Shown here: in pieces, positions 1 to 64,000 of the stretch | How the letters are laid out: every line of letters begins with the position of its first letter | How positions within the stretch are numbered: the first letter of the stretch is position 1 | Assembly: GCA_905178155.1 (NCBI GenBank) | Contig: CAJINV010000001.1 | Location: 2,842,089-2,906,088 of the forward strand | DNA length: 64,000 nt | DNA from: Amoebophrya sp. A120 | Lineage: Eukaryota > Protista > Dinoflagellata | Direction: 5' to 3' | Notes under the pieces: model-generated | Seen by the model: only the letters and a program-made list of their open reading frames with translations | The model's database searches: none | What the model was told of the DNA's origin: nothing | Program-made: the position numbers and the translations under genes

Positions 1-1455
1 TGTTTTACTTCGGGAAGCCGGTGACTTTGCCGGCTGTTGCGGTCGCGGCTGCTTCGTTTTCCGTGACCCCTCGCAGCTCTTGCTCTGCTTACTAGCAGTA
101 CGTGTACGACTGGTAGACGAGGCTCTTTTATCATCTGCAGCTCGATGTCGATCCCATTCCCATTTTGCCACCGCATCTGCAGTCGCAGGCACGAGCGGCG
201 CGGCCTGTGCTTCATCAGCACAAGGCGGTGCTCCGATCTTCCAGATACAACCAGACACAAGCGTTCCCGCTTGTTTGGCGTCCGTGCCAATAGGTGTATG
301 TCCTGCGGGTGGCGCGGGCTGGCTAGATGACATCGATTGCGCCCTCTGTCGTTCCTCGCTCGCAGGTGTTTCTTCCCCGACCCGCAACCTCTTCAGCATG
401 GCCGTTATACCAGAAATGGCTCCGGATAGTATCGTTGGGGTCTGATGCGATGCAGCTGCGGGCTGCGCCATTTCTTTTGGATCCCTTCCGTCTACCAGTT
501 TCCCTGCGTCAGCAGCGTGATGTCTGCTAGCCTCTTCCTCATAACATGCCCTCCGGTTTTGGTCCTCAGCTTCTTTTTCCCAAGGTGCAACTCCGCTCTT
601 GATCGCGTCTGTGGTCCTCTCGTGAAGATGAACGTCGCACTCGCACGCAGAGTCAGAAACATTAACTGCCGCACCTCGTCCATTTGCGTGCTCTTCGCTT
701 CCAGGCTCTTTGTCCTGGCCCCCGGCGCTTGATGTACTGTAATCGAACACACTCCGAGGGAGCAGCTCCTGCACAACTCCCCGGTGCTGTTGTCCATGCC
801 TTTCATGTCCAGCGGCAGCGGCCTGGAGGAGACGACTGCTCGACGGTGATAGGGAACATGAAGACCCGCCGCCGCCGTCGCTGTCCGTTGAAGAGCCGTC
901 CGAAAGACTATCCTCGTCCTCTTCGGACCTCGTGGTGAACACGCCCTCGCGAAACTCGTCATAACCGTCCTCATCTGAGGAAGTGGAGGACTCCGAATCT
1001 TCGGCAATGTCATCGTCGTAGATCGTTGTCTCGCTGGGCAGCGGCATGGGAATCACGTGCACCGTCGCGGGCTCGTCGGGAAAGGAGACCGATTTCCTCG
1101 TTCTGATGGTGGAAGAAGAAGATTCGCTGATGGTTCGTCTCAGCGACGGAGGGGACCGCGACACGGATTTCTTCACAAGAAGGGCAGATGCAGATCCACC
1201 ACCCGGAGTGGAGATGCTTGCGAGAAGCAGCATAGCCAGTTTCGCTGCATGATTTTTGGGCTTATTCTTCCCTGCTATCGAGGCAACAGGTCGTAGTTCT
1301 GGTAGCTGCCGTGGTAGACGAGCGATGGCCTCTTGATGATATCCCAGAGCAGGCGGGCGTCTCGATCTTGTGATCGGCAGCTGCTTCATTTCGTTTGGCG
1401 GCAGCATTTCGCAAGCTTTGTGCGACAATGCCGGCGAGAAAGTCATAAGGACCAT
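1..1455 (-). CDS. Hypothetical low-complexity protein, 3'-partial (runs off the window start); has an RVxF-like PP1-docking motif
   Basis: Manually translated open frame from ATG at 1455 (MVLMTFSP...) to position 1 with no stop, so it is absent from the ORF track. Contains RKSVSFPDEPATVHVI followed by an acidic/Ser tract. Confidence 0.6.
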   Translation of the reverse strand, partial: MVLMTFSPALSHKACEMLPPNEMKQLPITRSRRPPALGYHQEAIARLPRQLPELRPVASIAGKNKPKNHAAKLAMLLLASISTPGGGSASALLVKKSVSRSPPSLRRTISESSSSTIRTRKSVSFPDEPATVHVIPMPLPSETTIYDDDIAEDSESSTSSDEDGYDEFREGVFTTRSEEDEDSLSDGSSTDSDGGGGSSCSLSPSSSRLLQAAAAGHERHGQQHRGVVQELLPRSVFDYSTSSAGGQDKEPGSEEHANGRGAAVNVSDSACECDVHLHERTTDAIKSGVAPWEKEAEDQNRRACYEEEASRHHAADAGKLVDGRDPKEMAQPAAASHQTPTILSGAISGITAMLKRLRVGEETPASEERQRAQSMSSSQPAPPAGHTPIGTDAKQAGTLVSGCIWKIGAPPCADEAQAAPLVPATADAVAKWEWDRHRAADDKRASSTSRTRTASKQSKSCEGSRKTKQPRPQQPAKSPASRSKT

Positions 1456-3468
1456 AGTAGAGTTGCGTGTGTAAACTGCAACCTTGTCGGTCAGATGAAA
1501 TCAATCCACTGATAAGCAGATCATACCTTTTGAAGGTTTATTGCAAAAAAAGCTCTAGGAAGAAAAAACTAAAACTCTACACACGGCGACCATACCACGA
1601 ATGTGAGATCTGGATTTCCTGTAAGTTCTTCACAATCACGAAAAATGAGCGAATGAGCTTGAGCAATGGTTCTCATCGGGAAGCAGGAGATCTTCAGTTA
1701 GCTCGGCCAGGTCGGGTGGACATCGACATCTTGATATTAATAGGTGGAATGTAAACCGCGGGCTGTCACCAGCTTGAACCTGAAATGCACGAGTTGATCA
1801 TCTTCTATCTCCACGAGGAACTTGAAGTTGTCACCAGAACAACGGCACATCACGCAATGGATCTTTTTACGCACGCCGCTATCGTGAAGGGCTCGCCACG
1901 CTTAGCAAGTCTGTCAGGAGGAGCGCTGCCACAAGTAGTAGATCTTCTGCTTCGAGGTGGATTTTACAGTTGTTCATACAGGTTCAGGTTGGACAAGTTC
2001 TTGTTAAGTTCTTCTGCGTTCTGTGTTTCAGTTTCCTTACTGGAAGATTATACAAAGTAGTTGTCGCTCGCTGCAACGACGCCTGGTCAAGCGCTCGCTT
2101 ACTGGTCACCTCGCAAAGAAACCAGCTACCGGTGGGCGCATTCATTGTCACATTATATGCACACTCACTCTCTTTCTCTCGCGGCATTTGTTTCTAGTTT
2201 TCTTGGAACGGGAAAGGTTTTTTTAGGTGCTGTTTACCTTCGAAATCACATTGAATTTGAAACAGAAATTCTTTCTTCTAAGTTTTTGGGGTCACCAATT
2301 GGGTTAGATGAAATAAGAAAAAAATGAATTGTTCAGTTCATATTATTTGACAGCGCTCTGCTGCAGACTTGAGATGTGGGTCTTGTTTTAGGTAAGTACT
2401 TGCTTACCAAACCGGGAAAAGTGCCACCTTCTTCACGTTCCCTTGTCATTTTTGAGGCTTTGCTCGTGCTCCAGTCGGCGTAGCGCGTAAATGTTCAATC
2501 TCAGCAACTCAGATGCTTGCGTCACACCATCGGCGATGTCTTTTTTCTTGTACCGTGCGAAGTCGACCTTGAGCGGAACTTCCAGCTTGCTCACAAGCTT
2601 CTGCATCAGCTCTGCAGCCGCGGCGGATTTGGTTTCTCGGACACCTAAAGTAAGAAGTTGGTAGCGTTATGTGATGAGTGATCTACTTGTGCAAGGGGTT
2701 TTTTGATTTTGAGAGCATGCGCTCCGGCAAGAGGAAGAAGAACTTCGTACAAAGCTCAAAGCGTGATGAAATTTCGAGTACTATCGCAAAAACCTAAATC
2801 AGTTTTTGTTTTACCGATCAGATCACCCGTTTTGTTCTCCGGCTTTTTGTAGCCGGCTTTTTCGTTGAGGACTTCGTGAGCAAGCCGCATTTGAATAGCG
2901 TTCTTGGAACTGGCCCTAGCAGGTTTGGTGGTGTCGCGGTACCGCGCGCCAGGAACCGGGGTGCCAGGGACGATGGGAAGCTGGAATTGTCGGTTCATAT
3001 TAATTTGGGGTAAGTACTAGTTGATATGATAAAAAGAATGACGTGTGCGCTTCTTAAGGTGAGCGGGAAAAATCCTCTCGCATAGTATTGAGCAATCCTG
3101 AAGGTAAGAGTATCTGCAGACAAGAAGAATCTTATCTGCACACCGGGTGACGTTTCACCGCCCGTTTTAGCAGTGACCGGCCACCTAGTGGGAGTTTGCC
3201 TTTGGCGCCTCCTCTTGCCGCAAGCATTCAAGGACTAGTGCCACTACCTCCTCATCCGTGGCCCACGTCCTAACCTTCGACCAACCACCTGGCCACCCCT
3301 TCTCCTCCGGTGGTCGCCTGGTGTCGAACAGGACTAGCTAATAACCGGCCTAAGCCTGACCGCTGTACCCAAGGGCACTGCAGGTATACGAGATCCTCCT
3401 ATTGATAAAAAGAAAAAGTTGATACGACATAACCATTTTGCATCAAAAGGAAAGCAGGACGAGTAAGC

Positions 3469-3768
3469 TCAGGCTAAGTTAAAAAGCGTCCGAGCAGTTC
3501 TAGTCGTGGTCGTGCTAAGGAGTACTGTCAATCGCACTTCCGGCGCCAAGTCCTCTGGCAGAAAGAAGTTCGCGTTGACGTCCCTCGGGTCCTGGTCCTG
3601 AATGGTCATGAGTCTCTCGAACGCTCCCTCCAGATCGTCCAGAGATTCTTCGATGGTGTCGAGGTCATTCCCATCGCGAACGCCAAGGAAGGCCTTTTCG
3701 ATCTGCCGAACGTCGTCGTTGCTGCGTTCGACGGCCGCGTCGAGTCTGGTTTTTGGTGGGTTTGGCAT
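3469..3768 (-). CDS. Probable further exon of the IQ-repeat gene, or a small separate gene
   Basis: Helical acidic ORF (DAAVERSNDDVRQIEKAFLG...) preceded by a TAG acceptor-like site. The splice link upstream is unresolved. Confidence 0.4.
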   Translation of the reverse strand: MPNPPKTRLDAAVERSNDDVRQIEKAFLGVRDGNDLDTIEESLDDLEGAFERLMTIQDQDPRDVNANFFLPEDLAPEVRLTVLLSTTTTRTARTLFNLA

Positions 3769-3809
3769 GATCTACAGGCAAGTACGACTATGGTGTCGCG
3801 CAGTTTGAT

Positions 3810-6800
3810 TTATTTCATGGTGTAGACCGTATTACGAAAGGGAAGGCGTAAAGCAAAAAAGAAACTCAAACAGTACTTTTTCTTCACGACATCTCCTAAC
3901 ACATTCGTGACATCCGCATCCGTGACGGGTTGTCCTCGATGCGCGGACTGCAACAGCAGTTTGATTTTCCGCCGCAAGGGCTCCAGTGTCACATCCTGCA
4001 TAGCCGCGTCAACTTTGGACCGGAGCTTGCGCTTGCGCTCGATAGCGGCTTTGATCAGCTCGTCCTCGGCTGTCGTCGTCTTCACGGCTCTGTCTAACCT
4101 TGCATCACCGGAAAACGCGCTCTCCCGCCGTTCCGTGATGGAGAGAGCAGACTCCTTTGAAGGACCCCGGGTAAAAACGTCCTCTGCGACCGGCAATGGC
4201 CTCGGCAAATCGTCCTCCTCGTGATAGACGCTTTTCTCTCTCGCAAACTCCTTGCTCCGCCTGGTGTGCCGGTCTTTCGCGCGTTTCTGCCGTTCCTCCT
4301 GCTCGCGTAATGCCTCGAGTTTCCGCTGCGCGTGGTAGGCCATCATGATTCTGTCCGACGCCATATCGCGGTGCTTTTGCAGGGCGATTCTGCTTTCTAT
4401 GAGTTGCTTCTCTGCCACGAGCTCGATTTGTTCCTCCACCGCGGCTTCGAACAAGTCTTTCGCGGTAAAAACTGCTTCGGCTTCTTTATGCAGCGCGATC
4501 CGCGCTTCCTCCTCATCTTGTCGCTTCTGCGCGATTATCAAATGCAAAAGTGTCTGGGTCTGGAAGATTGTGACACTTGTCATGCACGCTTTGCGTGAGC
4601 TATGATGTCTGTGATGCATACCCTAGCAATACAGATTTTTTCAGGGCTTCTTGATGCGTATTCCGCATGACAGATGCCTTCTCAGCGTAGCAAAAATTGC
4701 ATTCCCCTTGGTACTCATGCAATACAGATTTTTTTGGAATCCAAATGCAGCATCACAAGTTGCATTCTTCCAGACCCAGACATTTTTACATTTGATAGCG
4801 ATCGCCAGCGCTTCCTGCCGGCTCATCTTCCCCCGGGCGTTTTATCGTATTCAAAAATGTCCCCACACCATAGTTGTAATGCAAGTCTGCATGCTGAAAA
4901 GGTTTCTAATGCGGAGCCCCATGAGAAGCATTTTCTAGTCGTGTTGTGGAATTTGTCATGCTCCAAGCAGCATGGTATACTAGATCTGTGATGCTACTGA
5001 ACTACATCAAACAGCACTACACTACGAATCCAAATTTGTCATGCGAAACAGCCAAAACTTGTGGATTTGTCTAGCCGATTCCCCATCTTGACTATGGTGT
5101 GGGGACGTTTTTACTCAGGATACGTTTTTCTGAATCGCGATCGCCGCGGCCCGGCGATCGGCCTCCTTTTTCGCGAGCCGCGCTTGCCTTTCCACCTCGA
5201 TTTCTGCTTCTTTCCTTTCCCGCTGGATTCGCGCTTCGTTCTCCTCGATGACTATTTTTTCCGTGGATTTTCGGAACGCGTTGGCGATCGCGAGGGACAG
5301 GAGTTTCACGTTCTCTTTCGATTCGTTCAGAATCTTGTCCCGCGTCTCCTGTTCCTTCCTGCGCTTTTCCCGTGCCTCCTCCTCCGCGATCCTCTCCGCC
5401 TCCTCCCGAGCTTCGCGCTCGATGCGTTCTCGCTCGATCCTCTCCTCCTCCGCCTGCGCGGCCTCGAGTTTGGGGAGCCACTCGACTGCGCCCTGCACGA
5501 TGGAGATCAACGCGTTTCTCAGTTTCAGCTTCCGGATGCACCGGACAATGGTGATACCCGCCTCTCGTTCCGCGTTTTGTTGCTCCAACGCTTCTTCCTT
5601 CGCCTTCAACCTTCTGACCGTCAACATCCAATCCGTCGCACCGAGGAAGAACTGCCGGAGAGTCTCCCGCAGTTTCCTGCCGCGCCACCATTTCTGGACG
5701 AACAAAACCGCTTTTGTTTCCGCTGCAAACTTGATCGCAAAGGCCTCTTCTTGTCTCTGTTTTTCCAGCGCGCGCAGGACGAGTTCCCGCATGTTTAGCC
5801 GTAGCCTCGTCCGACGGTACCACTTCTGCAATTTCGTCGCTTTCTCCCGTTCCAGCTTCCTTTTCGCCCGTTCTCGTGCAATCTGCTCCGCCTTCTCCTC
5901 TTTCGCCTTTTGGTTGCCGACCCGGAATTTCATCGGAATAGCACCGGACGCTGATTTCTTCACCGCAAACCGGACCTGCCTCGCCTTCCACTGCCTCTGC
6001 AATTTTCGTGCCATGTCGTCCTGTTTCTGCCGCCACGCACGCTGGGCGTCGACGGCCTTCTGCGTCATGACGGTGTGCGCGAATTTCTTCTTGCCGAAAA
6101 CCGAACTCCGGATGGTTTTCTTCAGTTTCCTGGCCCGCCAAGATTTCTGGATACTCTTTGCCGCTTTGTTTTCCAACTTGTCCCGCGCTACCCGCTCGTC
6201 GTGCGCAATGTTCGCGGCAACCAGCCAGGACATGAAGACTGCGCCGGAGACGATTTTTCGCGTCTGGCTGTTCCTGTGTGCCTTCTGCAATTTCACCGCC
6301 GAGGTATGCTCGAGCCGGATCCTCTCTTTTCTCTCTTCCTCCATCTGCAAAATTTGCAGCTCCTTCAAATACGTGCCGCCTTTGGTGAACACTTCCTTCA
6401 ACTTCGTCCGCATCTGGATCTTTCGCCACGATTTCTGCAGTTTGTTCGCGCCCTCTTCTCGCGCTGCGTCCATCGCAGCTTTCAATTCCGCTGCCTTCTT
6501 TTCAGCTTCCGCCTTCGCTTCCTTCCGTCGTTCCGCCCGAACTCGTTTCGCCAAATTCGCACCCTTCTTGCTCAATCTCCGGAGCGCCCTGCGGATCTTG
6601 TTTGCCTTCCAGCTTTTCTGTAATTTCACTGCCGCATCCGCTTCAAACTGGTGTCGGACGAGTTCCTTCGCGTTGATCTCTTTGTTCACTAACTGCTGCA
6701 AAATCCTTATTGTCCGTCTCGCGCGGAACCAATTTTGGATTTTTTTCGCCGTTTCCTTCCAGTGCTGCTTTGCGACGAGTTTCTTGATGTCAATCTCGCC

Positions 6801-9800
6801 GTGGATCGCCATGCTCACGTATCCGCGCAGTTTCTGTGCACGGAACTTGTTCTGCAACTTCCCCGCGTACTCGTGCCGCAATTCCTCCGCGCGCTTCTCA
6901 TTCGCGATGTCGTCCAGCCGCTGTTGCTCCAGTAGTTTTGATAGGTCGACCGCCCCAGAAACGACGCTGCGGAGCAAAGTCCTGGTTCGCCGTCTCCGAA
7001 TCGCGCGTTGCACTTTCACCGCGGCAATGGTCATCTTTTTCCTCTCCTCCTCCTCGGCCTCTTGTTTCAGCTGCTTCAGCCAGTCTCCGGCGGATTCGAA
7101 TACTTGTCGCAGTCTTTCCCGGGAACGCATCTTCCTTACTGCGAGCTGTAATTTGTTGACCGCTGCAACCTTTTCTTCTTTCTCTTTGGCCATCAGGATC
7201 GCTGCCCGCGCATCCGCCTCGGCTTTTGCTTCTTTCCTTCTCTCCGCCCGCACTCTTTTAACCAGCGCGCGACCGTCGATTACCGCCGCGACCAGGGCTT
7301 TTCGTATTTTCCCAACCTTCCAGCGGTGCTCCAACAGCCGTACCGCGTCGACGCGCCGTTGGTGACGGACTAACTCTTTGATGTTGACCTCCTTCCTATC
7401 CTGAGTAAAAACGTACCCACACCAGAGTCAGGATGGGGATTTTGCAACACAAGCCTAGGAGTTTTGTGAGTCACGCATGACAAGTTGCACTCTGCAGTGT
7501 AGTGCAGGTTAGCAAGTGCAGCCGCGTCACAGATTCATCTGCTCATCCTGTTCACAGCATCACAAATTCCAAAACACGATTGGAAATGGCTCTCATGGGG
7601 ATGCGCATTACAAGTCTTCCTGTCTTTGCAAATCTGCATTACAACTCTGGTGTGGGGACGTTTTTACTCAGGATACTTTCGGATCGCGATGCGGATAATG
7701 TACCGAGTTCGGGACGCACGAAAGCTAAACTGGATTTTCCGGGCCATCTTGTCCTGCAGTTTCGCGCGTTCCCGCTGCGCCTCGGTTTCGTACTGGTGCT
7801 CGACGAGCTGCTGCAGATCGACAACGCCCCAAATCGCCTGACGAAGGAGTTTCCGCATCTTCTGACTGCGAAACTGCCTTTGCAGCATCGTCGCGTACTT
7901 CAGTTGTTTCTCTGCTAACTCCCGTTTTTCATCTTCGATCCTTTGCTTCTCCAATATCTTCGACAAATCGACCGCACCGGACACGATTTTCCGCATCATT
8001 TCGCGAAATTTGTTGTGCCGGTAGCGCCGTTGTACCTTGATGCAGGCCTGTTTCAAAATGTAGTTGTTCACCACGTCTTTTAACGGGATTTTCTTTTTCG
8101 TCCACCAGGGCCGGCACGCCGCTTTGATGTGTCGGACAAAGACCCTGCAGCGCCACGACCGCTGGACTTTCTGCACCGCTTCTAGCCTTCTTTGCTCGTA
8201 CACTTTTTCCCGCAAGTCGAACTCGCCGTACATTGCCTGCAGTAACTTCTTCCGCAGCTTCGCCGTGTTCCACATTGCCTGCACTTTCCGGACTTTTGCC
8301 TCTTCGAGTCTCGCCCGCTCTTCGGCCATTTGAATCCGGACTTTCACGAGAATCCCCTTCAGCGCCTCGCGCCACTTCGCCGCGCGGTAGGACCGGACTA
8401 GCCTTCTCGCCATTCGCTGCCGCTTCATGATGTCGAGGAAGACGTAGACTTCCCGTCGGAATCTCGCCGCGCGCACCGCTCTGATGAATTTTCTGGCCGC
8501 ATATCCTATGTAAAAACGTCCCCACCCCAGAGTTCTTGTCATGCAAATCTGCACGGTAAAAATGCTTCTCATGCGGAGCCCCATGACAGGCATTTTTTAG
8601 TTCAGTTTGGCAATTTGTCATGCTCCAATCGGCATGATGTGCTACATCTGTGATGCTGCTTAACTAGCTAAACAGGATTGCACTACGGGGCCAGATTTGT
8701 CATGCAGAACTCCCAAAACTTTGGGATTTGTGTTGCAGACTTCTCATCTTCACTATGGTGTGGGGATGTTTTTACACAGGATACCGCGCGCTTTTTCCTT
8801 AATTCCAACATCATTTTTTCGATCGCGCGTCGGAACTTGATCGCCTTGTAGGAGAACCCGATCTTGTTGCACGCCCGTCTGCACTTCGCTTCGTGCGCTT
8901 TCCTGATCCGCTCCGCCTTTTGCCTCCGCGCCTCCAAGTGCATCGCGTCAATCAGCCAGCGCCACTTCACGATCCGCGTCCAAGAATGCCACATCTTCTG
9001 GATCCGGCAGGCCGCGACCCGTCGTTGTTCTAGTCTGGCCAGCCGCTCCTCCTCGGCGATCCTGCGCTTTATCAACCGGTTGAAATCCACCGCGCCATCG
9101 ACGACCTTCTTGAAAAGCCACCGCATGTGCCGGGTTTTCCACCACTTTTGGATCAAGGTGGAGGCTTGCTTTTCCAGCGCGTCCCTCTCCTCTTTGTCTT
9201 CTTTCGCCCGCTGCTTGTGAAGTTCCTCCTCAATGTCGAGCGCGCCCCAAAGGGCTTGCATCAACTTCGCGCGCATCTTCCTGCCGCGGAAGCGTCGCTG
9301 CACCTTGATCGCCATTGCCGTCTCGTGGTGGAAAATGTCAACTTCTCTTTGCTCTTTCACCAATTTCCGTAATTTAATTTCCCCCGCTACTACTTTTCTC
9401 ATCAATCGATGCATGTTCCTCACCCGAAGTTTTCTTTGAATCACCCTGGCCGCTCGTTCCCTTCGGTCGGCGATGATCTGTTGCTGCAATGCCGTCGGCC
9501 AGTCTTTCATGCCGGAAACGTAATTCCCTAATCTCGATCGAAAGACCCAAATTCGCAATAAGCGCTTCAGCTTCGCCGTGGCGCGCTGCCTTTTCGTTCC
9601 GTACAGCTGTTGCTTCAGCCACTCTTCTTCACCCGGATTTTCGAACTCCAACGCGGACTGGTCCGGCCACGCGATTTTCCGCCCGTCCGGGAGACGCAAA
9701 CAGTCGAACTGCGGCTTCCACGTTTCCCGTGCTCGGACGCTGCTGTAGATCTCCAAGCTGGCGACGAGGTCCTCCATTTGCGCGCCGTTCACGTCTTTTA

Positions 9801-10203
9801 ACAAATCAACGTTCTCGACGTGCGCAAAAGTGTCGAGCTCTAGCATGAGGGACGCGATTTCGCGCTCATCCTCCAGGGAGGAGAGCGCGACGATGGCCTC
9901 CACCATCTCCCGGGTGAAACTGGTCGTGAAGGAGAGGATCTGGGTGATCGAGTGCTCGCTGATCTTCTTCTCGTGCTTCACGTAGTCTGCCTTCATCCTG
10001 CGTTTCCTCGCCCTGTTCCGCGCGGAGAGTGATCGATTGTCATCCTCATTCGCAGCGCCACCACCTGCGGAATCCGACTTTCCGGTTATGGCGTGCGAGT
10101 CGATGCCGTGGTGAGTGTTTTTCTTGCGGATGACACCCATGCCGAGAGTCGGGTCAGTTGCAGGCCAGCCAAACCTGAAATGAATGTTTCTGCGATCGTA
10201 CAT
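3810..10203 (-). CDS. Large IQ-motif repeat / coiled-coil protein (calmodulin/centrin-binding, probably cytoskeletal), split by 4 TIR introners
   Basis: ORFs 8683-10203, 7664-8593, 5115-7334, a 45-nt exon (4798-4842) and 3810-4619 join in frame once the introners are removed (KRAARKF, IRKEVNIK, IQKNARGKMSR, ALAIAQKR). Many IQ-like motifs: IQKWWKTRHMR, VQRRFRGRKMR, IQNWFRARR, IQKSWRARK. Confidence 0.8.
4536..4797. mobile_element. Introner, TIR family A (262 bp)
   Basis: TATCAAATGCAAAAGTGTCTGGGTCTGGAAG ... CTTCCAGACCCAGACATTTTTACATTTGATA; flanking direct repeat GCGAT; removal restores EALAIAQKRQ. Confidence 0.9.
4843..5122. mobile_element. Introner, TIR family B (280 bp)
   Basis: TATCGTATTCAAAAATGTCCCCACACCATAGT ... 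ACTATGGTGTGGGGACGTTTTTACTCAGGATA; direct repeat CGTTT; removal creates the IQ motif IQKNARGKMSR. Confidence 0.9.
7397..7675. mobile_element. Introner, family B (279 bp), internal orientation opposite to 4843
   Basis: TATCCTGAGTAAAAACGTACCCACACCAGAGT ... ACTCTGGTGTGGGGACGTTTTTACTCAGGATA; repeat CTTCC/CTTTC; join IRKEVNIKEL. Confidence 0.9.
8502..8783. mobile_element. Introner, family B (282 bp)
   Basis: TATCCTATGTAAAAACGTCCCCAC ... GTGGGGATGTTTTTACACAGGATA; repeat CCGCA/CCGCG; join KKRAARKFIR. Confidence 0.88.
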
Positions 10204-10282
10204 CTACATGCCAGAGTAGTACTACAAACATATTCGAGAACCTGATCCACATGATGGATGCAAGAGCAAGAGAAGATCAATG

Positions 10283-12628
10283 CTACGAAATCGAAACTCG
10301 GTCTGGACGAGGGACCAACAAAAGAGGAAAAAAACTATCGTACTTCCCCGGCCCGACAAAGGGTCCGTCCTTCGCGGCAGAAAGGGTTGGCGCCGGGGGC
10401 CCGCCCCGAAAAGCCGGCGAGAAATGCATCAACTTCTGGGATGGCGGAGCTTGAATCAGAGGCCCGTAGCTCGGTGCGGGCCCCGCCATAGACGTAGACG
10501 AGGACGACCCGCCGTATTGCGTAAAATTCTTCATCGCGCTTCGTGGCCCCGTTGTTCCCGCCGCGACGTCCGGGCTGTGCGTCCGCTGTCTCGTCGCTAT
10601 CGACGCCGCGGAAGACTTGGTCAGACCGAATTTTTGCTTCGACGGCGATTTGCTGTAGGAGTAAGCAGAATCCGCTCTATCGGGCTGGCCTTGATTTTGC
10701 GCCGTTGCGCCAATGTGAAAATCCCTTCCGAAAACGGATGAGGACAGTGCTATTTCCTCCTCCTCGCTCTCTTCGTTGCGCCTTTTGTTATTGTTGAAAG
10801 CACCAGCACTACTTCCTGCGCTAGCTGTATTATTTCCAGGTGGTGGCCCACCAGGATGGTAGCCGGCAAACGGCATGTTGGAGGTGCCGTACCCGTAACT
10901 TCCTACCGCTGCTCCAACGCCCGCACTCTGTCCAGTTTGGTTCTGTCTGATCCCCGGGTGCACACGCAGTTCCACCTGCTTAAATTTGTTCCTCAATTGG
11001 TCGGTGTAGGTGTGGAGATCCAGCAAGTCCGGCCCATGGTGGTGGTAGTGGTGCTCCTGTGTGTTTCGTCGCACGGCGCCGAAAAGACTTAATCCGGCTG
11101 CCCACGCACCGGGGTTCACGTGCTCTCCGGCTTCTGCTGGCTGAGCACTACTTGCCGCAGCTGCGCCACCGTAACTTGATGTGGTGACAAACTGTACACT
11201 AGTACTTGCCGCTGCAGCGGGAGTCGTGCTCGAGAAAAAGTTACCTAACATTGAGGATGTGGTAGCAGCAACAGGTGCTGGTCCGGTTTTCGCCGAAGGC
11301 GGTGCGCTCGTTTCTGCGACGTTCATCTGCATGACGTTTGGATCTGGGGGCCGATTCCCGTGCAACCCTCGCAGGTCCAGCGCAGGGACGGGCGCTGTTC
11401 CATCGACTTTCGCCTTCTTATTCGCAGCTGTATCTTGTTGCCCGGGCACCTGATCTCCAGCCGAATTTCCTTTTGCACCACTGGCCTCCTCCGCGAACAG
11501 GAACACGCTTGGCCTCTTCAAGTTGTTGAATGTTTGCTTCGGATTGAAGCTGCTTGAGGACGCCGATGCTGTTTGAGTCGCGATGAACCTCTCCGACCGC
11601 ACAAAGTTCGTCGTGTTGCTTGTGCCGGCAGTTGCTTGCTGCGCATGATTCGTCGTAGTTGGGCGAGAGTCAATCTTCTTGGCACCGATATTTGCCGGCC
11701 TCTGCGGCAGTGTGTCGGAGGAATCAGAATGCCTGGCGACACGAGCTATTGACGCAATGGCATCGTTATTGGTGGTGACCGAAGACGCACTGGACGACGA
11801 TGAGGCAGAGCTCGGAAACGAAAACTGATTCGCAGCGGGTCCAGCAGAGGTTCTTCTAGCGTTCGCTCCCAAATAAAGCATCTGTTGACTTTTGCTCTGC
11901 TGCATTTTCTGGTTTATCCCGGTAGTTGTGCCACTTCTTGTCGCTCCCGCTCTCGCTCCGCCGCCGAGAACCGGAGATCGAAGGGAGATCGGTGACCGCA
12001 TTGGCGATCGCATGCGCTCATTCATGATGTCACGCGACCGGAGTGGGCTCGTTGCGATGTGTTTTGCAGCAGGTGGTGGTGCACCTCCTGTGAGCCGAGA
12101 ATTTTGCTGCTGCGCACCAGCATTTTTCTGGCCCACATTGTCTGGGGGCTTGTCTGCTGAGGTCGGCGGCCTCGCAGAGGATGCTGATGACGCAGACGAG
12201 GGCGTCCGCATCGATACTGGCAACGCGCCCGCGACCGTGAGTTGTGGCGTTTCCAATCGGATCTGCTGCTTCACGATTTTGATTTGTGGAGGCGGCCTGC
12301 TGTCCCTACTTTGCACGGGACCACTGGCAATCGTGGCTGGCTCCATGTGCTGAACGACATACTTGCCAACCGGAAAATTCCACGCAGTGCTGCTACTTGA
12401 CGTCGCACTGGAAGAAGCGGACTGTGGAGCAGTGGGTCCTGCGCCTGTTCCGCCTACGTGCAACAAGCCGACGGAGGTCCTCGCCGGCAAGAGGGATGAA
12501 GTCACGCTTGTCCGCTTCGGCCGCTCCGTGCTGGCACGGCGCCCGGCGACCGAGATGCCAACCTGGGGAACACCTGGGTCGTCATCTACACGGTGACGAC
12601 CACTGTCTTGCATGCTGCGGCCACTCAT
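10283..12628 (-). CDS. Ser/Ala/Thr-rich disordered hypothetical protein (781 aa); possibly the N-terminal part of the IQ-repeat gene
   Basis: Long ORF starting at ATG. It can be joined in frame to the 8683-10203 ORF through a 7-bp direct repeat (see findings). Confidence 0.7.
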   Translation of the reverse strand: MSGRSMQDSGRHRVDDDPGVPQVGISVAGRRASTERPKRTSVTSSLLPARTSVGLLHVGGTGAGPTAPQSASSSATSSSSTAWNFPVGKYVVQHMEPATIASGPVQSRDSRPPPQIKIVKQQIRLETPQLTVAGALPVSMRTPSSASSASSARPPTSADKPPDNVGQKNAGAQQQNSRLTGGAPPPAAKHIATSPLRSRDIMNERMRSPMRSPISLRSPVLGGGARAGATRSGTTTGINQKMQQSKSQQMLYLGANARRTSAGPAANQFSFPSSASSSSSASSVTTNNDAIASIARVARHSDSSDTLPQRPANIGAKKIDSRPTTTNHAQQATAGTSNTTNFVRSERFIATQTASASSSSFNPKQTFNNLKRPSVFLFAEEASGAKGNSAGDQVPGQQDTAANKKAKVDGTAPVPALDLRGLHGNRPPDPNVMQMNVAETSAPPSAKTGPAPVAATTSSMLGNFFSSTTPAAAASTSVQFVTTSSYGGAAAASSAQPAEAGEHVNPGAWAAGLSLFGAVRRNTQEHHYHHHGPDLLDLHTYTDQLRNKFKQVELRVHPGIRQNQTGQSAGVGAAVGSYGYGTSNMPFAGYHPGGPPPGNNTASAGSSAGAFNNNKRRNEESEEEEIALSSSVFGRDFHIGATAQNQGQPDRADSAYSYSKSPSKQKFGLTKSSAASIATRQRTHSPDVAAGTTGPRSAMKNFTQYGGSSSSTSMAGPAPSYGPLIQAPPSQKLMHFSPAFRGGPPAPTLSAAKDGPFVGPGKYDSFFPLLLVPRPDRVSIS

Positions 12629-13829
12629 TTTCTAGTAGGTGGTGGCTGTTCTGGAGCGGATGCGGGAATGCGAAGTGAAAACACAACGTTCACAGGAGCG
12701 TATAGAAGAAGCGCTAGCAAGAGTCCACCTCCACATGTCCTTTAAAAAAATCGCACACCACAGGAGATCTACTACAGTGACCTTTTGGCAGAAGAGTTCG
12801 TTCTTGGGTTTCCAGTAATTGGGCTCTTTTCTTTCTCGATGTCGAAAAGAAAACGAGAAGCCAAAAATGGACGACACACAAACTTCGTGAGAAAAGATTA
12901 TCCGACACGGAAGCTAGCGCTAGGGCATAAAGGACGACGACGAAGACGATCGCGAGGGTTTCAAAATACGTTGATCTGACAAAATAGGTAGCTCTCACCA
13001 CACCTCTCAAATTCGAAACATCACTCGAAAACATCAGGTGGTCCTCATCATCACATATTGAGGAAGTCGACGCATTAGCATTACTTGGCGGAGTGGCAAT
13101 ATTGCGAGACGACCACGATTGCGTTGCTGTGCGGGATGATCCACCCAGCGCGATGAAGGAGTGAACAACACCGTGATAGCCGCATGTCTATGCCATTGAA
13201 GCGACCACATCCATATATTAAATGAAGACACCACATCCACAAATGATCGCGAGAGAAGGAGTTGACTGGGTATTGCTGTAACTAGGTAGTGTCAACGAGC
13301 ATCATGATATGACTCCGAGCGGTGAGTGCAACATCTACCGTCCACGCACCTCCACTTGCTTTAACTCCGCCCGCTCCCCGTAACGGTCCCGGACGTGTGC
13401 CTGCAAGAGATGGGGACAATCACCGCCCCGGGCAAAATGCAACCACGCATCTGCAGGCTTCGTCTCGATGAGGCACCTGTTTCAATGGTTGGGAAAAGAT
13501 CCAAACGGCCAAGCCGGTGGGCATTTCTCGCAACCCCCCCAGGGGGGCGCGTAGCTCTATCAGAATCATGGACACCAAAGAACAGAAGAGAAGACAAACA
13601 AAAACAAAAAAAAAAGCAAAAAGGTGGCCGGGCTCCCGGAGGTATCAAAGTTCTTAGTGGAATGGGGATCGATCGCAGCAGCAGCGAGAGACCCGCCCTC
13701 GCTTGAGGTATAAAAGTTCGCGGAATGGGGATCGGTTTGCCTCGCGAAAAGTACCAGTAATTGCGAAGCGCCGACAGGTACAGGCGAAGTTCCTGCTGTG
13801 TTCTGCAAGCGCCTTTAGTTCTTGGTTGC

Positions 13830-14800
13830 GGTTAGTGTCGCGATGCCCTTTCGGGACCGCTAGACCTTTTCCGATGCCATCTCGCGTTGTCGCTCTGCAG
13901 CAAGCAGTTCCTGTACAGAGTTAGTTTCGCGATGCCCTTTCGTGACCGCTAGACCTTTTCCGATGCCATCTCGCGCTGTCGCCCTGCAGCAAGCAGTTCT
14001 TTTACAGAGTCAGTTTCGCGATGCCCTTTCGGGACCGCTAGACCTTCTCCAAGACAGCCTCGCGCTGTGATGTAAGCACTTCAGAGTTAGTTTCGCAGTG
14101 CCCTTTCGGGCCCGCTAGACCTTTTCCGATGCCATCTCACGCTATCCTGCAAGCACTTTCTGTGCGGAGTTGATCTCGCGATGCCCCTTCGGGACCACGT
14201 GACTTATTCCGAGACAGTGTTGCCTTGTCGTGCCAGCTGCGCTTGTTCATCCGGCTGCGTTGCCCTGCCAGGACTTGTCCCGAGGTACTCTCAAGATGCC
14301 CTGCCGGGACTTATTCCGAGGCACTCTCGCGTTGTGCTGCCAGCACATTATTTTGCGAGATATTTCGCTCGCGATGCCCTGCCGGCAATGGTTCATCCGA
14401 CTGCAGCGCCCTGCAAGGACGAGCTTCGAGGTGTTCTCGCGTTTTGGTTTTGCTGCCAGCAAATACTCCGAGATATTGTTATGTCGCAATGCCCTGCCGG
14501 CAATCGTCCCGACTGCGTACCCCTGCCAGGAGTTGTAACTGCATCGCCGTGTTATTATCGCGATTCCGCGCCGAGCATTATGCCGAGGCACTCTCGCGCT
14601 GAGCTTGCGCTGCCAGCACTTGCTCCGAGATATTTTGCATCTCGCGTCGCCCTTCTGCCAGCAATCGCCCCAACTGCGTCGACCTGCCAGGACTGGTTGT
14701 ATCGAGGTACTCTCGCAATGCCCTGCCGGGACTTATTCCGAGGTGATCTTGCGTTGCGCTGCCAGTACTTTTTGTTGGTTCCGAGATCAGATGTTTATCT
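13830..14800. repeat. Degenerate tandem repeat (about 89/77-83 bp units decaying into about 36-40 bp subunits)
   Basis: Core GATGCCCTTTCGGGACCGCTAGACCTTTTCCGA near 13842, 13931, 14020, 14097 and 14180. Derived GCCCTGCCGGGACTTATTCCGAGG near 14260, 14295, 14373, 14488 and 14717. Confidence 0.8.
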
Positions 14801-15360
14801 CGCACTGCAGCTCTTCCAGGAAGATTTGTTCCCACGGCGTCGCTGTACCAAGTGGAGTTGTTCAAAACTGCTCGTGTCACCTTGTCCTGCCGGGACTTCA
14901 GCCGTCTCCGCGTTTATTCTCGAGCGTCGTAGTCGCGCGCTATTTCGGTGGAACAGAAGGTCCCACTCCCGCATCTTGATCGCCAGCACCTCTTTGGTGA
15001 CTAAGAGCGTCGCGCCGCTGCTTTTATCGTTAACTTTCGTGGCACGACCCGGGAGATTCAGACTCCCGAGACAGGGCAACCAATGTCATCAGGAAGCCTC
15101 GCAGCGCGGGAATTTCGATTTCTGCGCTACTACTGAAGATGAAGTTCGGCCGTCTCAGCACCGCAGATTTAGCACCAGCATGCGACTCGCGCACTCCGGT
15201 TCGGTGTATCCGGCATGAAGATACACCGCGAAGCGATAGAACTTCTCGTCGGCGCCGGGGACCGACAGCATGCTGTCGTTCAACTTCAGGTCGCACTCGC
15301 ATTTGCTTGTCGTTTTGCAAAAGAAGACCGGAGCCATCCATGGCACCCGGCACGCGATGG

Positions 15361-15390
15361 AAACCCTAAAACCCCTCAAACCCCAACCCG
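15361..15390. repeat. Degenerate interstitial telomere-like tract (CCCTAAA-like)
   Basis: AAACCCTAAAACCCCTCAAACCCCAACCC. Confidence 0.4.
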
Positions 15391-16773
15391 TGCCCTTGCG
15401 GCCCTAATTAGAATGTACGCTACTTCGAATCGCACGGAAAAAAATGCTTCGCTGTGACATTGTGACACAGAGGGTGTGACACACAAGTGCTCGTTTTGTT
15501 CTTACGTACGGAGGAAGGCAATAGTTCTTTCGCCGTGCTGGTCCTAAGGTAGGCGTAGGAGGCACGCGGGGAAGATATTATGTCTTTGTCATTCAGACCA
15601 AGCCTGTGCCTGTGAAGCATTTTTTTCGCGCGATACTTAGAATCGACCTTACCGTGTGTTTCCCTTTTCCTTATTCACAAGGACCATGATACCGAGATAC
15701 CGCTGGATCCCGTTCCTGATGTCCAGCGCCGAGACATCTTTCGGAAAGCCACTTCCTTCGAACAACATTCTTGTTTTTGTACCAACACAGAACACGACCT
15801 GAGAGCGACGCGCAGCGTTAAACTTAAACAATAAGAAAATCGAATTTGTTCGAAATAAACGTAAACCATACAACACAGCCAACGTGTTTATTCCCTACGC
15901 TAACTCGGAGATAAATACTGGCTCACCCACAGGCTCTTCAACAAACACAGTTAGTCGAGTGGTTGGCACAAAATAGTTCGGCTGCTTAGTTTATCAACGA
16001 GATTGAAATCCGCTAAGAAGTGGTCCTTCGCAACAATCGCGAAAACGTCGGTATTTGACAAGACTCTGCTGGACTGCGGAATGAGGGTGGCGACATGCAT
16101 GCGCTTCTTGTAAACGAAGACGAGTGCTTGTGCTAAGTGTGATCGTTTGCGTTTTTTCATAACCAATCTGTCGGCGGAGCATTGCAAACAGCTGAAGAGC
16201 AAGAAACATACTCAGCATCAGGCTTTAGACATGAACATGATCAAGTTCTTGCTTCTGTAGTCAGTGCCACCGGCATTGGACCCCTTGCTATCATACTTCC
16301 GTGCTACTGCATGGTTTTATTCATCTTCACTGTGACAATGTTTGTGTGTACCATTCAAGATATGGTAATTTGTCAACGACAACGTTATGGACTTCTGTGA
16401 TATTCGTATTCCCGTTATTCAACGATCTAGTGACATCTCTACTTCGACATATTCCTTCACTTCTTCAACATATTTTGGTAGTCCCTTCGAGGTAACATTC
16501 TTCAACAATATCCATATCGTGTACAATATGCAAAGCCTAATAATGTGAATGCCGTTAATTTGCACGAACAAAAAAGAAACTCTGCCAAGTTTATTTACAT
16601 TTTGAAACCATCCTATGCGTTTATTTTGTAAATCCCATGTGAAACTTCATGTGGTGCATGACTCAACGTAATTTGCAACAGCTGGATGAATCGAACTTTC
16701 TCAATATCTTTCTATTTGTATTGCGCTATGCATCAAATTCTATGATAATTCAAAACTTTTTCTTTTTTCTCAA

Positions 16774-17118
16774 ATTTGGAGATCAAAACAAGAACTACTG
16801 CTTGCCGACGACTTCCTGTTGCACCACTGGCCTCCTCCGCGAACAGAAACACGCTTGGCCTCTTCAAGTTGTTGAATGTTTGCTTCGGATTGAAGCTGCT
16901 TGAGGATGCCGATGCTGTTTGAGTCGCGATGGATCTCTCCGACCGCACAAAGTTCGTCGTTGTACTTGTGCCGGCGGTTGCTTGCTGCGAATGATTCGTC
17001 GTTGGGCGAGAGTCAATCTTCTTTGCGCCGATATTTGCTGGCCTCTGCGGCTGCGTATCGGAAGAATCAGAATGCCTGGCGAGACGAGCTACCGACGCAA
17101 TGGGATCGTTATTGGTGG
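16774..17118 (-). pseudogene. Chimeric duplicated gene fragments
   Basis: 16813-17118 is a near-identical copy of 11467-11775 (inside the 781-aa ORF). It is fused to 16774-16811, an exact 38-bp copy of 17795-17832 (3' end of the Sfi1-like gene). Confidence 0.75.
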
Positions 17119-17790
17119 CAGCGTCAACACTCCGAGACATCTGAAAAGAAGCAATACTGTGACCGCAACATCATCAACCTGTGGCCATGTGACGATGATA
17201 GTACACGTCAGGAACAATGCCTGGAGACACACCAGGCACTGTACTAGTAGAAACATCGGAGTTTCACGGTTTTGTGTTTGCTCTTGCTATGCATGTCGTC
17301 CATCTCCATACGTTATCACATTGATACTCATCTGGTTAGATGTGCCAAATAAAGTGCAATCATGATTCATATGTGTGCATTATGACGTCGCCAACATTCG
17401 CATTCCCATGACAGACTTGTTAAAGATGACTTTTCAACTTTTGCTCCTACTAAGACAAATTTTTCATGAATGGAAAACTTACGAACTTCGTCAAGACGAA
17501 ACTGTACAAACCAAATTTACTTTATCGATGCTATTGGAAACTACAAGAAGAGACTCAATTTTTGTTTTTACCCCTAGAAATCGTCCAATTGTATGTACAT
17601 TGATGATACTTTCTTACAAAACAGACGAATGACTTCTCTATATGACGACCCAATGTGAGACTCAGATTTTCTACTTATCGATATCGTATTCCTATTCGCA
17701 ATCTCCAGCACCTGAAGCGTGCAAAATCGAAAGAAACAACATTTCTTTTGTATGACGATGACCACCACCACGTATAAATATTTCTCATGA

Positions 17791-20700
17791 TTAGATTTGG
17801 AGATCAAAACAAGAACTACTGCTTGCCGACGAAGACAGTAACGGATCATCAGCACCACTGCCACACCCGTATTCCCCCGCTGGGAACGCGCCTCCGGACG
17901 CGACTTTCCACTGGCGCTCCGCTTTTTGCGCCCGCGCTCGGGAGCGCCACAGCATGAACAGCGCCGTGATCCGGGTCTGCCGCCTCTCGTCGCGACGCAG
18001 ACGCAGCGTGCGACGGATGCGCATGACACGGGCCCAGTTTTGGAAAAGGTCCTGCCGGAGGTTCTCTTGCTGGAGCAGGTGGAGCTGGTGCTTCACTTTC
18101 TGCAGCTTGGAGACGAAGTTGAGTTGCGCGGTATGCAAGGATTTGCGATGAAGAGTTTGCCCATGCCAGGCGAGGAAAACGGAGGATTTGACCAGTTGGT
18201 CGGTTTTCTTACTGACAGTTTGTCCAACACTCGCGCGACAGTGCTTGGCAGAAGCAGTCACCGCACGCCAGGCTGCGACGAGAGAATGCGAGTAGACAGC
18301 GTCATCCTGTCCAGCGAAGTGGTGGTGCTGCTGCGATATTTTCCTCCGCAAACGCGTACCAGACACGGCATTTCGCCAAGAAGAAACCGCCTGTTGCAAC
18401 AGAGTCGCGTTTGCTTGCTGCCGCAACTCGTCGACGAGGAAAAAAATCTTTCGGCGGTTTTTCGCGTAGACTTTTACAGCGAAGAAGCATTCACTTAAAA
18501 CAGCAGTGTTTCTTTCCCGCTCGGCTAAGCTACAAGCTTTTTCGACCGCTTCGCACTTCTCCATTTTCGACCGGGTCAACTTCTCCTCCGATTTCCTGTG
18601 CACCATCATGTCTTTCCAACCACGGAGCGTCTGTGACAAAAGCAAAACGTTTTCTCGTTCTACCTTTCCGGCGACTTGTTGCTTGATCATCTTCCCCCGC
18701 ACACAACTTCGCGTCCACCAGTTCCGCAGCACTTGTCGGCAAATCAAAGCTTCCACTCCGGCGGTGAGCGCCATCCCGATCCGCTGGATGCTCTTCCGCG
18801 ACCGGATTGTGTGCCGCTGCAGGTGGTGAAGGTTGGTTTGCAGAGTGGTGTTGAGCCAGGCGGCAAAGAAGGTTTGTACCAGCTGGTCGGAACGTGTGGT
18901 CGTTAGGTTCTGGAAATGGAGATGTACCGCTTTTTTCCTCGTCGCGTTCGTTTTCCAGGAGTGGAAGATGGTGGACATCAACTTTTTCTCCGCGGTGGTT
19001 TCACCCAGATTATTCAAGCGGGTCAGCATTTGTTCTTTGTTGTTTTTCTGCTTATCCGCTGTTGCGAGTGCTACCCACGCGTGGAAACACTGCAGCTTCA
19101 AGACGGTTTGGCGGTACTTTGTTTTCAAAACAGCAGTGGTGCTTTTTAACTGCTTCTGCTTTTTCTCGGTTTTGCTCGACGAACTTGCCAGTTTCCACGC
19201 ATCGAAGACCCGAAGGCATTTGTGAAGTGAAAAGACTTTCCAGGACAACTTACTCACCACCGTCTCGCTCTTGTCGTGCGCCACCTGAAACTCGAGTAAA
19301 GTGTTCGCCAAGCGGTTGGCGCTCGTTTCCAAATGCTTCGCTTCGTGGGAATGGCAGTTGTCACTTTTCTGCATTTTCTGCAACAACGTCGCGTGCCGCC
19401 AACGAAGGAAGACCCAGTTCAAAGCGGCGCTTTCGACAATGACCCACTGTTTCTGCAGCAAGGCGGACTTTTCCTTCAAGTGCGCCTGGAAAGCGGTGTC
19501 CAGCTGCTGCTTGTGCTTCTTTTCTACAGCAAATTCTTTCCAGAGTTGTAAGACTTCGACTTTGCAGGATTGTTCATCTCTGTTTTTCCCCCGAACAAAA
19601 AATGCCGCAGCAGACTCCTTTGCGAGAAACCGCAACTTCTCCACTTTCTGCTCTTTCAGGACCGAGCCCCAAGCCAGCAAAACCGCTTTCTTGACCAATG
19701 AACGACTACTCGGGTTGTTCTCCTGACGCGTCAGTAAGTTCTCCGTCATTGTTTTCTTCGCTTTCTCTAGCCGGGTGTGCAAACTACAGGTCAACCAAGT
19801 TGAAAACGAGATTTCCTTCTTCTGCAAATCGCCCTTCCGCTTCTCCGCGCGCGCGACCTTCAGCGGATTGGCACTCACCGAGCAGGTCCAAGATTTGAAG
19901 AAGTGCAACAAAACCGCATGGTCGTTTTGCGCAGCGACCAGGGCAAACACGGTTGCGAGTTTGCTGGCGTTTTTCCTCGATTCGTTCGCCTTTTCCGCCC
20001 AGGTGTCGAAAAACAACTGCAAGGCGCACTTCTTGTCCCCATCCGTTGCAGTGGAGCACAGGAGCGACAGCCGGCCAAACGTGTTTTTCAACTTCGCAAA
20101 AGCCGCCTCCTGCGCAACCGTTTTCACTTTGGTCTGCAGCGATTCGACGTGACGTGTGGCGATTTCCGCGTCGACCACTTCCTTCCAGTTGAGAAGTACA
20201 GCTTGGAGTAACTGTCGTTTGTCGGAGTGCTGGAAGAAAAGTTGTTTCAACTTCTGCACTGCGTGGTTTGTCCGGTTTTCATTCAGCGAGTCTTTCAACA
20301 AGTTCATTTGCACGACTTGAATTTCTTCCTTCGTGGTCACAAACCAGCTAGTAAAGCAGTCACGTAGCAACTGATCCTCACTAGTGGAGAACACCGTCCG
20401 CAACTTGCTCACCCCGAGGTTTGTCAGCCGGTTCTTGAACTTTTGCTGCTTTTCCGCCAAAACTGCTTCCGTCCAGGACAAAAACGCCGTCCTGAGCATG
20501 TACTGATCCCCGAACCACCACCGCAACCTGGCCAACCCCGCTTCCCGGGCCTTCAAAGTCAGCGCCAACTGTTCGTCTTTCCGTTTTTTGTCGCACGTTT
20601 CCTCTTTCCAAGTCGCGAAGCAGTCCGTAACCAGCGCCGACGCGTGCTGCAGCTTCAGCGTTTCAAACGACTTTAGCGCCCGGGGCCAGAGCTTTTGTTG

Positions 20701-23700
20701 GTCGCGCTTCAGGTTCGCGACAATCTCGGTTTTGGTCTGTTCCTTCCAGTTGGTGAAGAAAAGGAGAAGATCGGTGGTTCTGCCGGCTTTATCCTCCGCC
20801 GGCACGAAGAACTTCAGCAACTTGGCCGCGTGCGCCGCTTCGCTCGCCTTCTTCGAATCCGAAGACTGCTGGAGCTGAAGCTTGTGCGCGGCGGTTAATT
20901 TTCCGATGACCGTTTCCCGAGACCAGGTGTGAAACAGGGTAGAGAGTAAATACGCGTCACTGCGTTCCTCCGCGGAAAGCTTCTCATACGTCGAGACGTG
21001 CATCCTCGCGAGGGCGGCCAGTCGGTCCTTTAACAGACTCTGCTGCTTTCGCTGGAGTAGAGCAGTGTTCCATCCCTTGAAGAGTTTCAGCATTTTTTGC
21101 TTCGGATTGTTGTCGGAAAACAAAGTCGAGGTGCCGGTCAGCTTCTGCAACTTTTCGAACGCAGTAGATTGCTTTTCCAAAGCCACTATTCGCTTTTTCT
21201 CCGCGAGAAGGTTGGACCACAGGCGGAAACAGAACTCCAGCATGGCTTTTGCATGGGACGCCGCCATTGCGGACGCGGCCGCGGTCATTGCATTTCCCTT
21301 AGACCTTTTCACCATTTCCGCGGCACGCTCGCAACGGTTCAGCAGCGTTTCGCGCGCCCAGATGCGGATGACGGAGTGCTGCAAAGTGGTGGAATGGTTT
21401 TCAATTTGCGCCTCCGCCTTGACAACTGCTGCCTTCCGCAGAACGGTTTGCTTGGTCACTTGTTGCCGCCACTCGCGCAAGACCACTCCGCACCAACTCC
21501 GTTGCTGCCGGACGACCAGCACCTGGCCGAACATGTGCCGCACGTGGTTGCACAACTGATCCATGGTCGTGGTCGGTTTTTTCTCGACGATTCTCGACGT
21601 TTGGAGCTGTTTCGGAAACGCTGGATGAACAGGTGCTGCGTTTTCAACGGTACGTGTCTGCTGATTGTGTTTGCTTTGTTCAAAGTGCTTTTTCGTGTTC
21701 CACTGCTGTTGCTGCTGGATATTAACCACCGGCGAACCGTCGGCGAGCAGTGTCGGAAACCGATCCATGGATGCTGCGAGGCTCTTGCGTGTCTGTTCGT
21801 TTAACGAATTCATCGGCGTTGTGTAGACAAGACTTTGCGACGAAGCAAGACTCGGATCTTCCACCAGACCATTTTCTCCAGCCGCAGCCTTGATTTCCGA
21901 CAGACGGGAGGGACTCGCCAGACTTTGACTGCTATTCGAAGCTGTAGTGGCGGCTCCCCAGTTGCTCGCTGCGGTGGTCGTGGCAAAGGAGGTTTCCTGC
22001 AGTTGTTCTGGGTCTGCGCCTCCACCAACCGCGAGCGCCCCTTTCGCGATCGCAAAAGCGGCCTTCTGGAAGTGCTTTTCCAATTCCTTATCGGCCTTCC
22101 GCTGGTACAGCTGGTTTTCCATATCAAGTGCAAAAATGTTTGGGTCTGGATGATTGCAACTTGTCATGCTAAATCTGCATGAGGCAAAAAACTGTGTTGC
22201 ATGATTGCCAAAAGTTGCGCGCTTTTGATCTAGTCGAGAGGCAGTTTCTCGTGCAGGATAGGCATTAGAAAGGTCTCACAGAGTCTGTCATGCTATGTCC
22301 TACATGCCAGACCGAGACCTCATGGGTCATGGAAAACCTGCATGACAAATCTGGCAACCTTCGAGACCCAGACATTTTTGCAATCCATATTCCACACTGC
22401 AGTGCCAATTGGTGAACACGCGGGACAGCACCCGCCTGCTGGAGCGCAAAGCGCAGAGGTTTGCGACACGGGACCGGCCCGCCAAATCCCTCCGCATCCG
22501 CTTCTCCTCGTTGACGTCCAATTTCCAGGCGAGGAAGCACAAACGCTGGAGAACTATCCTGAGTAAAAACGTCCCCACCCCATAGTCAAGTTGGGAAATC
22601 TGCAACGCAAATCTTCAAGGTTTGGGAGTTGTGCATGACAAGTCTCCATCTGCAGCGCAGTGCTGGTTAGCAAGGGAAGCCGCATGAGAAAGCCACTTTC
22701 TCATCCTGTTTACAGCATTACAGATTCCAAAACACGACTGTAAATGCCTCTCACGGAGATGCGCATTACAAATGTTCCTGTAATCGCAAATCTGCATCAC
22801 AACTATGGGGTGCGTACGTTTTTACTCAGGATAAGAACGTCTAATTGCTCATGTCTGCGGTTGCGGAGTTGCTTGCTGCTGCACTTCTCCAGCATCGGGT
22901 CCAGGATAGTGGAACGGTAGGTGGCGGAAGTCTGCAACTTCTGCTCTAAAGACGTAACTCGCCAGGCGAGAAACAGGTGGATCGCAGTGGCGGTCGCTGC
23001 ATTTTTCGCTGAAGATATTTGTCTTCCCTCGTCGTTTTGAAGGTCTTGCAGTTGCTTTTTGCAGACGAAGTCGACAGCGGTGAGTCGAGCGGTTTTTGCG
23101 GAAAGTTTGACTCTATCAAATGCAAAAATGTCTGGGTCTGGGAGAATCCGAGATTTGTCATGCAGTTTTTTCAAGCTCCCCCACGTCTGGAATTATGCAG
23201 GGCCTAGCATGTGCATGACAGGTTCTGCAGCTCCTTGATGATGCGTATTCTGCATGAGAAATGCCCTGTCAGCATGGCCGGAAGTGGGCACTTTTTGCAC
23301 GTCTGCATCACAGATCTTTGTAGGATCCGAAACACGCATCACAAGTTGCAACCTTCCAGACCCAGACATTTTTGCATTTGATAGACTCGCTGCAGATTTT
23401 TCCACTCATCGAAGCAATGTTGTCGCAGAAGTGCAGAGTTCAACCTTTTAACTTTCTCCACTTGCTGGAAGTGCGCTTTGCGGTTGGTATTTACGCTCTG
23501 CACGTGACTCTTCCAATTTGCGAAAATGTGATGAAGTTCGGTTTTGCCGAAGTGGTGCTCGAGGATGGCAACACGGTTCATCTTTTGCTGCACGACGCCC
23601 GCCTGGAAAGCACAATTCTCTATTTTTTGCTGATCCGAGGTTGTTTGCATGCGCCAAAGTTGGAATGTACTTGCGAGGAAGAGTTCATTATTCGATCTTG

Positions 23701-25393
23701 TCGTGACTTTTCCTTGAAGCTTCTGCAGTTTTGTCACTGCTTTGTTCCGACTTGCCTTCTTCGCCCATTTCGAAAATGCTTGAGAGAGTAGAAGCGTCTC
23801 TTTGTTCTGCAAAACTTCCGACCGCAGATTCCGTTGCTGCTTGTGATTCTTCACTAGCGATTTCCAGGCACTGAAGACGCCTTTCTGCGAATTCTTTGAC
23901 AGTTTTTTCTGCGAGAAGAGCAGGTGCTTCAAGTGGGAGTTGCGCTTCGACACACGCTCCGACGCTTCCTTCCAGAGAACGAACGCGTTGGACTTTCGCG
24001 AGAAGTTGCAGGTCACAGTAGTTGTACCTCCAACAAAACCGCCGCCGACTGCGCGCGCGCTCTTCAAGAAATTCTTCATTTGCAACTTTTCCGCCATTTC
24101 CACCTGCTGTTTCCGCTGCCGCCTCTTCGCGGCGACGGAGCTCCACGCGTGGAAGGTTCCACTGCAGGTCGCTATCCCGCGGAGCCGCTCCGACCACTTT
24201 TCGATGGTGAAGCCGTTCTTCTCTCGTTTCTTCCCGACGGAACGCCAGGCCTTGAAGGCCGTTTTCGCGAACTGCTTTTGCTGCTGCATCGAGCGGCCGT
24301 GCATCCGCTTGACCTGCGTGTCGAAACCTGCTTTCAGGGTTAGCGCCGCAGCCTCGATTTTCCGTTCGGCGTGTTGCTGGACGTGTTGCAGTTCGAACTT
24401 GTGGTTGACGTGGGACGCTTTCTGTTTCGTTTCCGCCTCTCGTAACTTCGTCTCCACCGCGGCGTGGTGTTCCGCGACTTGGCGGAGCTTGGATTCGAGC
24501 GCTTTTCGTTCGCGGTCCTGTAGTTGTGGTATTTGGGAAAATGGAAGCACATGTAAACAATTTATGCGTACTATGTGGAGGTAGAAGAAGTACAAAGGCA
24601 TGAACAACAACACCGAACAGCAACATGCTATTCACGAAGGAAAAGCACCAATAGCCATCAATACGAAGAGTTTCTTTTCAACTTCCGACTGTTCATGCAG
24701 GCCCTGTAGCTCCTGCAATGCAGATTTCAACGCCCGGTCGCTGTCGATGCCACCAAGTTCTTCCCGGTGGGTAATGTCCGTTTGCGACACCGCCGTAGTC
24801 AGTGTCTTCGTTTCACTACTTTTCTCCAGTTTTTCCAATCGCGTACTGGCGTTCCGCAACTCCGCGTGCAGATGCGCGTTCTCCCGTAAGAGATTCTGCA
24901 ATTCCGTGTTCCAGGTCGAGGTTTGATCGGCATCCTGGTATAATTGCGCCGTCTTGCTAACAACCGTTGGATTCGGTTTGGGCACAGTAACCACAGGTGC
25001 GACAACCGCAACGACATTTGTTTCACTAGGAGCATGTGCAAGCGGCAAGAATTCCGATTGATGGTTATGTTTATCGCTGGTCCTGTCGTCATTGACGCGC
25101 GGACCAGCGCCAGCAACTCTATGGTTCTTCTGCGCGATGTAGCTAGCGTTATTTCCAGCGGGGGGCAACACGGATTTCATCTTCACCGACGCAATAAGGG
25201 ACGCTTCGGTTTGCAGTTTTCGAGCCGACACAGAAGATGCAGGCCGCACACTGCCGCTGTTGTCGTAGCTGTTTGGCCGCTTGCAGGACGAAGATCCTCG
25301 TGCCGACGCTGTGTTCGACGTGCCTCGAACCCGGACACCGCTCGGTGCTGGGGGTCGCCGGGCGGAGCTATAGAGTTCGTGGCTAGTAGACAT
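17791..25393 (-). CDS. Very large Sfi1-repeat-like (centrin-binding) coiled-coil protein; 1 GT-AG intron and 3 introners
   Basis: Dozens of LLxxxFxxW(K/R)-type repeats (LLSTLFHTWSR, MLRTAFLSWTE, LLRDCFTSW, LLSQAFSKWAK). GT-AG intron 24518-24664 (KKLF|DRER). Introner joins QRVKLS, DVLQRL and SVENQL. Confidence 0.75.
22122..22389. mobile_element. Introner, family A (268 bp)
   Basis: TATCAAGTGCAAAAATGTTTGGGTCT ... AGACCCAGACATTTTTGCAATCCATA; perfect direct repeat TTCCA; join CSVENQLY. Confidence 0.88.
22555..22833. mobile_element. Introner, family B (279 bp)
   Basis: TATCCTGAGTAAAAACGTCCCCACCCCATAGT ... ACTATGGGGTGCGTACGTTTTTACTCAGGATA; repeat AGAAC; join LDVLQRLCF. Confidence 0.9.
23114..23383. 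mobile_element. Introner, family A (270 bp, perfect 28-bp TIR)
   Basis: TATCAAATGCAAAAATGTCTGGGTCTGG at both ends, inverted; repeat GACTC; join LQRVKLSAK. Confidence 0.93.
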
Positions 25394-26052
25394 GATTTTG
25401 TTTATTTTCCCTCCTTGTTTTCAATTTCTTGAATTTTGCTTGTGCCTGTGAAGAGGCAGATGAGGATAAACTTGTTGTTATGACGAGAACGCTCCTCGTT
25501 TGAGGTAGGGTAACTGTAGAAGATTACTTTTGGTTTCAGGAGGACCTCAGACTGTTGATGTTCGAAGCGAAACTGACATAATTAGGGCGGGCGAAATGGC
25601 CTTGTGATGTATTATTCCAAGTTGGCGGAGGCGAGGTTCAAAAAACTATACGGAGGAAAAAAAGAATGAAGACTTCCTCATCTGGACCGACACAAGCACC
25701 GAACAGAGACAAAAAAAAGGAATCTCCATGTTCACCACAACAGAAGAAGCATACACAGAGGCAGACAGACTGAGACCGAATAACGGTCGTACAAAAAGGA
25801 ATACCAACACGAAAAATCAACAGGCCTCAAAGAAAAAAGTAAGAAGCTCGAATTTTTTGTCGCTGGCGCATAAAGAAAAAAAAAAAGTGCACCGATCTGC
25901 TGGCGAGTAAAAACGCCACTCAATGACAATGGCCGTTACAACGTGCGAGTAATAACAAACTTGGCATGCCGAAAAATGCCAAGTAAGTTTTGCTTGGCTG
26001 TTTCGAGGAATCGCAGCATTGCTTCTCTTGGTTGCTATCCAACAGTGACCGT

Positions 26053-26907
26053 CTACCGTTTGATCTTGCTACAGAGCCAATCTACACCACTGATAACAGT
26101 TTCGCGAATTTCAGCGTCTAGGTTCTCGTCGTCTACAGAAGATGATTGCTCTTGTGGATCCGCTGTTGAAGGACGTCGACCTGACCGAAACGAAAATGCT
26201 TTCCACGGCCTGCCCCCCTTGGCCAGCGCTTCTTTGGTCGCTTCAGGCAAAAGCGCGGACGCGGTCGATGGTGATGTGTTAGCTTCAGCACGGTATTGCG
26301 GTTGCTCACCCGGAGGCAGCAACACGAAAACGAGTACCGGTAGGTCAGGGGACTGGTTCAGCTTTTCCAGCCTCTCGACGGCTCCAACGCTTGTTCCTCC
26401 CTCCACGCCCTCCTCTCCCAGCAGCCACGGTAGGTACCGCTCCATATCCAGCCTGAAATTTTCCCGCTGTTGCTTCGTCTCCTCGTCACGAAGCGCTGTT
26501 TCAAGAGCGACGGAGTGCACGTAGATCAGGCCTGCGCACGGCGCGTACTCATGCCAGTCGCGGTAGACGAGAAGGCTCCCCGCCAGGCAGACCAGCTTAA
26601 CGCAGGGCGCGGTGTCGCTCCACGAGACTTCGCCACGAAAGCTGCTGTGGGCGGCGATTTTGCTTCCGATCGCATTCGCCGCAGGCCCGCCACACCGCCC
26701 TGCGATGAAGAGGGCAAGGTTTGAGGCCGAGGTTTGGTCCGCGCCGGCGACCCAGATGCAGGGACCGGCGCCGGGACCAGTGTTACTGGAGCGCGCGGCA
26801 CGGGGATGCAGGTTGCCCATTTTTATCCTTGGACGTGAATGTTTCTGACCTTGGCCCCAGCACCGGTATCCCTCGATCTTGGCGGCAAATACGTTGGGTT
26901 TATGCAC
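26053..26907 (-). CDS. Hypothetical protein (about 284 aa; start uncertain)
   Basis: Long ORF on the gene-bearing strand; no family recognised. Confidence 0.45.
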   Translation of the reverse strand: MHKPNVFAAKIEGYRCWGQGQKHSRPRIKMGNLHPRAARSSNTGPGAGPCIWVAGADQTSASNLALFIAGRCGGPAANAIGSKIAAHSSFRGEVSWSDTAPCVKLVCLAGSLLVYRDWHEYAPCAGLIYVHSVALETALRDEETKQQRENFRLDMERYLPWLLGEEGVEGGTSVGAVERLEKLNQSPDLPVLVFVLLPPGEQPQYRAEANTSPSTASALLPEATKEALAKGGRPWKAFSFRSGRRPSTADPQEQSSSVDDENLDAEIRETVISGVDWLCSKIKR

Positions 26908-27408
26908 TTCTTTATGCGCGTTTTTGTCGTCGCTCTCGCTCCGAGGACTCTCAAACAGGCACGCACTGCTTGTGACGAAAGTAGTTTAGCAAATCTCCAA
27001 ACACAGGCTTCTCTGGCGTTTGTCTGAAAAAGCACGAGAAACTGACGCTAGACTGGTCGTTGTATGCTTCTTTTACTTTTTCCACAAATGTCGCATGGAT
27101 GGCTTTGTTCATTTGGCACGACATCAATATTGTCTTTTGAGAATGTTCCAACAGCAGCACTATGTAGTCGGTGTCTCTCTAGACGTAGTACACCGCTCGA
27201 TTTCCACTAGCAAAACATCATTTTACATTTGTTCCGATGCATTTCGAAGATTTCAAGTTTCAAAATAGCTAAAAAGAAGATACGAAGATTCCGCGTATGA
27301 AAGAAGATTCTCTAGAAGTACTGGCTAAAAGCACTTTTTCTGTTCCTGTGATTTCATCTTTGCTAAACTAACTAAACTGAGACTGAATGTGATAATTTGC
27401 TAAAAGAT

Positions 27409-28275
27409 TCATTCGTAAGCTTTGGACAATTTTGACAAGTTGCAAGCGTTGACATTTTCATCAAAAACTTTTCCGATAAACCGCCCGCGGTCGAAGCTGT
27501 CGTAGAATTCTTTAACGACGGGCTTTTCAAGAAGATGTTCTGCGCGCCGAGTACGTTGTTGTCTAGCCTTTCGCCTGTTTTCTTTGCTGCTGCGAACGAT
27601 TTTTTCGAAATATTCTTTCACTTCTTCTGATGGATTTTCTCCAATTGAGCCGAACTCTTCAGCACACGTGTCTTCGCAGTCCCAATCCCACGTGCCGAAC
27701 CAATCGTCTTCCTCGATGGCATGGAGTTGCAGTATAGTTGCCTCTCGACTCGGAAGCCGTTCAGTTATCGCCACGCGCGCGTAGTCCGTTTCTGTTATCT
27801 CCAAACGTAAACCGGGACCGAGTTTCTGCCTCCATTCACCAGTCAATGGCCGCAATGTTAATTCCGTGAGGTGCTGTCTCCGGTGGCAAGCGATTTTCTT
27901 TTTCTTCACGATGTCCGGTCCTCCGGTCCTTAAGAGGGGGATGTGGGGCGAGACGGAAAGCGCCGGATTTTGTCTGGTGGCAAGCTGCACAAACGGTCCG
28001 CTCGCCTGGTGTTCGCGCACAAACGGTTGCGCTGCGCCGGGCGTGAAAACCTTGAGGGAGAAGAGACCACGGATATTTAGCGATATGGGGAACTTCACTT
28101 CGTCGAGGAGGTCCTCTAGTATTTCCCTCTTGGCCGACGAGTTCGAGTGTTCTGATTCATCATCAGCGTCTCCATCGGAGTTGACACCTTGCATTCCCAA
28201 AGCAGGTTCATTTCCAGGCTGATCGTGGCTGCTCCCAGCCACTGCTCGTGCTCTGTCCAACCCGGCTCCGCTCAT
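27409..28275 (-). CDS. Hypothetical protein (about 288 aa)
   Basis: Long ORF with protein-like composition. Its 3' end and downstream region are duplicated at 28911-29612. Confidence 0.5.
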   Translation of the reverse strand: MSGAGLDRARAVAGSSHDQPGNEPALGMQGVNSDGDADDESEHSNSSAKREILEDLLDEVKFPISLNIRGLFSLKVFTPGAAQPFVREHQASGPFVQLATRQNPALSVSPHIPLLRTGGPDIVKKKKIACHRRQHLTELTLRPLTGEWRQKLGPGLRLEITETDYARVAITERLPSREATILQLHAIEEDDWFGTWDWDCEDTCAEEFGSIGENPSEEVKEYFEKIVRSSKENRRKARQQRTRRAEHLLEKPVVKEFYDSFDRGRFIGKVFDENVNACNLSKLSKAYE

Positions 28276-28910
28276 CTCGTCACTCTCAGGGAAGTGGGCG
28301 AAGCCGATGGGCGATGAAGATGATCAACATCAATCACTGGAGTCGGAAACCATTCATCCACCTTGACCAATCGAGCAGTGCGTCACGGTCAACATCTTTG
28401 CTCCTCATCATATTCACGGAGAGTTTATCATAAACGAAAATCTATAATCGTAAAATGATGATGGACATGCACATGGAGGGATCGCGGTCGAAGTCGCGGT
28501 GAAGCCGAACAAATGGCACAGCCAGCCAGGGATATGATTGTATTATGCATAATTGTAAATTCGACGAGCACGAAAGCATCGCTCGTGTTTATCAGCATAA
28601 GCGGTCACCCACATTCACGAGCTCTCTTGAACGAGCGGGCGTCTCGTTTGGGTTCTGTTCTCGTTCCAAACGAACGATCAGACGATGATATACGAAGAAG
28701 GGCGACTAAAAGCCGAACCTGCATATTGTTCAATCAATGACCACGATGTAAGTAGCAAGTAGGTGCGAAAAAGCGGACGAAACTAACAGTGACGGTTCTG
28801 CTGGACGTTTTGTCGATGTAGTCCATCTGTCGCCAAAAGGAATTTGGTGTTGTAAATATCTCAAAAGTTGCAGTTGCACAGCTTTGTACATTCGGTTCGA
28901 CGTCAACAGC

Positions 28911-29612
28911 ATTGTCTTTTGAGAATGTTTCAACAGCAGCACTATGTAGTCGGTGTCTCCCTGGTACACCGCTTTTTGTTTTCCACTAGCAAAACATCAT
29001 TTTACATTTTTTCCGGTGCATTTCAAGTTTCAAAATAGCATAGCTAAAAAGAAGATACGAAGATTCCGTGTATGAAAGAAGATTCTCTATGGGCTAAAAG
29101 CACTTTTTCTCTTCCTGTGATTTCATCTTTGCTAAACTGCTAAACTGAGACTGAATGTGATAATCTGCTAAAAGATTCATTCGTAAGCTTTGAAGAATTT
29201 TGACAAAGGCTCTGATCTTGACTTTACACACTTAGCAGAAAGCTTCTACTTCGCATTTAAATTTTTAGAGTGATCAAAAGGTTAAAAAGCGACCAAAGTG
29301 TCGCGATCTCCCTAAGCACGGCAGGACTGGTTCAACCTGCAGTCAGCTGCGCCTTTTTTCAACGACAGATGGGTATGGGCAGTAGTATCTTTTTCCAACA
29401 GGCCGTTTTTATTTTTAAAGCAGTTGCACACTAGCACTACCGGTAGCAGTCACTCAGTATTTTTTCAAGCTTCTTTGGGTAGAGGGATTTTTATTGAAAT
29501 AGCGCTAAAGAAAAAAGGTGAGTAATCGCGTTTCCACCTTACCGCATATCTACAAACAAACAAACAAGAATTTTGACAAGTTGTAAGCCTTGACATTTTC
29601 ATCAAAAACTTT
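28911..29612. repeat. Diverged local duplicate of about 27129-27470, interrupted by an insertion
   Basis: Collinear match from ATTGTCTTTTGAGAATG to ...TTTTGACAA, resuming after the insert as GTTGTAAGCCTTGACATTTTCATCAAAAACTTT. Confidence 0.85.
29207..29565 (+). mobile_element. SINE-like or 5'-truncated non-LTR retroelement insertion (359 bp)
   Basis: 14-bp target duplication AAGAATTTTGACAA (29193-29206 and 29566-29579). (CAAA)n 3' tail preceded by an AAGGTG...CACCTT stem. The empty site is visible in the paralogous copy near 27428-27440. Confidence 0.75.
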
Positions 29613-29654
29613 TCATCGTTTCATCGCGACAACACCAACACCAGCACTCCCGCG

Positions 29655-32600
29655 CTAGAACCGGCCATACCCGCTGTTGTTGCTGATTTTCGGGAGCGAG
29701 CCGGTGCTCAAGGGCGTGTAGATGTTTTCGATCGATTTCATCTGTCCCTTACCCCCCTTCTTGGTTTTGTGGCGGGCCGTGCTAGCGGCGGAGCTGCCAG
29801 AAAAGAATTTACTGGACCCGGTCATGCCGAGGAGACCCGAGCTAGAGCCCATACCGGGCTTGGCCGCCTGCACTTCGGCGAGTCTCTCGCGGACCTCCTT
29901 CGATTCGCGCTGCAGCGTGACGACCTTGGCTTCTTCCGTGGACAGGGCGCGCCGGTAGGCCATCACCTGCAGGATCGTGGTTTTGGTTGTCTTTGTAGTT
30001 CTTTTCATAGTACACGTTGAAGGACTAGGACACGCTTTCATCCTTATGCGTCAGAGAATCTGATTCTGAACAATGCAAAAATGCGCGGCCAGACACATCA
30101 TTAAGTACTCGTAGATTGTTTATTTGCAATACAAAATCAAAATCAAAATGCTCTTTCTCACCTCGACACGATGGTCCTCTTTCGCTTGTTCCACCATACT
30201 CTCCAATTTCACCCGCTCGTCCTGTCTTCTCTTCTTTTCAAGTTCCATATCACACAGAAAAAAGCTGGCAGGTCATTTTTGTAATGCAAAAATAAGTAGA
30301 CAAAAGTATTTGCATTGCATATCCTAAGTAAGTAGCATGCTATGAGGCCGCCCATAACATATTTTTCTGTGTATTTATTTTTGCATTACAAATTATATGC
30401 CCTGCCAGCTTTTTTCTGTGGGATATTCCAAATCTCGCGCCAAGTCGTTCGATCGCTTGGTATTGGCGTCGACGATGGTGTTGGCCTTTTGCTCCGTCAC
30501 GCGGGCGGCGACCATGCGGTCATGGAGCTGGAGTTTGAGCGAATTTACCTACAGCTTACATACACGGTATTCAAGTTTTTTCCTGCGCATTGCAATGATG
30601 AATGAGCATGGTATCTAGTTGCACACGAGAAGTGAAAATGCAGCAATACCTCGTCCTTTTCCCTCTCTGCTTCCTTCACTTGGTCCTTCATGGCCTCGAG
30701 GGTCTTATCGGCAGCGAGCAACAACCCGGTGAGTTCGGCGACTTTCTCGTGTGCTCTGATCACTTCGTTGTCACGGAGCCGGAGGATGTCCAGGAGTTGT
30801 TTCTGATATGTTACGATTTACTGCATCTTCCACGCACGAGGAAAATGACAGGCTGCGTCAGGAGAAGCAACAAGGCAAAAATTCAATTAGGAGACATCAA
30901 AAAAAAAGCCCAAGTATGAAATTATACCTCGTTCTTGCTCTCTACAGTGACCTCGTCCTTCCAGACGTCCCATATGAATTGCAAATGTGTCTGGGTCTGG
31001 GAGGATGGAACTTGTGATGCGTCCTGTGGGTCACATAAAAATCTGTGTTGCGTGATCGCCAAAAGTTGTGCTTTTTTGACCAATATGAGCGGGAGTCTCT
31101 CATGCAGGGTAGGCATGATAGAGACTTCGCAGAATCTGTCATGCTAGGTCCTGCATTCCAGACCTCATGGGGCGTGGAAAATATGCATGACAAGTCTGCA
31201 TTCTTGCAGACCCAGACATTTTTGCATTTGATATCCCTTACTATTTCGCGAATTTCATTCCGCAGTTTTTCCAAGTCAAATATCGTATGGAAAAATCCCC
31301 CTTCCCAATACTAAAAAGACCTACTTCTGAAAATTTGTATTGCTGATTTTCGGACGCAAATCGTCTCTGTATTGCAAGAAGGCAAAGCCAGAGACTCCGC
31401 CGGGTTCTGCGGGCAATTTGTAATGCTGTATGGCGTGCAGAGGATAAGCCTCCCTTGCTAGGCGCCAACACCAAAAGGGCCCAGCTCAGGCCTTGTATCT
31501 ACTGTGCGCAGTCCTCTACTGCAAGACAGAGCTGATTTGTGTACACAAATCCTGCATCACAGATTTCCAATTTGATACGGGGAGGGGGATTTTTCATTTT
31601 GATATCAAATGCTGGCGCCGGAGCGCCCGCGGCGCCCTCACCTTCACCGGCCTTCCCGCCAGTAGCTGTCCCATCCCCCGCTTCGCCGTCTTCCCCGGCT
31701 GCCTTGGGATCGCCGGGCGCTGCTTTTGCACTGGAAGACGTTCGGGCCCCGGTTTTTCCCTTGGCGTCCACTTTTGCCTTGGCCTTACTCTTGGCCTTCT
31801 TCTTCGCCTGGCCCTGTTGTATTCGAGAACATATGACAGTCGTGAAGAGTTTGTTCTGTTGACATCGATTCGTGTGGTGCAACAACTAAACCCACAACCA
31901 ACTTCGCGGAGGATCAGCTTGTTTGGGTGTGTTGACAAAAAGTTCTTTAACATATCACATCTTCTAGTTCTACCTTCGCAGCACTGGCTCTTTTTGCCGG
32001 TGGTCCTTTTTTGCCATCCGCTCCTACCTCGACTTCCTCTTGGTCTTGTTCAATTTCCTCCTGCTCCTCGGCCTCTTCGTCCTGGTAGTTTTCGTCCATA
32101 CTATTTGGGTCGATGCCCACGGATATCAAATGCAAAAGTGTCTGGCTCTGGAAGGATGCGAAATTGTGATGCGTGTTGCGGATCATACAAAAATCTGTGT
32201 TGCATGACTTGCAAAAGGTCCCCATTTCTGGCCATGCTGAGGGGGCATTTCTTATGCAGAATAGGCATCACCGAGGCGCTGCAGAACCTGTGACGCTAGG
32301 CCCTGCATTCCAGACTTGGCGCTGGCGGAGCTTGGAAAAACTGCATGACAAATCTCGGAGTCTTCCAGACCCAGACATATTTGCATTTGATAACGGACGC
32401 CGCGCTCCCGCTGCCACTAGACCCGGGTCGCTTCAACATGGCTATCTCATCGGCAATCACACCGCGGACAAAGTTTCCTGTTGGGAGGAAGATGATTTAC
32501 AATTGCGAGACCGTGCATAGGAGGAGCACAAGCAGGAGTCGTACTAGGGGTTCTTAGGCTTAGCATCAGACAAATATAGTATTTTGCGTCAAACATACAT

Positions 32601-33350
32601 GAATTCAATACGGAGAAAGTGGCCGTTGCCGTCCTCGCCATCTGATGACGATGATTCTCTTCTCTGGTTAACTGGCTCCGCAGCGGCTGGCTCCTCCTCT
32701 TCTTCGTGTTCTGGTGGTGGGGCCTCGCCACTCGCTGCTACTGGCGCGGCCTGGTTATTTTGCAAGACACAACATGATTATTTCGAGAACGAGGAGGGAA
32801 TCAATGGAATGGCTGTCCTTCCATACCTCCAAGCGCTTCGTCGACGCAGAAAAAGACATGCCGACTCACCCACTCGAGTGCGAGTCAGAGAGTAAGAAGT
32901 AGAATTCACGACATGTACCTCATCCGGTTCTGCCGTAGCACCAGCTTCTACTGTGACCGCCGGTTCCTCTGCTGCTGCTGTCGCACTGTCAGCTTCTTCT
33001 ATTATCTGCGGAATCGGCTCTGTAGTTGGCTCCTCCGCGGCCACTGCAGTTGTACTATCCCCTGCAGCATCTTCTGCTGGTGCTGGTGGTGAGTCAGGAT
33101 CTCTTGCTGGCGCTTCCGCGGCCTCTGGATCCGCCGGAGCGGGCTCTGTTGTTTCCGCGGCCGGTTCAACAGTAGCCGGCGCTTCCGTTTCTGCTGCCGG
33201 CTCTTCTTCTGCAGGAGCCGCTTCAGGAGCGACTGCGACGTCAGCAGCGGGCTCGACTGCGGCATCAACATCAGCAGTGGAGGCTTCTGGTACTGGAGTA
33301 GTCTCTTCCGCAGGGGCTTCTGCGGCCGGTGTTTCCTCTTCTTCAGCCAT
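29655..33350 (-). CDS. Coiled-coil protein with acidic Ala/Glu/Pro-rich N-terminus; about 6 GT-AG introns and 4 introners
   Basis: ATG at 33350 (MAEEEETP). GT-AG introns include 32478-32611, 31814-31973, 30549-30649 and 29967-30161. Introner joins AASVGID, PAFDLEKL, VRDVWKD and DLELEKK. Confidence 0.75.
30248..30425. mobile_element. Introner, TIR family C (178 bp)
   Basis: TATCACACAGAAAAAAGCTGGCAGG ... CCTGCCAGCTTTTTTCTGTGGGATA, with the inverted repeat extending inward (TTTGTAATGCAAAAATAA); repeat TTCCA. Confidence 0.9.
30973..31233. mobile_element. Introner, family A (261 bp)
   Basis: TATGAATTGCAAATGTGTCTGGGTCTG ... CAGACCCAGACATTTTTGCATTTGATA; repeat TCCCA/TCCCT. Confidence 0.87.
31281..31604. 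mobile_element. Introner, TIR family D (324 bp)
   Basis: TATCGTATGGAAAAATCCCCCTTCCC ... GGGGAGGGGGATTTTTCATTTTGATA; repeat TCAAA; homologous to 54001-54335. Confidence 0.88.
32124..32392. mobile_element. Introner, family A (269 bp)
   Basis: TATCAAATGCAAAAGTGTCTGGCTCTGGAAG ... CTTCCAGACCCAGACATATTTGCATTTGATA; repeat ACGGA. Confidence 0.9.
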
Positions 33351-33961
33351 TTTGACAGTAAACACCGGAAGCGAGAAGTAGAGCAATAGAGTTTATTCCG
33401 ACGTCCCGTCGCAGCTATCAAATCATTTCAAAATTGATCATACGAATGAGATCTCCGCTTCCGCTTCTACGTCCACCGAACAAGCACCACCAGCTCTCCT
33501 CTACTCAGTTTATCTCCTCTCGCATCGAAATCTCGCATGAAACCACAACGGTCAAGATCTTACAACTTGTTCACTACAAACATTCATATTATTAAATCGA
33601 CTGCAAAAAGAAAACATATTTCACATGTGGCAGCCATCCTGCGGCTGCGCCAGCCCTTCTGCGGCTGCGGGTTGTAGTTAGTTTGGGTCGTCTTCATGTT
33701 TCTCCATACGGCGTCGGTGTACAAAAGGAACACAAAAACAGGAGGCGGAAACAGGAGGGTTATTATATTGTTTTATTCGGTCGTCCTATCGCTTTTGTAC
33801 AACATTGGAGATTCATCAGAATGTTGTTCTAGTGTTACGTAGAAGGTTTTAAGTACATTGCTTTCAAGTCGACGTGTTGAACTGTACAATCGAAGAACGG
33901 TGCGTAGTACAAAGAATCAAGATTTTCATACAAAGAAGAGGTGTACTAGTGTAGAAACCGA

Positions 33962-36900
33962 TCACACATTCGCCACCGCTCCGTGCGCCTGTCTCCTCAT
34001 TCGTCTGACGACCTCGATGAAGAGGTGCATGGCTTCGATCCATAATGGCGAGTCAATGATTTGAAAGTACAGATCGACGGCGTTGCCTCCTTTCCTGCTG
34101 GTCAAGTACCGCAGACAAACGTAGTTTGGATGCTTCGGATCGGTTACCACCGCGCTTATGGTCAGGATGCTGCACAGTACCTGTTATTCGTATTTCAAAA
34201 AGTTGGTTGAAATTATCATGAGCAGAAAAGGAAAAGCATCTTCCCTTTTCGCATCGTACTATGGAACGACCAAACAAGCAGAGCACCAGAATGCAGCACC
34301 TTTGTAGTTAATACCTTCGCGTCACTAGTATCATTCGAGAGCCTATCTGCTTCCCGGTGGAAGATTCCGAAGTGCCACTTCAGTTTCCCGGCGCTTGTCT
34401 TCTTTTGAAACACGTTTGCAAATTTCGTCCTTGGTATTCCGAACCGCGATACCCACTTGACGCGCGCCTGCAACAACTGGCGCAATATCTTCAAAACCGC
34501 TTCGTACTCCGCGTTTCCCTTCAGATCCTTCATCGTCGCCAAGTGCTTGCTCATATCAACTGCAAATATGTCTGGGTCAGAGAGCTGTGGGGAAGTGAAA
34601 ACCGCAGAAAAAAAAAAAAACCTAAGTACTTTGACAGGATGAACTAGTACAAATAATCCCGCAGATATAGCTTAGTGGAGCAACCTCAAACGGTCTTGGT
34701 GGCAGAAGTTCCCCTGTCTGCGAACTGCTGAACCCGTTCTCCAGCCGGCGCCTGCAGAGCCGGGCGCGTCTTCCGAAGGGTGTGCCGCAGCGGGATGAGG
34801 CAAACCAGGACAGGGTCCTCTCCCGTCCTCGCCCCGCACGCGACGGGAATAATAGCCACCTCGATACTACAGAGACGCTTCGACAGTTCCGGAAGAGCGG
34901 AGGTGTTTCTAGTTCTTGATTGCGCGCTGGTGGAAGACGCAGCAAATGGAAATGATCCGTCCGCAGTTGTAGTTCTTCTTCTTTGGGCAGCTGCAGCAGG
35001 TGCTGGCGACGAAGTAACTGGGGGCTGCGCGGGGCCTGCACGGGGCACCAAGCCACTAGCGCCCCGCAGGAACGGCATTCGGATGTTTTGACTGTCGAAC
35101 TGGGCGGTGGCTCGGCCGAGGATTGCGGCTTCTTCCCGAAACCGCGTTGACACGAACTTGGGGTCGTTCCAGTACAGCGCGCTGCGCCGCGCGGTCCTCG
35201 TGCGGAGCCTAGACCGCTCGTCGCAAAACTTGCGGCATTTCCAAATAAGCGGACTCGGCGGCTCCGTCTGGATGCGGTGTAGCCGCTCGTTCCGGCGACG
35301 GACGTGCTTCTGCGGGCCTGCCTCTGTGCCGGCAGGTCGTTGTTCACAAGTAGATTGCTCCATCCCTCCTGAGGAAGTGGAACCCGAACCGGCAACCGTC
35401 GTGGTGGCCACAGCTTCATCGACACCGGAGAAAGGTTGTAGCCGTTTCCCCTGGCAGATGCTTTTGATCGTTCGGCCCTCCACACTGTCGGAGGTCCGCA
35501 ATCGGTACAGGTCCTTCCAGCCGTCCATGGCATGCACGATCGTTTCGGTCTTGCAGTGCAAAAAGCACGCGTCGGGATGCACGCAGTCGGCGGAACAAGC
35601 ACCGCCGTCCTGTTCCACCTGGTGCTGACACAGATCCTCAAGAAACACGTTCAGGTCCGCCTTAATCCCGCGGAACTCGTCCTTTCCCTCCTCTGGGTCC
35701 ACGGTGAACCGCCGCCAGCGCAGCATCAGCTGCTCCAACATTTCGGCAACGTCTTCTTCCGGCTCCTCCAGACAACTGGCGCTTTGGCCCGCACCAAGTA
35801 GTGCCCTCTGTGGGTCTCCGAGCGACACGGCCGGGTGGTAGGGTTGCAGCTGAAAATGTCCGTCACAAACGACAAGTGTTTCCACACAGGGCTGTTGCGT
35901 ACTACTACTAGACGGTTCTCGACGTACACTGGAGGTGCCTGTAGTTGTACTATCCGGAAACCGCAGACGGGAAACGAAGCAGATGCTGTACCAGTTTGGT
36001 GGATTCTTGGCGTGCTTCTCGTAGAATCGTGCCTCCTTGTATGTCCGCAGCTCGTCGTGATAAATCGGTCGCGTCCCGTGCTTCCCGGAGACCAGGAACG
36101 GCTTCTGCTTCAAAAACTTGTCACTGAAACAGAACAACGGAAAAGCCACTAGCGTTGGCCTCAGGTGGGCGTGTCCTCTCCTTGCTGCGCGGGCCAGGGC
36201 CATTGTCTTCGCGTGGTGCGCGGACCTACGCCGCCCGCCTGCGCGGTCTCGGTCATCATCCGAGTCTTCCTCGTCCCGATCGGTCGTGGTCTCGGGGCTC
36301 GACGGCGGCTCCGAGTCGCTCGCCGTGTCCGCATCTTCGAGCCGTGGAGGTAGCGTGTACATCTTCTTTCCCTGATCCACACAGAACTTGGCGACGCGGT
36401 CCAGCGTGACGCCGGGGGAAACTGACGAGCTCGCGCTATTCAGCCGCAACTGGGACATCCTAGTGCACTTCCAACCACGTTTCGACCTATCCCCGGGGAC
36501 CGGAATGAACTCGTTTTGGGGCTCCCGCAGTTTGCAGTCAATCACTAGTGGGCTGGAGCACAGCTTGTACGTGCGCGGCGGGTATCTTGTTGTCCTTCCG
36601 ACTGAGCGGGGTGAAACAGAACTGCCCCGCCCCGGGCTGGTGTCGTCCCCTGCTCCGGACGAAGTACCACAAGGCGCCAACGTGCACACGCATGTCAATT
36701 CGTGAAACGGGACCTGTGGATCCCACACTCGCGCGTGATCGTCCCGCTCAATCCATTCGCCCATAGGCGACACACGGATGCGGAAGATGTAGGGCTGGGG
36801 GCAAGGATCGTGCTCGGCCGCCGCCACGTCGGAACGACGACCGCCATGTCGTGTGCTCTGTTCCTGGCTCGGGGAGAACGTCGTGCCGCGGGCTAGAGGC

Positions 36901-39900
36901 CTCGCCGACGTTGCAGCGCTCGCCCCCAGTGGGATTTCATCCGGACTGTCAGCAGGGGCACGATCACGAACGGCGCCAGGCTGGACACGACGTCCGAATT
37001 GCGAAGAACGCGCCCGAAATCGTCCCCCGCTTGCTTCCCCGGAACTGCCAACAGTCGCGGCCGCGCAAAAAAAACTGACAAAAACAGTCGCGCCCGCACA
37101 AAAAATTCTCATGTGAGAAAACATTTCTTCTTCATTACAAAACACAACAGATAAGGATATTTTTCCACGTAGAAAAAATTAAAATAATAATAGAAAATAA
37201 GCACGACAGCCCTGTCAAGAATTTTCAAGTCGTCCTGGAAATTTAGGAAGGCATGTGCAAGAAACCAATTGTGTGCTCGCTTCTTCAGGCGAGCGAGTTA
37301 CTGTCTAACGTACTATCTATATTCCTGCTTGTAAGTAGCTGACAGCCAGTGTCTCAACCGGTTGTCACCAAGATCTGGAGAAACACCGCCCGTTTTAGTG
37401 GTGAACCAACAGACCTGGGGAGTTGCCTGAGAGAAAGTGAGCCGAGACCCGCAATCACCCCTGGCTTCAGAACCAGGCACTACTACCGCCTCCGTAGTGC
37501 TTCGATCAGCCTCCGCATAGCCACAGGGTCCAAAACAAGCCGCCTCTGCTTGCCCTTCCCTGCGTCAGAACAGGTGCTATAGAAATGACAGGTCCTAAGC
37601 AAGACTCCTCTTCTTGCCCTTCCTGCCTGCGCCACCTGAGCCGAGGCTCTGGTAGCGGTACGCTGACGCCGCCGGGAGACGCAGGAAAACACGGAGTTAT
37701 ACCCTGCACCGCCCAACTACCTCCCTAAAACCCTTTACCCTACCCTTAAACCAAAGATGTTGAAAGAAAATATTTACTTCGATTTTTTGATGTTTCGCTT
37801 GAAAGCGTCAGCACTTCAAGCACATTTTAAGACATATATTTGCTAGTGTAGTATGTGCCCTAAGACCGAAATATTTCTTTTCAGCTAGTACAAAAGAAAA
37901 TGAAAGCGTAAGCTAAGTTGTATTGAAATTGAAAATCCTTCAGAATGTTTAAAGATAAAGTGGTATCAATAATAAGTAAAGGATCAAGCGAAGTACTGAT
38001 GACGATGATGCTTTCGGGCCCGGCTCGGCACTAGTCCCTCTTCCGCGTCCGAAGCGCAGCAGTGAAATTCTATTTTGCCTGTGAGAAAATTGATTATGTG
38101 CATGCTATCGTCCGGGTCATCCATGATATTTTTAAGTAACTCTTTTTCGTAGTTCTTCATGTTTTTTTTCTTTAACTACAAATCTCGCACGGTGGATTTC
38201 GACGCGTTTGGTGGAGCGGTGATGTCCGAAGCACTAACGCGCTCGAGCTAAAACTGCGAGAAAGTTCGGTAACGACATCAGATCGTGTTGCTATTTGTAA
38301 AGAAAAAATAGCATTTTATCTCTTCTTCGTGCTTAGCTGGTGCAGCTGAAGCTTTTCAAGAGAGAGAGAGAGAGAGATCAAGTTTTTCTCCAACGACAGT
38401 ATACTTTTTGTAGTCAACGACCTCGACATGCTAGTCTGGTATGACTCTGAGATCTGTATCGCGTTGCCGCGAAGAGCTTCTCCTGCCTGTCATGCAAAAA
38501 CAGAGTTTCTCATCATGCGGGTTACGCAACTCCGAACAACGGAAAAACTTTAACTTGTCAAACATGCTTGGCAGCGCATTACAGGGCACTCACTATTCGT
38601 ATTCCCCTCCTTCCATCACAAGTTTCCAGACCCAGACAGGTTTACAGTGCATAGCTCACTTCCGCGGCGACCGGAGCGCTGATCGGGTGCTCGATGAAAT
38701 GCTCAAGCCTGGTGATTATCAACCGTAAAAATGTCTGGGTCTGGAAGAATGCATGTTTGTCATGCTTGTCTGGCATGACTATTAAATCTGTCATGCATGT
38801 TGCCCAAGAGCCGCATTTTTCTGTCATGCGGAGACGCAATTTGTCATGCAGAATAGGCAACACCTACAAGCTCAGAAACTTCTCATGGTGAGCCAGCACT
38901 TGTGGCCTCCTCATGCTACGCCACTCAGCATCACAAGTTTCCAGACCCAGACATTTTTACAGTTGATAGTGATCTCGTCGGAAGATTGCTTGTCCACGTC
39001 TGCCTTGTACTGGATACTTAGCACTACTTTCCCCGACTGAAAGCTGTCCGTAATCGCACTGCCGTCCGCTTTTTTCACGACCGAAAACGCCTCGTGGCGG
39101 ACGCAGCCGAAGGAACGACGGGCAATCACCATCTCCATCACATCCAGTATCCGGTGCGCCATACGGTGCTTCGTGCGGAATAAACCGCCCGTGACGACCC
39201 AAACCTGAGGATTCATCGAGATTGATTTTAACTTTTGATGCTCAACAAATAAAACCATTTCTGTTCTTTCATCAAAAAAACTTTTCAAAAATTTTGCAGC
39301 ACATGCAGCAGTGGGCAAACTAACTGTACTGCGTCTGATATCATTTTCGATGTTTCATAATTTCCAGTACCTCTATCACGATGCTTCTGTATCCCTGCAA
39401 TATCCTGACGTCAAGCGGCTTTTCAATGACCCCGTTTTTGCTGTCCGGCGTCCAGTAGTCCTTGCCCCCAGCGATGATTTTCACGCTATACACCCCCTTG
39501 TCCTCCGGGTGGGGGTTCAGCATCTTCAAACTGTGCACGTTGATCACCAAATCAATCGCCTGAAACTTGTCCCAGCCAATGGAGAAGAGGAAGTTCTTGA
39601 TTGCCGGGAACCTCCGCCAGTTCAGGTGGCACAGACAGCAAAGGAAGCAGAAAAACAGGAAGGACAGGACGAAGAGGTGAGCAATGTTCAACGGACCCAC
39701 GATCGGTCGGGTCACCCCGCAGAGGTCCCAACTTGGTGACGGGTGGTGGTTGGTTCCGAAGTGGACGGGGTGCGTTTCACCGTGAGCGGCGGCGGCTGCA
39801 GCCTCTTCCAGGTGTTCTTCTGTGCCGGGAGGCACCGGCATCACGTGCAAGTGAAGGTGGGAATGGGAAAAAGCGTTTTCGAATTTATTTCGGGTTTGTT

Positions 39901-40225
39901 TCGCTACTTGTTCCCCTTGGTGAACTTGCACCGCCGAGGAGGAGGATGAATAGGCGGATGATGTTGAGGGAGCTGATGGCGACGTTCCGATTTCTAGTGG
40001 TGTGCGACCGGCTGATACTCGTCCTGCGTGGTGAGTGATCCGTGAAGATGCCGATGCGGCCGGTACAGTTGTTGCTGACGATCCAACGTCCTCGAGGCCG
40101 CCCCTCGTCGTCCTTTCTCCTTCATGAAGATCGCGGTTCTGTTCAGCAAAAGAGGATGCTTCTGCAGGAGCTTCGCCAACGATGTCCGGAGACAGGCGCA
40201 TCGTCGCTCTCGTGACTTTGAACAT
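33962..40225 (-). CDS. Hydrophobic segment + C2 + PH-like protein resembling apicomplexan CERLI1/RASP rhoptry-surface proteins; contains 2 introners, one of 4.1 kb
   Basis: Assembled from 39341-40225 (C2-like IDLVINVHSLK...EKPLDVRILQGYRSIVIEV), the 38969-39205 region, a short exon 38654-38716, 34216-34554 and the last exon ending at 33962 (PH-like ILTISAVVTDP...LWIEAMHLFIEVVR). Family call is from remembered domain architecture. Confidence 0.6.
34686..37145 (-). CDS. Intronless hypothetical protein (819 aa) nested inside the giant introner; N-terminal hydrophobic signal-like segment
   Basis: Uninterrupted ORF with N-terminal MRIFCAGATVFVSFFCAAATVGSS and Cys/His-rich patches. No recognisable transposase motif. 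Confidence 0.65.
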   Translation of the reverse strand: MFCNEEEMFSHMRIFCAGATVFVSFFCAAATVGSSGEASGGRFRARSSQFGRRVQPGAVRDRAPADSPDEIPLGASAATSARPLARGTTFSPSQEQSTRHGGRRSDVAAAEHDPCPQPYIFRIRVSPMGEWIERDDHARVWDPQVPFHELTCVCTLAPCGTSSGAGDDTSPGRGSSVSPRSVGRTTRYPPRTYKLCSSPLVIDCKLREPQNEFIPVPGDRSKRGWKCTRMSQLRLNSASSSVSPGVTLDRVAKFCVDQGKKMYTLPPRLEDADTASDSEPPSSPETTTDRDEEDSDDDRDRAGGRRRSAHHAKTMALARAARRGHAHLRPTLVAFPLFCFSDKFLKQKPFLVSGKHGTRPIYHDELRTYKEARFYEKHAKNPPNWYSICFVSRLRFPDSTTTGTSSVRREPSSSSTQQPCVETLVVCDGHFQLQPYHPAVSLGDPQRALLGAGQSASCLEEPEEDVAEMLEQLMLRWRRFTVDPEEGKDEFRGIKADLNVFLEDLCQHQVEQDGGACSADCVHPDACFLHCKTETIVHAMDGWKDLYRLRTSDSVEGRTIKSICQGKRLQPFSGVDEAVATTTVAGSGSTSSGGMEQSTCEQRPAGTEAGPQKHVRRRNERLHRIQTEPPSPLIWKCRKFCDERSRLRTRTARRSALYWNDPKFVSTRFREEAAILGRATAQFDSQNIRMPFLRGASGLVPRAGPAQPPVTSSPAPAAAAQRRRTTTADGSFPFAASSTSAQSRTRNTSALPELSKRLCSIEVAIIPVACGARTGEDPVLVCLIPLRHTLRKTRPALQAPAGERVQQFADRGTSATKTV
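37340..37752. repeat. Dispersed structured repeat ending in a degenerate telomere-like tract; homologous segment at about 3150-3265
   Basis: Shared blocks with 3156-3262: CACCGCCCGTTTTAG, ACCT..GGGAGTT(T)GCCT and a GC(C)ACTAC...CCGT(A/G)G hairpin. Ends CCCTAAAACCCTTTACCCTACCCTTAAACC. Confidence 0.5.
38717..38968. mobile_element. Introner, family A subfamily (252 bp)
   Basis: TATCAACCGTAAAAATGTCTGGGTCTGGAA ... TTCCAGACCCAGACATTTTTACAGTTGATA; repeat GTGAT; join DEITRLEHF. Confidence 0.92.
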
Positions 40226-40999
40226 GAGGTGGATGAGACCGGCAAAGCCGAGACACTTGCGACTTGAAGTTCTGTCCTGTGTTCTACAATAGTTTCGTAA
40301 GTAAATTATTGCTCTAGTGCAACTAGAAACCAGCCCCGTGCTTCTTGAGGCAACTTCTACGAGATTCTACTTTGTCAATACTTACAATAGATTTTATTTC
40401 CGCCGCGGACAAGATTCGCGTTCCAGATATATTTTTCCGTACATCGTGTAATCACAGAGGGAAAACCACGAACGAAATTATACGACTGCGATGGCGAAGA
40501 TACGAGTCTGCCTCTGCGTTCTTGAAACCTTGCATGAGCGACAGCTTGCTGCGAAAGAGCGACAACGAATACTTCTACGACCGAGGAGAGAACTCGCTCA
40601 CTTCTGATCGAAAGACTGAGTTCGAAAGCAGAGCGTGATGGGGATAGAAAGAAACGATCTACGAAGACGATGTGACGAGACAATGACGAAAGATGATTTC
40701 TAGCAGTAATTGCAACACAGGCGGGGGCACCAGCGCCAGACAACGTGGACAAAAGATTAACAGTTGGTGGGCTACCGCAACCGCAAGGACAAAGAAATGC
40801 GCTGCTAGGAGCCCGAACATGCCCTCCGCCATCAGCGATGAGATTAACATTAGACAGCGGAAGCAAAGATTTTGGTACTTGTCTGTCATTGTCTTCGAAA
40901 CAGGTTTAGCTCAGGGAAGCGAAACATTTGTCTGGCTCGGTCTTTTTTTATTCTCTGAAAACAACATGGCGAGAAAAGCAAAAAGAGAATAATCCATCA

Positions 41000-41630
41000 C
41001 TATCCTAACCCTGAGAGCACGCAGACAAGAAACAGCGCAACAAGCGCGCACCCTATTGACAGGAGAACCCAAAATCCCGCCGACCGCCAGCCTGCCACCG
41101 CGCCAACGATAAGGGCGACGATAATGAGAAGCACTCCCAAGGCACCTAGACCCCAGACGAAATACCTCGCGTTTTTATTCTCCGCGTAGATCGTGCGGTC
41201 GGGCGGCGGAGGCATGGCACCTGGTTTCATTTGTCTGGGAAAAGCTGGATCAATACGTCATCGAGGCACTTCTCGTCCTTCAGCTTCACGAAAAGAAAGA
41301 GAAATCACTTTGCAGCAGTTCGACATTTCAGAATCAAAGGGGTCCTCACAGCCGCATGTTCATGTACTTCTTACCTTGCCCAGGGTTGTAGAATGCGTCT
41401 GGGTTACTGGCGCCGATGAGTTGCTCTTTTGGAATTTCTACTCCGCGTGCGTACAAGCTGAGACTTTCGACGGGCACATCCCCTGTTTTTTCGGATACCG
41501 GGAGGGGAGAGACAGGAAACTGATTTGCAAAATGACCACCAGAAACCTGCTCCGATTGAGGAAGCTCGCCGGAGAGGATCTGCACCATGGGCGGCCCTTG
41601 CTCGGTGCCTTGTTTTCCAATCGGATTCAT
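41000..41630 (-). CDS. Small membrane protein with two C-terminal TM helices; one GT-AG intron
   Basis: Exon MNPIGKQ...PGQ spliced (G|GTAAG...ATCCAG|CT) to AFPRQMKPG...; hydrophobic YFVWGLGALGVLLIIVALIVG and FWVLLSIGCALVALFLVCVL. Confidence 0.6.
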
Positions 41631-42059
41631 CTTGTTGTGGCGGAAAGTATGTAGTGTTCGACTCTTTTTCTCGCTGAAAGAACTGAGGTCAAAATCTTTG
41701 GGGAGACCACGCACGTGCCTATGATCACAATCACAAATCACATCATAGTCAGATTGATAATAAATCCGCACATAAATAAAAAGCGTGCCTGAACACCGGA
41801 TGACAAACGAGGAACAAGCAGCGCACAAAAGCACACAGAGAGATAGTTCTTTTATCTCTGGTATGAAACCTTTCCACTGGCAGATCTGAAACATTTACTG
41901 TTTGCGAAAGCGAAAGGAAACCTGAAACGAGAACGACATTCATGTTCATCAGTAGAAAGAAGTACGATCTAGGACAGACTCACCACGCCAGGAAGAATAC
42001 GAGTCGCGTCGTGAGCTTCATGCAGTTGTGTTCATTTTCTATCTGTATAGACCCAATCT

Positions 42060-44978
42060 TCATCGTGATCCCTGCCGCTGCCTGCCCATGCGGCTTGCGT
42101 ACCCCGGCCTGGTATTTCCCGCAACTCGCTGTGCCGCCTGATTGGTCCCAGCAGAATCCTTCGATGTTGAAGCACTGGTTGTCGGTTCGTCCTGCTCGAA
42201 AACTCCCGCTGAAGTTTCTCGATAGTCCTGGTCTTTTTCCGACCAGTGTACCAGGGTTCGCACCAGCGCCTTTCTGCTGTCACTCCTTGTTTCGATGCGC
42301 TCCGACGGGGTGATGTCCAGCAGCTTGCTTCTCGCAGATCCGACGCGCTCTTTCTGCTCTTCTTCGCTTTTGCGCACTTGCTTCAGCAACTGCCAGCACA
42401 GGTAGGTCGCGACCAAGGCCATGATGGAGGTGGTGAAGAACCAGTCAAGGAACGTGTACCTGAAATATGCGATTATTGCTGAGAGAGTGTGCGGCCATAC
42501 TGTGCCCTCTCTAAGTAGAACGATGTACAGTTTTATTTTTCCTCTTGTTTCGAAAGCCTGAACTGCGCATCAATTTCAATTCACGTACACGTAGTAGTTT
42601 TCATCTTCAATTGTATACCTTCGGTTATGTGCCACGAGCCCCAAGTAGTCGCCGAAAAAGACCCCGACGAGCACGAGCACGGGCGCCACGGGGATGCGCC
42701 AGGCCGCCTTGATTGTGGAGCCGGCGTACTTCAGGATTCGGCCGACAAACAGCCCGTGACAGGCGGAGATGATGAAAGCCGCCGTGGCGTGGCCGTCGAT
42801 AAAGGGGTTGACAGATTCAGTTCCGCCCCCCGTCGACGCGGCCGAGGTGGAAATGCGGACCAGGAGCAGAATGAAGCTGCACCACATGTACAGCATCCCA
42901 TTCTGAACATCAACATCGTTCAGAAAGTTCTTCACTTCCCGCTCCGTGTTCGCAACGGAGTCCGCACGCAGGCACGACTCGTCCAAAGGCGCGACGTTTT
43001 CTACAACTGTTGCGTCTCCCGAAGTGGTTCTTTCCTCGTCGCTTGTGGTCGTCGTCCCTGCCACGGTCGGCCCGGTGCTGCTCGATGGCTCCACGTCGGT
43101 TGCGGCCGTCTGTCCTTGTTCCCCGAGAATTTGTTGCTGGGCCCCAACATCCACGACCGTCCAGACCGGCACGCGCATCATGTATTCCATGGAAACGCAA
43201 CCCCCGATGTTGGCGAAGATGCACAGTACTGCGAGTATACCAGGCATGTACTCCGTCGTCCCCGACGTGGTCGCAGGATTCGGCACTGCACCCGGGTCCT
43301 CCGTTGTTCCACCGTATTCCGCGACGCCCTGAAGAATGCAGAAAAAGGTGAGCAAAAACACCAAGGATTGCGACGGCCAATCTTCCAAGGAATGGTCGTT
43401 TCCGAAGACGCGCGCGCGGAGGAAGACAGTGCCGACCAGTTGGCACTCGCGCAGGACCGCAAACGCTCCCACCCTGGACGTGCCCAACACCATCTGCGTG
43501 ACGACGTTCCCGACACAGAAGAGCGCCGCCGGGAGGGAGAAGCGCAGGAAAGACTTCCACACCCAGCCGTGATGCAGTTGCTTCGTGTCGCTGCCACGTA
43601 AGCTTGGGCCGGAGACGGAAAACAATTCGAACACGGAGGTCAGACCGACAGAAGTGGTGTGGTTCGTCGCGCTCGCCGGCGCCCCGGTTCTTGTACTGCT
43701 TCCGTCACCTACTTCCTCTACCAATTTGCGACCCTGGTCCTGCTCGCTGTAGGTGGATTTCGCCGCAATAACCGCACAGCAGAAGAACAATTTCAACAAC
43801 TCTTGCTCCATATAAAACGTCACCGTGTTGAAGGTCATCTTGTGGTCATTTCCGCCGGCGATCATGGAAAACAAGATGTTGACACTGCAGGAAGTACAGA
43901 GCGAGATGCACCCGAACAGGTTCCCAAAGATGAACTGGCTCGCGGCGCTGCCCTGCGATCCGGAGCTGTCCGTGCTCGCCGTGTAGTACATCTGGAAGGC
44001 GAAGAAGGCAACCACGATGAGAACCAACGACATGGCAAAGAAAACGTCCATGGTGGAAACGTAGTGCCCGAGCGTGTCCATCTTCGTTCTCAGCATGCGT
44101 TGGTTCCTCTCCTGCAGCGAGGCCGGACCGTTCACAACCCACTCGTCGGCGGATACATCTAGAAGCGAGGCGGGTGATGAATTCGCAGGTCGTGCTGAAG
44201 CTGAGTCTTGTTCCTGTTGTCCAGGAGCCCCAGCTGCGTTTTTGTTCGCAGCGAAATCCAGTGCACTGGAGAACTCCAAAAAGTTCCAGTGCGGCACAGA
44301 CGTCGCGGTCGATCGCATGGTGCTGGTCCAAATGTTGTGCAGGTCGCGCAGCGAGTTCTGGAAAATTGCCGAAAGTCCCATCGGGGAAGAGGAGGGCTCG
44401 TATGGAAAGGGAAAGGCACGAAGTTTGCTTTCTGTGTCTTTTATTTTTGCCCCGTCGACGACGACGACACTGTTGCTGTTGCCCGATGTCGCAGAAATAG
44501 TGCTACGTCCGCTGCCCGTGATGTGCTGCTGCTGCTGCTGCTGTCCGAGCCCTTGCAACGCCCAAGTTCTACTTTGATGCACATTTTGTTTCTTGGAATA
44601 ATGTGCTGCTCCGGTGTTAGCAGAAGATGAAGACGTCGGCAATTCTTCGGCTAGTTTATCTTGATGAAGTAGAAGTTCATTTTGAGGAAGCTTGTCGCTC
44701 TCGTTTTCTTGCGGAGATCTCGCCTCTCCGCGCAAGAGTTGACGGGCTTCTTCGTCCCGCACAGAATCGGCTTGTAGTTGCACAATCGTTTTTCTGTTCT
44801 GGGACTTTTGTTGCTCTGTGGCAGCACTGACGATTCCGAAAGAACTGCATGGGGAGAGCAGTGAGATGAAACCGGCCAGGGCGACTTTTCCCATCGGGAG
44901 AAACCCCCGGGAGGTGGGACGGCGCTGGCGGTTGCCAATTTGTTTACTTTCCAAATCAGGAAGGCGAGGCATTACCAT
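42060..44978 (-). CDS. Nucleotide-sugar transporter-like protein (SLC35A/DMT) with long N-terminal extension
   Basis: SLC35A-like motifs EQELLKL, LPAALFCVGN, VSMEYMMR, VQNGMLY and GLFVGRILKYAGSTIK. A GT-AG intron at about 42460-42618 joins the last TM exon (RYTFLDWFFTTSIMALV). Confidence 0.7.
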
Positions 44979-46045
44979 GATTGATGGTTGAGCGCAGATT
45001 CTCAGCCTATGACTATGAGTTGGGTAGGCTTTCTAAGGTGGATCACAACTCCTCGCATGCCTATTCATCAGTTTGCAGCTGTTGTAGTAGTCATATTTCT
45101 GCAGCCAGACGACCGTGGCAACACATCCTCATAGAAGCATGAGGGCTCTGCTATCTTCGACATCGCCAACTGCTCCACGTCCACTCTTGTTGAATTCGAT
45201 CTCTACCTCGCTCAGGTTCCGCCATTAAGCCTTATCACACAACAACCTTGCACACGACACGAGCACAACTTCCCCCAGGGACGAGCGCTATTTTTCTACA
45301 GTACACGACAAGCACATCGAGGTCGGCAATGCACATACCATGTTGCTTAGATGTTTACTCCAATTTACAATTGAGCGTCGAGTCAGGGAAAAATTGCGGA
45401 ACAAGTGACGCGAGCAAATCCCACGTATGTGCTAGATAGGCAGCGCAGCTCCGTCTTTTTTTTCATCTTCATCGTTCTACTTACTTCTAGTACTTTGAAA
45501 CGGAAACCAGTAAGCGAACAAGAAAGCAAAGTTGAAGCAGATGCATATTATTTCGTCCGTCCTGCTCAGCTGGTAGAGCGCCTTTATTCAAAAGCAGCTC
45601 CACGACCTCCTGACAGGAAAGCACTTTTCACTATCTTGGAGGTGACTTTACTTTTTGCTTGCTGTGGTGCGGCAAGCAGATAGGAATAAAACCTCGAAAA
45701 GCGAAACGGATAAAGTACGCAGCGTTGATACAAAGATATTTGGGTTTTACCCTTATTTCTCATTCTCGAAGGGTGCTTCGCCACCTTCGTCGCGGAGCGG
45801 GTGGTTGCCGTTGCTTTTGAGTGTAACATACGTAAAGCTAGGATTGATTTTTCCAAGGCTGTGAGTGTAGCTTTATTGAGAGAGATCGACATCATGATCA
45901 TAACTGTAGAAAAATACGGAGTGGAGAGGAGAGCTGCTTGAAACTTGTTCCTTCGCAACTTAGTTAATCTTGCATACAACGAAACGCGGCTGACTCACGA
46001 TCGAGTTTTAGTTTTTGAAACTACACGTAGTCCTTCGAGTACCTC

Positions 46046-48767
46046 CTAGGACCCATACGGCAGCATCTTCATCATTCTCTGCCCAATCGCGGACTGCCGG
46101 AAGTGCGTCAAGTCCATCTGGGACATGACGTAGCTCAAGTCGTCAAATTTCGAGAACACCTCCGGCACGTCTTTCACCAAAAACACCTTTTTGCTATTGT
46201 CGATATCGCCCCCGACTAATCGGTACAGTTGCAAATCCCCCTCGTTCAACGCCAGCTGTGAACAGTTTTGGTGCGCGCCCACGTCAGCGACGATGTCCAT
46301 GTCGAAGAACTTGTACGTGCGGCCCACCGGAACGGAGCACATCTTGTCGCAGCAGCCCCGGGCTTCCTTCTGCTATCCTGTGTAAAAACGTCCCCACGCC
46401 AGAGCTGTAATGCAAATGCGCAATAACAGGAACGTTTATAATGCGCAGCTCCATGAGAAGCATTTCCAAACGTGTTTTGAAATTTGTAATGCTGTAAACA
46501 GGATGAGAAAGTCGCTTACTCATGCGGCTTCCCGCCTTGCTAACCAGCACTACACTGCAGAGGCAAACCTGTCATGCGCAACTCCCAAAACTTGGAGATT
46601 TGTCTAGCAGATTTCCCATCTTGACTATGGGGTGGGGACGTTTTTGCTCACGATATCTGCGCCTTCTTCGCGATCTGCCGGTCCTGCATCTTGCGGATGC
46701 GGGCCGCGGCGTATTACTGTGAAAAATGCCCCCACCCCAAAAGTTGCAATAATTTGCGATGCGAAGTTTCCAAATGAAAACTTTTTGTCATGCATGAAAG
46801 GAATATGAATCCTTGTGATGCAAAGTCTAGGCGTATATAGCATTGCTTGCATGACAAGCGCCGCTCTTGCTGGGATCTGTTGCAATACAAATCTTCGCTA
46901 TTCACGATTGGAAATCTGTGATGCTGCTAGATGCAAGAGGGCGAGTGTTTCTGTTAGAAAAGTTTGCAATACAAATCCTCCCAAGTTCGGGGGTGGGGGC
47001 GTTTTTTATTGTGATACGGCGTCACCGGCGCAACAGCACATGTCTTCCATCGACGCGCGACAGCAGAAGAAGCAGCTGTAGAAGGGAAAGCAGGCGAGGT
47101 GCGCCGGGTCGTCGCAGAGGTACCAAAAGTCCCACTCCGTGTACAGGACGCGTTCCGAGGTGATCTTGTACTGCGGCTTGGCGCAACAATGCGCGTTGAA
47201 CAGGTAACCACAGCAGGTTATCACACAGAAAAAAACTGGCAGGTCGTATTTGTAATGCAAAAATAAATAGACAAAAAAATTTGTATTGCATATCCTAAAT
47301 AGCATGCTACGAGGCCGCCCATGACAGATTTTTCTGCGTATTTATTTTTGCATTACAAATATGCCCTGCCAGCTTTTTTCTGTGGGATACAGGTGCGCTT
47401 CGTCGTCTCACTGTCGTAGTACACCGCTTCTTTGTGCTTGTCCACAGTCTTCGTCGCAGGGCCATCCATGCCGGCCGGCCAGGTCCAGGTTACCTGGTGA
47501 GGTTTCGATAGAAGGATTGAAATTCGAGGAGAGGCTGAGGCGTTCTTTCGTCCTCAGTTGTAAAATTCAAGTAGTCTTCTTTGTGGTATCTTGATCTTTG
47601 ACTTTGAAATACGAACAAACCCAGAGACTGCAACATGAAAAACCCTGCTCTTACCGCCCCCATCAGCCTGCCCAAGCCCATCGCGGCCAAGCCCTTCAAG
47701 TTCATGCGCGACAAGCGGAACGTCATTTGCTGAAACACGGTGGCCACGTCCGGGACGTCGTTCAGAATGAAGGTGCTGCTCGAGTCGGACAGGTCGCCTC
47801 CCGCGAGCTTGTGCAGCACCATGTCGCCTTCCCCGCGGCAGATCTGGCACAGGTTTTGGTGTGCGCTTATGTCCACGATCAGGTCGGCATTAAACTGGTC
47901 CAGCTGCCTGCCGGAAACGCAGTTGCACTTCCCGTAGCAGCACCGGGTCCACTCCCACCGAGAGTAGACGTACCGGACATCGGTGACTTTGTTCCAGCCC
48001 GGGCAAGACATGCAGTAGTGGATTTTACCTGATTTTTATTCAACATTGATTCCTGTGCAGACTTTCTTTACTCTGGACTTGGCCTAAGGCAATGGAGGAG
48101 TACACAAAGCATTTTCCTTCTGGCGCGCTCGTGCTCTTCCATCAACACTTAAGCTGCAGTTCGGTTTTTTACAAATGCGCAAATCAATGCAAATTCAAAT
48201 TCTACCTTATCGAGAAGAAGATAATAAAGAGTTCTTTTTGTTCTTACCAGCAACCGATCGATGCGATGTGGCGCTGTTGTAGAAGACCGTTTCGTTTTTC
48301 ACGACGGAAAACGCTTGCATGTCGTCTGTGGTTCCCTGCTTTGGGGCCATGAGGTGCTGCCCTTCTTTGAGGATCGACTCAACCGCGTTCGGGTGCTGTG
48401 CGAGTTTCTGAGCGAAAGAGGATAACTCGAGTTTAATATTCCTGTCCTCTGCCACGACCATGTCGTTCTGCACTGGCGCTTGCAGTTTTGGGCCGAAATA
48501 ATCCTCGTCTGCTGAAGAACTGGAGGGGCTCGACCCCGTGAACAAACTCTCGAGTGCGTAGCAGGGCGAGCTGGGATCCACCGGCAAGTCGTTGATCAGA
48601 ACCCCCGGTCTGGACAAGAGTAACCAGTCGAGCAGACTACCACTTTTTGCTTGATTAAAGTCGTCTTCCGGGTCGATATCCTCTACTGGGAGCCGCCGCG
48701 ACCGGTCCGGCGGAGGGTACCGCGGGGCACCGGGCGGGATCCGGAAAGGTCCACCTCCCGGGGCCAT
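46046..48767 (-). CDS. Cys-rich protein with two tandem bacterial-PH (bPH_2)-like domains; 2 GT-AG introns and 3 introners
   Basis: Two homologous halves (VTDVRYVY...IVDISAHQNLCQICRGEGDM / ITSERVLY...IVADVGAHQNCSQLALNEGDL). Joins TKRTCCGY, GDAAARIR and KAQKEARG. Confidence 0.65.
46374..46655. mobile_element. Introner, family B (282 bp)
   Basis: TATCCTGTGTAAAAACGTCCCCAC ... GTGGGGACGTTTTTGCTCACGATA; repeat TCTGC. Confidence 0.9.
46712..47016. mobile_element. Introner, B-related family (305 bp)
   Basis: TATTACTGTGAAAAATGCCCCCACCCC ... GGGGTGGGGGCGTTTTTTATTGTGATA; repeat CGGCG. Confidence 0.85.
47219..47389. mobile_element. Introner, family C (171 bp)
   Basis: TATCACACAGAAAAAAACTGGCAGG ... 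CCTGCCAGCTTTTTTCTGTGGGATA; repeat CAGGT; homologous to 30248-30425. Confidence 0.92.
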
Positions 48768-50094
48768 TTTCTGGCTTTTCTACGTTCAACTTCAAACTCT
48801 GCTACGAGTCGAGTGATAGAACTTTCTACTTCTATACCGGTTTCGTTCTTTGTGTACCTACACGATAGCTCCTTCACTCATGATAGGCGCGAGGGCGACT
48901 CGGAAACGCGGCGATCCAACTAAATACTCACACGAGCAGAACACGCACGAGCTTCCTTAGCGAGTCTCGTACTAATTCCTCGCTCTCTCATCTCTCTCTC
49001 TCTCTCTCTCTGGCTTCTGAATCGCAAGCAGCTGGAGCTGCTTGATGAGCAGGACCAGCGTGACACTTCCAGTCTGGAGGTCGAGGAAAACCAAACACAA
49101 CGTTGTGTCGTCTGCCAGTAGCAGTACCGGAAGCCCGATGGGAGCTTCATTCCGTGCCCGCGTCGTGAACTTTTTGAAAAGAAAGAACGTCAAAACCGTT
49201 GTAGACTTACAACTGACTTTCTGAAGAAGCAGCAGAAATATGATCAAAAGTTCGGCCGGATTCTGCTTGGAGTTTATGGTACGTCGGTGTGGATTTTTCT
49301 CACCACTTCAAGCCCACAACGGATCAAGAGTAGCTTTTCAGGAAAGTACGGAGCCGCGTGCCTTGTCTCACCGACGTACCATGTGTTTCTGCTTCTGGTC
49401 TGTTACGTACAGTACATTTGTTTTCGTTGATGTCTTCATTGCAATAGCCACATAGCGATATTACCGGGCTCGGTTGATGCATTGGTTGCGATTGTTTCTG
49501 TCCCGCACTCACTAAGACCGAGGGTGGGGTACTAAAAATAGTATTGAACCACCTGAATGCGATTTTGATTTCTGTATTCTCGTAGTAGTAAAGCAAGCCC
49601 GTCAAATGGCAAGAAATATCGGGGCCTGAGATACAAAAAGACATGCATGTTGCCTTACGGTTACGGTCGAGCAAAACTTTCGTGAAATTTACATTTGGTG
49701 GCTTCTGGTGTTTTGAGTTTCATTGAGTAAAGTGTGCTAAGGCAGATATTTTTGATTTGTATTCTGTGTACAGCTCGTTATTCACATTGTCATAGCACCA
49801 GAAAAATGCATACAGTTTTTTTACGATTATAGAGCTGTGGAGCACGAGCACAGATAGTGCAGCAAAGGCCTCACGACCTGTACCATTAGTGGAAAATCAA
49901 GAAACAGACGAACTCGATTAGAAGTTGAAGTGCGTTGACTTCGAAATACAACCTCGCCCTGGCAACACACTTTATTCCTAACTTCAACTAAACCTACTAC
50001 TACTTCTTTTTCTCCAAGGCCTCGAGCAACGCTCATCCTGATGGCTTCACTTAAAAAGACTGCGGAGGTCGCTCTCGGCCTTGGTTCGAAGCAG

Positions 50095-53000
50095 TCATTC
50101 AGCTCTTGTAGTCTGCTCTCCATCTTCATCTGCTGCCATGGCACCAACGTCGTCCTGATCTTCCTTGTCCAATTTTGCCAGCCACTCCGTTGCTCTGTTC
50201 AGTGCTACCTTGGCCAAGGCGTGGTCCAGGAACAGCATGAAAGGCGTGTGTGCGTGCGTCGCGTCGTAGATCTCCAGTCGGTAGTTCGCTGCGTTCTTCG
50301 GATTCACGTGCCGTAGCTTGCGCCAGAAATCGATTCCGTCGTCAATGAGCAACTCACGGCCGCCAATCTGCATCAACAGCTGGAGGTGTCGGAACACCGG
50401 CGAGGCGGCGATGACACCGGCGTGCAGAATCGGATCGGCCTCTTCGTCCAGCTCGGCTTCGTGCGGGATCAGTTCCTCGGCCGAGTCCAGAGACAGCGCG
50501 GCAGGCGAGAGCGGACCCGGCGTCTCGCTTGTTCCGAGTCGCCGCAGAGGCCGGTTGAGCCGGGGACTGTGGCTATCGTGTTGGTTATCGGGCGACCGAT
50601 TCGATTCGGGTGTAACATTCGGCGGCGCGGGTGCGCCGCGTCGCGAAGCGAGGAAGTTTGCCATCAAGGATGTCATCGACAATCTCGATTCCTGTCGCGT
50701 CGTCGGCGTTGCACTTGACCCCGTTGGCTGCGCGGGGGCTGTGGACTCTTCTTGCTGGTCTTGTAGCATTGGGGCCGGACGCGAGGACCCGCTTCCTCGC
50801 GCAGTCTGCTGGTGTTGTCCCTGTTGCGCGTACGTCTTCCCCTGGGCCGTGCTCGCGGCCATGGTCATCATGCTTGGTTCGAACACGTCCAACCCTCGCG
50901 CCGCAATCGCTTCGAAGTTGACTTGATTCTCGCCGGGAAAGACCACCGAATGCTCGCCAATGTAGTCGATGTTTAACCAAGGCGAAATCAAAACCACGGC
51001 CGCCGGAGCCACCTTCTCCTCAGGCTTCTTCCCTTTGCCAAAAACAAACAGCCCCGGCTGGCGCTTCCCCCGCCCCGACGCGGGGGCCGGGCCGGCTGTG
51101 GCTGCAGACGCTTGATGTGATTGCTGTTGTGAAGATTCTACTTCCAACACGGAGTCCGACGCCTCGCCACCACGGAATACGGGAGCGCTTTCAGGCAATC
51201 GAGCTGGTGGTCCAGATGAAGCTGCGGTTTGGTCGTTCCCAACTTTCGCACTTGCTTGTTCCGCTGTCAACATCTCACCAGCATCGACCACCATCGCGTT
51301 CTTGTCCACTGCTTGTTCATTTTCTCCCGCTGCAATCGCAGCTGCAGCCTCCTGTTCTCTCAACAGTCGCAATTGCTCTGCCTCCTCTTGTTCCTTTGCC
51401 GCCGCGTTCTTTGCAATCCGGGCCAACATCCAGACGACCAGCGACGCGCCGGCCGAGTCGCCCCAGAGGATAATTCGGTCGGGTGCGATTCCGCAGTCTT
51501 TCAGCAGGTACTGTTTCCACGCACCCTCGTACACGTCCGCCACCGAATCTTTCAACGTGACCCCGTTGATATCCTGTGCAAAAGCATCGCACTCGTAGTA
51601 ATTGCAGTCATGCATGACAAATCTGGTTCCTTAGCTTATTCAGCATTACAAATTCCATTTTTCCTTCTGGGAAAACTTGTAATGCTATTTCTACTAGTAC
51701 GATACTTTTGCAATGCATAGTTGAACGGCGGTTTCCGGTAATCCACCGCGAACAGGACAATTTTGCTTTGTTTTGCCCAGTTGTAGGTCCACAGCCTCAC
51801 GTTAGCCGCGGACGCGCCGAGAAAGGCGCCGCCGTGAACGTACAGGTAAATTTTCCGGCTTGGGTCCTCGTTCAAATAGCTTTTGACGGCGATTTTCATC
51901 GTTTCCTTGTCCGTCGGCTCCGGGTTTACCACGACACTGTAGGAGCTCCACCGCGAACTACGGGTCTGCTGCTGCTGCCGTCCGCTGGATGTTCGCCCGT
52001 AGAGCAGGCTGCGCTCGAAAATCCACTCTCCATTTCCCTCCACGGTGACCACCTCCGTTCCCTCCTGCCCGGTCTCTTCGGGGGCGTCTTTGCTCTCCTT
52101 CTGCCGGGCATAGTCGAACTTGTAGGTGGTGATAATTTTCCCCACTTCCTTCGTCGGGAGCACGAACGGCGGCGGCGGAATCTCCGAGGTGAACTGCAGG
52201 GCTTTCGTCACCGTCGGGTGCTTTAAAGCGGGCGCGAGGGAGCAGAAAGCCTTAAACCCCACACACCACAGCGTTTCCCGCCAGAAACTCGGCAAGCCGG
52301 GCACGTGCTTGTCGCTCAGCGCATGATCCGGGTCGCTCGGCGTGCCAGCGTTCACGGAGTGTGGTCCGCGCGTCGTGGAAACGCCAAGATTCTGAAAGCG
52401 CTCGCATAAAGAGCGCTCGTCCGCAGTCGCAGCCGCACGCGCGGCGGACTGGTCCCTCTGTTGCGAGAGACCAGGAGCAACTGTATGTGGGCTAGTGCTG
52501 CGATCGTAAGTTTGCGTCACCGCATCCCCCAGGACCGGACCCCCAACGTCACCACTAATCATCTCCTCGATATCTGCTTCCTCCGGCTGTTCCATGAAAT
52601 CTCCGTTGTGCATTTGACTGCCGCTGTCTTCCGACTCGCCCGTTCCCGCAACCCGCGGCAGGCGCTCCGCCTCGTCGTCGCAGCCCTCCGCCGGGTACAG
52701 TTGTGCCAGCGCGCGCTTGTAGGCGGCGGACAGGAAGTAGTGGTCCGCAACGTACTGGCACCCGTCGGCGACAAAATTCCGCCGGTCCAACAGCGCTCCG
52801 TACCGCACCGGAAAGTGGCGGCGCAGCAGGCCATGCCCCTGGTGCAAACCGGCCAGTGCGAAGCGCTGCAGCAATGATGCGGAAGTAGGCATCGGGACGA
52901 TCGAGAGCTCTCGGCGGAGGGCGTTTGCTGCATCGGTGACAGCTTGCTCTTCTGTTTGTTGCTGTTCCCCCGCTAACAGCGGCAAACTGCGAGTCCGATT

Positions 53001-56000
53001 ACGGGTCAGCTGGAGTTGCTGCGCAACTGCGGCAGCGACTCCAGTTGTATTTGCTGCTTGATGAACTGCCCCAGCAGCTCCTGCTGCTGTCGAATTAGGT
53101 TGTACAGCCGACGCCCCAGAAGATGTTGCACTGGAGCTGCTAGCTGTACCTCCAGCGGCGGCCGGTGCAGATCTCTGGCGCTGGAACAAGTCGAGTTGCA
53201 AAGCTGCAGACATCATTTCCTCATCGCCCTTCAACGTTAATTCTTCGCCGGGATAGAATTGTTCGTCCGCTTGTTCTAGTTCGGCAGTGTCCATTGCTTT
53301 CCGGAGCAAGGTTTTCAGTTCCGCGGACGAATCCGCGGAGAACAAAATCTCCGTTTCCACGGTTTGAATCGCAGTGGTCGGATCTTCCCCCTGTGGAATC
53401 ACCGCGCCAAGGCGCACGAAAATGGGCAGCGGTGCCCAGAAGTCCTCCGGGTGGTCGTTCAGCACCTGAAACCAGCGGTTCCGGCTGGAGGGCGTCATCG
53501 CGGGCATGTGAGTATGGATTGTAAAAAAGTCTGGGTCTGGAAGATTCTGATACTTGTCATGCACGTTTTGCATGAGCCATGATGTCGGTGATGCATGCCC
53601 TAGCATCACAGATTTTTTGAGGGCTTCTTGATGCCTATTCCGCATGACAAATGCCCTCTCCGCGTAGCACAAATTGCGTTCTCTTTGCTGCTCATGCAAT
53701 ACAGATTTTTTTGGAATCCAAGTTCAGCATCACAAGTTTCATTCTACTTCCAGACCCAGACATTTTTGCATTTGATAGTGAGATTCCGGACGCAAATCGT
53801 CTTCGGAAACGTCGTATCCTGTGCAAAAGTATCGTAGTCGCACTAATGGAAAATATGCATGACAAATCTCCTTCCTAGGGTAAAACAGCATTACAAATTC
53901 CACTTTTTAAATTGCCAAAATTTGTGATGCAATTCGTACTAGTACGATACTTTTGCAATGCATACATCGAGCTCCTTGGGGATGAAGTGCTTGCGGCTTA
54001 TATCGTAAAGAAAAATCGTAATCGCCCCTCCCCATATCGAAAGGGCACGCCTCAGAGAATTTGTGATGCTGATTTGTGACCACAAATCGCGCCTGTCTTG
54101 CAAGAAAGCAACGGCATATGCTCCGCCCCTTTATGCAGGCGGTTTGTAATGCTGTTGGGCGCTACAGCATAGACATCCCTCATGCTACTTGCCTAGGCCA
54201 AAACGACCTCTCTACATTGGCATGATAGTATGGGCCTGCAGTCCTCCACTGCAAAACAGAGCTGATTTGTGTACACAAATCCAGCAACAGAAATTTCCGG
54301 TTCGATATGGGGAGGGGGGATTTTTCATTTTGATAGCTTAAGCCCTCGCTGACCTTGTGCATCAACTGGCAACGCCCCACCGGAGTTTTGCGGTTCAAAA
54401 TGTCCACTGCTTTTGCCAGGTAGTCCCGGCAGGTCGGCAGCAAATCGCAACGATCCTGCGTGTCGAGGAGCAAATTGTTTGCTCCGGTGACATCTTCGGC
54501 TTGATCCGCTTGACTTTCACCTCCTGCTTGCCCCATTGTAGAACTCAACTCGATTTCGTGCAAAGGACCAGCTGTTCTTGTTCCGCCCCCTCTTGCACGC
54601 AACATGTCAACGTCTGCCTGCGAGGAAGACGTTGCAAGCCCGCTGTTTGGGTCATTGTTGCTTCTGCGCGACGCCAGAAAACCGTCGCTCTTGTCCCGAC
54701 GATTCCTCAACGGAGAATGGAATCGCCAACCTTGCGCTCGTGGCCCCTCGCCATGCGGGCCGTTGTGGGAAATCCTATATTGGGTACGAAGAGGTATGAT
54801 CTTCTTTTATTGATTCTAGTCATGAGAAGTGCGAACACGTCTTGTCTCATCAACGCAAAAGATGCTTGCAAAAGAAAGAGTCATTCCAGCGAAACGGAAA
54901 GTGTAAATGAATACGCTGATGCATTGTTCGAGTTAACGAACAAGTTCGACGCCGCGCTGCCACTCGTCGCCCCGGCGGAGTGGTGCTGAGACTTGAATTT
55001 GTGGGCGGCTTTTTGCGTCGGCTGTCCGTCGATTTGCAACAACGAGTCGGAGAGTTTTCTCTTCAGCTCCGCTTTTTCAACTTCAGACAAAACCGATTCG
55101 GAGCTGCTGTTCAAATGGGCGGACCCGACATGGCTCTCCAACGCGAACTGCAACAATTGCAACCCGACTTCCGCCGCGGCGCTGGCATTCACCTCTTCCA
55201 GGGCAATTTGCTGGGGGGAACTCGTACCATCAGCGGTACTAGCGCCAGCAGGTGGCGCCACCGATACACGGGACGAGGTAGGAAAATCTTTATTCTGCAA
55301 ATTTTCCGTGGAGGCAATGTTGAAGTGCTGCGGGGGCGGCTCAGTCGACGTCAAGGCCCCTTGTTCTGGCCCCGCACCACATTGGTCCACCGAAGCTGCA
55401 AGCTGCAGTCCCGACCGCGGCGGGGTACTTGCCGTGTAACGTCGACCACGAATCGTTTCTTGCGTGATGATGTTATTGCGACCTCCACTTCCAGTGCTGG
55501 CCTCCCGTGGCGCCGATGCGCCCGCAGGTGGCGCAGGGCCGCCATTCGGCAGCTCGTTGGCGGGGCGGGTCCACAACGACGCTTTCGCTTTGACGCTTGC
55601 GGAGCTCCAATCTTGCTGTGGCGGGGACTGCGAAGAACTTTGTCCAGCTTGCGTCGATGACGTAGCACCTCCTCCACTACTTCCAAGTACAGTAGAACTA
55701 GACGCCTCGAGGTTGTGCAGCCCGGATCCAGAAGACGTGTTCGGGGTTAAAGTGTTTCCGGTGTTCGTGCGACTCACCGTAGGACCCTCCTCGGAAGTTG
55801 TAGCTCCGGCGGCGGAGGAATTTTGATGCAGCATTTTCACCATGCTGTTGACAGCGTCCGCCAAGACCTCGGCAGGCAAGTTCTGAAAGTCAACATCTTG
55901 TTCCAGGTCGGGCGGAATTCCCTGCGTAGTTGTGTCCTCGGCGGTGCGGAACGAGGACTCCAACGAGCGAATCGGTGACAACGCACGTCCCTCCTGGGCG

Positions 56001-56320
56001 ACGTCGTCTTGGTTTTGTACTTTGTGTTGTAGATCTTCCTCGGTCGCAGACGGAGGCGTAGGGGCTTCTCCGAAGAATAAGTGGCTGAAGCCGGCGAATG
56101 ATTTTTTTGCACGAATGGGCAGTAACAGTTGGGTGCCGTTCAGATCTACGGTCGCGCCGCCGAGCCATAAGGCCGCTGCCAGAGCCGTCGACGACGCCGC
56201 ACTGCGATGACGCGCGCGGCTTGGCTTGGCCCGTTGCTGGGCGTGCGGCGCTCGCGGGCTTGTGATGCAACTCGTGTGCATCTGCTCGTTGTGATTGCTG
56301 TCGTGAATCGTTCTGTTCAT
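50095..56320 (-). CDS. Large alpha/beta-hydrolase (HSL/Abhydrolase_3 esterase-lipase) with long low-complexity extensions; 4 introners
   Basis: LYVHGGAF, VDYRKPP, ILWGDSAG, LISPW, IGGRELLIDD and HAH motifs. HGG and GDSAG join in frame across the introner at 51570. The link of 54881-56320 as first exon is inferred. Confidence 0.75.
51570..51719. mobile_element. Introner, TIR family E (150 bp)
   Basis: TATCCTGTGCAAAAGCATCGCACT ... AGTACGATACTTTTGCAATGCATA; repeat GTTGA; join KPPFNGVTL. Confidence 0.88.
53513..53777. mobile_element. Introner, family A (265 bp)
   Basis: TATGGATTGTAAAAAAGTCTGGGTCTGGAAG ... CTTCCAGACCCAGACATTTTTGCATTTGATA; repeat GTGAG; closely similar to 4536-4797. Confidence 0.9.
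53815..53964. mobile_element. Introner, family E (150 bp)
   Basis: TATCCTGTGCAAAAGTATCGTAGT ... AGTACGATACTTTTGCAATGCATA; repeat CGTCG/CATCG. Confidence 0.88.
54001..54335. mobile_element. Introner, family D (335 bp)
   Basis: TATCGTAAAGAAAAATC...CCCCTCCCCATATCGAA ... TTCGATATGGGGAGGGGGGATTTTTCATTTTGATA; repeat GCTTA; join GLSRKHF. Confidence 0.88.
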
Positions 56321-57425
56321 TTTTCTTGTCTTGGTGAGATAAAAGATACTGTATAGTGATAGTCGTGTAAGAAAATACTCGCATGCGCCTCTTATTTTCT
56401 TTTGTTCCGGTAGTCGTAGTGCTGCTGGGTCTGTACTGCTACTGCGATTGATGTCAGTTCTTTTCAGGCTGGTTGTGAGTGTGACTCCAGTGATAAGTTA
56501 GTTGAAAAAATGTCCGACGCAAAAACTGCCACTGCAGATCATGCAGTTGCGCACGAACGTACTTAGGTAGAAGCTTGAAAATTTGGGTATTCTTACGGTG
56601 TAAGTATAAGTAAGTAGTATGACAACTTAAACTGATGATGTAGCGACTCAGTCATCGCAATTAGAATTACAGGTAAAACAGCGGCAAAGTCTTACAGAGA
56701 AAACGAAATGCTAGCACGAGCACGGAGTCTTCTACTTTTCGGACTTTTGTGACGCTGCGGCGAAGAATGCCATTCCTGCTCAAAAGTTTGGTCGCGAGGA
56801 AAATGTTTAGATCGATGCAAAGAAAACGAACCTTGAGAAAAAGCAAAAGTGGTGATTGAACTAGTGCAATGAAATGGAATTCTTGCACGACGCTGCCACG
56901 CACTTCGCGATCATCTTCTTCAGCTGCGGCCATCAACTTCAAAGTACATCTTGGCTTACTTTCCAAAAACTGAATTCACAAAAAACAAAAAGTTCCTCTT
57001 CCTGCTGTCACATCTTCGAGCGTGTATTTACATTTTACAATTTCCACTTGAAGAGATGACTGCCGTTGCACAGTCAAGGGGATAATTCTACACCACTAGC
57101 TTGAACAAAACATAGAAGGATGGATTGCGTATCTGCTGCTTTGCAGAACGGAAGCGAGTTTTGTTTTTTCTTCGAAACACCTCTCGTGCGGTGGCTGCTC
57201 GGGCCCGACCGCTGGGTCAATTGTACAACATTGAGCGCGTGCGCGATGGCAGGCAGACGCAGATTTTAATTGAGAATCGGATGCCATGCCATGAGGCCGA
57301 TAGTGCTCTTCTCATTCCCCCCAAGCAGACCACATCGGAGTGCAAAGAGTGACCTTTTTGTGGTCGAGAACTACACATCTTCAGCACCTCCTCGCTTCAA
57401 CGACACGGCAGGGCATAGCTGTCTA

Positions 57426-58433
57426 TCAAAACATGCCTTGAAAATATCCTCCAGCGCCGCCTCCTGGGCCGGGCGAGCCGCGCGTCGGTGATCCCCCGGC
57501 ACCCCCTGGCTGTAGTCCCCCGAATGACGCCGCCGCACTGCCTCCGAGGAACGTCGTCAACAAGCTTCCTACAGCAGACGTTGCACCTCCACCTCCGCTC
57601 GGACTTCCATGCCTCCCCGGATCTTCGTAGAAATGCGAGTCTTCCCGCTGCGCGGCTTCCAGTATTGGCGCGTACCGACCGTCTTTCGCCATCCAACCCG
57701 CTTCCGTTTTGTGGATTCCGTCGTCGATGTCCCCGATGACTTCGTAGGGCGAGAACAGGTCCATCTTGCCCTCCACTGCTTGGTCATAGGGAATCCGCAG
57801 CATGGTCGTGATTGAGACGCTGTAGTAGCAGATCAGCACGACGAAACAGGCGTTCGGTATTATGACAATCGACGCGACCGAGTGGTCGAAATAGATCCAA
57901 AGCTGGAATAAGGATGAAATGAAGTAGCACACCCACCCGAGAATGAACAGGATGAAAAACAGCATCTGGAAATCGCGCAACCCGGCAACCGCGCGGTGGA
58001 GATCCGCGGTGCCCTGTAGCCCGCGGAGCGCCAAACCTGGGCCCCAATTGCTCATGTAGGTGCACCCAAAGATGACCACGAGCTCCAGACCGATCGCGAT
58101 GCAGGTAAAACCGAGGTACCTGTGATTGGAGATTTTTGAAGAATGCAGGGGTTGAGCCAAGAATTTCTCTATGTATCACAATGCAACTGGATTTAGAAAA
58201 ATGAGAATGACGGCGACATCATCATTGTACCACATCTGCGTCACATACGACGGCACGTCTTCGTCGTCCGGAAGCTTTTTCGTGAGTTGAGAAAACGCAA
58301 AACCCGCAAGCATGGCAGCTTGACCGATAATGCTGCCGTAGTTTGAAGTGTACCAGTTGAGCTCTTTTTGCCGCACGTCAACCTCCTGCCGCATCACGCG
58401 GGTCACCGCGTCGTTTTTCATTAGAGTTAGCAT
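57426..58433 (-). CDS. Multi-pass membrane protein with an Orai/CRAC-channel-like TM1; one GT-AG intron
   Basis: QAAMLAGFAF resembles Orai TM1 (SALLSGFAM); GPGLALRG motif; about 4 TM segments; intron 58120-58230 (MW|YLGF). Confidence 0.55.
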
Positions 58434-59935
58434 GTTTGCGAGCGTTACGCTTGTATGTTCCACCTGGCCGTATCCTATGAGCTTCCCGGTGGAATTTTTC
58501 TATCAACACTGCAAAGTGATTTTGTAGCTAAGAAATACACTGTTCGTGTTTGCAGCGGAATCCTTGACTGAGGGTCGTCCTGACCTCAAGCTAAAGAAAA
58601 AGAAAAACGAAGCGCAGCTTCTTATACCTATTTTCGATTTCGGCTTAGCTCTACTTCTGTGTCCCTTCTTCTTCAAGACTGTGAGTTTCAACCTCACTAC
58701 TCGTCTCTTGTGTTTCTTGTTGTAGGTTCGCGTCCAATTCATTGCCTGGCCGCACGAGCTGCCTTCTTTCGTGCCCGCCAACAACAGCAACGTTGACACA
58801 ACACAATAAATTACCGACCAATCATCTAGTACAATCGCTCGATTCGTGCATGTTTAACGACAAAAATAATGAGGTGTAGAAAGATGGATCCACATTTCGA
58901 ACCACGGAACAAAACAGATCACTCAGCATTGGCATATCCGCGAACACGAGTGCAAACCTTAGAGAGTCGCCCTGGCGCAGGTGCGCGACTAAGGGAACCC
59001 ACTCCCGTGGGCCTCGATAATTTAGAAGCAGAAATTACCTGCAAACACACATAAATCGCAAAGGAAGCTGGCACAAGTTAAGTTCGTGCTTGTTATGGAA
59101 AGATGCGCGATGCAGATCGATAGCTGGCACGCGGAAGCCGCGTCATCCAATTGGAAGGAGCAACTGCACCCGGCCCGCTTCACGCAATGTCGCTAAATGC
59201 GCTAAGGAATTACGAACGCGGCGGCTCGGTCGGCACTGGCAAAACAGATGGACCTGGGCCGGCCGCGCCGCGCATGACTTCAGGAGCCCACCTTGCGGAG
59301 AGCCTCTGCATGCAAGTACCGGCCCGCCGAACATGGGCTGCCACCCTTTTACGCAAAGAGCCCGCGGGGCGGCCCACGGACGTCCGTGGCCACACGACGA
59401 ATGCACGGGCGCACGCCGGGGCCCTTGGGTGTTTCTGCTTTCCAGGCCGGACCAGGAAGGGTAGCAGAGAAAGCAGGCCTGGCGGGCCGCGCCGCGGGGC
59501 TAGCGGGCGCGGCAAACGCAACCGGCCCGCCGGCGGGCCGGACGCCCGCCAGACGGGAACATCCGCGCCACCTGGGGAAAAAGGCGGCCGAGGCAACCAG
59601 GGCCGGGGGGCTGCGTGCCAAGAAGGGCGCGGGCGCTTGCCGGGCGCCCTAATTCTACGGGCGCCCACCTGCGTTCGATTGCATTCGCCCAGAACTTCGC
59701 CGACGCGCTGCGTCGCCGTCGGCCTGGCCTCGGCTCGCTTTCACCTTTCCACCTTCGCCTTCGGCTTGGGGGCGCGCGCCAACCGCCGGGCGCGCGGGAA
59801 GGATGCCACGCGGCACACCCCCACCCCGCCCCTCCTGCGCCCATTCATTGGCCCCCGGGCCCAACCAGGCCCGCCCGCGGACAAGGGCCGTCAAGAGTCG
59901 GCACTGAAGCGGATGCCGGGCGCCCCCGCCCCAAA

Positions 59936-60868
59936 TTAATAAGTATAAGCAGACGCCGGCCCCGGCGAAATGAATTGGCCGCGCGCCACCGAAGCACACC
60001 GCCAACCCGCAAAATCCCGGGGCTGACACTTGCGGGGCCCCCATCTTCTGCACCAACCGAGGGCGGACGGCTGGCCGGCCCCGGACAGGGCGCGGCACGC
60101 CCGCAGGCCCTCCTTGCTTGCTTCGGGCCGGGCGTTGTCCTTCGTGTCGATAATGATGTATGGCGCGCGCGGCGCCGGCAGCGGCACTGTCTCGCAACCT
60201 TCTGAAATGGGTCCTGCAGCTTGATCATGTTCAAGCAACAGGCGGCCGGGCCGCGGGCGTAGGTACAAACAGAGGACGGCCGGCCCCACAACGCCTCCAA
60301 GCACCTTCGCAACAATGCCCAGCATATGTGCCTACGACCTGGGGCACTGATGCGGGCGCCCCTGCGGGGCAGTCGGCCCCACTCACACACTGGCCGCCTG
60401 GCGGGGCCACGCGTGTGGCGCGGGCGCCCTAGTGCTGACGGCGCGCGCCCGGCTTGTCACAGAAAATAATAGCGCGCAAAAATGCGCCCGCCCCCGCGCA
60501 CCAGCACCCGCGTGGAACTCTTTGCCGGACGTGGGTGCTCCGTGTCTTCCCACCGGCGGACCTGAGAGGCCGCCTCGTCCTCTAAATCCAAGGCGGGCAG
60601 GCGCACGCCTCGGGCCGTCCGTCGCCAAAACGCTCCCAAGGCTGCCGGGCGTGTCTTCGGGCTATTCTTGCTCGATGTCACCGATGGCCTCGGCGAGAGT
60701 CTCCACGACAACACCGCGGGAAAGGGCTGCGCGCGGAGCGCGCGCCCAGCAGTCTAAGTGGTGCGGGAAGGCTTTCCGCAGATCGACCAGCTGCGGCATC
60801 ATGCATCTGGCTGACCTGCGGCAAGTGGGACAGATGCGGCGCGTCGTCTTTCCGCCAGCCTTCACCAT
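59936..60868 (-). pseudogene. Decayed ORF within a very GC-rich island (about 59100-60900)
   Basis: ORFs 60662-60868, 60383-60628 and 59936-60325 share one reading frame separated by stops. Confidence 0.35.
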
Positions 60869-61311
60869 GGCGACACTCCTACGCTTAGAAACGTGTTAGG
60901 GTTCGACGAAACTACAACGGAAGGAAGAAGCCTCAACTTGGCGGAAGGCCAAAAGATCTTCAATGAAAGTCGAAGTCGAAGAACACCGTATCGAAGAGGA
61001 GCACGTCCTCATTGAAAGTGAGTGTGATTTCCTCCTCCACAAACAACTCATACATCATAGGCACTTCATCTTTCTTCATCGACGCCCTTCACTGAGAGAC
61101 TCAAACCGCACCAATGACAAGTGCGACCAATGATGATCTTGATCGATCAACAACAAGACTCAAGCAAATAGTATTGTACATGATTTTCAAGAAGAAACGA
61201 AATCAACATCCTCTTTCACGTTCACCCAAATATCTTCAGACGTGTGATGAACAGCAATGTTCTACTCCCGACTCGCGACTTCACAATGATGCGACGCCGT
61301 CGTGGCTTCAC

Positions 61312-62430
61312 TCACGATCGATTACTGAACCCCGAAGCCGCAGACCGGGACCGGGGGCGCTTCGGCGAGTGGTCAAACGTGGCGGCCCGAACGATCAGCG
61401 CGTCCCACTCCGCTTTCTGGCGGGCCCGCGCGGCCTTGTGTGCCTTGTCGGGAATCTGCTGCCCGGGTACGGACGCGGTTTCTTCCCGCAGCATGGCTTG
61501 CAGCTTCTGGGCGCATTCGTCGATCATCTTCAGCTTTCCCATCAGTTTCACGTTGCTGCGACTCGCCTCGACCTTGGCTTCCGATGTTTTGTTCGTTGTC
61601 ACAGCGGTCCTGTATTTTATTCGTGGAGCAAGGAAAGTAAAGTAGTCTCCCTCGTGCGAAAGCGACCATGATACGCACGGACTAAGTACGAATGTCAACG
61701 AAAGAATGTTGTAGCCGTGGTCACGTTCATGATAAGCAAAAAAGTAGCTATTGCTACAAGAAAAAGTTGTGATGAATACATGCTGAACGGCAAGCCCATG
61801 TTGATTGCGGACGACTTGAGCCGAATCGTTGGATCTGCAAGCTTCTTCTTCAACGCCTTGGCTGTTATTTTTTGTTATTTCGACGCCCATCATGCGTCAC
61901 TTCTAACGAAGTCGCGAAAAACCATAAAAAACTCATCGTCGTCATGCTCATCCTCAAGGTCACTTCAAACCCATGCTAGACATCACGTACCTCGTGCCTC
62001 CTCGTCCACGACTTCCACGACTTTAGGCTTTGGTGCGGTGTCCCCGCCGATATCGCTGGCGAGGGGGTCGAAGAACTTGGGGAGCCGCTTGTGCGTACCC
62101 TGTCGGACGTCCTGGTAGTGCTTGATGCTCGTGCGAATGTCCGAAACATTGTCTTCCAACGACCAGTTGACGCCCTCTTGGGTTGCCTGGGCGCGGAGGG
62201 CCTCCAGAGTCTCGCGAGACTCCCTGTGGTGTGCAGGTGGTAGTGGTGTAAGAGTAAGTATGACAAAGGCAGACAACGTAAGTACGTTTCATTATAAAGC
62301 AGAAGGACAAACACGATGTTGGGCAATTCAAAACGCCACAAGAGCAGTACTCGGAAACTGATGGTCGCGGTGGCCCGGGCCTTTTGGCGAAAGTCACAGG
62401 CAAAGCGTACACTGCCCGACAAGAGGCCAT
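61312..62430 (-). CDS. Small multi-exon hypothetical protein
   Basis: ATG at 62430. A GT-AG joined exon reads ESRETLEALRAQATQEG...VDEEAR, and the last exon ends SGFSNRS. The middle exon structure is uncertain. Confidence 0.45.
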
Positions 62431-62963
62431 TTTTTGGCTCTACAAAAAAATCTTACACAGTGTCGATTGGTTCGTGCTAAACAACTGTTGTTTGCATTGT
62501 GTATAAAATGATGATGAAATGGTTATGGTAGTGCCGACGCAGAGGATGAGGAACAAGTGATGATAACGAGGTAGCGGGTGTGCTGGTGTCAGTCGTGAGT
62601 CGTTTCAGATGAGCTCAAAAATTCGATCTCCACACACGAATTCGAGAAACGATGCTCGACTCACTCGACTCTGTGTTGTCCCGCGGCAATAAAGTAAGCT
62701 GATGTAACTGAGCGAATCCAATTGGAAGCGACCGAAAAACCTTGCAGGAAAAGTCTTCACAGCAGCAGTGGTTGCCAAGTATCGTTTTATCGATGCCGTC
62801 TGAGAGAGAGAAAAATGTGTCACTCATGCAGTCCGAAGAGAGAGAAAGCCAGTTTTAGACTTACGAGGCTTGTTCCAGGTCGAAGGCGAACACAGCTCCC
62901 GTTTCGAAGATTTTCTTTTTATTGATTACGCTTACGGTACTTGAAGCAGCGTCCTGCTTTTAC

Positions 62964-64000
62964 TCAATTATCGCCTCCCCAGAAGTCGTACACCTGTTCT
63001 ACGACGACAGCGACCTCGGCCGTATTCAATAGCCTGCAAGTACGAAGCAATTCCAGGATCGCACAGCACTGCACCTTCAGTGCGACTTGCAGCGGCAGCT
63101 TCACGTCTCCCACTTGTGGGTATTCGTACTCGAAAGCAATCTCGCAACCGGGAATGTCCGCAAGCCGTTCAACACACACCTTTTTCCTCGCAGGAGCATC
63201 ATCTCCCAGCTGCTCGGCAGTGTTTGCGTTGCTCCGCTGTACTGGCTCTTCCTGATTTTTGAGGTCCTGAACCGACACGCGGACTTGCACTTCTTGCTGC
63301 CCACTGATTTCCAGCACTTGGGCGCAGTCCGGTACTCGGAGAGCGATTTTTTCCAAAACCTCCCCCAATGCCTTGAACGGAAGGGTTTCCAGAATGACAA
63401 TTTCCTGACGTTCTTGCGGATTTCGATTCTTACCGCTGTCTACCGCAGTTTCTGGCTGCATGCTGGTGCAGCCCAAGTCGACGACGTCCACAGTCTTGAT
63501 TTGGACCGGATCTATCTCTTTCCAGAAGCGCTCGCTAGCGATTTTTTCCTCTAACAACTGGTCCTGATCTGGGCGAGAACTGAACAACGAGGAAGACGCT
63601 CCTGATACTGTATCAATCTTCGTGCACAGCAGCACGGCTTGTTCGCGGAAGTTTTGCTGGTCAAAGCCTTGGTACCCTTCTTCGGGCGTCAGCATGCGGA
63701 GGGGCTTGGCCAACAAGGCTAGCTGCGCAAAGAGGCCGCCCATGACCACGCCCGGGATCAGGTCTGTGAAAAACGCGGTGGACGTGTAGGCGGTCCAGAA
63801 GCCGTACGACTCCTCGACGATCCCCGCTTCCTTGCTCAACACGTCAAAGTACATCCGCACGAAGTCGGTGAAAGGAAAACGGAACCAGGGCGTGTGGCTC
63901 AGGGAGCTCACCAACACCTCCATCATGTCGACCTGAAGCCATTCGCACAACTTGTACCACGTGTACTCCGGCTGCTTGTGCAGCGTTCGCGCGAGGTTCA
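62964..64000 (-). CDS. Hypothetical protein with a TM segment, 5'-partial
   Basis: Frame is open to the window end (NLARTLHKQPEYTWYKLCEW...); stop at 62964. Confidence 0.65.
   Translation of the reverse strand, partial: NLARTLHKQPEYTWYKLCEWLQVDMMEVLVSSLSHTPWFRFPFTDFVRMYFDVLSKEAGIVEESYGFWTAYTSTAFFTDLIPGVVMGGLFAQLALLAKPLRMLTPEEGYQGFDQQNFREQAVLLCTKIDTVSGASSSLFSSRPDQDQLLEEKIASERFWKEIDPVQIKTVDVVDLGCTSMQPETAVDSGKNRNPQERQEIVILETLPFKALGEVLEKIALRVPDCAQVLEISGQQEVQVRVSVQDLKNQEEPVQRSNANTAEQLGDDAPARKKVCVERLADIPGCEIAFEYEYPQVGDVKLPLQVALKVQCCAILELLRTCRLLNTAEVAVVVEQVYDFWGGDN

What the first reader, a model, noticed from the sequence alone, without database searches (positions are those of the whole stretch)
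4536..54335. One excision rule for 20 exon-interrupting elements: 5-bp direct repeat + TAT...ATA inverted ends, never GT-AG
Seen: 20 insertions from at least 5 TIR families (150-335 bp, plus one of 4.1 kb). Each starts TAT, ends ATA and is flanked by an apparently random 5-mer (GCGAT, CGTTT, TTCCA, AGAAC, GACTC, TCAAA, ACGGA, GCTCA, GTGAT, TCTGC, CGGCG, CAGGT, GTTGA, GTGAG, GCTTA...). Removing the element plus one repeat restores the frame in all 20 and rebuilds motifs (an IQ motif; HGG to GDSAG of the esterase). Many removed lengths are not multiples of 3. No register gives GT-AG, GC-AG or AT-AC. Known: non-canonical introners with inverted and direct repeats are reported from Amoebophrya, and to my knowledge their removal mechanism is unresolved. 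Inference: these are MITE-like transposons removed by a dedicated non-spliceosomal system. It could act on RNA (hairpin cleavage and ligation) or on DNA (precise excision, like TA-bounded or pointer-bounded ciliate IESs).
Basis: partly seen in the sequence, partly recalled or inferred. Interest (0 to 1): 0.9.

Follow-up and report, generated by a model that had tools for sequence, protein, structure and literature searches.

The report
Hairpin transposon introns of Amoebophrya
Twenty small transposon-like inserts interrupt genes of a marine parasitic dinoflagellate and, where checked, are missing from the RNA together with exactly five flanking bases; they are an already published kind of intron, likely cut out by a still unidentified machinery that would recognise their hairpin shape instead of the usual splice signals.

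Summary
Observation confirmed: 20 elements start TAT and end ATA; 16 have a perfect and 4 a 4-of-5 direct repeat; none has a GT-AG, GC-AG or AT-AC register; removing element+5 restores frames. They are the published Amoebophrya A120 introner elements (Farhat 2021: TAT start, 5-bp repeat, RNA-seq validated); two proteins named A120 match the window. Removal is on RNA: an RNA assembly lacks one element plus exactly 5 nt, a contig length fits three more, and DNA contigs keep them. In 127 metagenome loci 334 of 440 elements have perfect 5-mers; they insert in both orientations, nearly only in coding DNA, clustered 20-80 nt apart. The 4.1-kb copy is a 250-bp-family element carrying an orphan ORF, not a shown transposase. 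The machinery stays unknown. Closest is SOS splicing (2025), which is imprecise; no paper linking the two turned up. A weak excess of synonymous repeat mismatches (25 of 42) hints at a floating junction; a G-U strand test was negative. The scan noted related AT-ending hairpin introns on other DNA, not these. Known elements, sharper and testable rule.

The parts
4536..4797 (.). element, 262-bp family A, perfect 5-bp repeat
4843..5122 (.). element, 280-bp family B, perfect repeat
7397..7675 (.). element, family B, 4-of-5 repeat, synonymous mismatch
8502..8783 (.). element, family B, 4-of-5 repeat, synonymous mismatch
22122..22389 (.). element, family A, perfect repeat
22555..22833 (.). element, family B, perfect repeat
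23114..23383 (.). element, family A, perfect repeat, 20 of 20 paired end bases
30248..30425 (.). element, 171-178-bp family, perfect repeat; public gene model P0005 joins across it
30973..31233 (.). element, family A, 4-of-5 repeat, non-synonymous mismatch (R or W); gene model P0005 has R, the upstream copy
31281..31604 (.). element, 320-bp family, perfect repeat; joined in P0005
32124..32392 (.). element, family A, perfect repeat; joined in P0005
34554..38653 (.). 4.1-kb element: 25-31 bp of a family-A-type left end, about 3.85 kb of other DNA, then 227 bp homologous (78%) to a 250-bp element; perfect repeat; host frame reopens after +5 removal; no RNA evidence of its removal
34686..37178 (-). 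830-codon open frame (P0001) inside the 4.1-kb element; 66-72% identical to two other A120 proteins; no family, no fold
38717..38968 (.). element, family A (252 bp), perfect repeat
46374..46655 (.). element, family B; removal of element+5 fits the length of RNA contig 12
46712..47016 (.). element, 305-bp family; removal fits RNA contig 12
47219..47389 (.). element, 171-bp family; removal fits RNA contig 12
51570..51719 (.). element, 150-bp family, splits the esterase domain; RNA contig 13 skips 51565-51719 with no added letters
53513..53777 (.). element, family A; joined in gene model P0004
53815..53964 (.). element, 150-bp family, 4-of-5 repeat, synonymous mismatch; joined in P0004
54001..54335 (.). 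element, 320-bp family (335 bp); joined in P0004
50095..55843 (-). host gene, alpha/beta-hydrolase (esterase-like), 1,562 aa, four elements
29655..33350 (-). host gene, 586 aa (P0005), four elements plus ordinary introns
42460..42618 (-). ordinary GT-AG intron skipped by the RNA run and kept by the DNA run: internal control

Best explanation
These are the introner elements of Amoebophrya: short transposon-like inserts with paired ends and a 5-base repeat that stay in the DNA, are missing from the RNA together with five bases where checked, and are likely removed by a hairpin-recognising cut-and-join system that would not use GT-AG signals. Step 1 (inferred): an unidentified transposase acting in trans, by the TA...TA ends and 5-bp duplication most likely of the integrase-like IS3/IS481/Ginger group, inserts the element and duplicates 5 bp. 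Step 2 (predicted by folding): the ends pair over 25-35 nt in the pre-mRNA whichever way the element points. Step 4 (inferred): cutting near the foot of the stem and ligation, as in SOS splicing, made exact by the duplicated 5-mer; the cut may float within the repeat. Identity with the published family about 0.95; RNA-level removal about 0.88; the number given is for the spliceosome-independent mechanism.
For: Published motif and repeat match; proteins named A120 match 100% and 99%. RNA run X3: contig 13 joins 51564 to 51720 with no added letter; contig 12 has 722 nt between two laid pieces, exactly the exons left after three elements+5 and two GT-AG introns. DNA run X1 crosses six element-flank junctions of four elements unbroken (five by 26-37 nt, one by 3 nt). 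P0004 equals the window minus four elements+5 over 1,252 aa with no gap or mismatch. In metagenome loci: TAT at both ends in 285 of 316 elements found without any motif demand; lengths+5 spread 136/108/127 over the three phases; frames read separately on each side ask for +5 (mod 3) in 61 of 67 perfect-repeat and 14 of 17 one-mismatch cases; a GT-AG register exists in 11 of 250; 79 against 92 in the two orientations, so no one-way signal is needed. A hairpin-triggered, RTCB-dependent system exists in animals (PMC12779559).
Against: No excision enzyme, RTCB, AKAP17A or CAAP1 gene was tested (no genome held). G-U wobble pairs are not favoured on the transcribed strand (237 against 256 A-C; stem energy -40.4 against -40.7, p=0.25), so the stems show no RNA-strand signature. 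SOS splicing is imprecise and leaves indels, unlike these joints. The organism has 83 of 89 spliceosomal proteins and U2, U4, U5, U6, and a review reads the case as spliceosome adaptation. All RNA evidence is assembled sequence, presumably from cDNA, and hairpins with direct repeats are the classic substrate of reverse-transcriptase skipping (own knowledge). X1 and X3 are labelled '?' and 'RNA?'; their kind is inferred from kept or skipped GT-AG introns; contigs drop rare variants. 106 of 440 metagenome elements have imperfect repeats, 27 with two or more mismatches.
Confidence: 0.45

Rival explanations
1. A changed spliceosome without U1 removes them: the hairpin brings the ends together in place of U1 and U2AF, and U5 aligns the exons within the repeat.
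For: U1 not found, other snRNAs and 83 of 89 proteins present (PMC7789003); exact joints as in spliceosomal splicing; tunicate non-canonical introns are spliceosomal (review passage).
Against: No shared end dinucleotides in any register; equal use of both orientations leaves little room for a one-way branch signal; ordinary GT-AG introns with ordinary ends persist in the same genes.
Confidence: 0.33
2. The elements are cut out of DNA in some life stage (IES-like precise excision), and the RNA comes from the emptied alleles.
For: TAT and AAA are held at both ends ten bases apart, as a DNA-binding protein would read them; no RNA-strand bias in the stems; one life stage or sample of DNA only was laid.
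Against: DNA contigs run across the element edges without the break an abundant empty allele would cause; the published genome and a separate metagenome assembly both hold them at 8-27% of sequence; no transposase reported in A120.
Confidence: 0.08
3. The joints are reverse-transcriptase skips across hairpins flanked by direct repeats, and the native RNA is handled otherwise or the genes are dead.
For: The anatomy is that of known template-switch artefacts (own knowledge); only assembled contigs were seen.
Against: Retention breaks the frame in 20 of 20, yet frames of 1,000-2,000 codons stay open around them, a domain is collinear across one, repeat mismatches lean synonymous, and over 60% of the organism's introns are non-canonical.
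Confidence: 0.04
4. The 4.1-kb element is the autonomous parent and P0001 is its transposase or excision factor.
For: Long intact frame between element ends; at least two more diverged copies in A120 proteins.
Against: No Pfam, PHROG, PDB or Atlas match; model pLDDT 27; the candidate E-x-x-H and C-x-x-H residues vary among copies; another long family-A copy (L040:476-2934) carries an unrelated 415-aa frame, and five shorter copies carry 200-430 bp inserts, the pattern of cargo.
Confidence: 0.1

Closest known systems
Introner elements (IEs) of Amoebophrya sp. A120, Farhat et al. 2021 (PMC7789003; seen: abstract, sections 10, 11, 12, 16, 32, supplement legends; figures not seen)
   Same: Ends start TAT, seven looser bases, at least three A; direct repeats of 3-5 nt, 5 bp in the Fig. 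S19 legend; hairpin; RNA-seq supported; about 240 nt mean; MITE-like; mechanism open. Proteins named A120 match the window.
   Different: Nothing in kind. The paper leaves the borders 'variable/unknown' and limits introns to 1,000 bp; here the net rule is element+5, with orientation, phase, spacing and mismatch counts and a 4.1-kb member.
SOS splicing, Zhao et al. 2025 (PMC12779559; seen: abstract, Main parts 1-2 of 4, Discussion, passages)
   Same: DNA transposons removed from mRNA, kept in DNA; triggered by pairing of inverted ends; interior dispensable; rarely GU-AG.
   Different: SOS is imprecise, leaves indels, and works with scrambled ends; here joints seen are exact, TAT is held, and tens of thousands of loci depend on it. 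Its factors were not tested here.
Nonconventional introns of Euglena (PMC12501133, abstract only; PMC11282704, passages)
   Same: Majority non-GT-AG introns, paired ends, a paired triplet at a set distance from the cut, repeats at the joints, unknown machinery.
   Different: Triplet is CAG/CTG with spacers 3 and 5-6 and a purine at the exon start; unrelated lineage.
Integrase-like DNA transposons: Ginger2/TDD, IS3EU/GingerRoot, IS481EU (PMC2836005, PMC10045372; passages)
   Same: TA..TA ends in IS3EU/GingerRoot, TNT..AYA in IS481EU, 5-bp duplication in TDD-4/5; Gozashti 2025 (PMC12130899, passages and 2 of 33 parts of table file 8) notes an A120 family with TIRs and Copia/Gypsy homology.
   Different: IS3EU duplicates mostly 6 bp, Ginger ends are TGT; no transposase found here.
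Ciliate internal eliminated sequences (recalled, no call)
   Same: Interrupt coding DNA, bounded by short repeats, one repeat left behind.
   Different: IESs leave the DNA; these stay in the DNA run laid.

Membership tests
Amoebophrya A120 introner elements | Inverted ends TAT + 7 nt + AAA | tested here: met
   40 of 40 ends in the window; 233 of 285 TAT/TAT elements in metagenome loci, other families differ at 11-13
Amoebophrya A120 introner elements | Direct repeat of 3-5 nt at the borders | tested here: met
   5 bp, perfect in 16 of 20, 4 of 5 in 4
Amoebophrya A120 introner elements | Repeated families | tested here: met
   six families in the window, 70-89% alike within a family
Amoebophrya A120 introner elements | Absent from RNA at non-canonical borders | tested here: met
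Amoebophrya A120 introner elements | Host is this organism | tested here: met
   P0004 100% and P0005 99%, named Amoebophrya sp. A120 by their source
MITE (non-autonomous TIR transposon) | TIRs, fixed-length target duplication, no coding capacity, many copies | tested here: met
MITE (non-autonomous TIR transposon) | Cognate autonomous element with transposase | tested here: inconclusive
   none in the window or 127 loci; P0001 unassigned; genome not held
MITE (non-autonomous TIR transposon) | Empty orthologous site in a relative | tested here: inconclusive
   no locus overlapped the window's exons
U2/U12 spliceosomal introns | GT-AG, GC-AG or AT-AC ends | tested here: not met
   0 of 20; GT-AG 11, GC-AG 7, AT-AC 7 of 250 possible by register
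U2/U12 spliceosomal introns | Lariat and branch point | not testable with these tools
   needs raw RNA reads; the raw runs laid did not cover the genes
SOS splicing | Removal from RNA, not DNA, of paired-end elements | tested here: met
SOS splicing | Imprecise joints with indels | tested here: inconclusive
   consensus contigs and gene models are exact; minority joints cannot be seen in contigs
SOS splicing | Needs AKAP17A, CAAP1, RTCB | not testable with these tools
   no genome held; terms absent from the Farhat supplement text
Ciliate-type IES | Removed from somatic DNA | tested here: not met
   kept in DNA run X1; one sample only
Solo LTR / LTR element | Pairs of near-identical direct copies sharing an outer duplication | tested here: not met
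   0 of 421 same-locus pairs at 92% identity or more
Group I/II or other Rfam RNA | Covariance-model match | tested here: not met
   0 matches at gathering score

The most novel reading that the evidence does not exclude
Amoebophrya has turned an SOS-like, spliceosome-independent hairpin cut-and-ligate pathway into an exact, genome-wide second splicing system: it uses the transposon's own 5-bp target duplication to realign the exons, with a junction that floats within the repeat so that both copies are read as coding, and it removes elements up to 4 kb.
Probability: 0.25. Interest if true: 0.88.

Novelty: already known. Interest (0 to 1): 0.45.

Why it matters
The elements are in print, but how they leave the RNA is open. 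The exact element+5 rule, the indifference to orientation and the naturally mismatched repeats turn that question into simple tests on existing RNA reads. If the route is SOS-like yet exact, it would show a transposon-defence pathway grown into a main splicing system, explain how a genome tolerates tens of thousands of exonic insertions, and offer a scar-free way of cutting RNA.

Tried and rejected
No genome held; metagenome records not searchable further. No RNA holder is on record as RNA; raw RNA runs X10 and X11 laid only 81 and 1 reads, nearly all on element ends, so they say nothing on these genes. The joints of the 11 elements left of 34400 were not seen in RNA, so the register at 7397 and 8502 stays open. 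Joint table was filled by other copies from the DNA run. P0001 as MULE- or KDZ-type transposase (motifs recalled, by eye): not supported; a second Atlas look did not complete; the model was too poor for a fold search. G-U strand bias: none; positions 4-10 even lean to A-C (111 against 76). Mismatch position within the repeat 11/10/4/5/12: not tested formally, looks within chance. Fixed-offset cut without a repeat: only 4 usable cases, 2 fit +5. Solo-LTR reading rejected. Rfam blank. Roy et al. 2023 not held. Direct-RNA work on Amoebophrya: none among 15 listed of 1,557.
Full report
OBSERVATION. The 20 elements are real. A strict scan gave 16 with a perfect 5-bp repeat, against at most 2 for any other core triplet and 0 for repeat lengths 4 and 6-9; resampled windows gave 0 in 98 of 100 runs. 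Four more have a 4-of-5 repeat. Between different elements only 2 of 380 left-right pairs match fully. All host frames run on the minus strand. Removing element + 2, 5 or 8 nt opens long frames and other offsets do not; no register gives GT-AG, GC-AG or AT-AC; 15 of 20 removed lengths are off-phase and the other five hold stops in every frame. TAT and AAA (11-13) are invariant at 40 of 40 ends while positions 4-10 differ between the two ends at 30% of sites; all 19 short elements fold with the ends paired. BLAST with 382 elements marks exactly these 20 places in the window and no decayed copy elsewhere.

IDENTITY. Farhat et al. 2021 (PMC7789003; abstract, sections 10-12, 16, 32 and supplement legends seen, figures not) describe for Amoebophrya A120 ends of TAT, seven looser bases and three or more A, repeats of 3-5 nt, hairpins, RNA-seq support, 29,850 copies, no U1 and no transposase; the legend of Fig. 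S19 names 5-bp repeats. Two proteins named A120 by their source match the window: P0004 equals the window minus four elements+5 over 1,252 residues with no gap or mismatch; P0005 reads through four more and keeps the upstream copy at the one non-synonymous mismatch. These are gene models, not independent reads. Gozashti 2025 (passages; table file 8 parts 15-16 of 33; files 13-14 not searched) lists 58 A120 families, most of those seen as unclassified TIR elements with mixed repeat calls. So the finding is a known family; unseen supplement figures may already hold more of the rule.

RNA OR DNA. One lay covered 9 of the 20 elements. X1 has flat depth near 45 and keeps GT-AG introns, so it is read as DNA; its contigs cross six element edges of four elements unbroken (five by 26-37 nt, one by 3 nt), where an abundant empty allele would break them (inference; rare alleles are dropped). 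X3 skips the GT-AG intron 42460-42618, so it is read as RNA. Its contig 13 joins 51564 to 51720 with no added letter, 155 nt = element+5; its contig 12 leaves 722 nt between two laid pieces, the exact sum of exons after three elements+5 and two GT-AG introns. For the other five elements of the stretch, the 4.1-kb one included, the output shows no joint either way. X1 may be the source of the window and is no independent support.

A LARGER SET. One pattern scan gave 127 loci, 523 kb, from a metagenome assembly; none overlaps the window's exons. They were chosen by a family-A end, so family counts are biased. Without a repeat demand, 245 of 324 candidates have a perfect 5-mer, against 10, 1 and 0 for lengths 3, 4, 6 (many long ones are mis-paired ends); by homology 334 of 440 are perfect, 79 have one mismatch, 27 more. 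Without a motif demand 285 of 316 have TAT at both ends; AAA is family-specific (233 of 285). Lengths show no phase bias. Orientation is 79 against 92 (171 of 244 assigned). Only 5 of 310 have non-coding flanks on both sides against 316 of 1,172 random places; the classifier was trained on the window, called only 39 of 76 non-coding training places so, and the background may hold missed elements. Gene bias of introners is known (PMC9860276, passages). Neighbours cluster: 120 of 285 gaps are 20-79 nt against 41 expected, 5 under 20 nt against 15.

MISMATCHED REPEATS. Of 66 one-mismatch repeats, 42 had a confident frame; 25 are synonymous and none gives a stop. Neutral changes would give 29%; a fixed joint with one free copy 39-45% (my model, depending on protein constraint); p = 0.006-0.04, 0.02-0.10 for the metagenome rows alone, 0.12-0.25 at the strictest margin with 18 rows. 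The window's fourth mismatch, non-synonymous, fell out of the count because an ordinary intron lies near. This is a hint that both copies are read as coding, not a result. Against an RNA-level reading of the stems, G-U pairs are not favoured on the transcribed strand.

THE 4.1-KB COPY. It is a 250-bp-family element with about 3.85 kb of other DNA near its left end. The 830-codon frame inside has two A120 relatives at 66-72% and one unnamed fragment and nothing else; the model is unusable. A second long copy, L040:476-2934, holds an unrelated 415-aa frame at a like position. Cargo is the better reading; the transposase is unknown. TA..TA ends and a 5-bp duplication point to the integrase-like group (PMC2836005, PMC10045372, passages), an inference only.

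MECHANISM. Shown: kept in DNA, gone from assembled RNA with five bases, no canonical ends, either orientation. Inferred: recognition of the paired ends, then cut and join. SOS splicing (PMC12779559) is the nearest worked-out system but is imprecise; Euglena introns (PMC12501133 abstract; review passages) are the nearest natural parallel. I give 0.45 to a spliceosome-independent route, 0.33 to a changed spliceosome, 0.08 to DNA excision, 0.04 to artefact. A link between SOS splicing and these introners was not found: the SOS paper has no 'amoebophrya' or 'dinoflagellate' and none of 30 listed of 48 papers holds both 'SOS splicing' and 'introner'; searches showed no later mechanistic study; subscription papers such as Roy 2023 are not held. 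PMC12005148 (passages) says these elements are confined to part of the genus.

VERDICT. Real, already known as a family, with a sharper rule and cheap tests for an open mechanism. Interest 0.45.

Noticed in passing
window 4797-4843, 31233-31281, 38653-38717, 46655-46712, 53777-53815, 53964-54001; loci L001-L127: Elements sit in tight clusters, 31-58 nt of exon apart in 6 of 19 window gaps and 20-79 nt in 120 of 285 locus gaps; element lengths peak near 150, 210, 260 and 320 bp. Insertion beside an existing element, perhaps in linker DNA, or a minimum exon size.
   Followed up: partly
L040:476-2934: 2.46-kb family-A element with perfect repeat carrying a 415-aa frame of no Pfam or PHROG family, inserted about 22 nt from one end, like the 4.1-kb copy.
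   Followed up: partly
window 37330-37510: Inside the 4.1-kb element, a short stretch has many other copies in DNA and depth about 320 in the RNA run; by eye it resembles window 3140-3200, though BLAST did not report that. Possibly another repeat family.
   Followed up: no
loci, e.g. L001:2455-2779, L024:6804-7065, L067:7848-8112: About 15 elements keep a perfect repeat but have one end changed from TAT (CAT, TAC, TGT, TAA): natural tests of whether TAT is needed for removal.
   Followed up: no
loci, e.g. L001:1574, L015:963, L034:758: Further families with TAT ends but TCA, ACA or similar at 11-13 in place of AAA.
   Followed up: partly
window 13800-14780: Array of 77-89-bp and 36-bp-based imperfect repeats, beside a telomere-like C/A-rich run near 15360; a similar run lies near 37725.
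   Followed up: no
window 11467-11775 and 16813-17118: Duplicated 300-bp coding fragment, 90-95% alike; 17775-17832 repeats its flank; 27100-27460 resembles 28910-29210 by eye.
   Followed up: no
window 1-64000: All genes inspected lie on the minus strand, in line with the one-way gene clusters reported for this genus.
   Followed up: no
window 53747-53777, run X10: About 76 raw RNA reads carry a family-A end joined to another locus's sequence, i.e. an element retained in RNA (or DNA carry-over) in a run that does not cover this window's genes.
   Followed up: no

Follow-up and report, generated by a model that had tools for sequence, protein, structure and literature searches.

Elements and host genes of the window

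The window analyzed here is a 64-kb stretch of the Amoebophrya sp. A120 genome (CAJINV010000001.1:2842089-2906088), and positions are counted from its first letter. It contained 19 MITE-like elements with lengths of 150–4100 bp (Table 1), which are named below by family letter and first position. All 19 carried TAT...ATA inverted ends (TIRs) and a 5-nt TSD, which was perfect in 15 elements and matched at 4/5 positions in the other four. A scan requiring TAT...ATA ends, a TIR of at least 15/20 and a TSD of at least 4/5 yielded 17 of them, compared with none in each of 20 shuffles; B4843, whose left arm is degenerate, and the element of 4100 bp completed the set. The TIR core of family B had ten matches in the window and none in each of 100 shuffles.

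Table 1. Elements and transcription units in the window (L, element length; ORF, open reading frame restored by in-silico excision).
Feature	Position	Strand or orientation	TSD	Support for removal and remarks
Host gene, 16 IQ-like motifs	3813..10203	minus strand		1756-aa open frame after removing four elements and one TSD each
Family A, 262 bp	4536..4797	reference	GCGAT (4531-4535, 4798-4802)	TIR 28/30; skipped exactly in transcript contig
Family B, 280 bp	4843..5122	reference; degenerate left arm	CGTTT	skipped in transcript contig
Family B, 279 bp	7397..7675	inverted vs. 4843	CTTCC/CTTTC (1 mismatch)	skip 284 = L+5
Family B, 282 bp	8502..8783	as 4843	CCGCA/CCGCG	skip 287 = L+5
Family A	22122..22389	inverted	TTCCA	2002-aa ORF
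Family B	22555..22833	inverted, as 7397	AGAAC	ORF; 80% direct match to 7396-7675
Family A	23114..23383	reference	GACTC	ORF
Transcript lacking four TIR elements along with six GT-AG introns	29536..33416	minus strand		a single contig per run, 4 runs
Family C, 178 bp, almost wholly palindromic	30248..30425		TTCCA	joint 30242->30426, skip 183 = L+5, 4 runs (2 samples)
Family A	30973..31233	inverted	TCCCA/TCCCT	joint 30967->31234, skip 266 = L+5, 4 runs
Family E, 324 bp	31281..31604		TCAAA	joint 31275->31605, skip 329 = L+5; found by TIR/TSD scan
Family A	32124..32392	inverted	ACGGA	joint 32118->32393, skip 274 = L+5
4100-bp element, family-A-type ends	34554..38653		GCTCA	joint 34548->38654, skip 4105 = L+5, 3/4 runs
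Family A, 252-bp subfamily	38717..38968	weakly inverted	GTGAT	joint 38711->38969, skip 257 = L+5, 2/4 runs
Family B	46374..46655	as 4843	TCTGC	244-aa ORF
B-like (B2), 305 bp, interior unrelated to B	46712..47016		CGGCG	244-aa ORF
Family C	47219..47389		CAGGT	244-aa ORF
Family D, 150 bp	51570..51719		GTTGA	1151-aa ORF; splits alpha/beta-hydrolase domain
Family A	53513..53777	reference	GTGAG	ORF; 87% direct match to 4533-4768
Family D	53815..53964		CGTCG/CATCG	ORF

The same end sequences were present in all 19 window elements and in 216 arms, where A occupied arm positions 11–13 in 88–95% (the TAT at the arm start in this tally was imposed by the scan). Watson-Crick pairing was found at 483 of 570 arm positions. 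The base composition of the TSDs was nearly uniform, with no sequence preference. The elements shared with class II TIR MITEs a size of 150–325 bp, TIRs, a fixed-length TSD, the lack of coding capacity and many diverged copies, and the combination of TIRs, fixed-length TSD and multiple dispersed copies expected of MITEs was present. The 4100-bp element had an interior that was unique among the DNA fetched and contained an 830-aa ORF, for which no Pfam family, Atlas hit or second copy in the fetched loci was found. Pfam, the Atlas and the fetched loci yielded no transposase or autonomous partner for the window elements, and the TAT...ATA ends with a 5-bp TSD matched no named superfamily with the tools used. 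Beyond the window, 91 further unique elements were detected in 51 of 141 metagenome loci, and none of them overlapped the window's unique DNA.

In-silico excision of every element together with 5 nt produced minus-strand ORFs of 1756, 2002 (spanning 17794-24631) and 1151 aa. All elements were assigned to minus-strand genes, because excision restored minus-strand ORFs and the ordinary introns of the transcript contigs had plus-strand ends of CT..AC. Excision of L+4 or L+6 disrupted the ORF for B7397, B8502, and D51570. The IQ-like motifs of the first gene compared with 1.39 in shuffles, and its product had no Pfam family at E ≤ 0.01. In the 1151-aa ORF, the Abhydrolase_3 profile was matched at positions 2–43 before D51570 and 53–96 after it, the domain continuing across the element. 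Ten elements had transcript support for removal; for the other nine of 19, ORF restoration was the only support, and the ORF holding B46374, B2, and C47219 was just 244 aa long.

Orientation of the copies

Orientation was called from element interiors after 35 nt had been trimmed off each end. Against B4843, the forward identity of B8502 and B46374 was 0.77 and 0.72 (reverse complement 0.55 and 0.57), whereas B7397 and B22555 had inverted identities of 0.71 and 0.67 and 0.55 the other way. Family A was forward at 4536, 23114, and 53513 and inverted at 22122, 30973, and 32124; A38717 was also inverted, by a small margin (0.60 vs. 0.53). These calls were consistent with the window's table of direct and inverted repeats. 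The preliminary description had placed both families in both orientations, with family A always in minus-strand genes, and both points held.

Apparent inversion could also arise if the interiors were palindromic, a caveat already raised in that description. The identity of each interior with its own reverse complement was 0.48–0.59, which was the background level (the unrelated B2 and B interiors gave 0.54); family C was the only exception, with 0.63–0.73. The interiors of families A and B were therefore truly inverted and not palindromic. Relative to the restored ORFs in the metagenome loci, family A lay nine times one way and three times the other, and together with the window (3 vs. 4) the count was 12 vs. 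7 (p = 0.36).

Removal from transcripts and retention in DNA

Ten of the 19 elements were skipped in transcript contigs. These contigs also lacked ordinary GT-AG introns, and for this reason the contigs without elements were considered to derive from RNA. Every one of the ten skips took out exactly the element plus 5 nt (L+5), for elements of 178 to 4100 nt. The transcript evidence comprised assembled contigs tentatively classed as RNA, all from runs of one study, and carried no information on splicing efficiency, strand or rare isoforms.

A single contig (run X3, record 9) skipped A4536, B4843, B7397, and B8502. It retained 40 letters between 4530 and 5123, A4536 and B4843 both being gone, and joined 7391 to 7676 and 8496 to 8784, so that forward and inverted copies of family B were removed within the same contig. 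At B7397 the TSD copy lying upstream in the transcript was retained. Contigs of four runs (two samples, one study) skipped C30248, A30973, E31281, and A32124 along with six CT..AC introns (GT..AG on the minus strand), and separate contigs skipped the 4100-bp element and A38717. By orientation, the skipped copies were B4843 and B8502 (forward), B7397 (inverted), A4536 (forward) and A30973, A32124, and A38717 (inverted). In both families, copies of either orientation were thus skipped in these contigs; one orientation staying unspliced would have told against the preliminary description. Small hairpin-ended elements were removed from transcripts in both orientations, together with one TSD copy.

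Loss of an element and one TSD is also the product expected of precise DNA excision, and the transcribing nuclei might have eliminated the elements at the DNA level, by programmed elimination or transposon excision, so that the RNA never held them. We consider this very unlikely, since contigs of the DNA run (X1, records 1–4) passed from the unique flanks into the elements at a depth of 42.6–44.6, as in the flanks, and no exact-skip joint was among the X1 joints listed. On the depth evidence, programmed DNA elimination of the ciliate IES type was rejected.

Template switching has its classic setting at short direct repeats around a strong hairpin, and all skip evidence came from cDNA-derived contigs. 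The skips might accordingly be reverse transcriptase jumps across the hairpin between the 5-nt direct repeats, the mRNAs keeping their elements. This is very improbable. The frames stayed open over 1151–2002 codons across several elements only with L+5 removed, and this need for L+5 excision, together with the hydrolase domain spanning D51570, indicated removal in vivo. In addition, the skipped form was the contig that assembled across the whole gene in four runs, the 4100-nt element was skipped with the same precision as the short ones, and the text of Farhat et al. (2021; PMC7789003) puts the number of read-supported introns of this kind in the tens of thousands.

Splice boundaries and possible signals in the TIRs

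GT..AG ends were possible in none of the ten RNA-verified elements in any of six registers. B7397, the single informative element, narrowed the cut register to four of the six options; provided that all elements follow one rule, the 5′ cut lies 0–3 nt upstream of UAU. In either orientation the RNA began with UAU, 7 nt and an A-run and ended with a U-run, 7 nt and AUA.

A U12-type 5′ splice site reads /RTATCCTT, with the purine first. Family B starts with TATCCTGAG, but just 11 of the 19 elements have a purine immediately before their first base, and the other families begin with TATCAAAT or TATCACAC; a U12-type identity was therefore rejected. In the account of Farhat et al. (2021; PMC7789003), the minor-spliceosome snRNAs are reported absent and U1 snRNA undetected. 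A canonical spliceosomal introner of the Aureococcus/Polarella type was rejected as well, given the lack of GT..AG in all six registers and the nearly uniform TSDs.

Because both orientations were removed, the non-palindromic interior carries no required polar signal, and the TIR ends were the only features common to both. To this extent, the earlier statement that removal cannot depend on polar signals was upheld. It did not extend to the TIR itself: inverted ends present the same sequences, so a donor-, branch- or pyrimidine-tract-like signal within the TIR survives inversion, and orientation independence alone does not exclude the spliceosome. The absence of GT-AG is the stronger argument for an unusual mechanism. 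The companion statement, that a symmetric feature must be read, named the TIR hairpin or double-stranded DNA. The TIR ends can fold into an end-to-end stem; double-stranded DNA was disfavored by the DNA contigs that keep the elements and by the RNA origin of the contigs that lack them.

A divergent spliceosome may read polar signals inside the TIR, on the donor side and on the pyrimidine-tract or branch side, with the hairpin incidental. The end sequences recurred in all 19 elements and in 216 arms, and ordinary GT-AG introns in the same transcripts pointed to an active spliceosome. Nearly all spliceosomal proteins are reported in A25 and A120 (Farhat et al., 2021, in the text of PMC7789003), and bidirectional GT/GC/GA-AG introners are described from Polarella as "similar to" those of Aureococcus (10.1101/2020.10.14.339549, in part). 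However, GU..AG occurred in no register, the junction nucleotides were supplied by a TSD of unbiased sequence, and L+5 removal was exact from 178 to 4100 nt. On balance, we regard this explanation as rather unlikely, although it deserves real weight.

All 18 short elements folded end to end, with the terminal UAU:AUA paired in 17 and folding z-scores of -2.8 to -11.5. There was no excess of G.U in the arms (14 G.U vs. 20 A.C mismatches on the transcript strand, 570 arm positions), which fits signals read within the TIR. Selection for RNA pairing specifically thus left no sign here, and the needs of the transposase alone may explain why the arms persist.

Comparison with known introners

For the marine parasite Amoebophrya, over 60% non-canonical introns are reported and a hairpin model has been proposed, and the introner elements of strain A120 have inverted repeats and 3–5-nt direct repeats (Farhat et al., 2021, BMC Biol 19:1, main text of PMC7789003). 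The window elements shared with them inverted-repeat ends able to form a hairpin (8–20 nt or more there), a direct repeat over the exon-intron boundaries (3–5 nt there, 5 nt here), the absence of fixed terminal dinucleotides with non-GT-AG removal, and an occurrence as many families within blocks of co-directional genes. The published A120 motif of TAT, seven less-conserved nucleotides and at least three As (PMC7789003) fitted all five window families, A–E. Compared with that main text, nothing structural differed. The window elements are therefore of an already published kind, Amoebophrya introner elements: real, but not new. Element orientation relative to the transcript is absent from the main text and one supplementary file of Farhat et al., where "orientation" refers to genes only. 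That orientation, the constant L+5 with the upstream TSD copy kept, and the 4.1-kb member may be small additions to the A120 description, although S19–S25 and Table S7 may cover some of them.

Introners are also found in other protists. Those of Aureococcus anophagefferens were reportedly shown to be bidirectional by Huff and colleagues in 2016. In the preprint of Roy et al. (10.1101/2020.10.14.339549, in part), several classes of introners in Polarella glacialis and A. anophagefferens are TIR/TSD DNA transposons that make introns in either orientation, and intron length is tied to the element plus TSD, as here. Their GT/GC/GA-AG sites, however, come from the element end or a constrained TSD (e.g., GHNN, AGGH), whereas the window elements had no GT..AG and an unbiased TSD. 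The nonconventional introns of euglenids share non-canonical junctions, TIR-like end pairing, TSD-like boundary repeats and a suspected MITE origin (PMC11282704, in part). The lineage differs, and so does the pairing motif, CAG/CTG at +4–6 and -8 to -6 as against the arm of TAT, 7 nt and AAA. According to the same source, their removal mechanism is likewise unsolved, and excised circular RNA is known.

Proposed mechanism and its consequences

Taken together, the elements are probably non-autonomous TIR transposons (introner elements) that act as introns, their removal being guided by the paired TIR ends and not by GT/AG signals; recognition through the paired ends is only inferred. The two arms would pair in the pre-mRNA as a long stem, so that the ends of the exons come to lie close to each other. 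The two cuts, 5 nt apart in total, would then be set at constant distances from the stem base by a splicing activity, which may be an altered spliceosome or a different group of enzymes. Orientation independence would follow because the stem base looks alike in either orientation.

We also speculated, with considerable doubt, that the activity is sequence-blind and spliceosome-independent and measures both cuts from the TIR stem base. Nuclear mRNA would then be processed by an endonuclease-plus-ligase pathway, with a 5-nt offset that reflects how far the inserting transposase staggers its cuts. If that were true, insertions of either orientation, up to at least 4.1 kb, would be harmless from landing.

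It is an unsolved problem how Amoebophrya removes its introns without splice signals, of which thousands are reported. The window requires of any mechanism that it act in both orientations within one transcript, take out exactly the element and 5 nt, leave in place two or more bases at the start of the TSD copy that lies upstream in the transcript, make no demand on flanking sequence, handle a 4.1-kb element like the 150-bp ones, and run alongside normal GT-AG splicing. These constraints refine a phenomenon that is already published and do not add a new one. A practical consequence is that gene prediction built around GT-AG will fragment genes of this type, whose frames are recovered once the TIR/TSD elements are excised in silico.

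Inverted-repeat Elements and Their Families

The window contained 19 MITE-like elements, spread from 4.5 to 54 kb and designated by family letter and start position (Table). To be counted by the scan, an element had to end in TAT...ATA, be complementary at 15 or more of its 20 terminal bases and be flanked by a direct repeat of 5 bp with no more than one mismatch; 17 elements qualified, vs. none in each of 20 shuffles. The left arm of B4843, an arm being one copy of the terminal inverted repeat (TIR), was decayed (24/30), and the 4100-bp element exceeded the length limit of the scan. All families shared one arm plan of TAT, ~7 variable bases and an A-run, with A at arm positions 11–13 in 88–95% of 216 arms. 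The 5-bp target-site duplication (TSD) showed no sequence preference.

The 4100-bp element ended like family A and was flanked by a GCTCA duplication without mismatches. Its ORF matched no Pfam family and nothing in the Atlas, and the fetched loci contained no further copy. This element could be related to the short ones as an autonomous or gene-carrying form.

Elements, restored reading frames and other repeats (window coordinates; elements by start unless a range is given)
Feature	Position	Strand	Description
Family A	4536, 22122, 23114, 30973, 32124, 38717, 53513; 34554–38653		grouped by arm and interior; the range is the 4100-bp member
Family B	4843, 7397, 8502, 22555, 46374		grouped by arm and interior
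Family B2	46712		grouped by arm and interior; B-like with unrelated interior
Family C	30248–30425, 47219–47389		grouped by arm and interior
Family D	51570–51719, 53815		grouped by arm and interior
Family E	31281		grouped by arm and interior
830-aa ORF	34689–37178	minus	within the 4100-bp element
1756-aa ORF	3813–10203	minus	in-silico removal across A4536, B4843, B7397, B8502
2002-aa ORF	17794–24631	minus	in-silico removal across A22122, B22555, A23114
1151-aa ORF	50098–54130	minus	in-silico removal across D51570, A53513, D53815
Tandem array	13831–14174		four 89-nt units, 62–93% identity to reference unit
Dispersed repeats	14275–14777		three 81-nt repeats after the array
Segmental pair	11467–11775, 16813–17118		direct, 5.3 kb apart
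Segmental pair	27118–27438, 28900–29206		direct, 1.8 kb apart

Orientation of the Copies

Orientation was scored on interiors trimmed by 35 nt at each end, with B4843 and A4536 as references. B8502 and B46374 were forward (0.77 and 0.72), whereas B7397 and B22555 matched B4843 only as the reverse complement (0.71 and 0.67, vs. 0.55). The forward family-A copies were 23114 and 53513; 22122, 30973 and 32124 were inverted, as was 38717 weakly. The coordinates and orientations in the preliminary description were thus correct and agreed with the repeat table. Its caveat that the interiors might be palindromic did not apply: identity to their own reverse complement was 0.48–0.59, the level of unrelated sequence under the same aligner, so they are truly inverted. 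The sole exception was family C, a near-complete palindrome with 66-nt arms (88%) and 39 nt between them, in which orientation is almost meaningless.

Restored Reading Frames

In-silico removal of each element together with one duplication joined the minus-strand frames into three long ORFs (Table). Removal of one nucleotide less or more than the element length plus one TSD (L+5), i.e., L+4 or L+6, broke the frames at B7397, B8502 and D51570. The last of these lay inside an Abhydrolase_3 (alpha/beta-hydrolase) domain, with profile positions 2–43 in the exon before it and 53–96 in the exon after.

The 1756-aa ORF carried 16 IQ-like motifs at ~50-residue spacing, vs. 1.39 expected in shuffles. 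The "IQ" label reflects this motif pattern, as counted here; at E ≤ 0.01, Pfam searches of the host exons gave no IQ family, and this gene matched no Pfam family at all.

Removal in Transcript Contigs

The runs examined were one of DNA type (X1), four putative RNA runs (X3–X6, two samples from one study) and raw RNA runs under the same species label (X10 and X11). A 6426-nt contig of X3 aligned to 4001–4530, 5123–7391, 7676–8496 and 8784–10172, with 40 letters between the first two pieces and skips of 284 and 287 nt at B7397 and B8502. This was exactly what remains when A4536, B4843, B7397 and B8502 are each gone with one 5-nt duplication, so that B copies of both orientations were missing from one transcript.

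The region 29536–33416 was crossed by one contig in each of X3–X6. These contigs had six joints whose skipped ends were CT..AC on the plus strand, i.e., GT-AG introns of a minus-strand gene, and joints of 183, 266, 329 and 274 nt corresponding to C30248, A30973, E31281 and A32124, each plus 5. No run was recorded as RNA, and it was the GT-AG joints that indicated an origin from spliced RNA. Further contigs skipped 4105 nt (the 4100-bp element plus 5) in three of the four runs and 257 nt (A38717 plus 5) in two. The amount removed was always the element plus 5, for elements of 178 to 4100 nt, and reverse-transcriptase jumping is an unlikely source of such skips.

The RNA-verified set comprised ten elements; A22122, B22555 and A23114 lay outside it, in a gene with no RNA contig among those shown (16–22 and 24–26 kb). 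In family A, removal was verified for the reference orientation (4536) and for inverted copies (30973, 32124 and 38717). With family B removed both ways in a single transcript, the proposal that the same element is removable in either orientation was borne out.

Excision at the DNA level would also yield element-free transcripts. However, contigs of X1 passed from unique flank to 23–26 nt inside the elements at depths of 42.6–44.6 (records 1–4); the DNA therefore keeps the elements, and this route is unlikely.

Raw RNA reads numbered 3 in X10 and 74 in X11, all partial, inside elements and at 95–99% identity. Those of X11 matched B elements (5037 and 7435) in part and then continued into unrelated sequence; this pattern suggests transcription of B-like copies at other loci or in a related strain.

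Junctions and Mechanism

The TSD makes the junction position ambiguous by up to 5 nt. In three verified elements with mismatched TSD copies, the contig retained the base of the transcript-upstream copy, which places the 5′ cut after at least two bases of that copy (B7397) or at least one (B8502 and A30973). If one rule holds for all elements, the 5′ cut lies 0–3 nt before UAU and the 3′ cut 5–2 nt after AUA. GT..AG ends were found in none of the ten verified elements in any of the six registers.

Two splice-site readings of family B were rejected. U12-type splicing was suggested by a 5′ site-like /GTATCC and a branch-like TTTTTAC box, but the junction register was L+5, only 11 of the 19 elements had a purine at the preceding position, and the motif was absent from the other families. 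A hidden canonical pair, GTAAAAA...CAG, did not fit the contigs, from which each element is gone in full along with 5 nt.

The preliminary description had reasoned that removal both ways cannot depend on polar signals and that a symmetric feature, either the TIR hairpin or double-stranded DNA, must be read. The first point stands for the asymmetric interior, nothing in which is needed. It does not extend to signals inside the TIR, which survive inversion: inverted ends give every RNA copy the same 5′ and 3′ ends, with an A-run near the former and a U-run near the latter. A spliceosomal route that reads such signals is the main rival explanation. An unusual mechanism is better argued from three facts together: the lack of a GT-AG register, junction nucleotides derived from the duplication of arbitrary sequence, and the constant L+5. 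As for the symmetric feature, double-stranded DNA is disfavored by the elements retained in X1, and the TIR stem would be the feature read. We favor a process in which both cuts would be placed by their distance from the base of the stem that the arms form.

All 18 short elements were predicted to fold, on the transcript strand, into a long stem pairing both ends, with the terminal UAU:AUA paired in 17 and z-scores of −2.8 to −11.5 vs. shuffles. Selection for pairing in the RNA should leave more G.U than A.C mismatches in the arms; no such excess was found (14 G.U vs. 20 A.C), and transposition alone may be what conserves the arms.

Copies in a Metagenome

In place of genome-wide orientation scoring, a metagenome was scanned with a 15-nt family-A arm core, giving 141 loci; in 51 of these lay another 91 unique elements that had these termini and the 5-bp duplication. 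None overlapped the unique DNA of the window. Many contigs of one assembly shared the element families (e.g., loci L024 and L040) without overlapping the window, so that the organism of the window, or a close relative, is present in that assembly.

After excision of all elements, gene strand was assignable for only 25 of the 91. Orientation was clear for 44 of the 52 family-A copies, which split 25 vs. 19 relative to the locus strand; gene strand and orientation were both available for 12, 9 like A4536 and 3 like A32124. Together with the window (3 and 4), both orientations relative to the host gene occurred, 12 vs. 7, a split that did not differ from 1:1 (p = 0.36). Long restored frames in these loci also carried both orientations, as in L024 with four copies.

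Relation to Published Introner Elements

Farhat et al. (2021; PMC7789003) report that non-canonical introns exceed 60% in Amoebophrya A25 and A120. A subset, the "introner elements," has inverted repeats of 8–20 nt and direct repeats of 3–5 nt at the boundaries, and is depicted with a hairpin that brings the exons together. For A120, the same source gives 29,850 repeated introns and a repeat motif with TAT first, seven less-conserved bases and at least three As last. The window elements match this account point by point. In its text and one supplementary file, "orientation" refers to genes only. In Polarella glacialis, several GT/GC/GA-AG introner classes make introns either way round, "in a pattern similar to" Aureococcus (10.1101/2020.10.14.339549), and the detection method of Gozashti et al. 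(2022; PMC9860276) includes opposite-orientation pairs. The nonconventional introns of euglenids, likewise without a known removal mechanism, are placed in one group with the Amoebophrya elements in a 2024 review (PMC11282704). Literature searches on introners and Amoebophrya splicing yielded no paper on the orientation of these elements and none after Farhat et al. (2021) on their removal mechanism. Removal both ways is real and was correctly observed, in a class that is already published. The additions are modest: removal of copies in both orientations from a single transcript, a length fixed at L+5 with retention of the upstream copy, and a member of 4.1 kb.

Other Repeats

The tandem array and the dispersed 81-nt repeats lay in a region without TIR elements. 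The two segmental pairs, at 90–96% identity, may be local duplications of gene parts.

Follow-up and report, generated by a model that had tools for sequence, protein, structure and literature searches.

An internal GCAT-N-ACA box shared by introner families with different inverted repeats in Amoebophrya A120

Introduction

The introners of Micromonas and Aureococcus, the subject of work by Huff, Zilberman and Roy in 2016, are reportedly DNA transposons whose insertion creates introns; terminal inverted repeats (TIRs) and target-site duplications (TSDs) are reported for Aureococcus, and these introners are said to use canonical splice sites that are either carried or co-opted. We know of no internal box common to several families from that body of work. 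Subterminal repeated motifs that bind the transposase occur in Ac/Ds and Hermes (hAT), En/Spm (CACTA), Muta1 (MULE), the IR/DR of Sleeping Beauty, and Lemi1 with the Emigrant MITE. Such motifs lie in several copies inside the TIRs of both ends, are present also in non-autonomous derivatives, and are needed for mobilisation rather than for a host function. Subterminal transposase-binding repeats are treated in PMC5499845, PMC5224488 and PMC1636448.

Farhat et al. (2021, BMC Biol, PMC7789003) describe the introners of Amoebophrya A120 as hairpin-forming, about 240 nt long and divided into many families, with non-canonical boundaries and short direct repeats (3-5 nt). The text of that paper reports no transposase from A120 and argues against general transposase-mediated mobilisation. 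In the published model of these introns, an RNA hairpin joins the exon borders, and complementarity of its arms is the only need. Most A120 families were left as TIR elements of unknown superfamily by a later survey, whose entries for many of them read TIR DNA, superfamily unknown, with both splice sites co-opted (Gozashti et al. 2025, PNAS, PMC12130899). One Ginger-like A120 family, fam38, is annotated there with '5-bp TSD, TA/TA Termini'.

Results

Structure of the introner elements

The window, the whole 64-kb stretch of DNA analysed here, contains small MITE-like introners of 150-330 bp, with TAT...ATA termini, 5-bp target-site duplications, and inverted repeats that are unlike between families. 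In a TIR scan, all 20 TIR pairs of the window begin with TAT, about 7 variable nucleotides and then at least 3 A; this pattern recurs in most clusters of the further loci described below, the A run being absent from a few. The 5-bp duplication is present at 18 of 18 window elements (14 exact, 4 with one mismatch), unlike the 3-5 nt repeats given in the text of PMC7789003. The elements possess TIRs, a TSD of fixed length, zero coding capacity and a high copy number, as MITEs do, and DNA run X1 reaches thousands-fold read depth over them. By structure they are non-autonomous TIR transposons. A box-agnostic search, defined by TAT..ATA ends, a TIR of at least 19/26 matches and a 5-bp TSD, found 285 such elements and none in shuffled sequence.

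Judged on sequence, the elements match the published A120 introner signature: as in the description in PMC7789003, they have TIRs of TAT, about 7 nt and an A run, border repeats, non-canonical boundaries and a hairpin, and encode no transposase. Their termini and TSD likewise agree with those of fam38, compared by annotation rather than by sequence (PMC12130899). An Rfam scan of the window gave no family reaching the gathering threshold. Longer elements with the same ends, of 972 to 1104 bp, have the appearance of carrying non-coding cargo or nested elements rather than of autonomous copies.

A box confined to the elements of the window

The elements carry a box, GCAT-N-ACA, with the extended form GCAT-N-ACA(RRT). 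GCATNACA has 66 matches in the window against 6.98 expected (sd 2.55; maximum 13 over 100 shuffles). The first-pass annotation implied that the box should not be equally frequent outside the elements, and this is what we observe: 64 of the 66 matches fall inside 20 elements totalling 5,084 bp (8% of the window), leaving 2 in the remaining 58,916 bp. Each of these 20 elements has 2 to 5 boxes. All 47 matches to the extended form GCATBACARRT are within elements, and the tails of the boxes are of two types, AAATCT and AAATTCCA, which recur across families.

The best-resolved example is a family B element on the plus strand at 7397-7675 (279 bp, TAT...ATA; 29/30 matches in the TIR scan), with inverted-repeat arms at 7397-7451 and 7621-7675 and a TSD whose left copy, CTTCC (7392-7396), differs by one mismatch from the right copy, CTTTC (7676-7680). 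Its six boxes are all on the plus strand. A degenerate box with one mismatch, GCAACACA (7444-7451), which is the family consensus at that site, stands 31 bp before the exact box GCATGACA (7475-7482); a second degenerate box with one mismatch, GCGTCACA (7524-7531), where the family consensus is exact, stands 33 bp before the exact GCATCACA with the tail AAT (7557-7564). Two exact copies of GCATTACA follow at 7605-7612 and 7636-7643, the latter terminus-proximal and ending 32 bp short of the right terminus. The pairs 7444/7475, 7524/7557 and 7605/7636 proposed earlier are therefore all present, spaced at 31, 33 and 31 bp and repeating every 80-81 bp. The accompanying notion of modules of about 80 bp survives as a spacing pattern but not as repeated sequence: Tandem Repeats Finder returned zero tandem repeats for 7300-7800, and the three modules can be aligned with one another essentially at the boxes only (z 2.3-3.1), so tandem sequence repeats were dropped as a description. 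Removing the element restores an ORF of 1756 aa; since it lies within a minus-strand coding exon, the boxes face in the antisense direction with respect to the host transcript.

The remaining family B elements are at 4843-5122 (minus strand, four minus-strand boxes, in the same ORF as the element above and in opposite orientation to it), 8502-8783 (minus, four minus-strand boxes), 22555-22833 (plus, four plus-strand boxes) and 46374-46655 (minus, three minus-strand boxes). Family A1 comprises an element at 4536-4797 (TSD GCGAT), with boxes at 4578 and 4610 on the minus strand and 4665 and 4750 on the plus strand, and elements at 23114-23383 and 53513-53777 with four boxes each. A2 elements occupy 22122-22389 and 30973-31233 (three boxes each) and 32124-32392 (two), and an A3 element at 38717-38968 has five, at spacings of 31, 33 and 20 bp. 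The two family E elements are on the plus strand, at 51570-51719 (150 bp; boxes at 51612 and 51643 on the plus strand and 51678 on the minus) and 53815-53964 (three boxes). The same roughly 31-bp spacing had been claimed for families A, E and D, and it is borne out: 4578/4610, 51612/51643 and 53857/53888 are all exact boxes; 4719/4750 holds, with GCAATACA at 4719; and the family D pair 31336/31368 holds with TGTATTGC, one mismatch, at both sites. The family D element containing this pair (31281-31604) has 2 exact boxes besides, and another at 54001-54329, whose boundaries were set by eye from its inverted repeat, outside the TIR/TSD scan, has 2. In family C (30248-30425 and 47219-47389) each arm of the extended inverted repeat holds one box, as previously noted, at 30280 (minus) and 30383 (plus) in the first element and 47251 (minus) and 47350 (plus) in the second. 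A family F element at 46712-47016 has four boxes. Over the window, same-strand pairs peak at 31-33 bp (10 pairs) and 79-85 bp (14 pairs). As a background control, viral contigs scanned with the box-dimer pattern gave 93 stretches, with spacings that were mostly multiples of 3, and no trace of introner elements.

Universality and geometry across further loci

To extend the catalogue beyond the window, 459 kb of further loci were retrieved by a search independent of the box. The organism sampled in these loci is the same one or a very close relative, and the loci are independent places rather than independent genomes. At least one box was found in 260 of the 267 structurally defined elements outside the window, and it is present in at least half of the copies in 18/20 clusters and 51/54 subfamilies; an exact box is absent from seven elements and two clusters. 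Element-like DNA accounts for 109 kb of the further loci and contains 1354 boxes, or 12.4 per kb; the other 350 kb contains 110 (0.31 per kb), and these residual boxes cluster in elements overlooked by the finder. An unbiased 7-mer screen of element interiors placed CATGACA, GCATGAC and ATGACAA at the top, each in 15 to 17 of the 20 clusters. The box is the sole internal sequence common to families with different inverted repeats, of which there are about 14 TIR types, in agreement with the initial proposal that such families keep the same motif.

The geometry of the boxes is equally recurrent. Of 570 ends, 393 have the start of their first box 30-49 nt inside the terminus, typically at about 33-35 or 41-45 nt, and more same-strand boxes then follow at 31-33 bp. 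With one representative per subfamily at independent loci, 20 of 67 adjacent same-strand pairs are spaced at 31-33 bp, where the null expectation is 2.40 +/- 1.50 (maximum 10, 2000 permutations), and the predicted peak near 31 bp is thus found both inside and outside the window. Three turns of B-DNA correspond to about this distance. Box spacings are periodic at 10.5 bp (R 0.42), and remain so after removal of the 30-34 bin (R 0.36, p ~0.002), the Rayleigh p values being optimistic because the subfamilies are related. The spacers between the boxes are unrelated, both between and within families. Orientation relative to the terminus is mixed: in the inward direction the box reads TGTNATGC at 382 ends but GCATNACA at 136 others, which is unusual for sites that position a catalytic domain and counts against that role.

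Substitutions within and around the box

Substitutions shared between copies are depleted in the boxes (194/5072, 3.8%) vs the interior (3434/23552, 14.6%; odds ratio 0.23, p 1e-121), and the per-position shared rate is 0.003-0.054 at G, C, A, T, A, C, A and R vs 0.228 at the central N. Copy-private substitutions are about as frequent in boxes (93/5072, 1.83%) as in the interior (505/23552, 2.14%; odds ratio 0.85, p 0.18), at a flat rate of about 0.02 across the box; 'private' is here defined on a small sample of a family with thousands of copies, and an odds ratio of 0.85 is compatible with weak constraint after insertion. Purifying selection on the box in each resident intron is accordingly not what the private rates indicate. 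The box is kept in propagating lineages, but copies that have inserted lose it at the neutral rate. TIR columns, used as a positive control, have fewer private substitutions (odds ratio 0.63). As a sign of post-insertion selection on the hairpin this value was discounted, given that the finder itself selects for complementary TIRs.

Removal from transcripts

RNA-like contigs of runs X3 and X4 omit exactly the element plus one duplication: 267 nt at the A1 element 4536-4797, 285 nt at the family B element 4843-5122, 284 nt at 7397-7675 (the skip being 7392-7675), 287 nt at 8502-8783, 275 nt at the A1 element 23114-23383, and 213 nt at a further element. Runs X3, X4 and X5 were taken as RNA by a tool's guess, whose sole support is the GT..AG introns skipped in the same contigs; those of X3 and X4 also omit two CT..AC introns, that is GT..AG on the minus strand. 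From the raw RNA-seq runs X12 and X13, 3 and 74 reads were placed, all on element repeats. The ends of the element skips are non-canonical, e.g. CT..TA and CC..TA, in contrast to the canonical splice sites said to be used in Micromonas and Aureococcus.

The three family B elements at 4843 (minus), 7397 (plus) and 8502 (minus) share a single ORF, and the same contigs skip all three. A coding strand was called for 102 elements; sense boxes are in the majority in 30 of these, antisense boxes in 47, and the numbers are equal in 25, and the totals of 184 antisense vs 134 sense boxes amount to a mild antisense excess. The fixed polarity toward the transcript expected of an RNA splicing signal is not seen. 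Moreover, an element at 15428-15635, which lacks an exact box, is still skipped in the contigs. The predicted hairpin of symmetric families has the terminus-proximal boxes paired with one another.

Search for a binding protein and an autonomous partner

Pfam searches of 15 ORFs of the window gave weak alpha/beta-hydrolase matches only, with no transposase or integrase domain. Likewise, no transposase or integrase was found by Pfam in the 133 longest of the 156 ORFs of at least 220 aa at the further loci, where the matches were to ordinary nuclear genes: Rpb1, SNF2, KIN17, TRIP4 and C5 methylase. A 4.1-kb element with A-type ends carries an 830-aa ORF, single-copy in the DNA examined, that has no Pfam match at E up to 5, chance-level PDB matches, and no usable match in the Atlas. 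Neither a candidate box-binding protein nor an autonomous partner was found in the window or the further loci.

Discussion

What may recognise the boxes

We consider it rather probable that the boxes act in cis as recognition sites on the DNA, by way of which a single trans-acting factor, itself probably a transposase, would mobilise all of the introner families seen here. Shared but not private substitutions avoid the box and its orientation is unfixed, and together these favour a DNA-level cis-element for propagation over a splicing signal. A recognition site at the level of DNA, common to all families, was part of the first-pass annotation; it draws indirect support from the confinement of the boxes, their geometry, their loose orientation, the substitution patterns and the splicing of an element lacking an exact box. 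The other part, a single protein or transposase, we infer, since the binder and the autonomous partner were not found, and a host DNA-binding cofactor fits the same data. The argument that helical phasing points to recognition on DNA rather than RNA is likewise favoured by the periodicity of about 10.5 bp and the unfixed transcript orientation.

If the boxes are such sites, a sequence-specific DNA-binding domain would read them, and several protomers on one face of the helix would build an end complex, as with the subterminal repeats of hAT, CACTA, Mutator and IR/DR elements. This complex would set the catalytic site at the TAT terminus, and the inner, family-specific sequence of the TIR would vary freely provided that its arms remain complementary. 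The enzyme might be an integrase-like (Ginger-like) DDE protein, the pointer being the annotation of A120 family 38. Ginger-type elements have a transposase akin to the integrase of LTR retrotransposons, and no ORF of this kind was found among those searched in the window and the further loci.

An unlikely alternative is that the boxes bind a host DNA-binding protein that is needed for mobilisation or tolerance, such as a cofactor that shapes or bends the DNA, or else a factor acting in chromatin or in targeting. Confinement, fixed geometry, helical phasing and constraint on propagation alone fit this equally well, and the lack of a recognisable transposase and the mixed orientation of boxes at the termini fit a cofactor slightly better. 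Against it, the box is near chance level outside the elements (2 in 58.9 kb of the window), which would leave a host factor with hardly any sites in host sequence, and a candidate protein was not found here either. Less likely still, the boxes could act in RNA, as sites for a factor marking non-canonical introns or as parts of the hairpin that joins the exon ends. The elements leave transcripts without canonical splice sites, and U1 snRNA is given as undetected in A120 in the text of Farhat et al. (2021, PMC7789003), which together make some extra signal plausible; the pairing of terminus-proximal boxes in symmetric families and the antisense excess point the same way. Yet a single transcript skips family B in either orientation although the boxes of this family are all on one strand, both box orientations are common across loci, private substitutions are as frequent in boxes as in spacers, skipping extends to an element that lacks an exact box, and the spacings track the helical repeat of DNA.

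It is very improbable that the boxes are a functionless relic of one ancestral element made of a duplicated module. The TAT end and 5-bp TSD common to all families do make common ancestry likely, and the two recurring types of box tail are in keeping with it. However, the flanking and intervening sequence is too diverged to align, while the box retains a sharp footprint in which only the central position is free; as the equal private rates inside and outside the box indicate the same mutational input, its retention needs selection.

Mobilisation and the published descriptions

Returning to the boxes as DNA sites for mobilisation, our data point in the opposite direction to Farhat et al. (2021), toward transposase-mediated mobilisation, and suggest that terminal repeats serve removal at the level of RNA and internal boxes serve mobilisation at the level of DNA. 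We advance more tentatively, and as less likely than not, the fuller proposal that a single integrase-like transposase would read a universal phased box code whose first box lies three to four turns from the cut site. If boxes were read instead of TIR sequence, end recognition would be uncoupled from the TIRs, and these could then diversify freely into hundreds of families while serving as RNA hairpins defining spliceosome-independent or non-canonical introns. If true, this division of labour between TIR and box would explain how one small genome came to hold about 30,000 introners belonging to nearly 2,000 families.

Our literature search, whose scope excluded bioRxiv supplements and PNAS supplement files 13 and 14, yielded no published description of the box; the sole co-occurrence of the motif string with Amoebophrya was an oligo(dT) adapter primer, which was set aside. 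The text and supplement text of PMC7789003 describe terminal repeats only, with no shared internal motif, unlike the elements studied here. In the text and rows of PMC12130899, 'binding site', 'subterminal' and 'internal motif' have 0 occurrences, and no internal boxes are given. The box, which recurs in nearly all families, has left a sharp evolutionary footprint and keeps a fixed geometry, is a first concrete cis-element to work with, usable as bait for the binding protein, as a guide to the autonomous partner, and as a target for mutations that separate mobility from splicing.

Set against the subterminal transposase-binding repeats of other transposons, the box is likewise a short motif repeated inside both ends at defined positions, and on this resemblance it may play a corresponding role. 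Unlike those systems, in which a motif belongs to one family with one TIR, a single box here spans about 14 TIR types. It also differs from subterminal repeats in filling the whole 150-330 bp of the element at phased spacings.

Introners in the window

A scan of the window for TAT...ATA inverted ends identified elements of six terminal inverted repeat (TIR) types; one further element, delimited visually through its inverted repeat, and a single fragment bring the total to 20. A 5-bp target-site duplication flanks 18 of the 18 window elements checked (exact in 14). The elements themselves are already known: in the accessible parts of PMC7789003, A120 introners are characterized by a TAT that about 7 variable nt separate from an A run, measure about 240 nt, form a hairpin, and have short direct repeats and non-canonical borders. 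The window elements share this signature, which points to that organism or a close relative as the source of the window. Whereas the original description gives direct repeats of 3-5 nt, the duplication is uniformly 5 bp in all elements of the window and of the additional loci analyzed below.

In silico removal of each element with one duplication regained long minus-strand ORFs of 1756, 2002 and 1265 aa, running across four, three and four elements, respectively. Contigs from two RNA-like runs lack stretches of 267, 285, 284, 287 and 275 nt, in every case exactly the element plus one duplication, and also omit two minus-strand GT..AG introns (10173-10341 and 13475-13752). Since element stretches and GT..AG introns are both skipped, these contigs behave like spliced transcripts, the RNA status of the runs being presumed. 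A DNA run continues unbroken over element borders, and huge depth is piled on the elements. Housekeeping genes carrying such elements include those for the RNA polymerase II largest subunit and a SNF2-family helicase (additional loci L164:2130-3314 and 5254-6093; L107:4890-7352).

An internal box shared by families with different ends

The family B element at 7397-7675 (279 bp, TAT...ATA ends, 55-nt imperfect inverted arms) is flanked by the duplication CTTCC/CTTTC and contains repeated copies of a short box, GCAT-N-ACA (exact form GCATNACA), whose central position is G, C or T, never A, and which continues as R-R-T. Exact boxes begin at 7475, 7557, 7605 and 7636 and one-mismatch forms at 7444 and 7524, making three pairs with spacings of 31, 33 and 31 bp that recur every 80-81 bp. 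All box coordinates of the first-pass annotation were recovered, 7444 and 7524 being the one-mismatch forms within this element and part of those in other elements also being one-mismatch variants. Its proposal of modules of about 80 bp stands as a recurrence of spacing, but the three family B "modules" resemble one another at the boxes only, and Tandem Repeats Finder found no repeat among them.

The window holds 66 copies of GCATNACA against 6.98 expected, and 64 of these fall in the 20 elements, which make up 8% of the DNA; each of these 20 has 2 to 5 boxes. The two canonical introns contain none. For a sample selected independently of the box, metagenome contigs were scanned for the A-type terminal repeat and taken with 5-kb flanks. 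The 150 loci obtained, which stem from the same organism or one very close to it, amount to 459 kb after removal of redundancy and have zero overlap with the window. A finder relying on the ends, on complementarity of the arms and on the 5-bp duplication alone returned 285 elements, and none from shuffled DNA. Beyond the window, 260 of 267 elements carry at least one box and 239 at least two. Box density is 12.4 per kb in elements versus 0.31 per kb elsewhere once all element-similar DNA is masked, and the residual outside boxes concentrate in elements overlooked by the finder.

The elements form 20 clusters with about 14 distinct terminal repeats. In 18 clusters at least half of the copies have the box, bearing out the earlier suggestion that it is common to families with different TIRs; the exact form is missing from a few elements and from two singleton clusters. 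When 7-mers from element interiors were screened without bias, CATGACA, GCATGAC and ATGACAA came out first, each in 15-17 of the 20 clusters.

Binding motifs that recur in subterminal positions are already known; the variant seen here is one motif common to many TIR families of intron-forming transposons. No mention of the internal box, of its phasing or of the fixed end distance was found in the accessible parts of PMC7789003, supplement text included, or of PMC12130899, supplement rows included. Full-text literature searches likewise found no account of them, and the motif string turned up together with the name Amoebophrya only as a primer.

Spacing and position of the boxes

When each subfamily is represented once, a distance of 31-33 bp separates 20 of the 67 adjacent same-strand pairs, compared with 2.4 +/- 1.5 (maximum 10) in 2000 permutations; 23 of 54 subfamilies show this spacing. 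The spacers between paired boxes are unrelated across families and variable inside them. Same-strand spacings also follow a 10.5-bp periodicity (R 0.42) that persists without the main peak (R 0.36, n 50, p about 0.002, an optimistic value given that subfamilies are related). At 393 of 570 ends, the distance from the terminus to the start of the first box is 30-49 nt. The modes of this distance, 33-35 and 41-45, differ by about one helical turn. Box orientation relative to the terminus varies by family (382 ends versus 136).

Probable action on DNA and a putative mobilizing factor

Family B boxes all lie on one strand, yet both element orientations occur within one ORF, and the elements are skipped in the same contigs whichever way they face. 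The coding strand was callable for 102 of 285 elements, of which 30 are sense-majority, 47 antisense-majority and 25 balanced for the box. A mild excess of GCATNACA reading on the template strand was observed in these elements (184 versus 134 by box, 47 versus 30 by element), possibly through selection against a signal on the sense strand.

Substitutions were compared in non-CpG columns of seven subfamily alignments (166 copies), as shared (present in two or more copies) or private (one copy). Boxes show a fourfold deficit of shared substitutions relative to the other interior columns (3.8% versus 14.6%, odds ratio 0.23), whereas private ones, a status resting on a small sample, are about equal (1.83% versus 2.14%, p 0.18). 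By position, the shared rate is 0.003-0.054 at G, C, A, T, A, C, A and R, compared with 0.228 at the variable central base and 0.1-0.25 at flanking positions, while the private rate is flat across the site at about 0.02. Mutational input is thus the same in and out of the box, but box changes are not propagated. This pattern is the one expected for a site needed in copying or moving, rather than in the function of each resident intron. A singleton element at 15428-15635 (208 bp), with a diverged left end (AAT for TAT) and one mismatch in its 5-bp duplication, has no exact box and three TGTGACA repeats in its place; an RNA-like contig omits it (213 nt) despite this.

The unfixed box strand, the avoidance of shared substitutions and the skipping of an element without an exact box thus favor the recognition on DNA suggested by the first-pass annotation, but the binding protein it proposed was not found: the window and fetched loci yielded no candidate. 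A host cofactor binding the boxes would account for the same data, and the family-dependent box orientation and the elements and clusters without an exact box are weak points of the DNA-site reading. Most likely, the boxes are the DNA sites read by an element-mobilizing factor, for which we infer the following steps. One box would sit at a distance of three to four helical turns from every cut site, with additional boxes on the same helix face; a multimeric complex could then assemble at each end, like those on the subterminal repeats of other TIR transposons. Because the inner TIRs differ among box-sharing families, recognition would rest on the box plus the TAT end, and the arms would need only to remain complementary, which is the requirement of the published hairpin model of intron removal. 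The elements also match A120 family 38 in their 5-bp duplication and TA ends, as noted in the accessible parts of PMC12130899, whose authors class that family as Ginger-like by integrase homology.

Larger elements and other repeats

An insertion of 4.1 kb at 34554-38653 is bounded by A-type terminal repeats (20/26) and flanked by the exact 5-bp duplication GCTCA. Its boxes are confined to the vicinity of the right end (38488 and 38576), and its minus-strand ORF of 830 aa (34689-37178) has no family, PDB or Atlas match. Removing the insertion and a neighboring A3 element restores a 258-aa ORF over both junctions, and one RNA-like contig links 33696-34177 with 39369-40360 with only 530 nt intervening. 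This insertion may represent a large introner that either carries cargo or is autonomous. The additional loci contain three more long elements (L164:6014-6985, L157:4991-6021 and L111:505-1608), 1.0-1.1 kb in length, whose ends are perfect or nearly so and whose 5-bp duplications are exact; the first is an A2-type element with about 700 bp of non-coding cargo, and the second, with 11 boxes, looks nested or composite.

Self-comparison of the window revealed further repeats at 11460-11775, 13831-14898, 16774-17118, 27085-27473 and 28862-29206, which are not TAT...ATA elements and have zero boxes. RNA-seq reads from a run under the same species label (X13) lie only partly on family B elements (5037-5093 and 7435-7462), with joints to opposite strands or turning back, and probably stem from different B copies in another strain, either rearranged or hairpin-like. 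Family C elements contain an inner inverted repeat (47247-47361 and 30278-30392) that resembles an element end (TAT, about 8 nt, A run), with the box inside it, and ATGCAAAA or TTGCAAAA is common to A- and E-type termini and to the sequence after many boxes. A second internal motif, TCTCATG (often TTCTCATGC), occurs for example at window positions 4715, 7593 and 8567, and is present in at least half of the copies in 6 of the 20 clusters.

Follow-up and report, generated by a model that had tools for sequence, protein, structure and literature searches.

We know of no account of how the thousands of non-GT-AG, hairpin-ended introns of Amoebophrya are removed. The introner elements of Amoebophrya sp. 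A25 and A120 were characterized by Farhat et al. in 2021 in an analysis that kept introns of 40-1000 bp, and, according to the sections of that paper drawn on here, the A120 annotation was built on assembled transcripts, with noncanonical introns accepted where RNA-seq confirmed them (PMC7789003). Gozashti et al. (2025) distinguished 58 A120 introner families, mostly TIR DNA elements of ~250-300 bp, and the portion of their text used here holds that autonomous and nonautonomous copies can both make introns (PMC12130899). Several family rows in a supplementary table of that paper, on our reading of its unlabelled columns, span thousands of alignment columns, so long family members probably exist. 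Here we describe an A120 locus at which, with a probability that we put at about 0.7, a family-A introner in a CERLI1-like coding sequence was split by a 3,838-bp insert that came later, as DNA, and the composite is spliced out. The family-A introner would be a nonautonomous TIR element with a 5-bp target duplication, residing in host coding sequence.

An ordinary family-A introner in two pieces

With up to three mismatches allowed, the 16-nt family-A TIR core (ATGTCTGGGTCTGGAA) has 19 matches in the window, by which we mean the whole 64-kb stretch of A120 DNA that was analyzed, against 0.40 expected. Fourteen of the 19 form seven short pairs delimiting elements of 252-270 bp, and perfect 5-bp duplications flank six of these seven, the other matching at 4 of 5 positions. 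Three cores are stray (22305, 43555, and 53171), and the cores at 34568 (+) and 38624 (-) form a facing pair with 4.05 kb between them, bringing the window to eight TIR pairs. The family-A element is very abundant, and very many DNA contigs carry its TIR.

The long facing pair consists of a left TIR beginning at 34554 and a right TIR ending at 38653, which an earlier note, made from the sequence alone, had matched up as orphans. Their pairing is borne out by the arms 34554-34578 and 38629-38653, which are 80% complementary over 25 nt (20/25), and by the duplex of the composite's 40-nt ends, which reaches -34 to -35 kcal/mol, compared with shuffles at -14 to -17 and the seven short copies, measured in the same way, at -33 to -56. 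The composite element occupies 34554-38653 (4,100 bp, or 4,105 nt with one duplication), and the repeat GCTCA reported earlier at its two sides is found at 34549-34553, also the first bases of host exon 4, and at 38654-38658, also the last bases of host exon 3. The same pentamer at both ends, taken with the perfect duplications of the short relatives, points to one insertion event.

The left family-A end (34554-34588), recognized by core match, complementarity, and alignment, corresponds to element positions 1 to ~40, and the right part (38427-38653), which ends in the right TIR, to positions 44-252. The closest relative of the right part is the neighboring ordinary family-A introner at 38717-38968, a 252-bp element defined by its TIR pair, its duplication GTGAT, and its cut. 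When the TIR was left out, 38400-38613 aligned to the interior of this neighbor, as the earlier note had claimed for 38425-38653, with a score of 48 (z 13.2; 200 shuffles gave 16.2 ± 2.4, maximum 27), compared with z of only 0.9-4.3 against the other six short copies. The two pieces therefore make up one ordinary copy split just inside its left end, and the proposed interruption by ~3.8 kb stands. The split point lies 35-40 bp from the introner's left end, and the DNA that caused it carries a complete 812-codon gene.

TIRs that are repeated thousands of times invite mis-joins, and the 3.8 kb might in principle belong elsewhere and have been placed here by assembly error. We regard this as extremely improbable, since a mis-join would hardly be expected to produce matching GCTCA copies and a clean complementary split of one element, and DNA contigs bridge all four composite junctions: contigs of run X1 (33500-34845 and 37615-38629) cross 34553/34554, 34588/34589, and 38426/38427, and one of run X7 (38544-38743) crosses 38653/38654, although these contigs may be the assembly's own source data. 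Joints in X1 contigs from 34575-34578 to 38755 were considered as an empty site and rejected, because the other letters between the two sides mark them as other family copies.

The host gene and its in-frame join

The host gene lies on the minus strand at 33962-40225 and encodes a CERLI1-like PH-domain protein of 533 aa, an exact match to the public A120 protein CAD7923532.1. On the evidence of that match, its exons are 40225-39371, 39204-38974, 38716-38654, 34548-34315, and 34180-33962, the third of which (38654-38716, 63 nt) sits between two family-A introners. Cutting out 34549-38653 (4,105 nt) together with introns of 166, 257, and 134 nt recreates 533 of 533 residues, including ...PVAAEVSKHLATMK..., and the in-frame join predicted by the earlier note is exactly that of this public, transcript-based model. 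The limits of each host intron can move by a few bases with the product unchanged; the six equivalent cuts of the 4.1-kb intron (TA..GC, CT..AG, GC..GA, AG..TG, GA..AT, and TG..TA) include no GT-AG (0/6), and the neighboring 257-nt introner is likewise cut without GT-AG. Pfam PF23634 matches the host protein at residues 426-525 (36.2 bits against a gathering cut-off of 27, E 5.8e-9), placing the PH_CERLI1 domain downstream of the 4.1-kb join. A transcript-derived relative, P0006 (47% identity), is colinear over the join, where it reads AKLMSKHLG. Judged from these sequences, the composite, together with one duplication, likely leaves the host RNA as one noncanonical intron, and the idea that excision extends over kilobase spacing gains support from a public model that lacks the 4,105 nt and from the colinearity of P0006. 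The intron ends may be joined by TIR pairing, the model that Farhat et al. proposed in the relevant part of their paper (PMC7789003).

It is quite unlikely, in our estimation, that the 4.1 kb is not usefully removed in vivo, leaving a broken host gene with separate transcripts and a public model that is a chaining artefact. Such an artefact would need to hit exactly the cut defined by the target duplication and stay in frame, both halves of the protein are conserved and colinear with P0006, the domain downstream of the join included, and the neighboring 257-nt introner requires the same kind of cut. Contigs speak on both sides. No contig with the junction 38654/34553 was seen among those of the six runs covering the locus, in which cover is thin at 37712-38647 (X3-X6), and in X3, X4, and X6 the contigs continue uninterrupted from host exon 4 across the left TIR; against this, a spliced RNA contig of X5 ends exactly at 34553, where an X1 DNA contig continues. 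A second X5 contig matches as far as 38969 and then has another 83 letters, which could be the 63-nt exon and 20 nt of exon 4, and we take these X5 contig ends as a weak hint of the 4.1-kb junction. The upstream host exons at 39116-40500 are covered by X5 contigs but not by those of X3, X4, and X6. Assignment of X3-X6 to RNA is by guess only; all four show the 134-nt GT-AG joint that is absent from the DNA contig. Two raw RNA runs (X9 and X10) have no reads on the stretch and so provide no test of the junction.

The contigs also bear on how the gene inside the introner may be expressed. Those of X3 match 34608-37295 without a difference, and an X4 contig, which joins 33721-34177 to 34312-34845 and must therefore represent spliced RNA, extends over the end of the ORF, the left TIR, and host exons 4-5. 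The nested gene would have its own transcript, with a start near 37700, and this transcript may continue past the left TIR to include host exons 4-5, borrowing their GT-AG intron and 3' end. A contig spanning two genes is no proof of a single transcript, and the through-TIR contigs might stem from host pre-mRNA that had not been spliced and not from read-through.

The insert and its orphan gene

The insert that splits the element spans 34589-38426 (minus strand; 3,838 bp, its left edge uncertain by ~10 nt) and contains an ORF at 34686-37178(-), open for 830 codons and oriented like the host gene. The earlier note was right that this ORF is uninterrupted and ends at 34686, but its length of 819 aa needs revision: the first ATG lies at 37124-37122, so the protein likely has 812 aa. 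The resulting coding sequence (34686-37124, minus strand; 812 codons plus stop), drawn from the ORF and paralogue alignment, begins as the paralogue P0002 does and encodes a hydrophobic, signal-peptide-like N-terminus common to P0002. Its GC3 is 0.65, compared with 0.63-0.73 for the host exons, and the gene is absent from public protein sets. A complete gene thus lies between the TIRs, which shows the sheltering that the earlier note proposed; introners might also carry such genes, by movement of the composite.

Upstream of the coding sequence, RNA-run contigs carry a leader at 37125-37711 (minus strand), of which ~37295-37615 also occurs at other loci, and the upstream part of the insert follows at 37712-38426 (minus strand), known from sequence and contigs and containing (AG)9.5 at 38359-38377. 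A 40-nt stretch of the insert, 38246-38285, is common to other transcripts. The leader had been described as structured and telomere-like. Its folding is only modestly better than that of 20 shuffles (z -2.48), and the telomere likeness fell away: the G-tract motif at 37719-37751 on the minus strand (GGTTTAAGGGTAGGGTAAAGGGTTTTAGGGAGG) is not a true telomere repeat, none of the four window matches to two repeat units within three mismatches (2.71 expected) falling there. An Rfam search over 33000-40500 returned only one chance-level match, outside the element, and a bacterial promoter and terminator scan at the left boundary, of a kind not applicable to this organism, returned nothing.

The nested gene is one of a small family of orphans, for which Pfam has no match and no usable fold was obtained. 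A Pfam search of the ORF gave no family at E up to 1 and no transposase signature, a search of 1.84 billion representatives gave no relative except its own family, and the ESM Atlas gave no usable match; AF2 models had pLDDT of 37 without an alignment and 27 with a four-row alignment, too poor for a fold test. Paralogues lie on other A120 contigs (P0002, 72% identity; P0005, 66%), and a further locus (L002) matches weakly over 43 residues. Enclosure by TIRs was examined at one paralogue locus, the related contig L001, whose colinear part consists of 11 blocks separated by 10 introns, many of them introners, compared with 0 introns in the nested copy; dN/dS between the two is 0.52 over 634 codons. 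The four TIR cores of L001 all fall inside its introns and no TIR pair encloses the gene, a point that the earlier note had advised checking for paralogues of the ORF. Since this paralogue is an ordinary introner-rich gene outside any TIR pair, the nested ORF is a nested or captured cellular gene and not the mobilizing enzyme, in keeping with the earlier preference for cargo and with the signal-like N-terminus.

The same observations weigh on a very unlikely alternative, in which the 4.1-kb unit is an autonomous parent, the ORF its transposase, and the 250-bp introners derivatives by internal deletion. Its TIR-ORF-TIR layout, with short copies equivalent to the two ends of a long one, would suit a MITE-parent relation; the ORF family occurs in several dispersed copies found only in A120-like sequence, and no transposase is given for the A120 introners in the sections of PMC7789003 drawn on here. 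To these points are opposed the empty Pfam result, the confinement of matches to its own family, the hydrophobic N-terminus, the multi-intron, unenclosed L001 paralogue, and the presence of the long unit's interior in only one of the seven short copies in the window. DNA contigs exactly matching the ORF have a depth of 36-46, compared with a summed depth of ~3x10^5 over TIR bins, contig depth being no copy number.

For the cellular gene itself, we consider it likely that the insert arrived after the element, as DNA, by a break-repair type of insertion and not by transposition; no TIR or duplication was found at its edges, 34589 and 38426. One locus does not decide the order of element first and insert second, and the composite might have been put together at another site and arrived here whole. 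An unlikely alternative is a retrocopy, in which reverse transcription of a processed mRNA, from a family member rich in introners, supplied the DNA that inserted into the introner, its source accounting for the lack of introns. The contrast of 812 uninterrupted codons with the 10-intron paralogue agrees with copying through a processed mRNA no less well than with copying of DNA, and cDNA recycling has been described in dinoflagellates (Slamovits and Keeling 2008, as cited in PMC7789003), but most paralogue introns are TIR introners and so were possibly gained after duplication. Other features expected of a retrocopy were not found: the gene's 3' end lacks a poly(A), the A13 run on the plus strand at 34608-34620, 66 nt past the stop and of a length that differs between contigs, being T13 when read along the nested gene; no duplication flanks the insert; and the insert extends more than 700 bp further upstream than the last RNA contigs covering the leader. 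Nor does the insert contain a DinoSL relic when 3 mismatches in 15 nt are allowed, the whole window having two such matches against 2.66 expected.

Meaning of the locus and comparison with known systems

If a later DNA insertion into a spliced introner is the correct reading, an introner can make room within a coding exon for a second gene, apparently separately expressed. The locus also amounts to a natural experiment: ends paired at 20 of 25 positions and a 4.05-kb loop are apparently still compatible with precise removal, which sets limits for any end-pairing model. One unannotated gene is added to the A120 gene set, and the contrast between its intron-free copy and the 10-intron paralogue deserves a genome-wide census. 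We offer only as a speculation, unlikely as it stands, that introner ends act as a length-independent cut-out signal, which would let a coding exon take in kilobases of DNA, up to an entire working gene that brings its own start, while the host gene survives, that composites can be moved by a putative transposase of the family, and that the nested gene is kept introner-free. Composite units would then relocate genes by means of this transposase, and the lack of further introners in the nested gene (0, compared with 10 in the paralogue) would follow from inner TIRs competing with the outer pair.

In Pack-MULE type transduplication, TIR DNA transposons capture genes, usually as fragments, as moved copies. 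The composite resembles Pack-MULEs in holding foreign host DNA between the TIRs of a nonautonomous element but differs in that the gene is whole and no second copy at ≥95% identity was seen. Intron-nested genes, among them the intron-harbored genes of mirusviruses in the part of PMC12768974 considered here, likewise place a complete gene inside the intron of another; unlike in those cases, the intron here is a recognizable transposon copy with noncanonical ends, and the nested gene is co-oriented with its host, whose last exons it appears to use. The searched supplementary files of PMC12130899 make no mention of the host gene or of either paralogue, and the ORFs of family 38, which in the parts of that paper considered resemble integrases of LTR elements, contrast with the cellular-type orphan gene described here.

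The closest system is that of the Amoebophrya introner elements themselves, already known from the same organism. As presented in the sections of PMC7789003 compared here, they have inverted repeats of 8-20 nt at the intron ends, where the composite has 25-nt arms of 80% complementarity, and a 3-5-nt direct repeat over the boundaries, matched in the composite by GCTCA; like the composite, they lack GT-AG ends and an internal transposase and belong to families of many copies. The composite is set apart by its 4,100 bp, its more decayed TIRs (20/25), and the whole gene inside. This gene-bearing element falls outside the 40-1000 bp considered in the original study, a range that bounds that analysis and not the biology.

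The split family-A element

The window contains 19 matches to the TIR core of family A, its abundant short introner (0.40 expected), and 14 of these pair into seven ordinary elements of 252-270 bp, whose 5-bp target duplication is perfect in six and a 4/5 match in the remaining one. The core matches at 34568(+) and 38624(-) lie in opposed orientation without a close partner. The earlier note had read the orphan TIRs at 34554 and 38653 as the two ends of one split element, and this is borne out: the composite element (34554-38653) has GCTCA on each flank, and over its right 227 bp it aligns with the interior of the neighboring copy at 38717-38968 (z 13.2, 200 shuffles), with the other six short copies barely aligning to this stretch (z 0.9-4.3). 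Element positions 1-40 are represented in the left piece and positions 44-252 in the right. Together, the element ends, the GCTCA repeats, and the complementary pieces indicate that one ordinary copy was cleanly split by the 3,838-bp insert at 34589-38426, in which neither inverted ends nor a flanking duplication of its own were found. The composite ends, paired at 20 of 25 positions, have decayed further than the ends of the short copies, and their predicted duplex has an energy near -35 kcal/mol, where shuffles give about -14. The initial observation is confirmed, and its interpretation is essentially right. The two family-A copies most alike in sequence (38717-38968 and 34554-38653) share one gene and lie 63 bp apart, separated by a 63-nt exon; this proximity would be consistent with local hopping.

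Probable removal of the composite from the host message

Four introns of 166, 257, 4,105, and 134 nt were cut in silico from the CERLI1-like host gene (40225-33962(-)). GT-AG boundaries are possible for the 166-nt intron and present in the 134-nt intron. The 257-nt intron is the neighbor element plus its duplication, and no equivalent cut gives GT-AG; the 4,105-nt intron is the composite element plus GCTCA, and none of its six equivalent cut positions gives GT-AG. Translation after the four cuts matches the public host protein P0003 (CAD7923532.1, 533 aa) at 533 of 533 residues, and the in-frame join that had been predicted is reproduced letter for letter once the 4,105 nt are removed. According to the available text of PMC7789003, the public A120 annotation rests on assembled transcripts precisely because of the noncanonical introns, so the P0003 model implies a transcript with the 4,105-nt junction. 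The transcript-derived relative P0006, at 47% identity, is colinear across the join (AKLMSKHLG in P0006, AEV-SKHLA in the host protein).

The 134-nt GT-AG joint is present in all four presumed-RNA runs (X3-X6) and absent from the DNA contig, indicating that those runs hold spliced RNA; none of the contigs listed carries the 4.1-kb junction. One spliced X5 contig stops exactly at 34553, a position that a contig of DNA run X1 runs past, and a second X5 contig covers exons 1-2, with its window match ending at 38969 and 83 further letters beyond. These contig ends are weak hints of the 4.1-kb removal. All four junctions are bridged by contigs of DNA runs, possibly the same data as the assembly source. 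At 34548-34556(-), the TIR end plus duplication reads GATATGAGC, creating an ATG that shares the reading frame of host exon 4; judged from the sequence, this is a possible start, in unspliced or read-through RNA, for a short PH_CERLI1-only protein (MSKHLATMK...).

The nested gene and its putative transcripts

The frame at 34686-37178(-) is open over 830 codons. An uninterrupted ORF inside the introner had been claimed and stands, with a length that is more likely 812 aa than 819, counted from the first ATG at 37124, where the protein start resembles that of the paralogue P0002. Relatives encoded on other contigs are P0002 (781 aa, 72% identity), P0005 (838 aa, 66%), and the fragment P0004; the only full-length database relative is an "unnamed protein product [Amoebophrya sp. 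A120]", as is the exact match of the host gene. Public A120 entries for the family include CAD7949086.1 and CAD7966441.1. The exact protein is absent from a collection of 15 billion sequences, no further relatives were found among 1.84 billion representatives, Pfam gave no match, and the ESM Atlas gave no usable hit. The annotation pipeline retained one model per locus, according to the part of PMC7789003 available, which would explain why the nested gene is unannotated. AF2 models (pLDDT 37 and 27) were too poor for use; residues 7-25 are hydrophobic and signal-like. GC3 is similar to that of the host exons. Against the paralogue DNA of metagenome contig L001, dS is 0.37 and dN/dS 0.52 (634 codons), which marks the ORF as a fast-evolving yet constrained coding sequence.

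Contigs of X3 carry 34608-37295 with zero differences, and an X4 contig continues from the final 160 nt of the ORF through the left TIR into host exons 4-5 in spliced form. From these presumed-RNA contigs we infer expression of the nested gene, with transcripts that continue into the last host exons and borrow their intron and 3' end, although identical contigs would result from unspliced host pre-mRNA.

Part of the leader (37295-37615) also occurs at other places in the genome and coincides with breaks in the DNA contigs; it has no match in Rfam. Another RNA contig, of 4.4 kb, has 37531-37658 in common with six differences, and a 33-nt direct repeat lies within the leader at 37527 and 37591. 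Farther upstream, the 40 nt at 38246-38285 are common to other transcripts; X5 and X6 contigs containing them diverge from the window on both sides, and the segment is possibly an element that the paralogues share in their upstream regions.

The paralogue locus and known introners

The L001 copy matches parts of P0005 at 93-100% protein identity. Its coding sequence (L001:4600-10550) is colinear with window 34686-37124 in 11 blocks separated by 10 introns, against none in the nested copy. This contrast has three possible explanations: later gains in the paralogue only, selection against inner TIRs, or a processed-copy origin of the nested gene. The uninterrupted ORF would fit a processed copy, but the marks of a retrocopy are lacking: the sense strand carries T13 rather than poly(A), the insert has no flanking duplication, and it holds no spliced-leader relic. 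At least five introns of the paralogue locus have clear inverted ends, of several different families. Family-A copies lie at L001:3373-3632 and L001:4277-4510, and a 1,071-bp family-A introner (L001:8701-9771) lies within the paralogue gene. The earlier note had asked whether paralogues also sit inside TIR pairs, and here the answer is negative: no family-A pair in L001 encloses the gene. For this paralogue at least, the locus is that of an ordinary cellular gene under heavy invasion and not that of a transposon's passenger or engine. The 1,071-bp introner carries ~800 bp of extra sequence toward its right end, flanked by two copies of an ~18-nt repeat (AAACGTGCATGACAAGTC), with an A13 run before the second copy. 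The extra DNA looks like a retroposon-type insertion, and the copy would thus be another family-A intron that has been enlarged. At L001:4511-4700, ~70 nt that encode an N-terminal piece of the family (..AAATVDSSEH..) are duplicated in tandem. The P0001 and P0002 N-termini have no counterpart in approximately the first 110 aa of the annotated P0005, whose public model may therefore be fused to upstream exons.

Amoebophrya sp. A120 is a parasitic syndinian dinoflagellate. The available text of Farhat et al. 2021 (PMC7789003) describes its genome as rich in noncanonical introns, a subset of which are introner elements with 8-20-nt inverted repeats at their ends and 3-5-nt direct repeats over the boundaries; that intron analysis was limited to introns of 40-1000 bp. 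The composite shares the defining sequence features and is probably removed from RNA, but exceeds this length range. Gozashti et al. 2025 (PMC12130899), in the text available, report 58 introner families in A120 and note that introns can arise from both autonomous and nonautonomous copies; the ORFs described there resemble integrases. The host gene and paralogues are not named in the accessible parts of its supplementary files. On introners together with nested genes, the accessible literature yielded only PMC12768974 and a 2012 review; genes within introns are described, in the accessible text of PMC12768974, as common among eukaryotes and as abundant in mirusviruses. The composite is a kilobase-scale, gene-bearing member of the known introner class.
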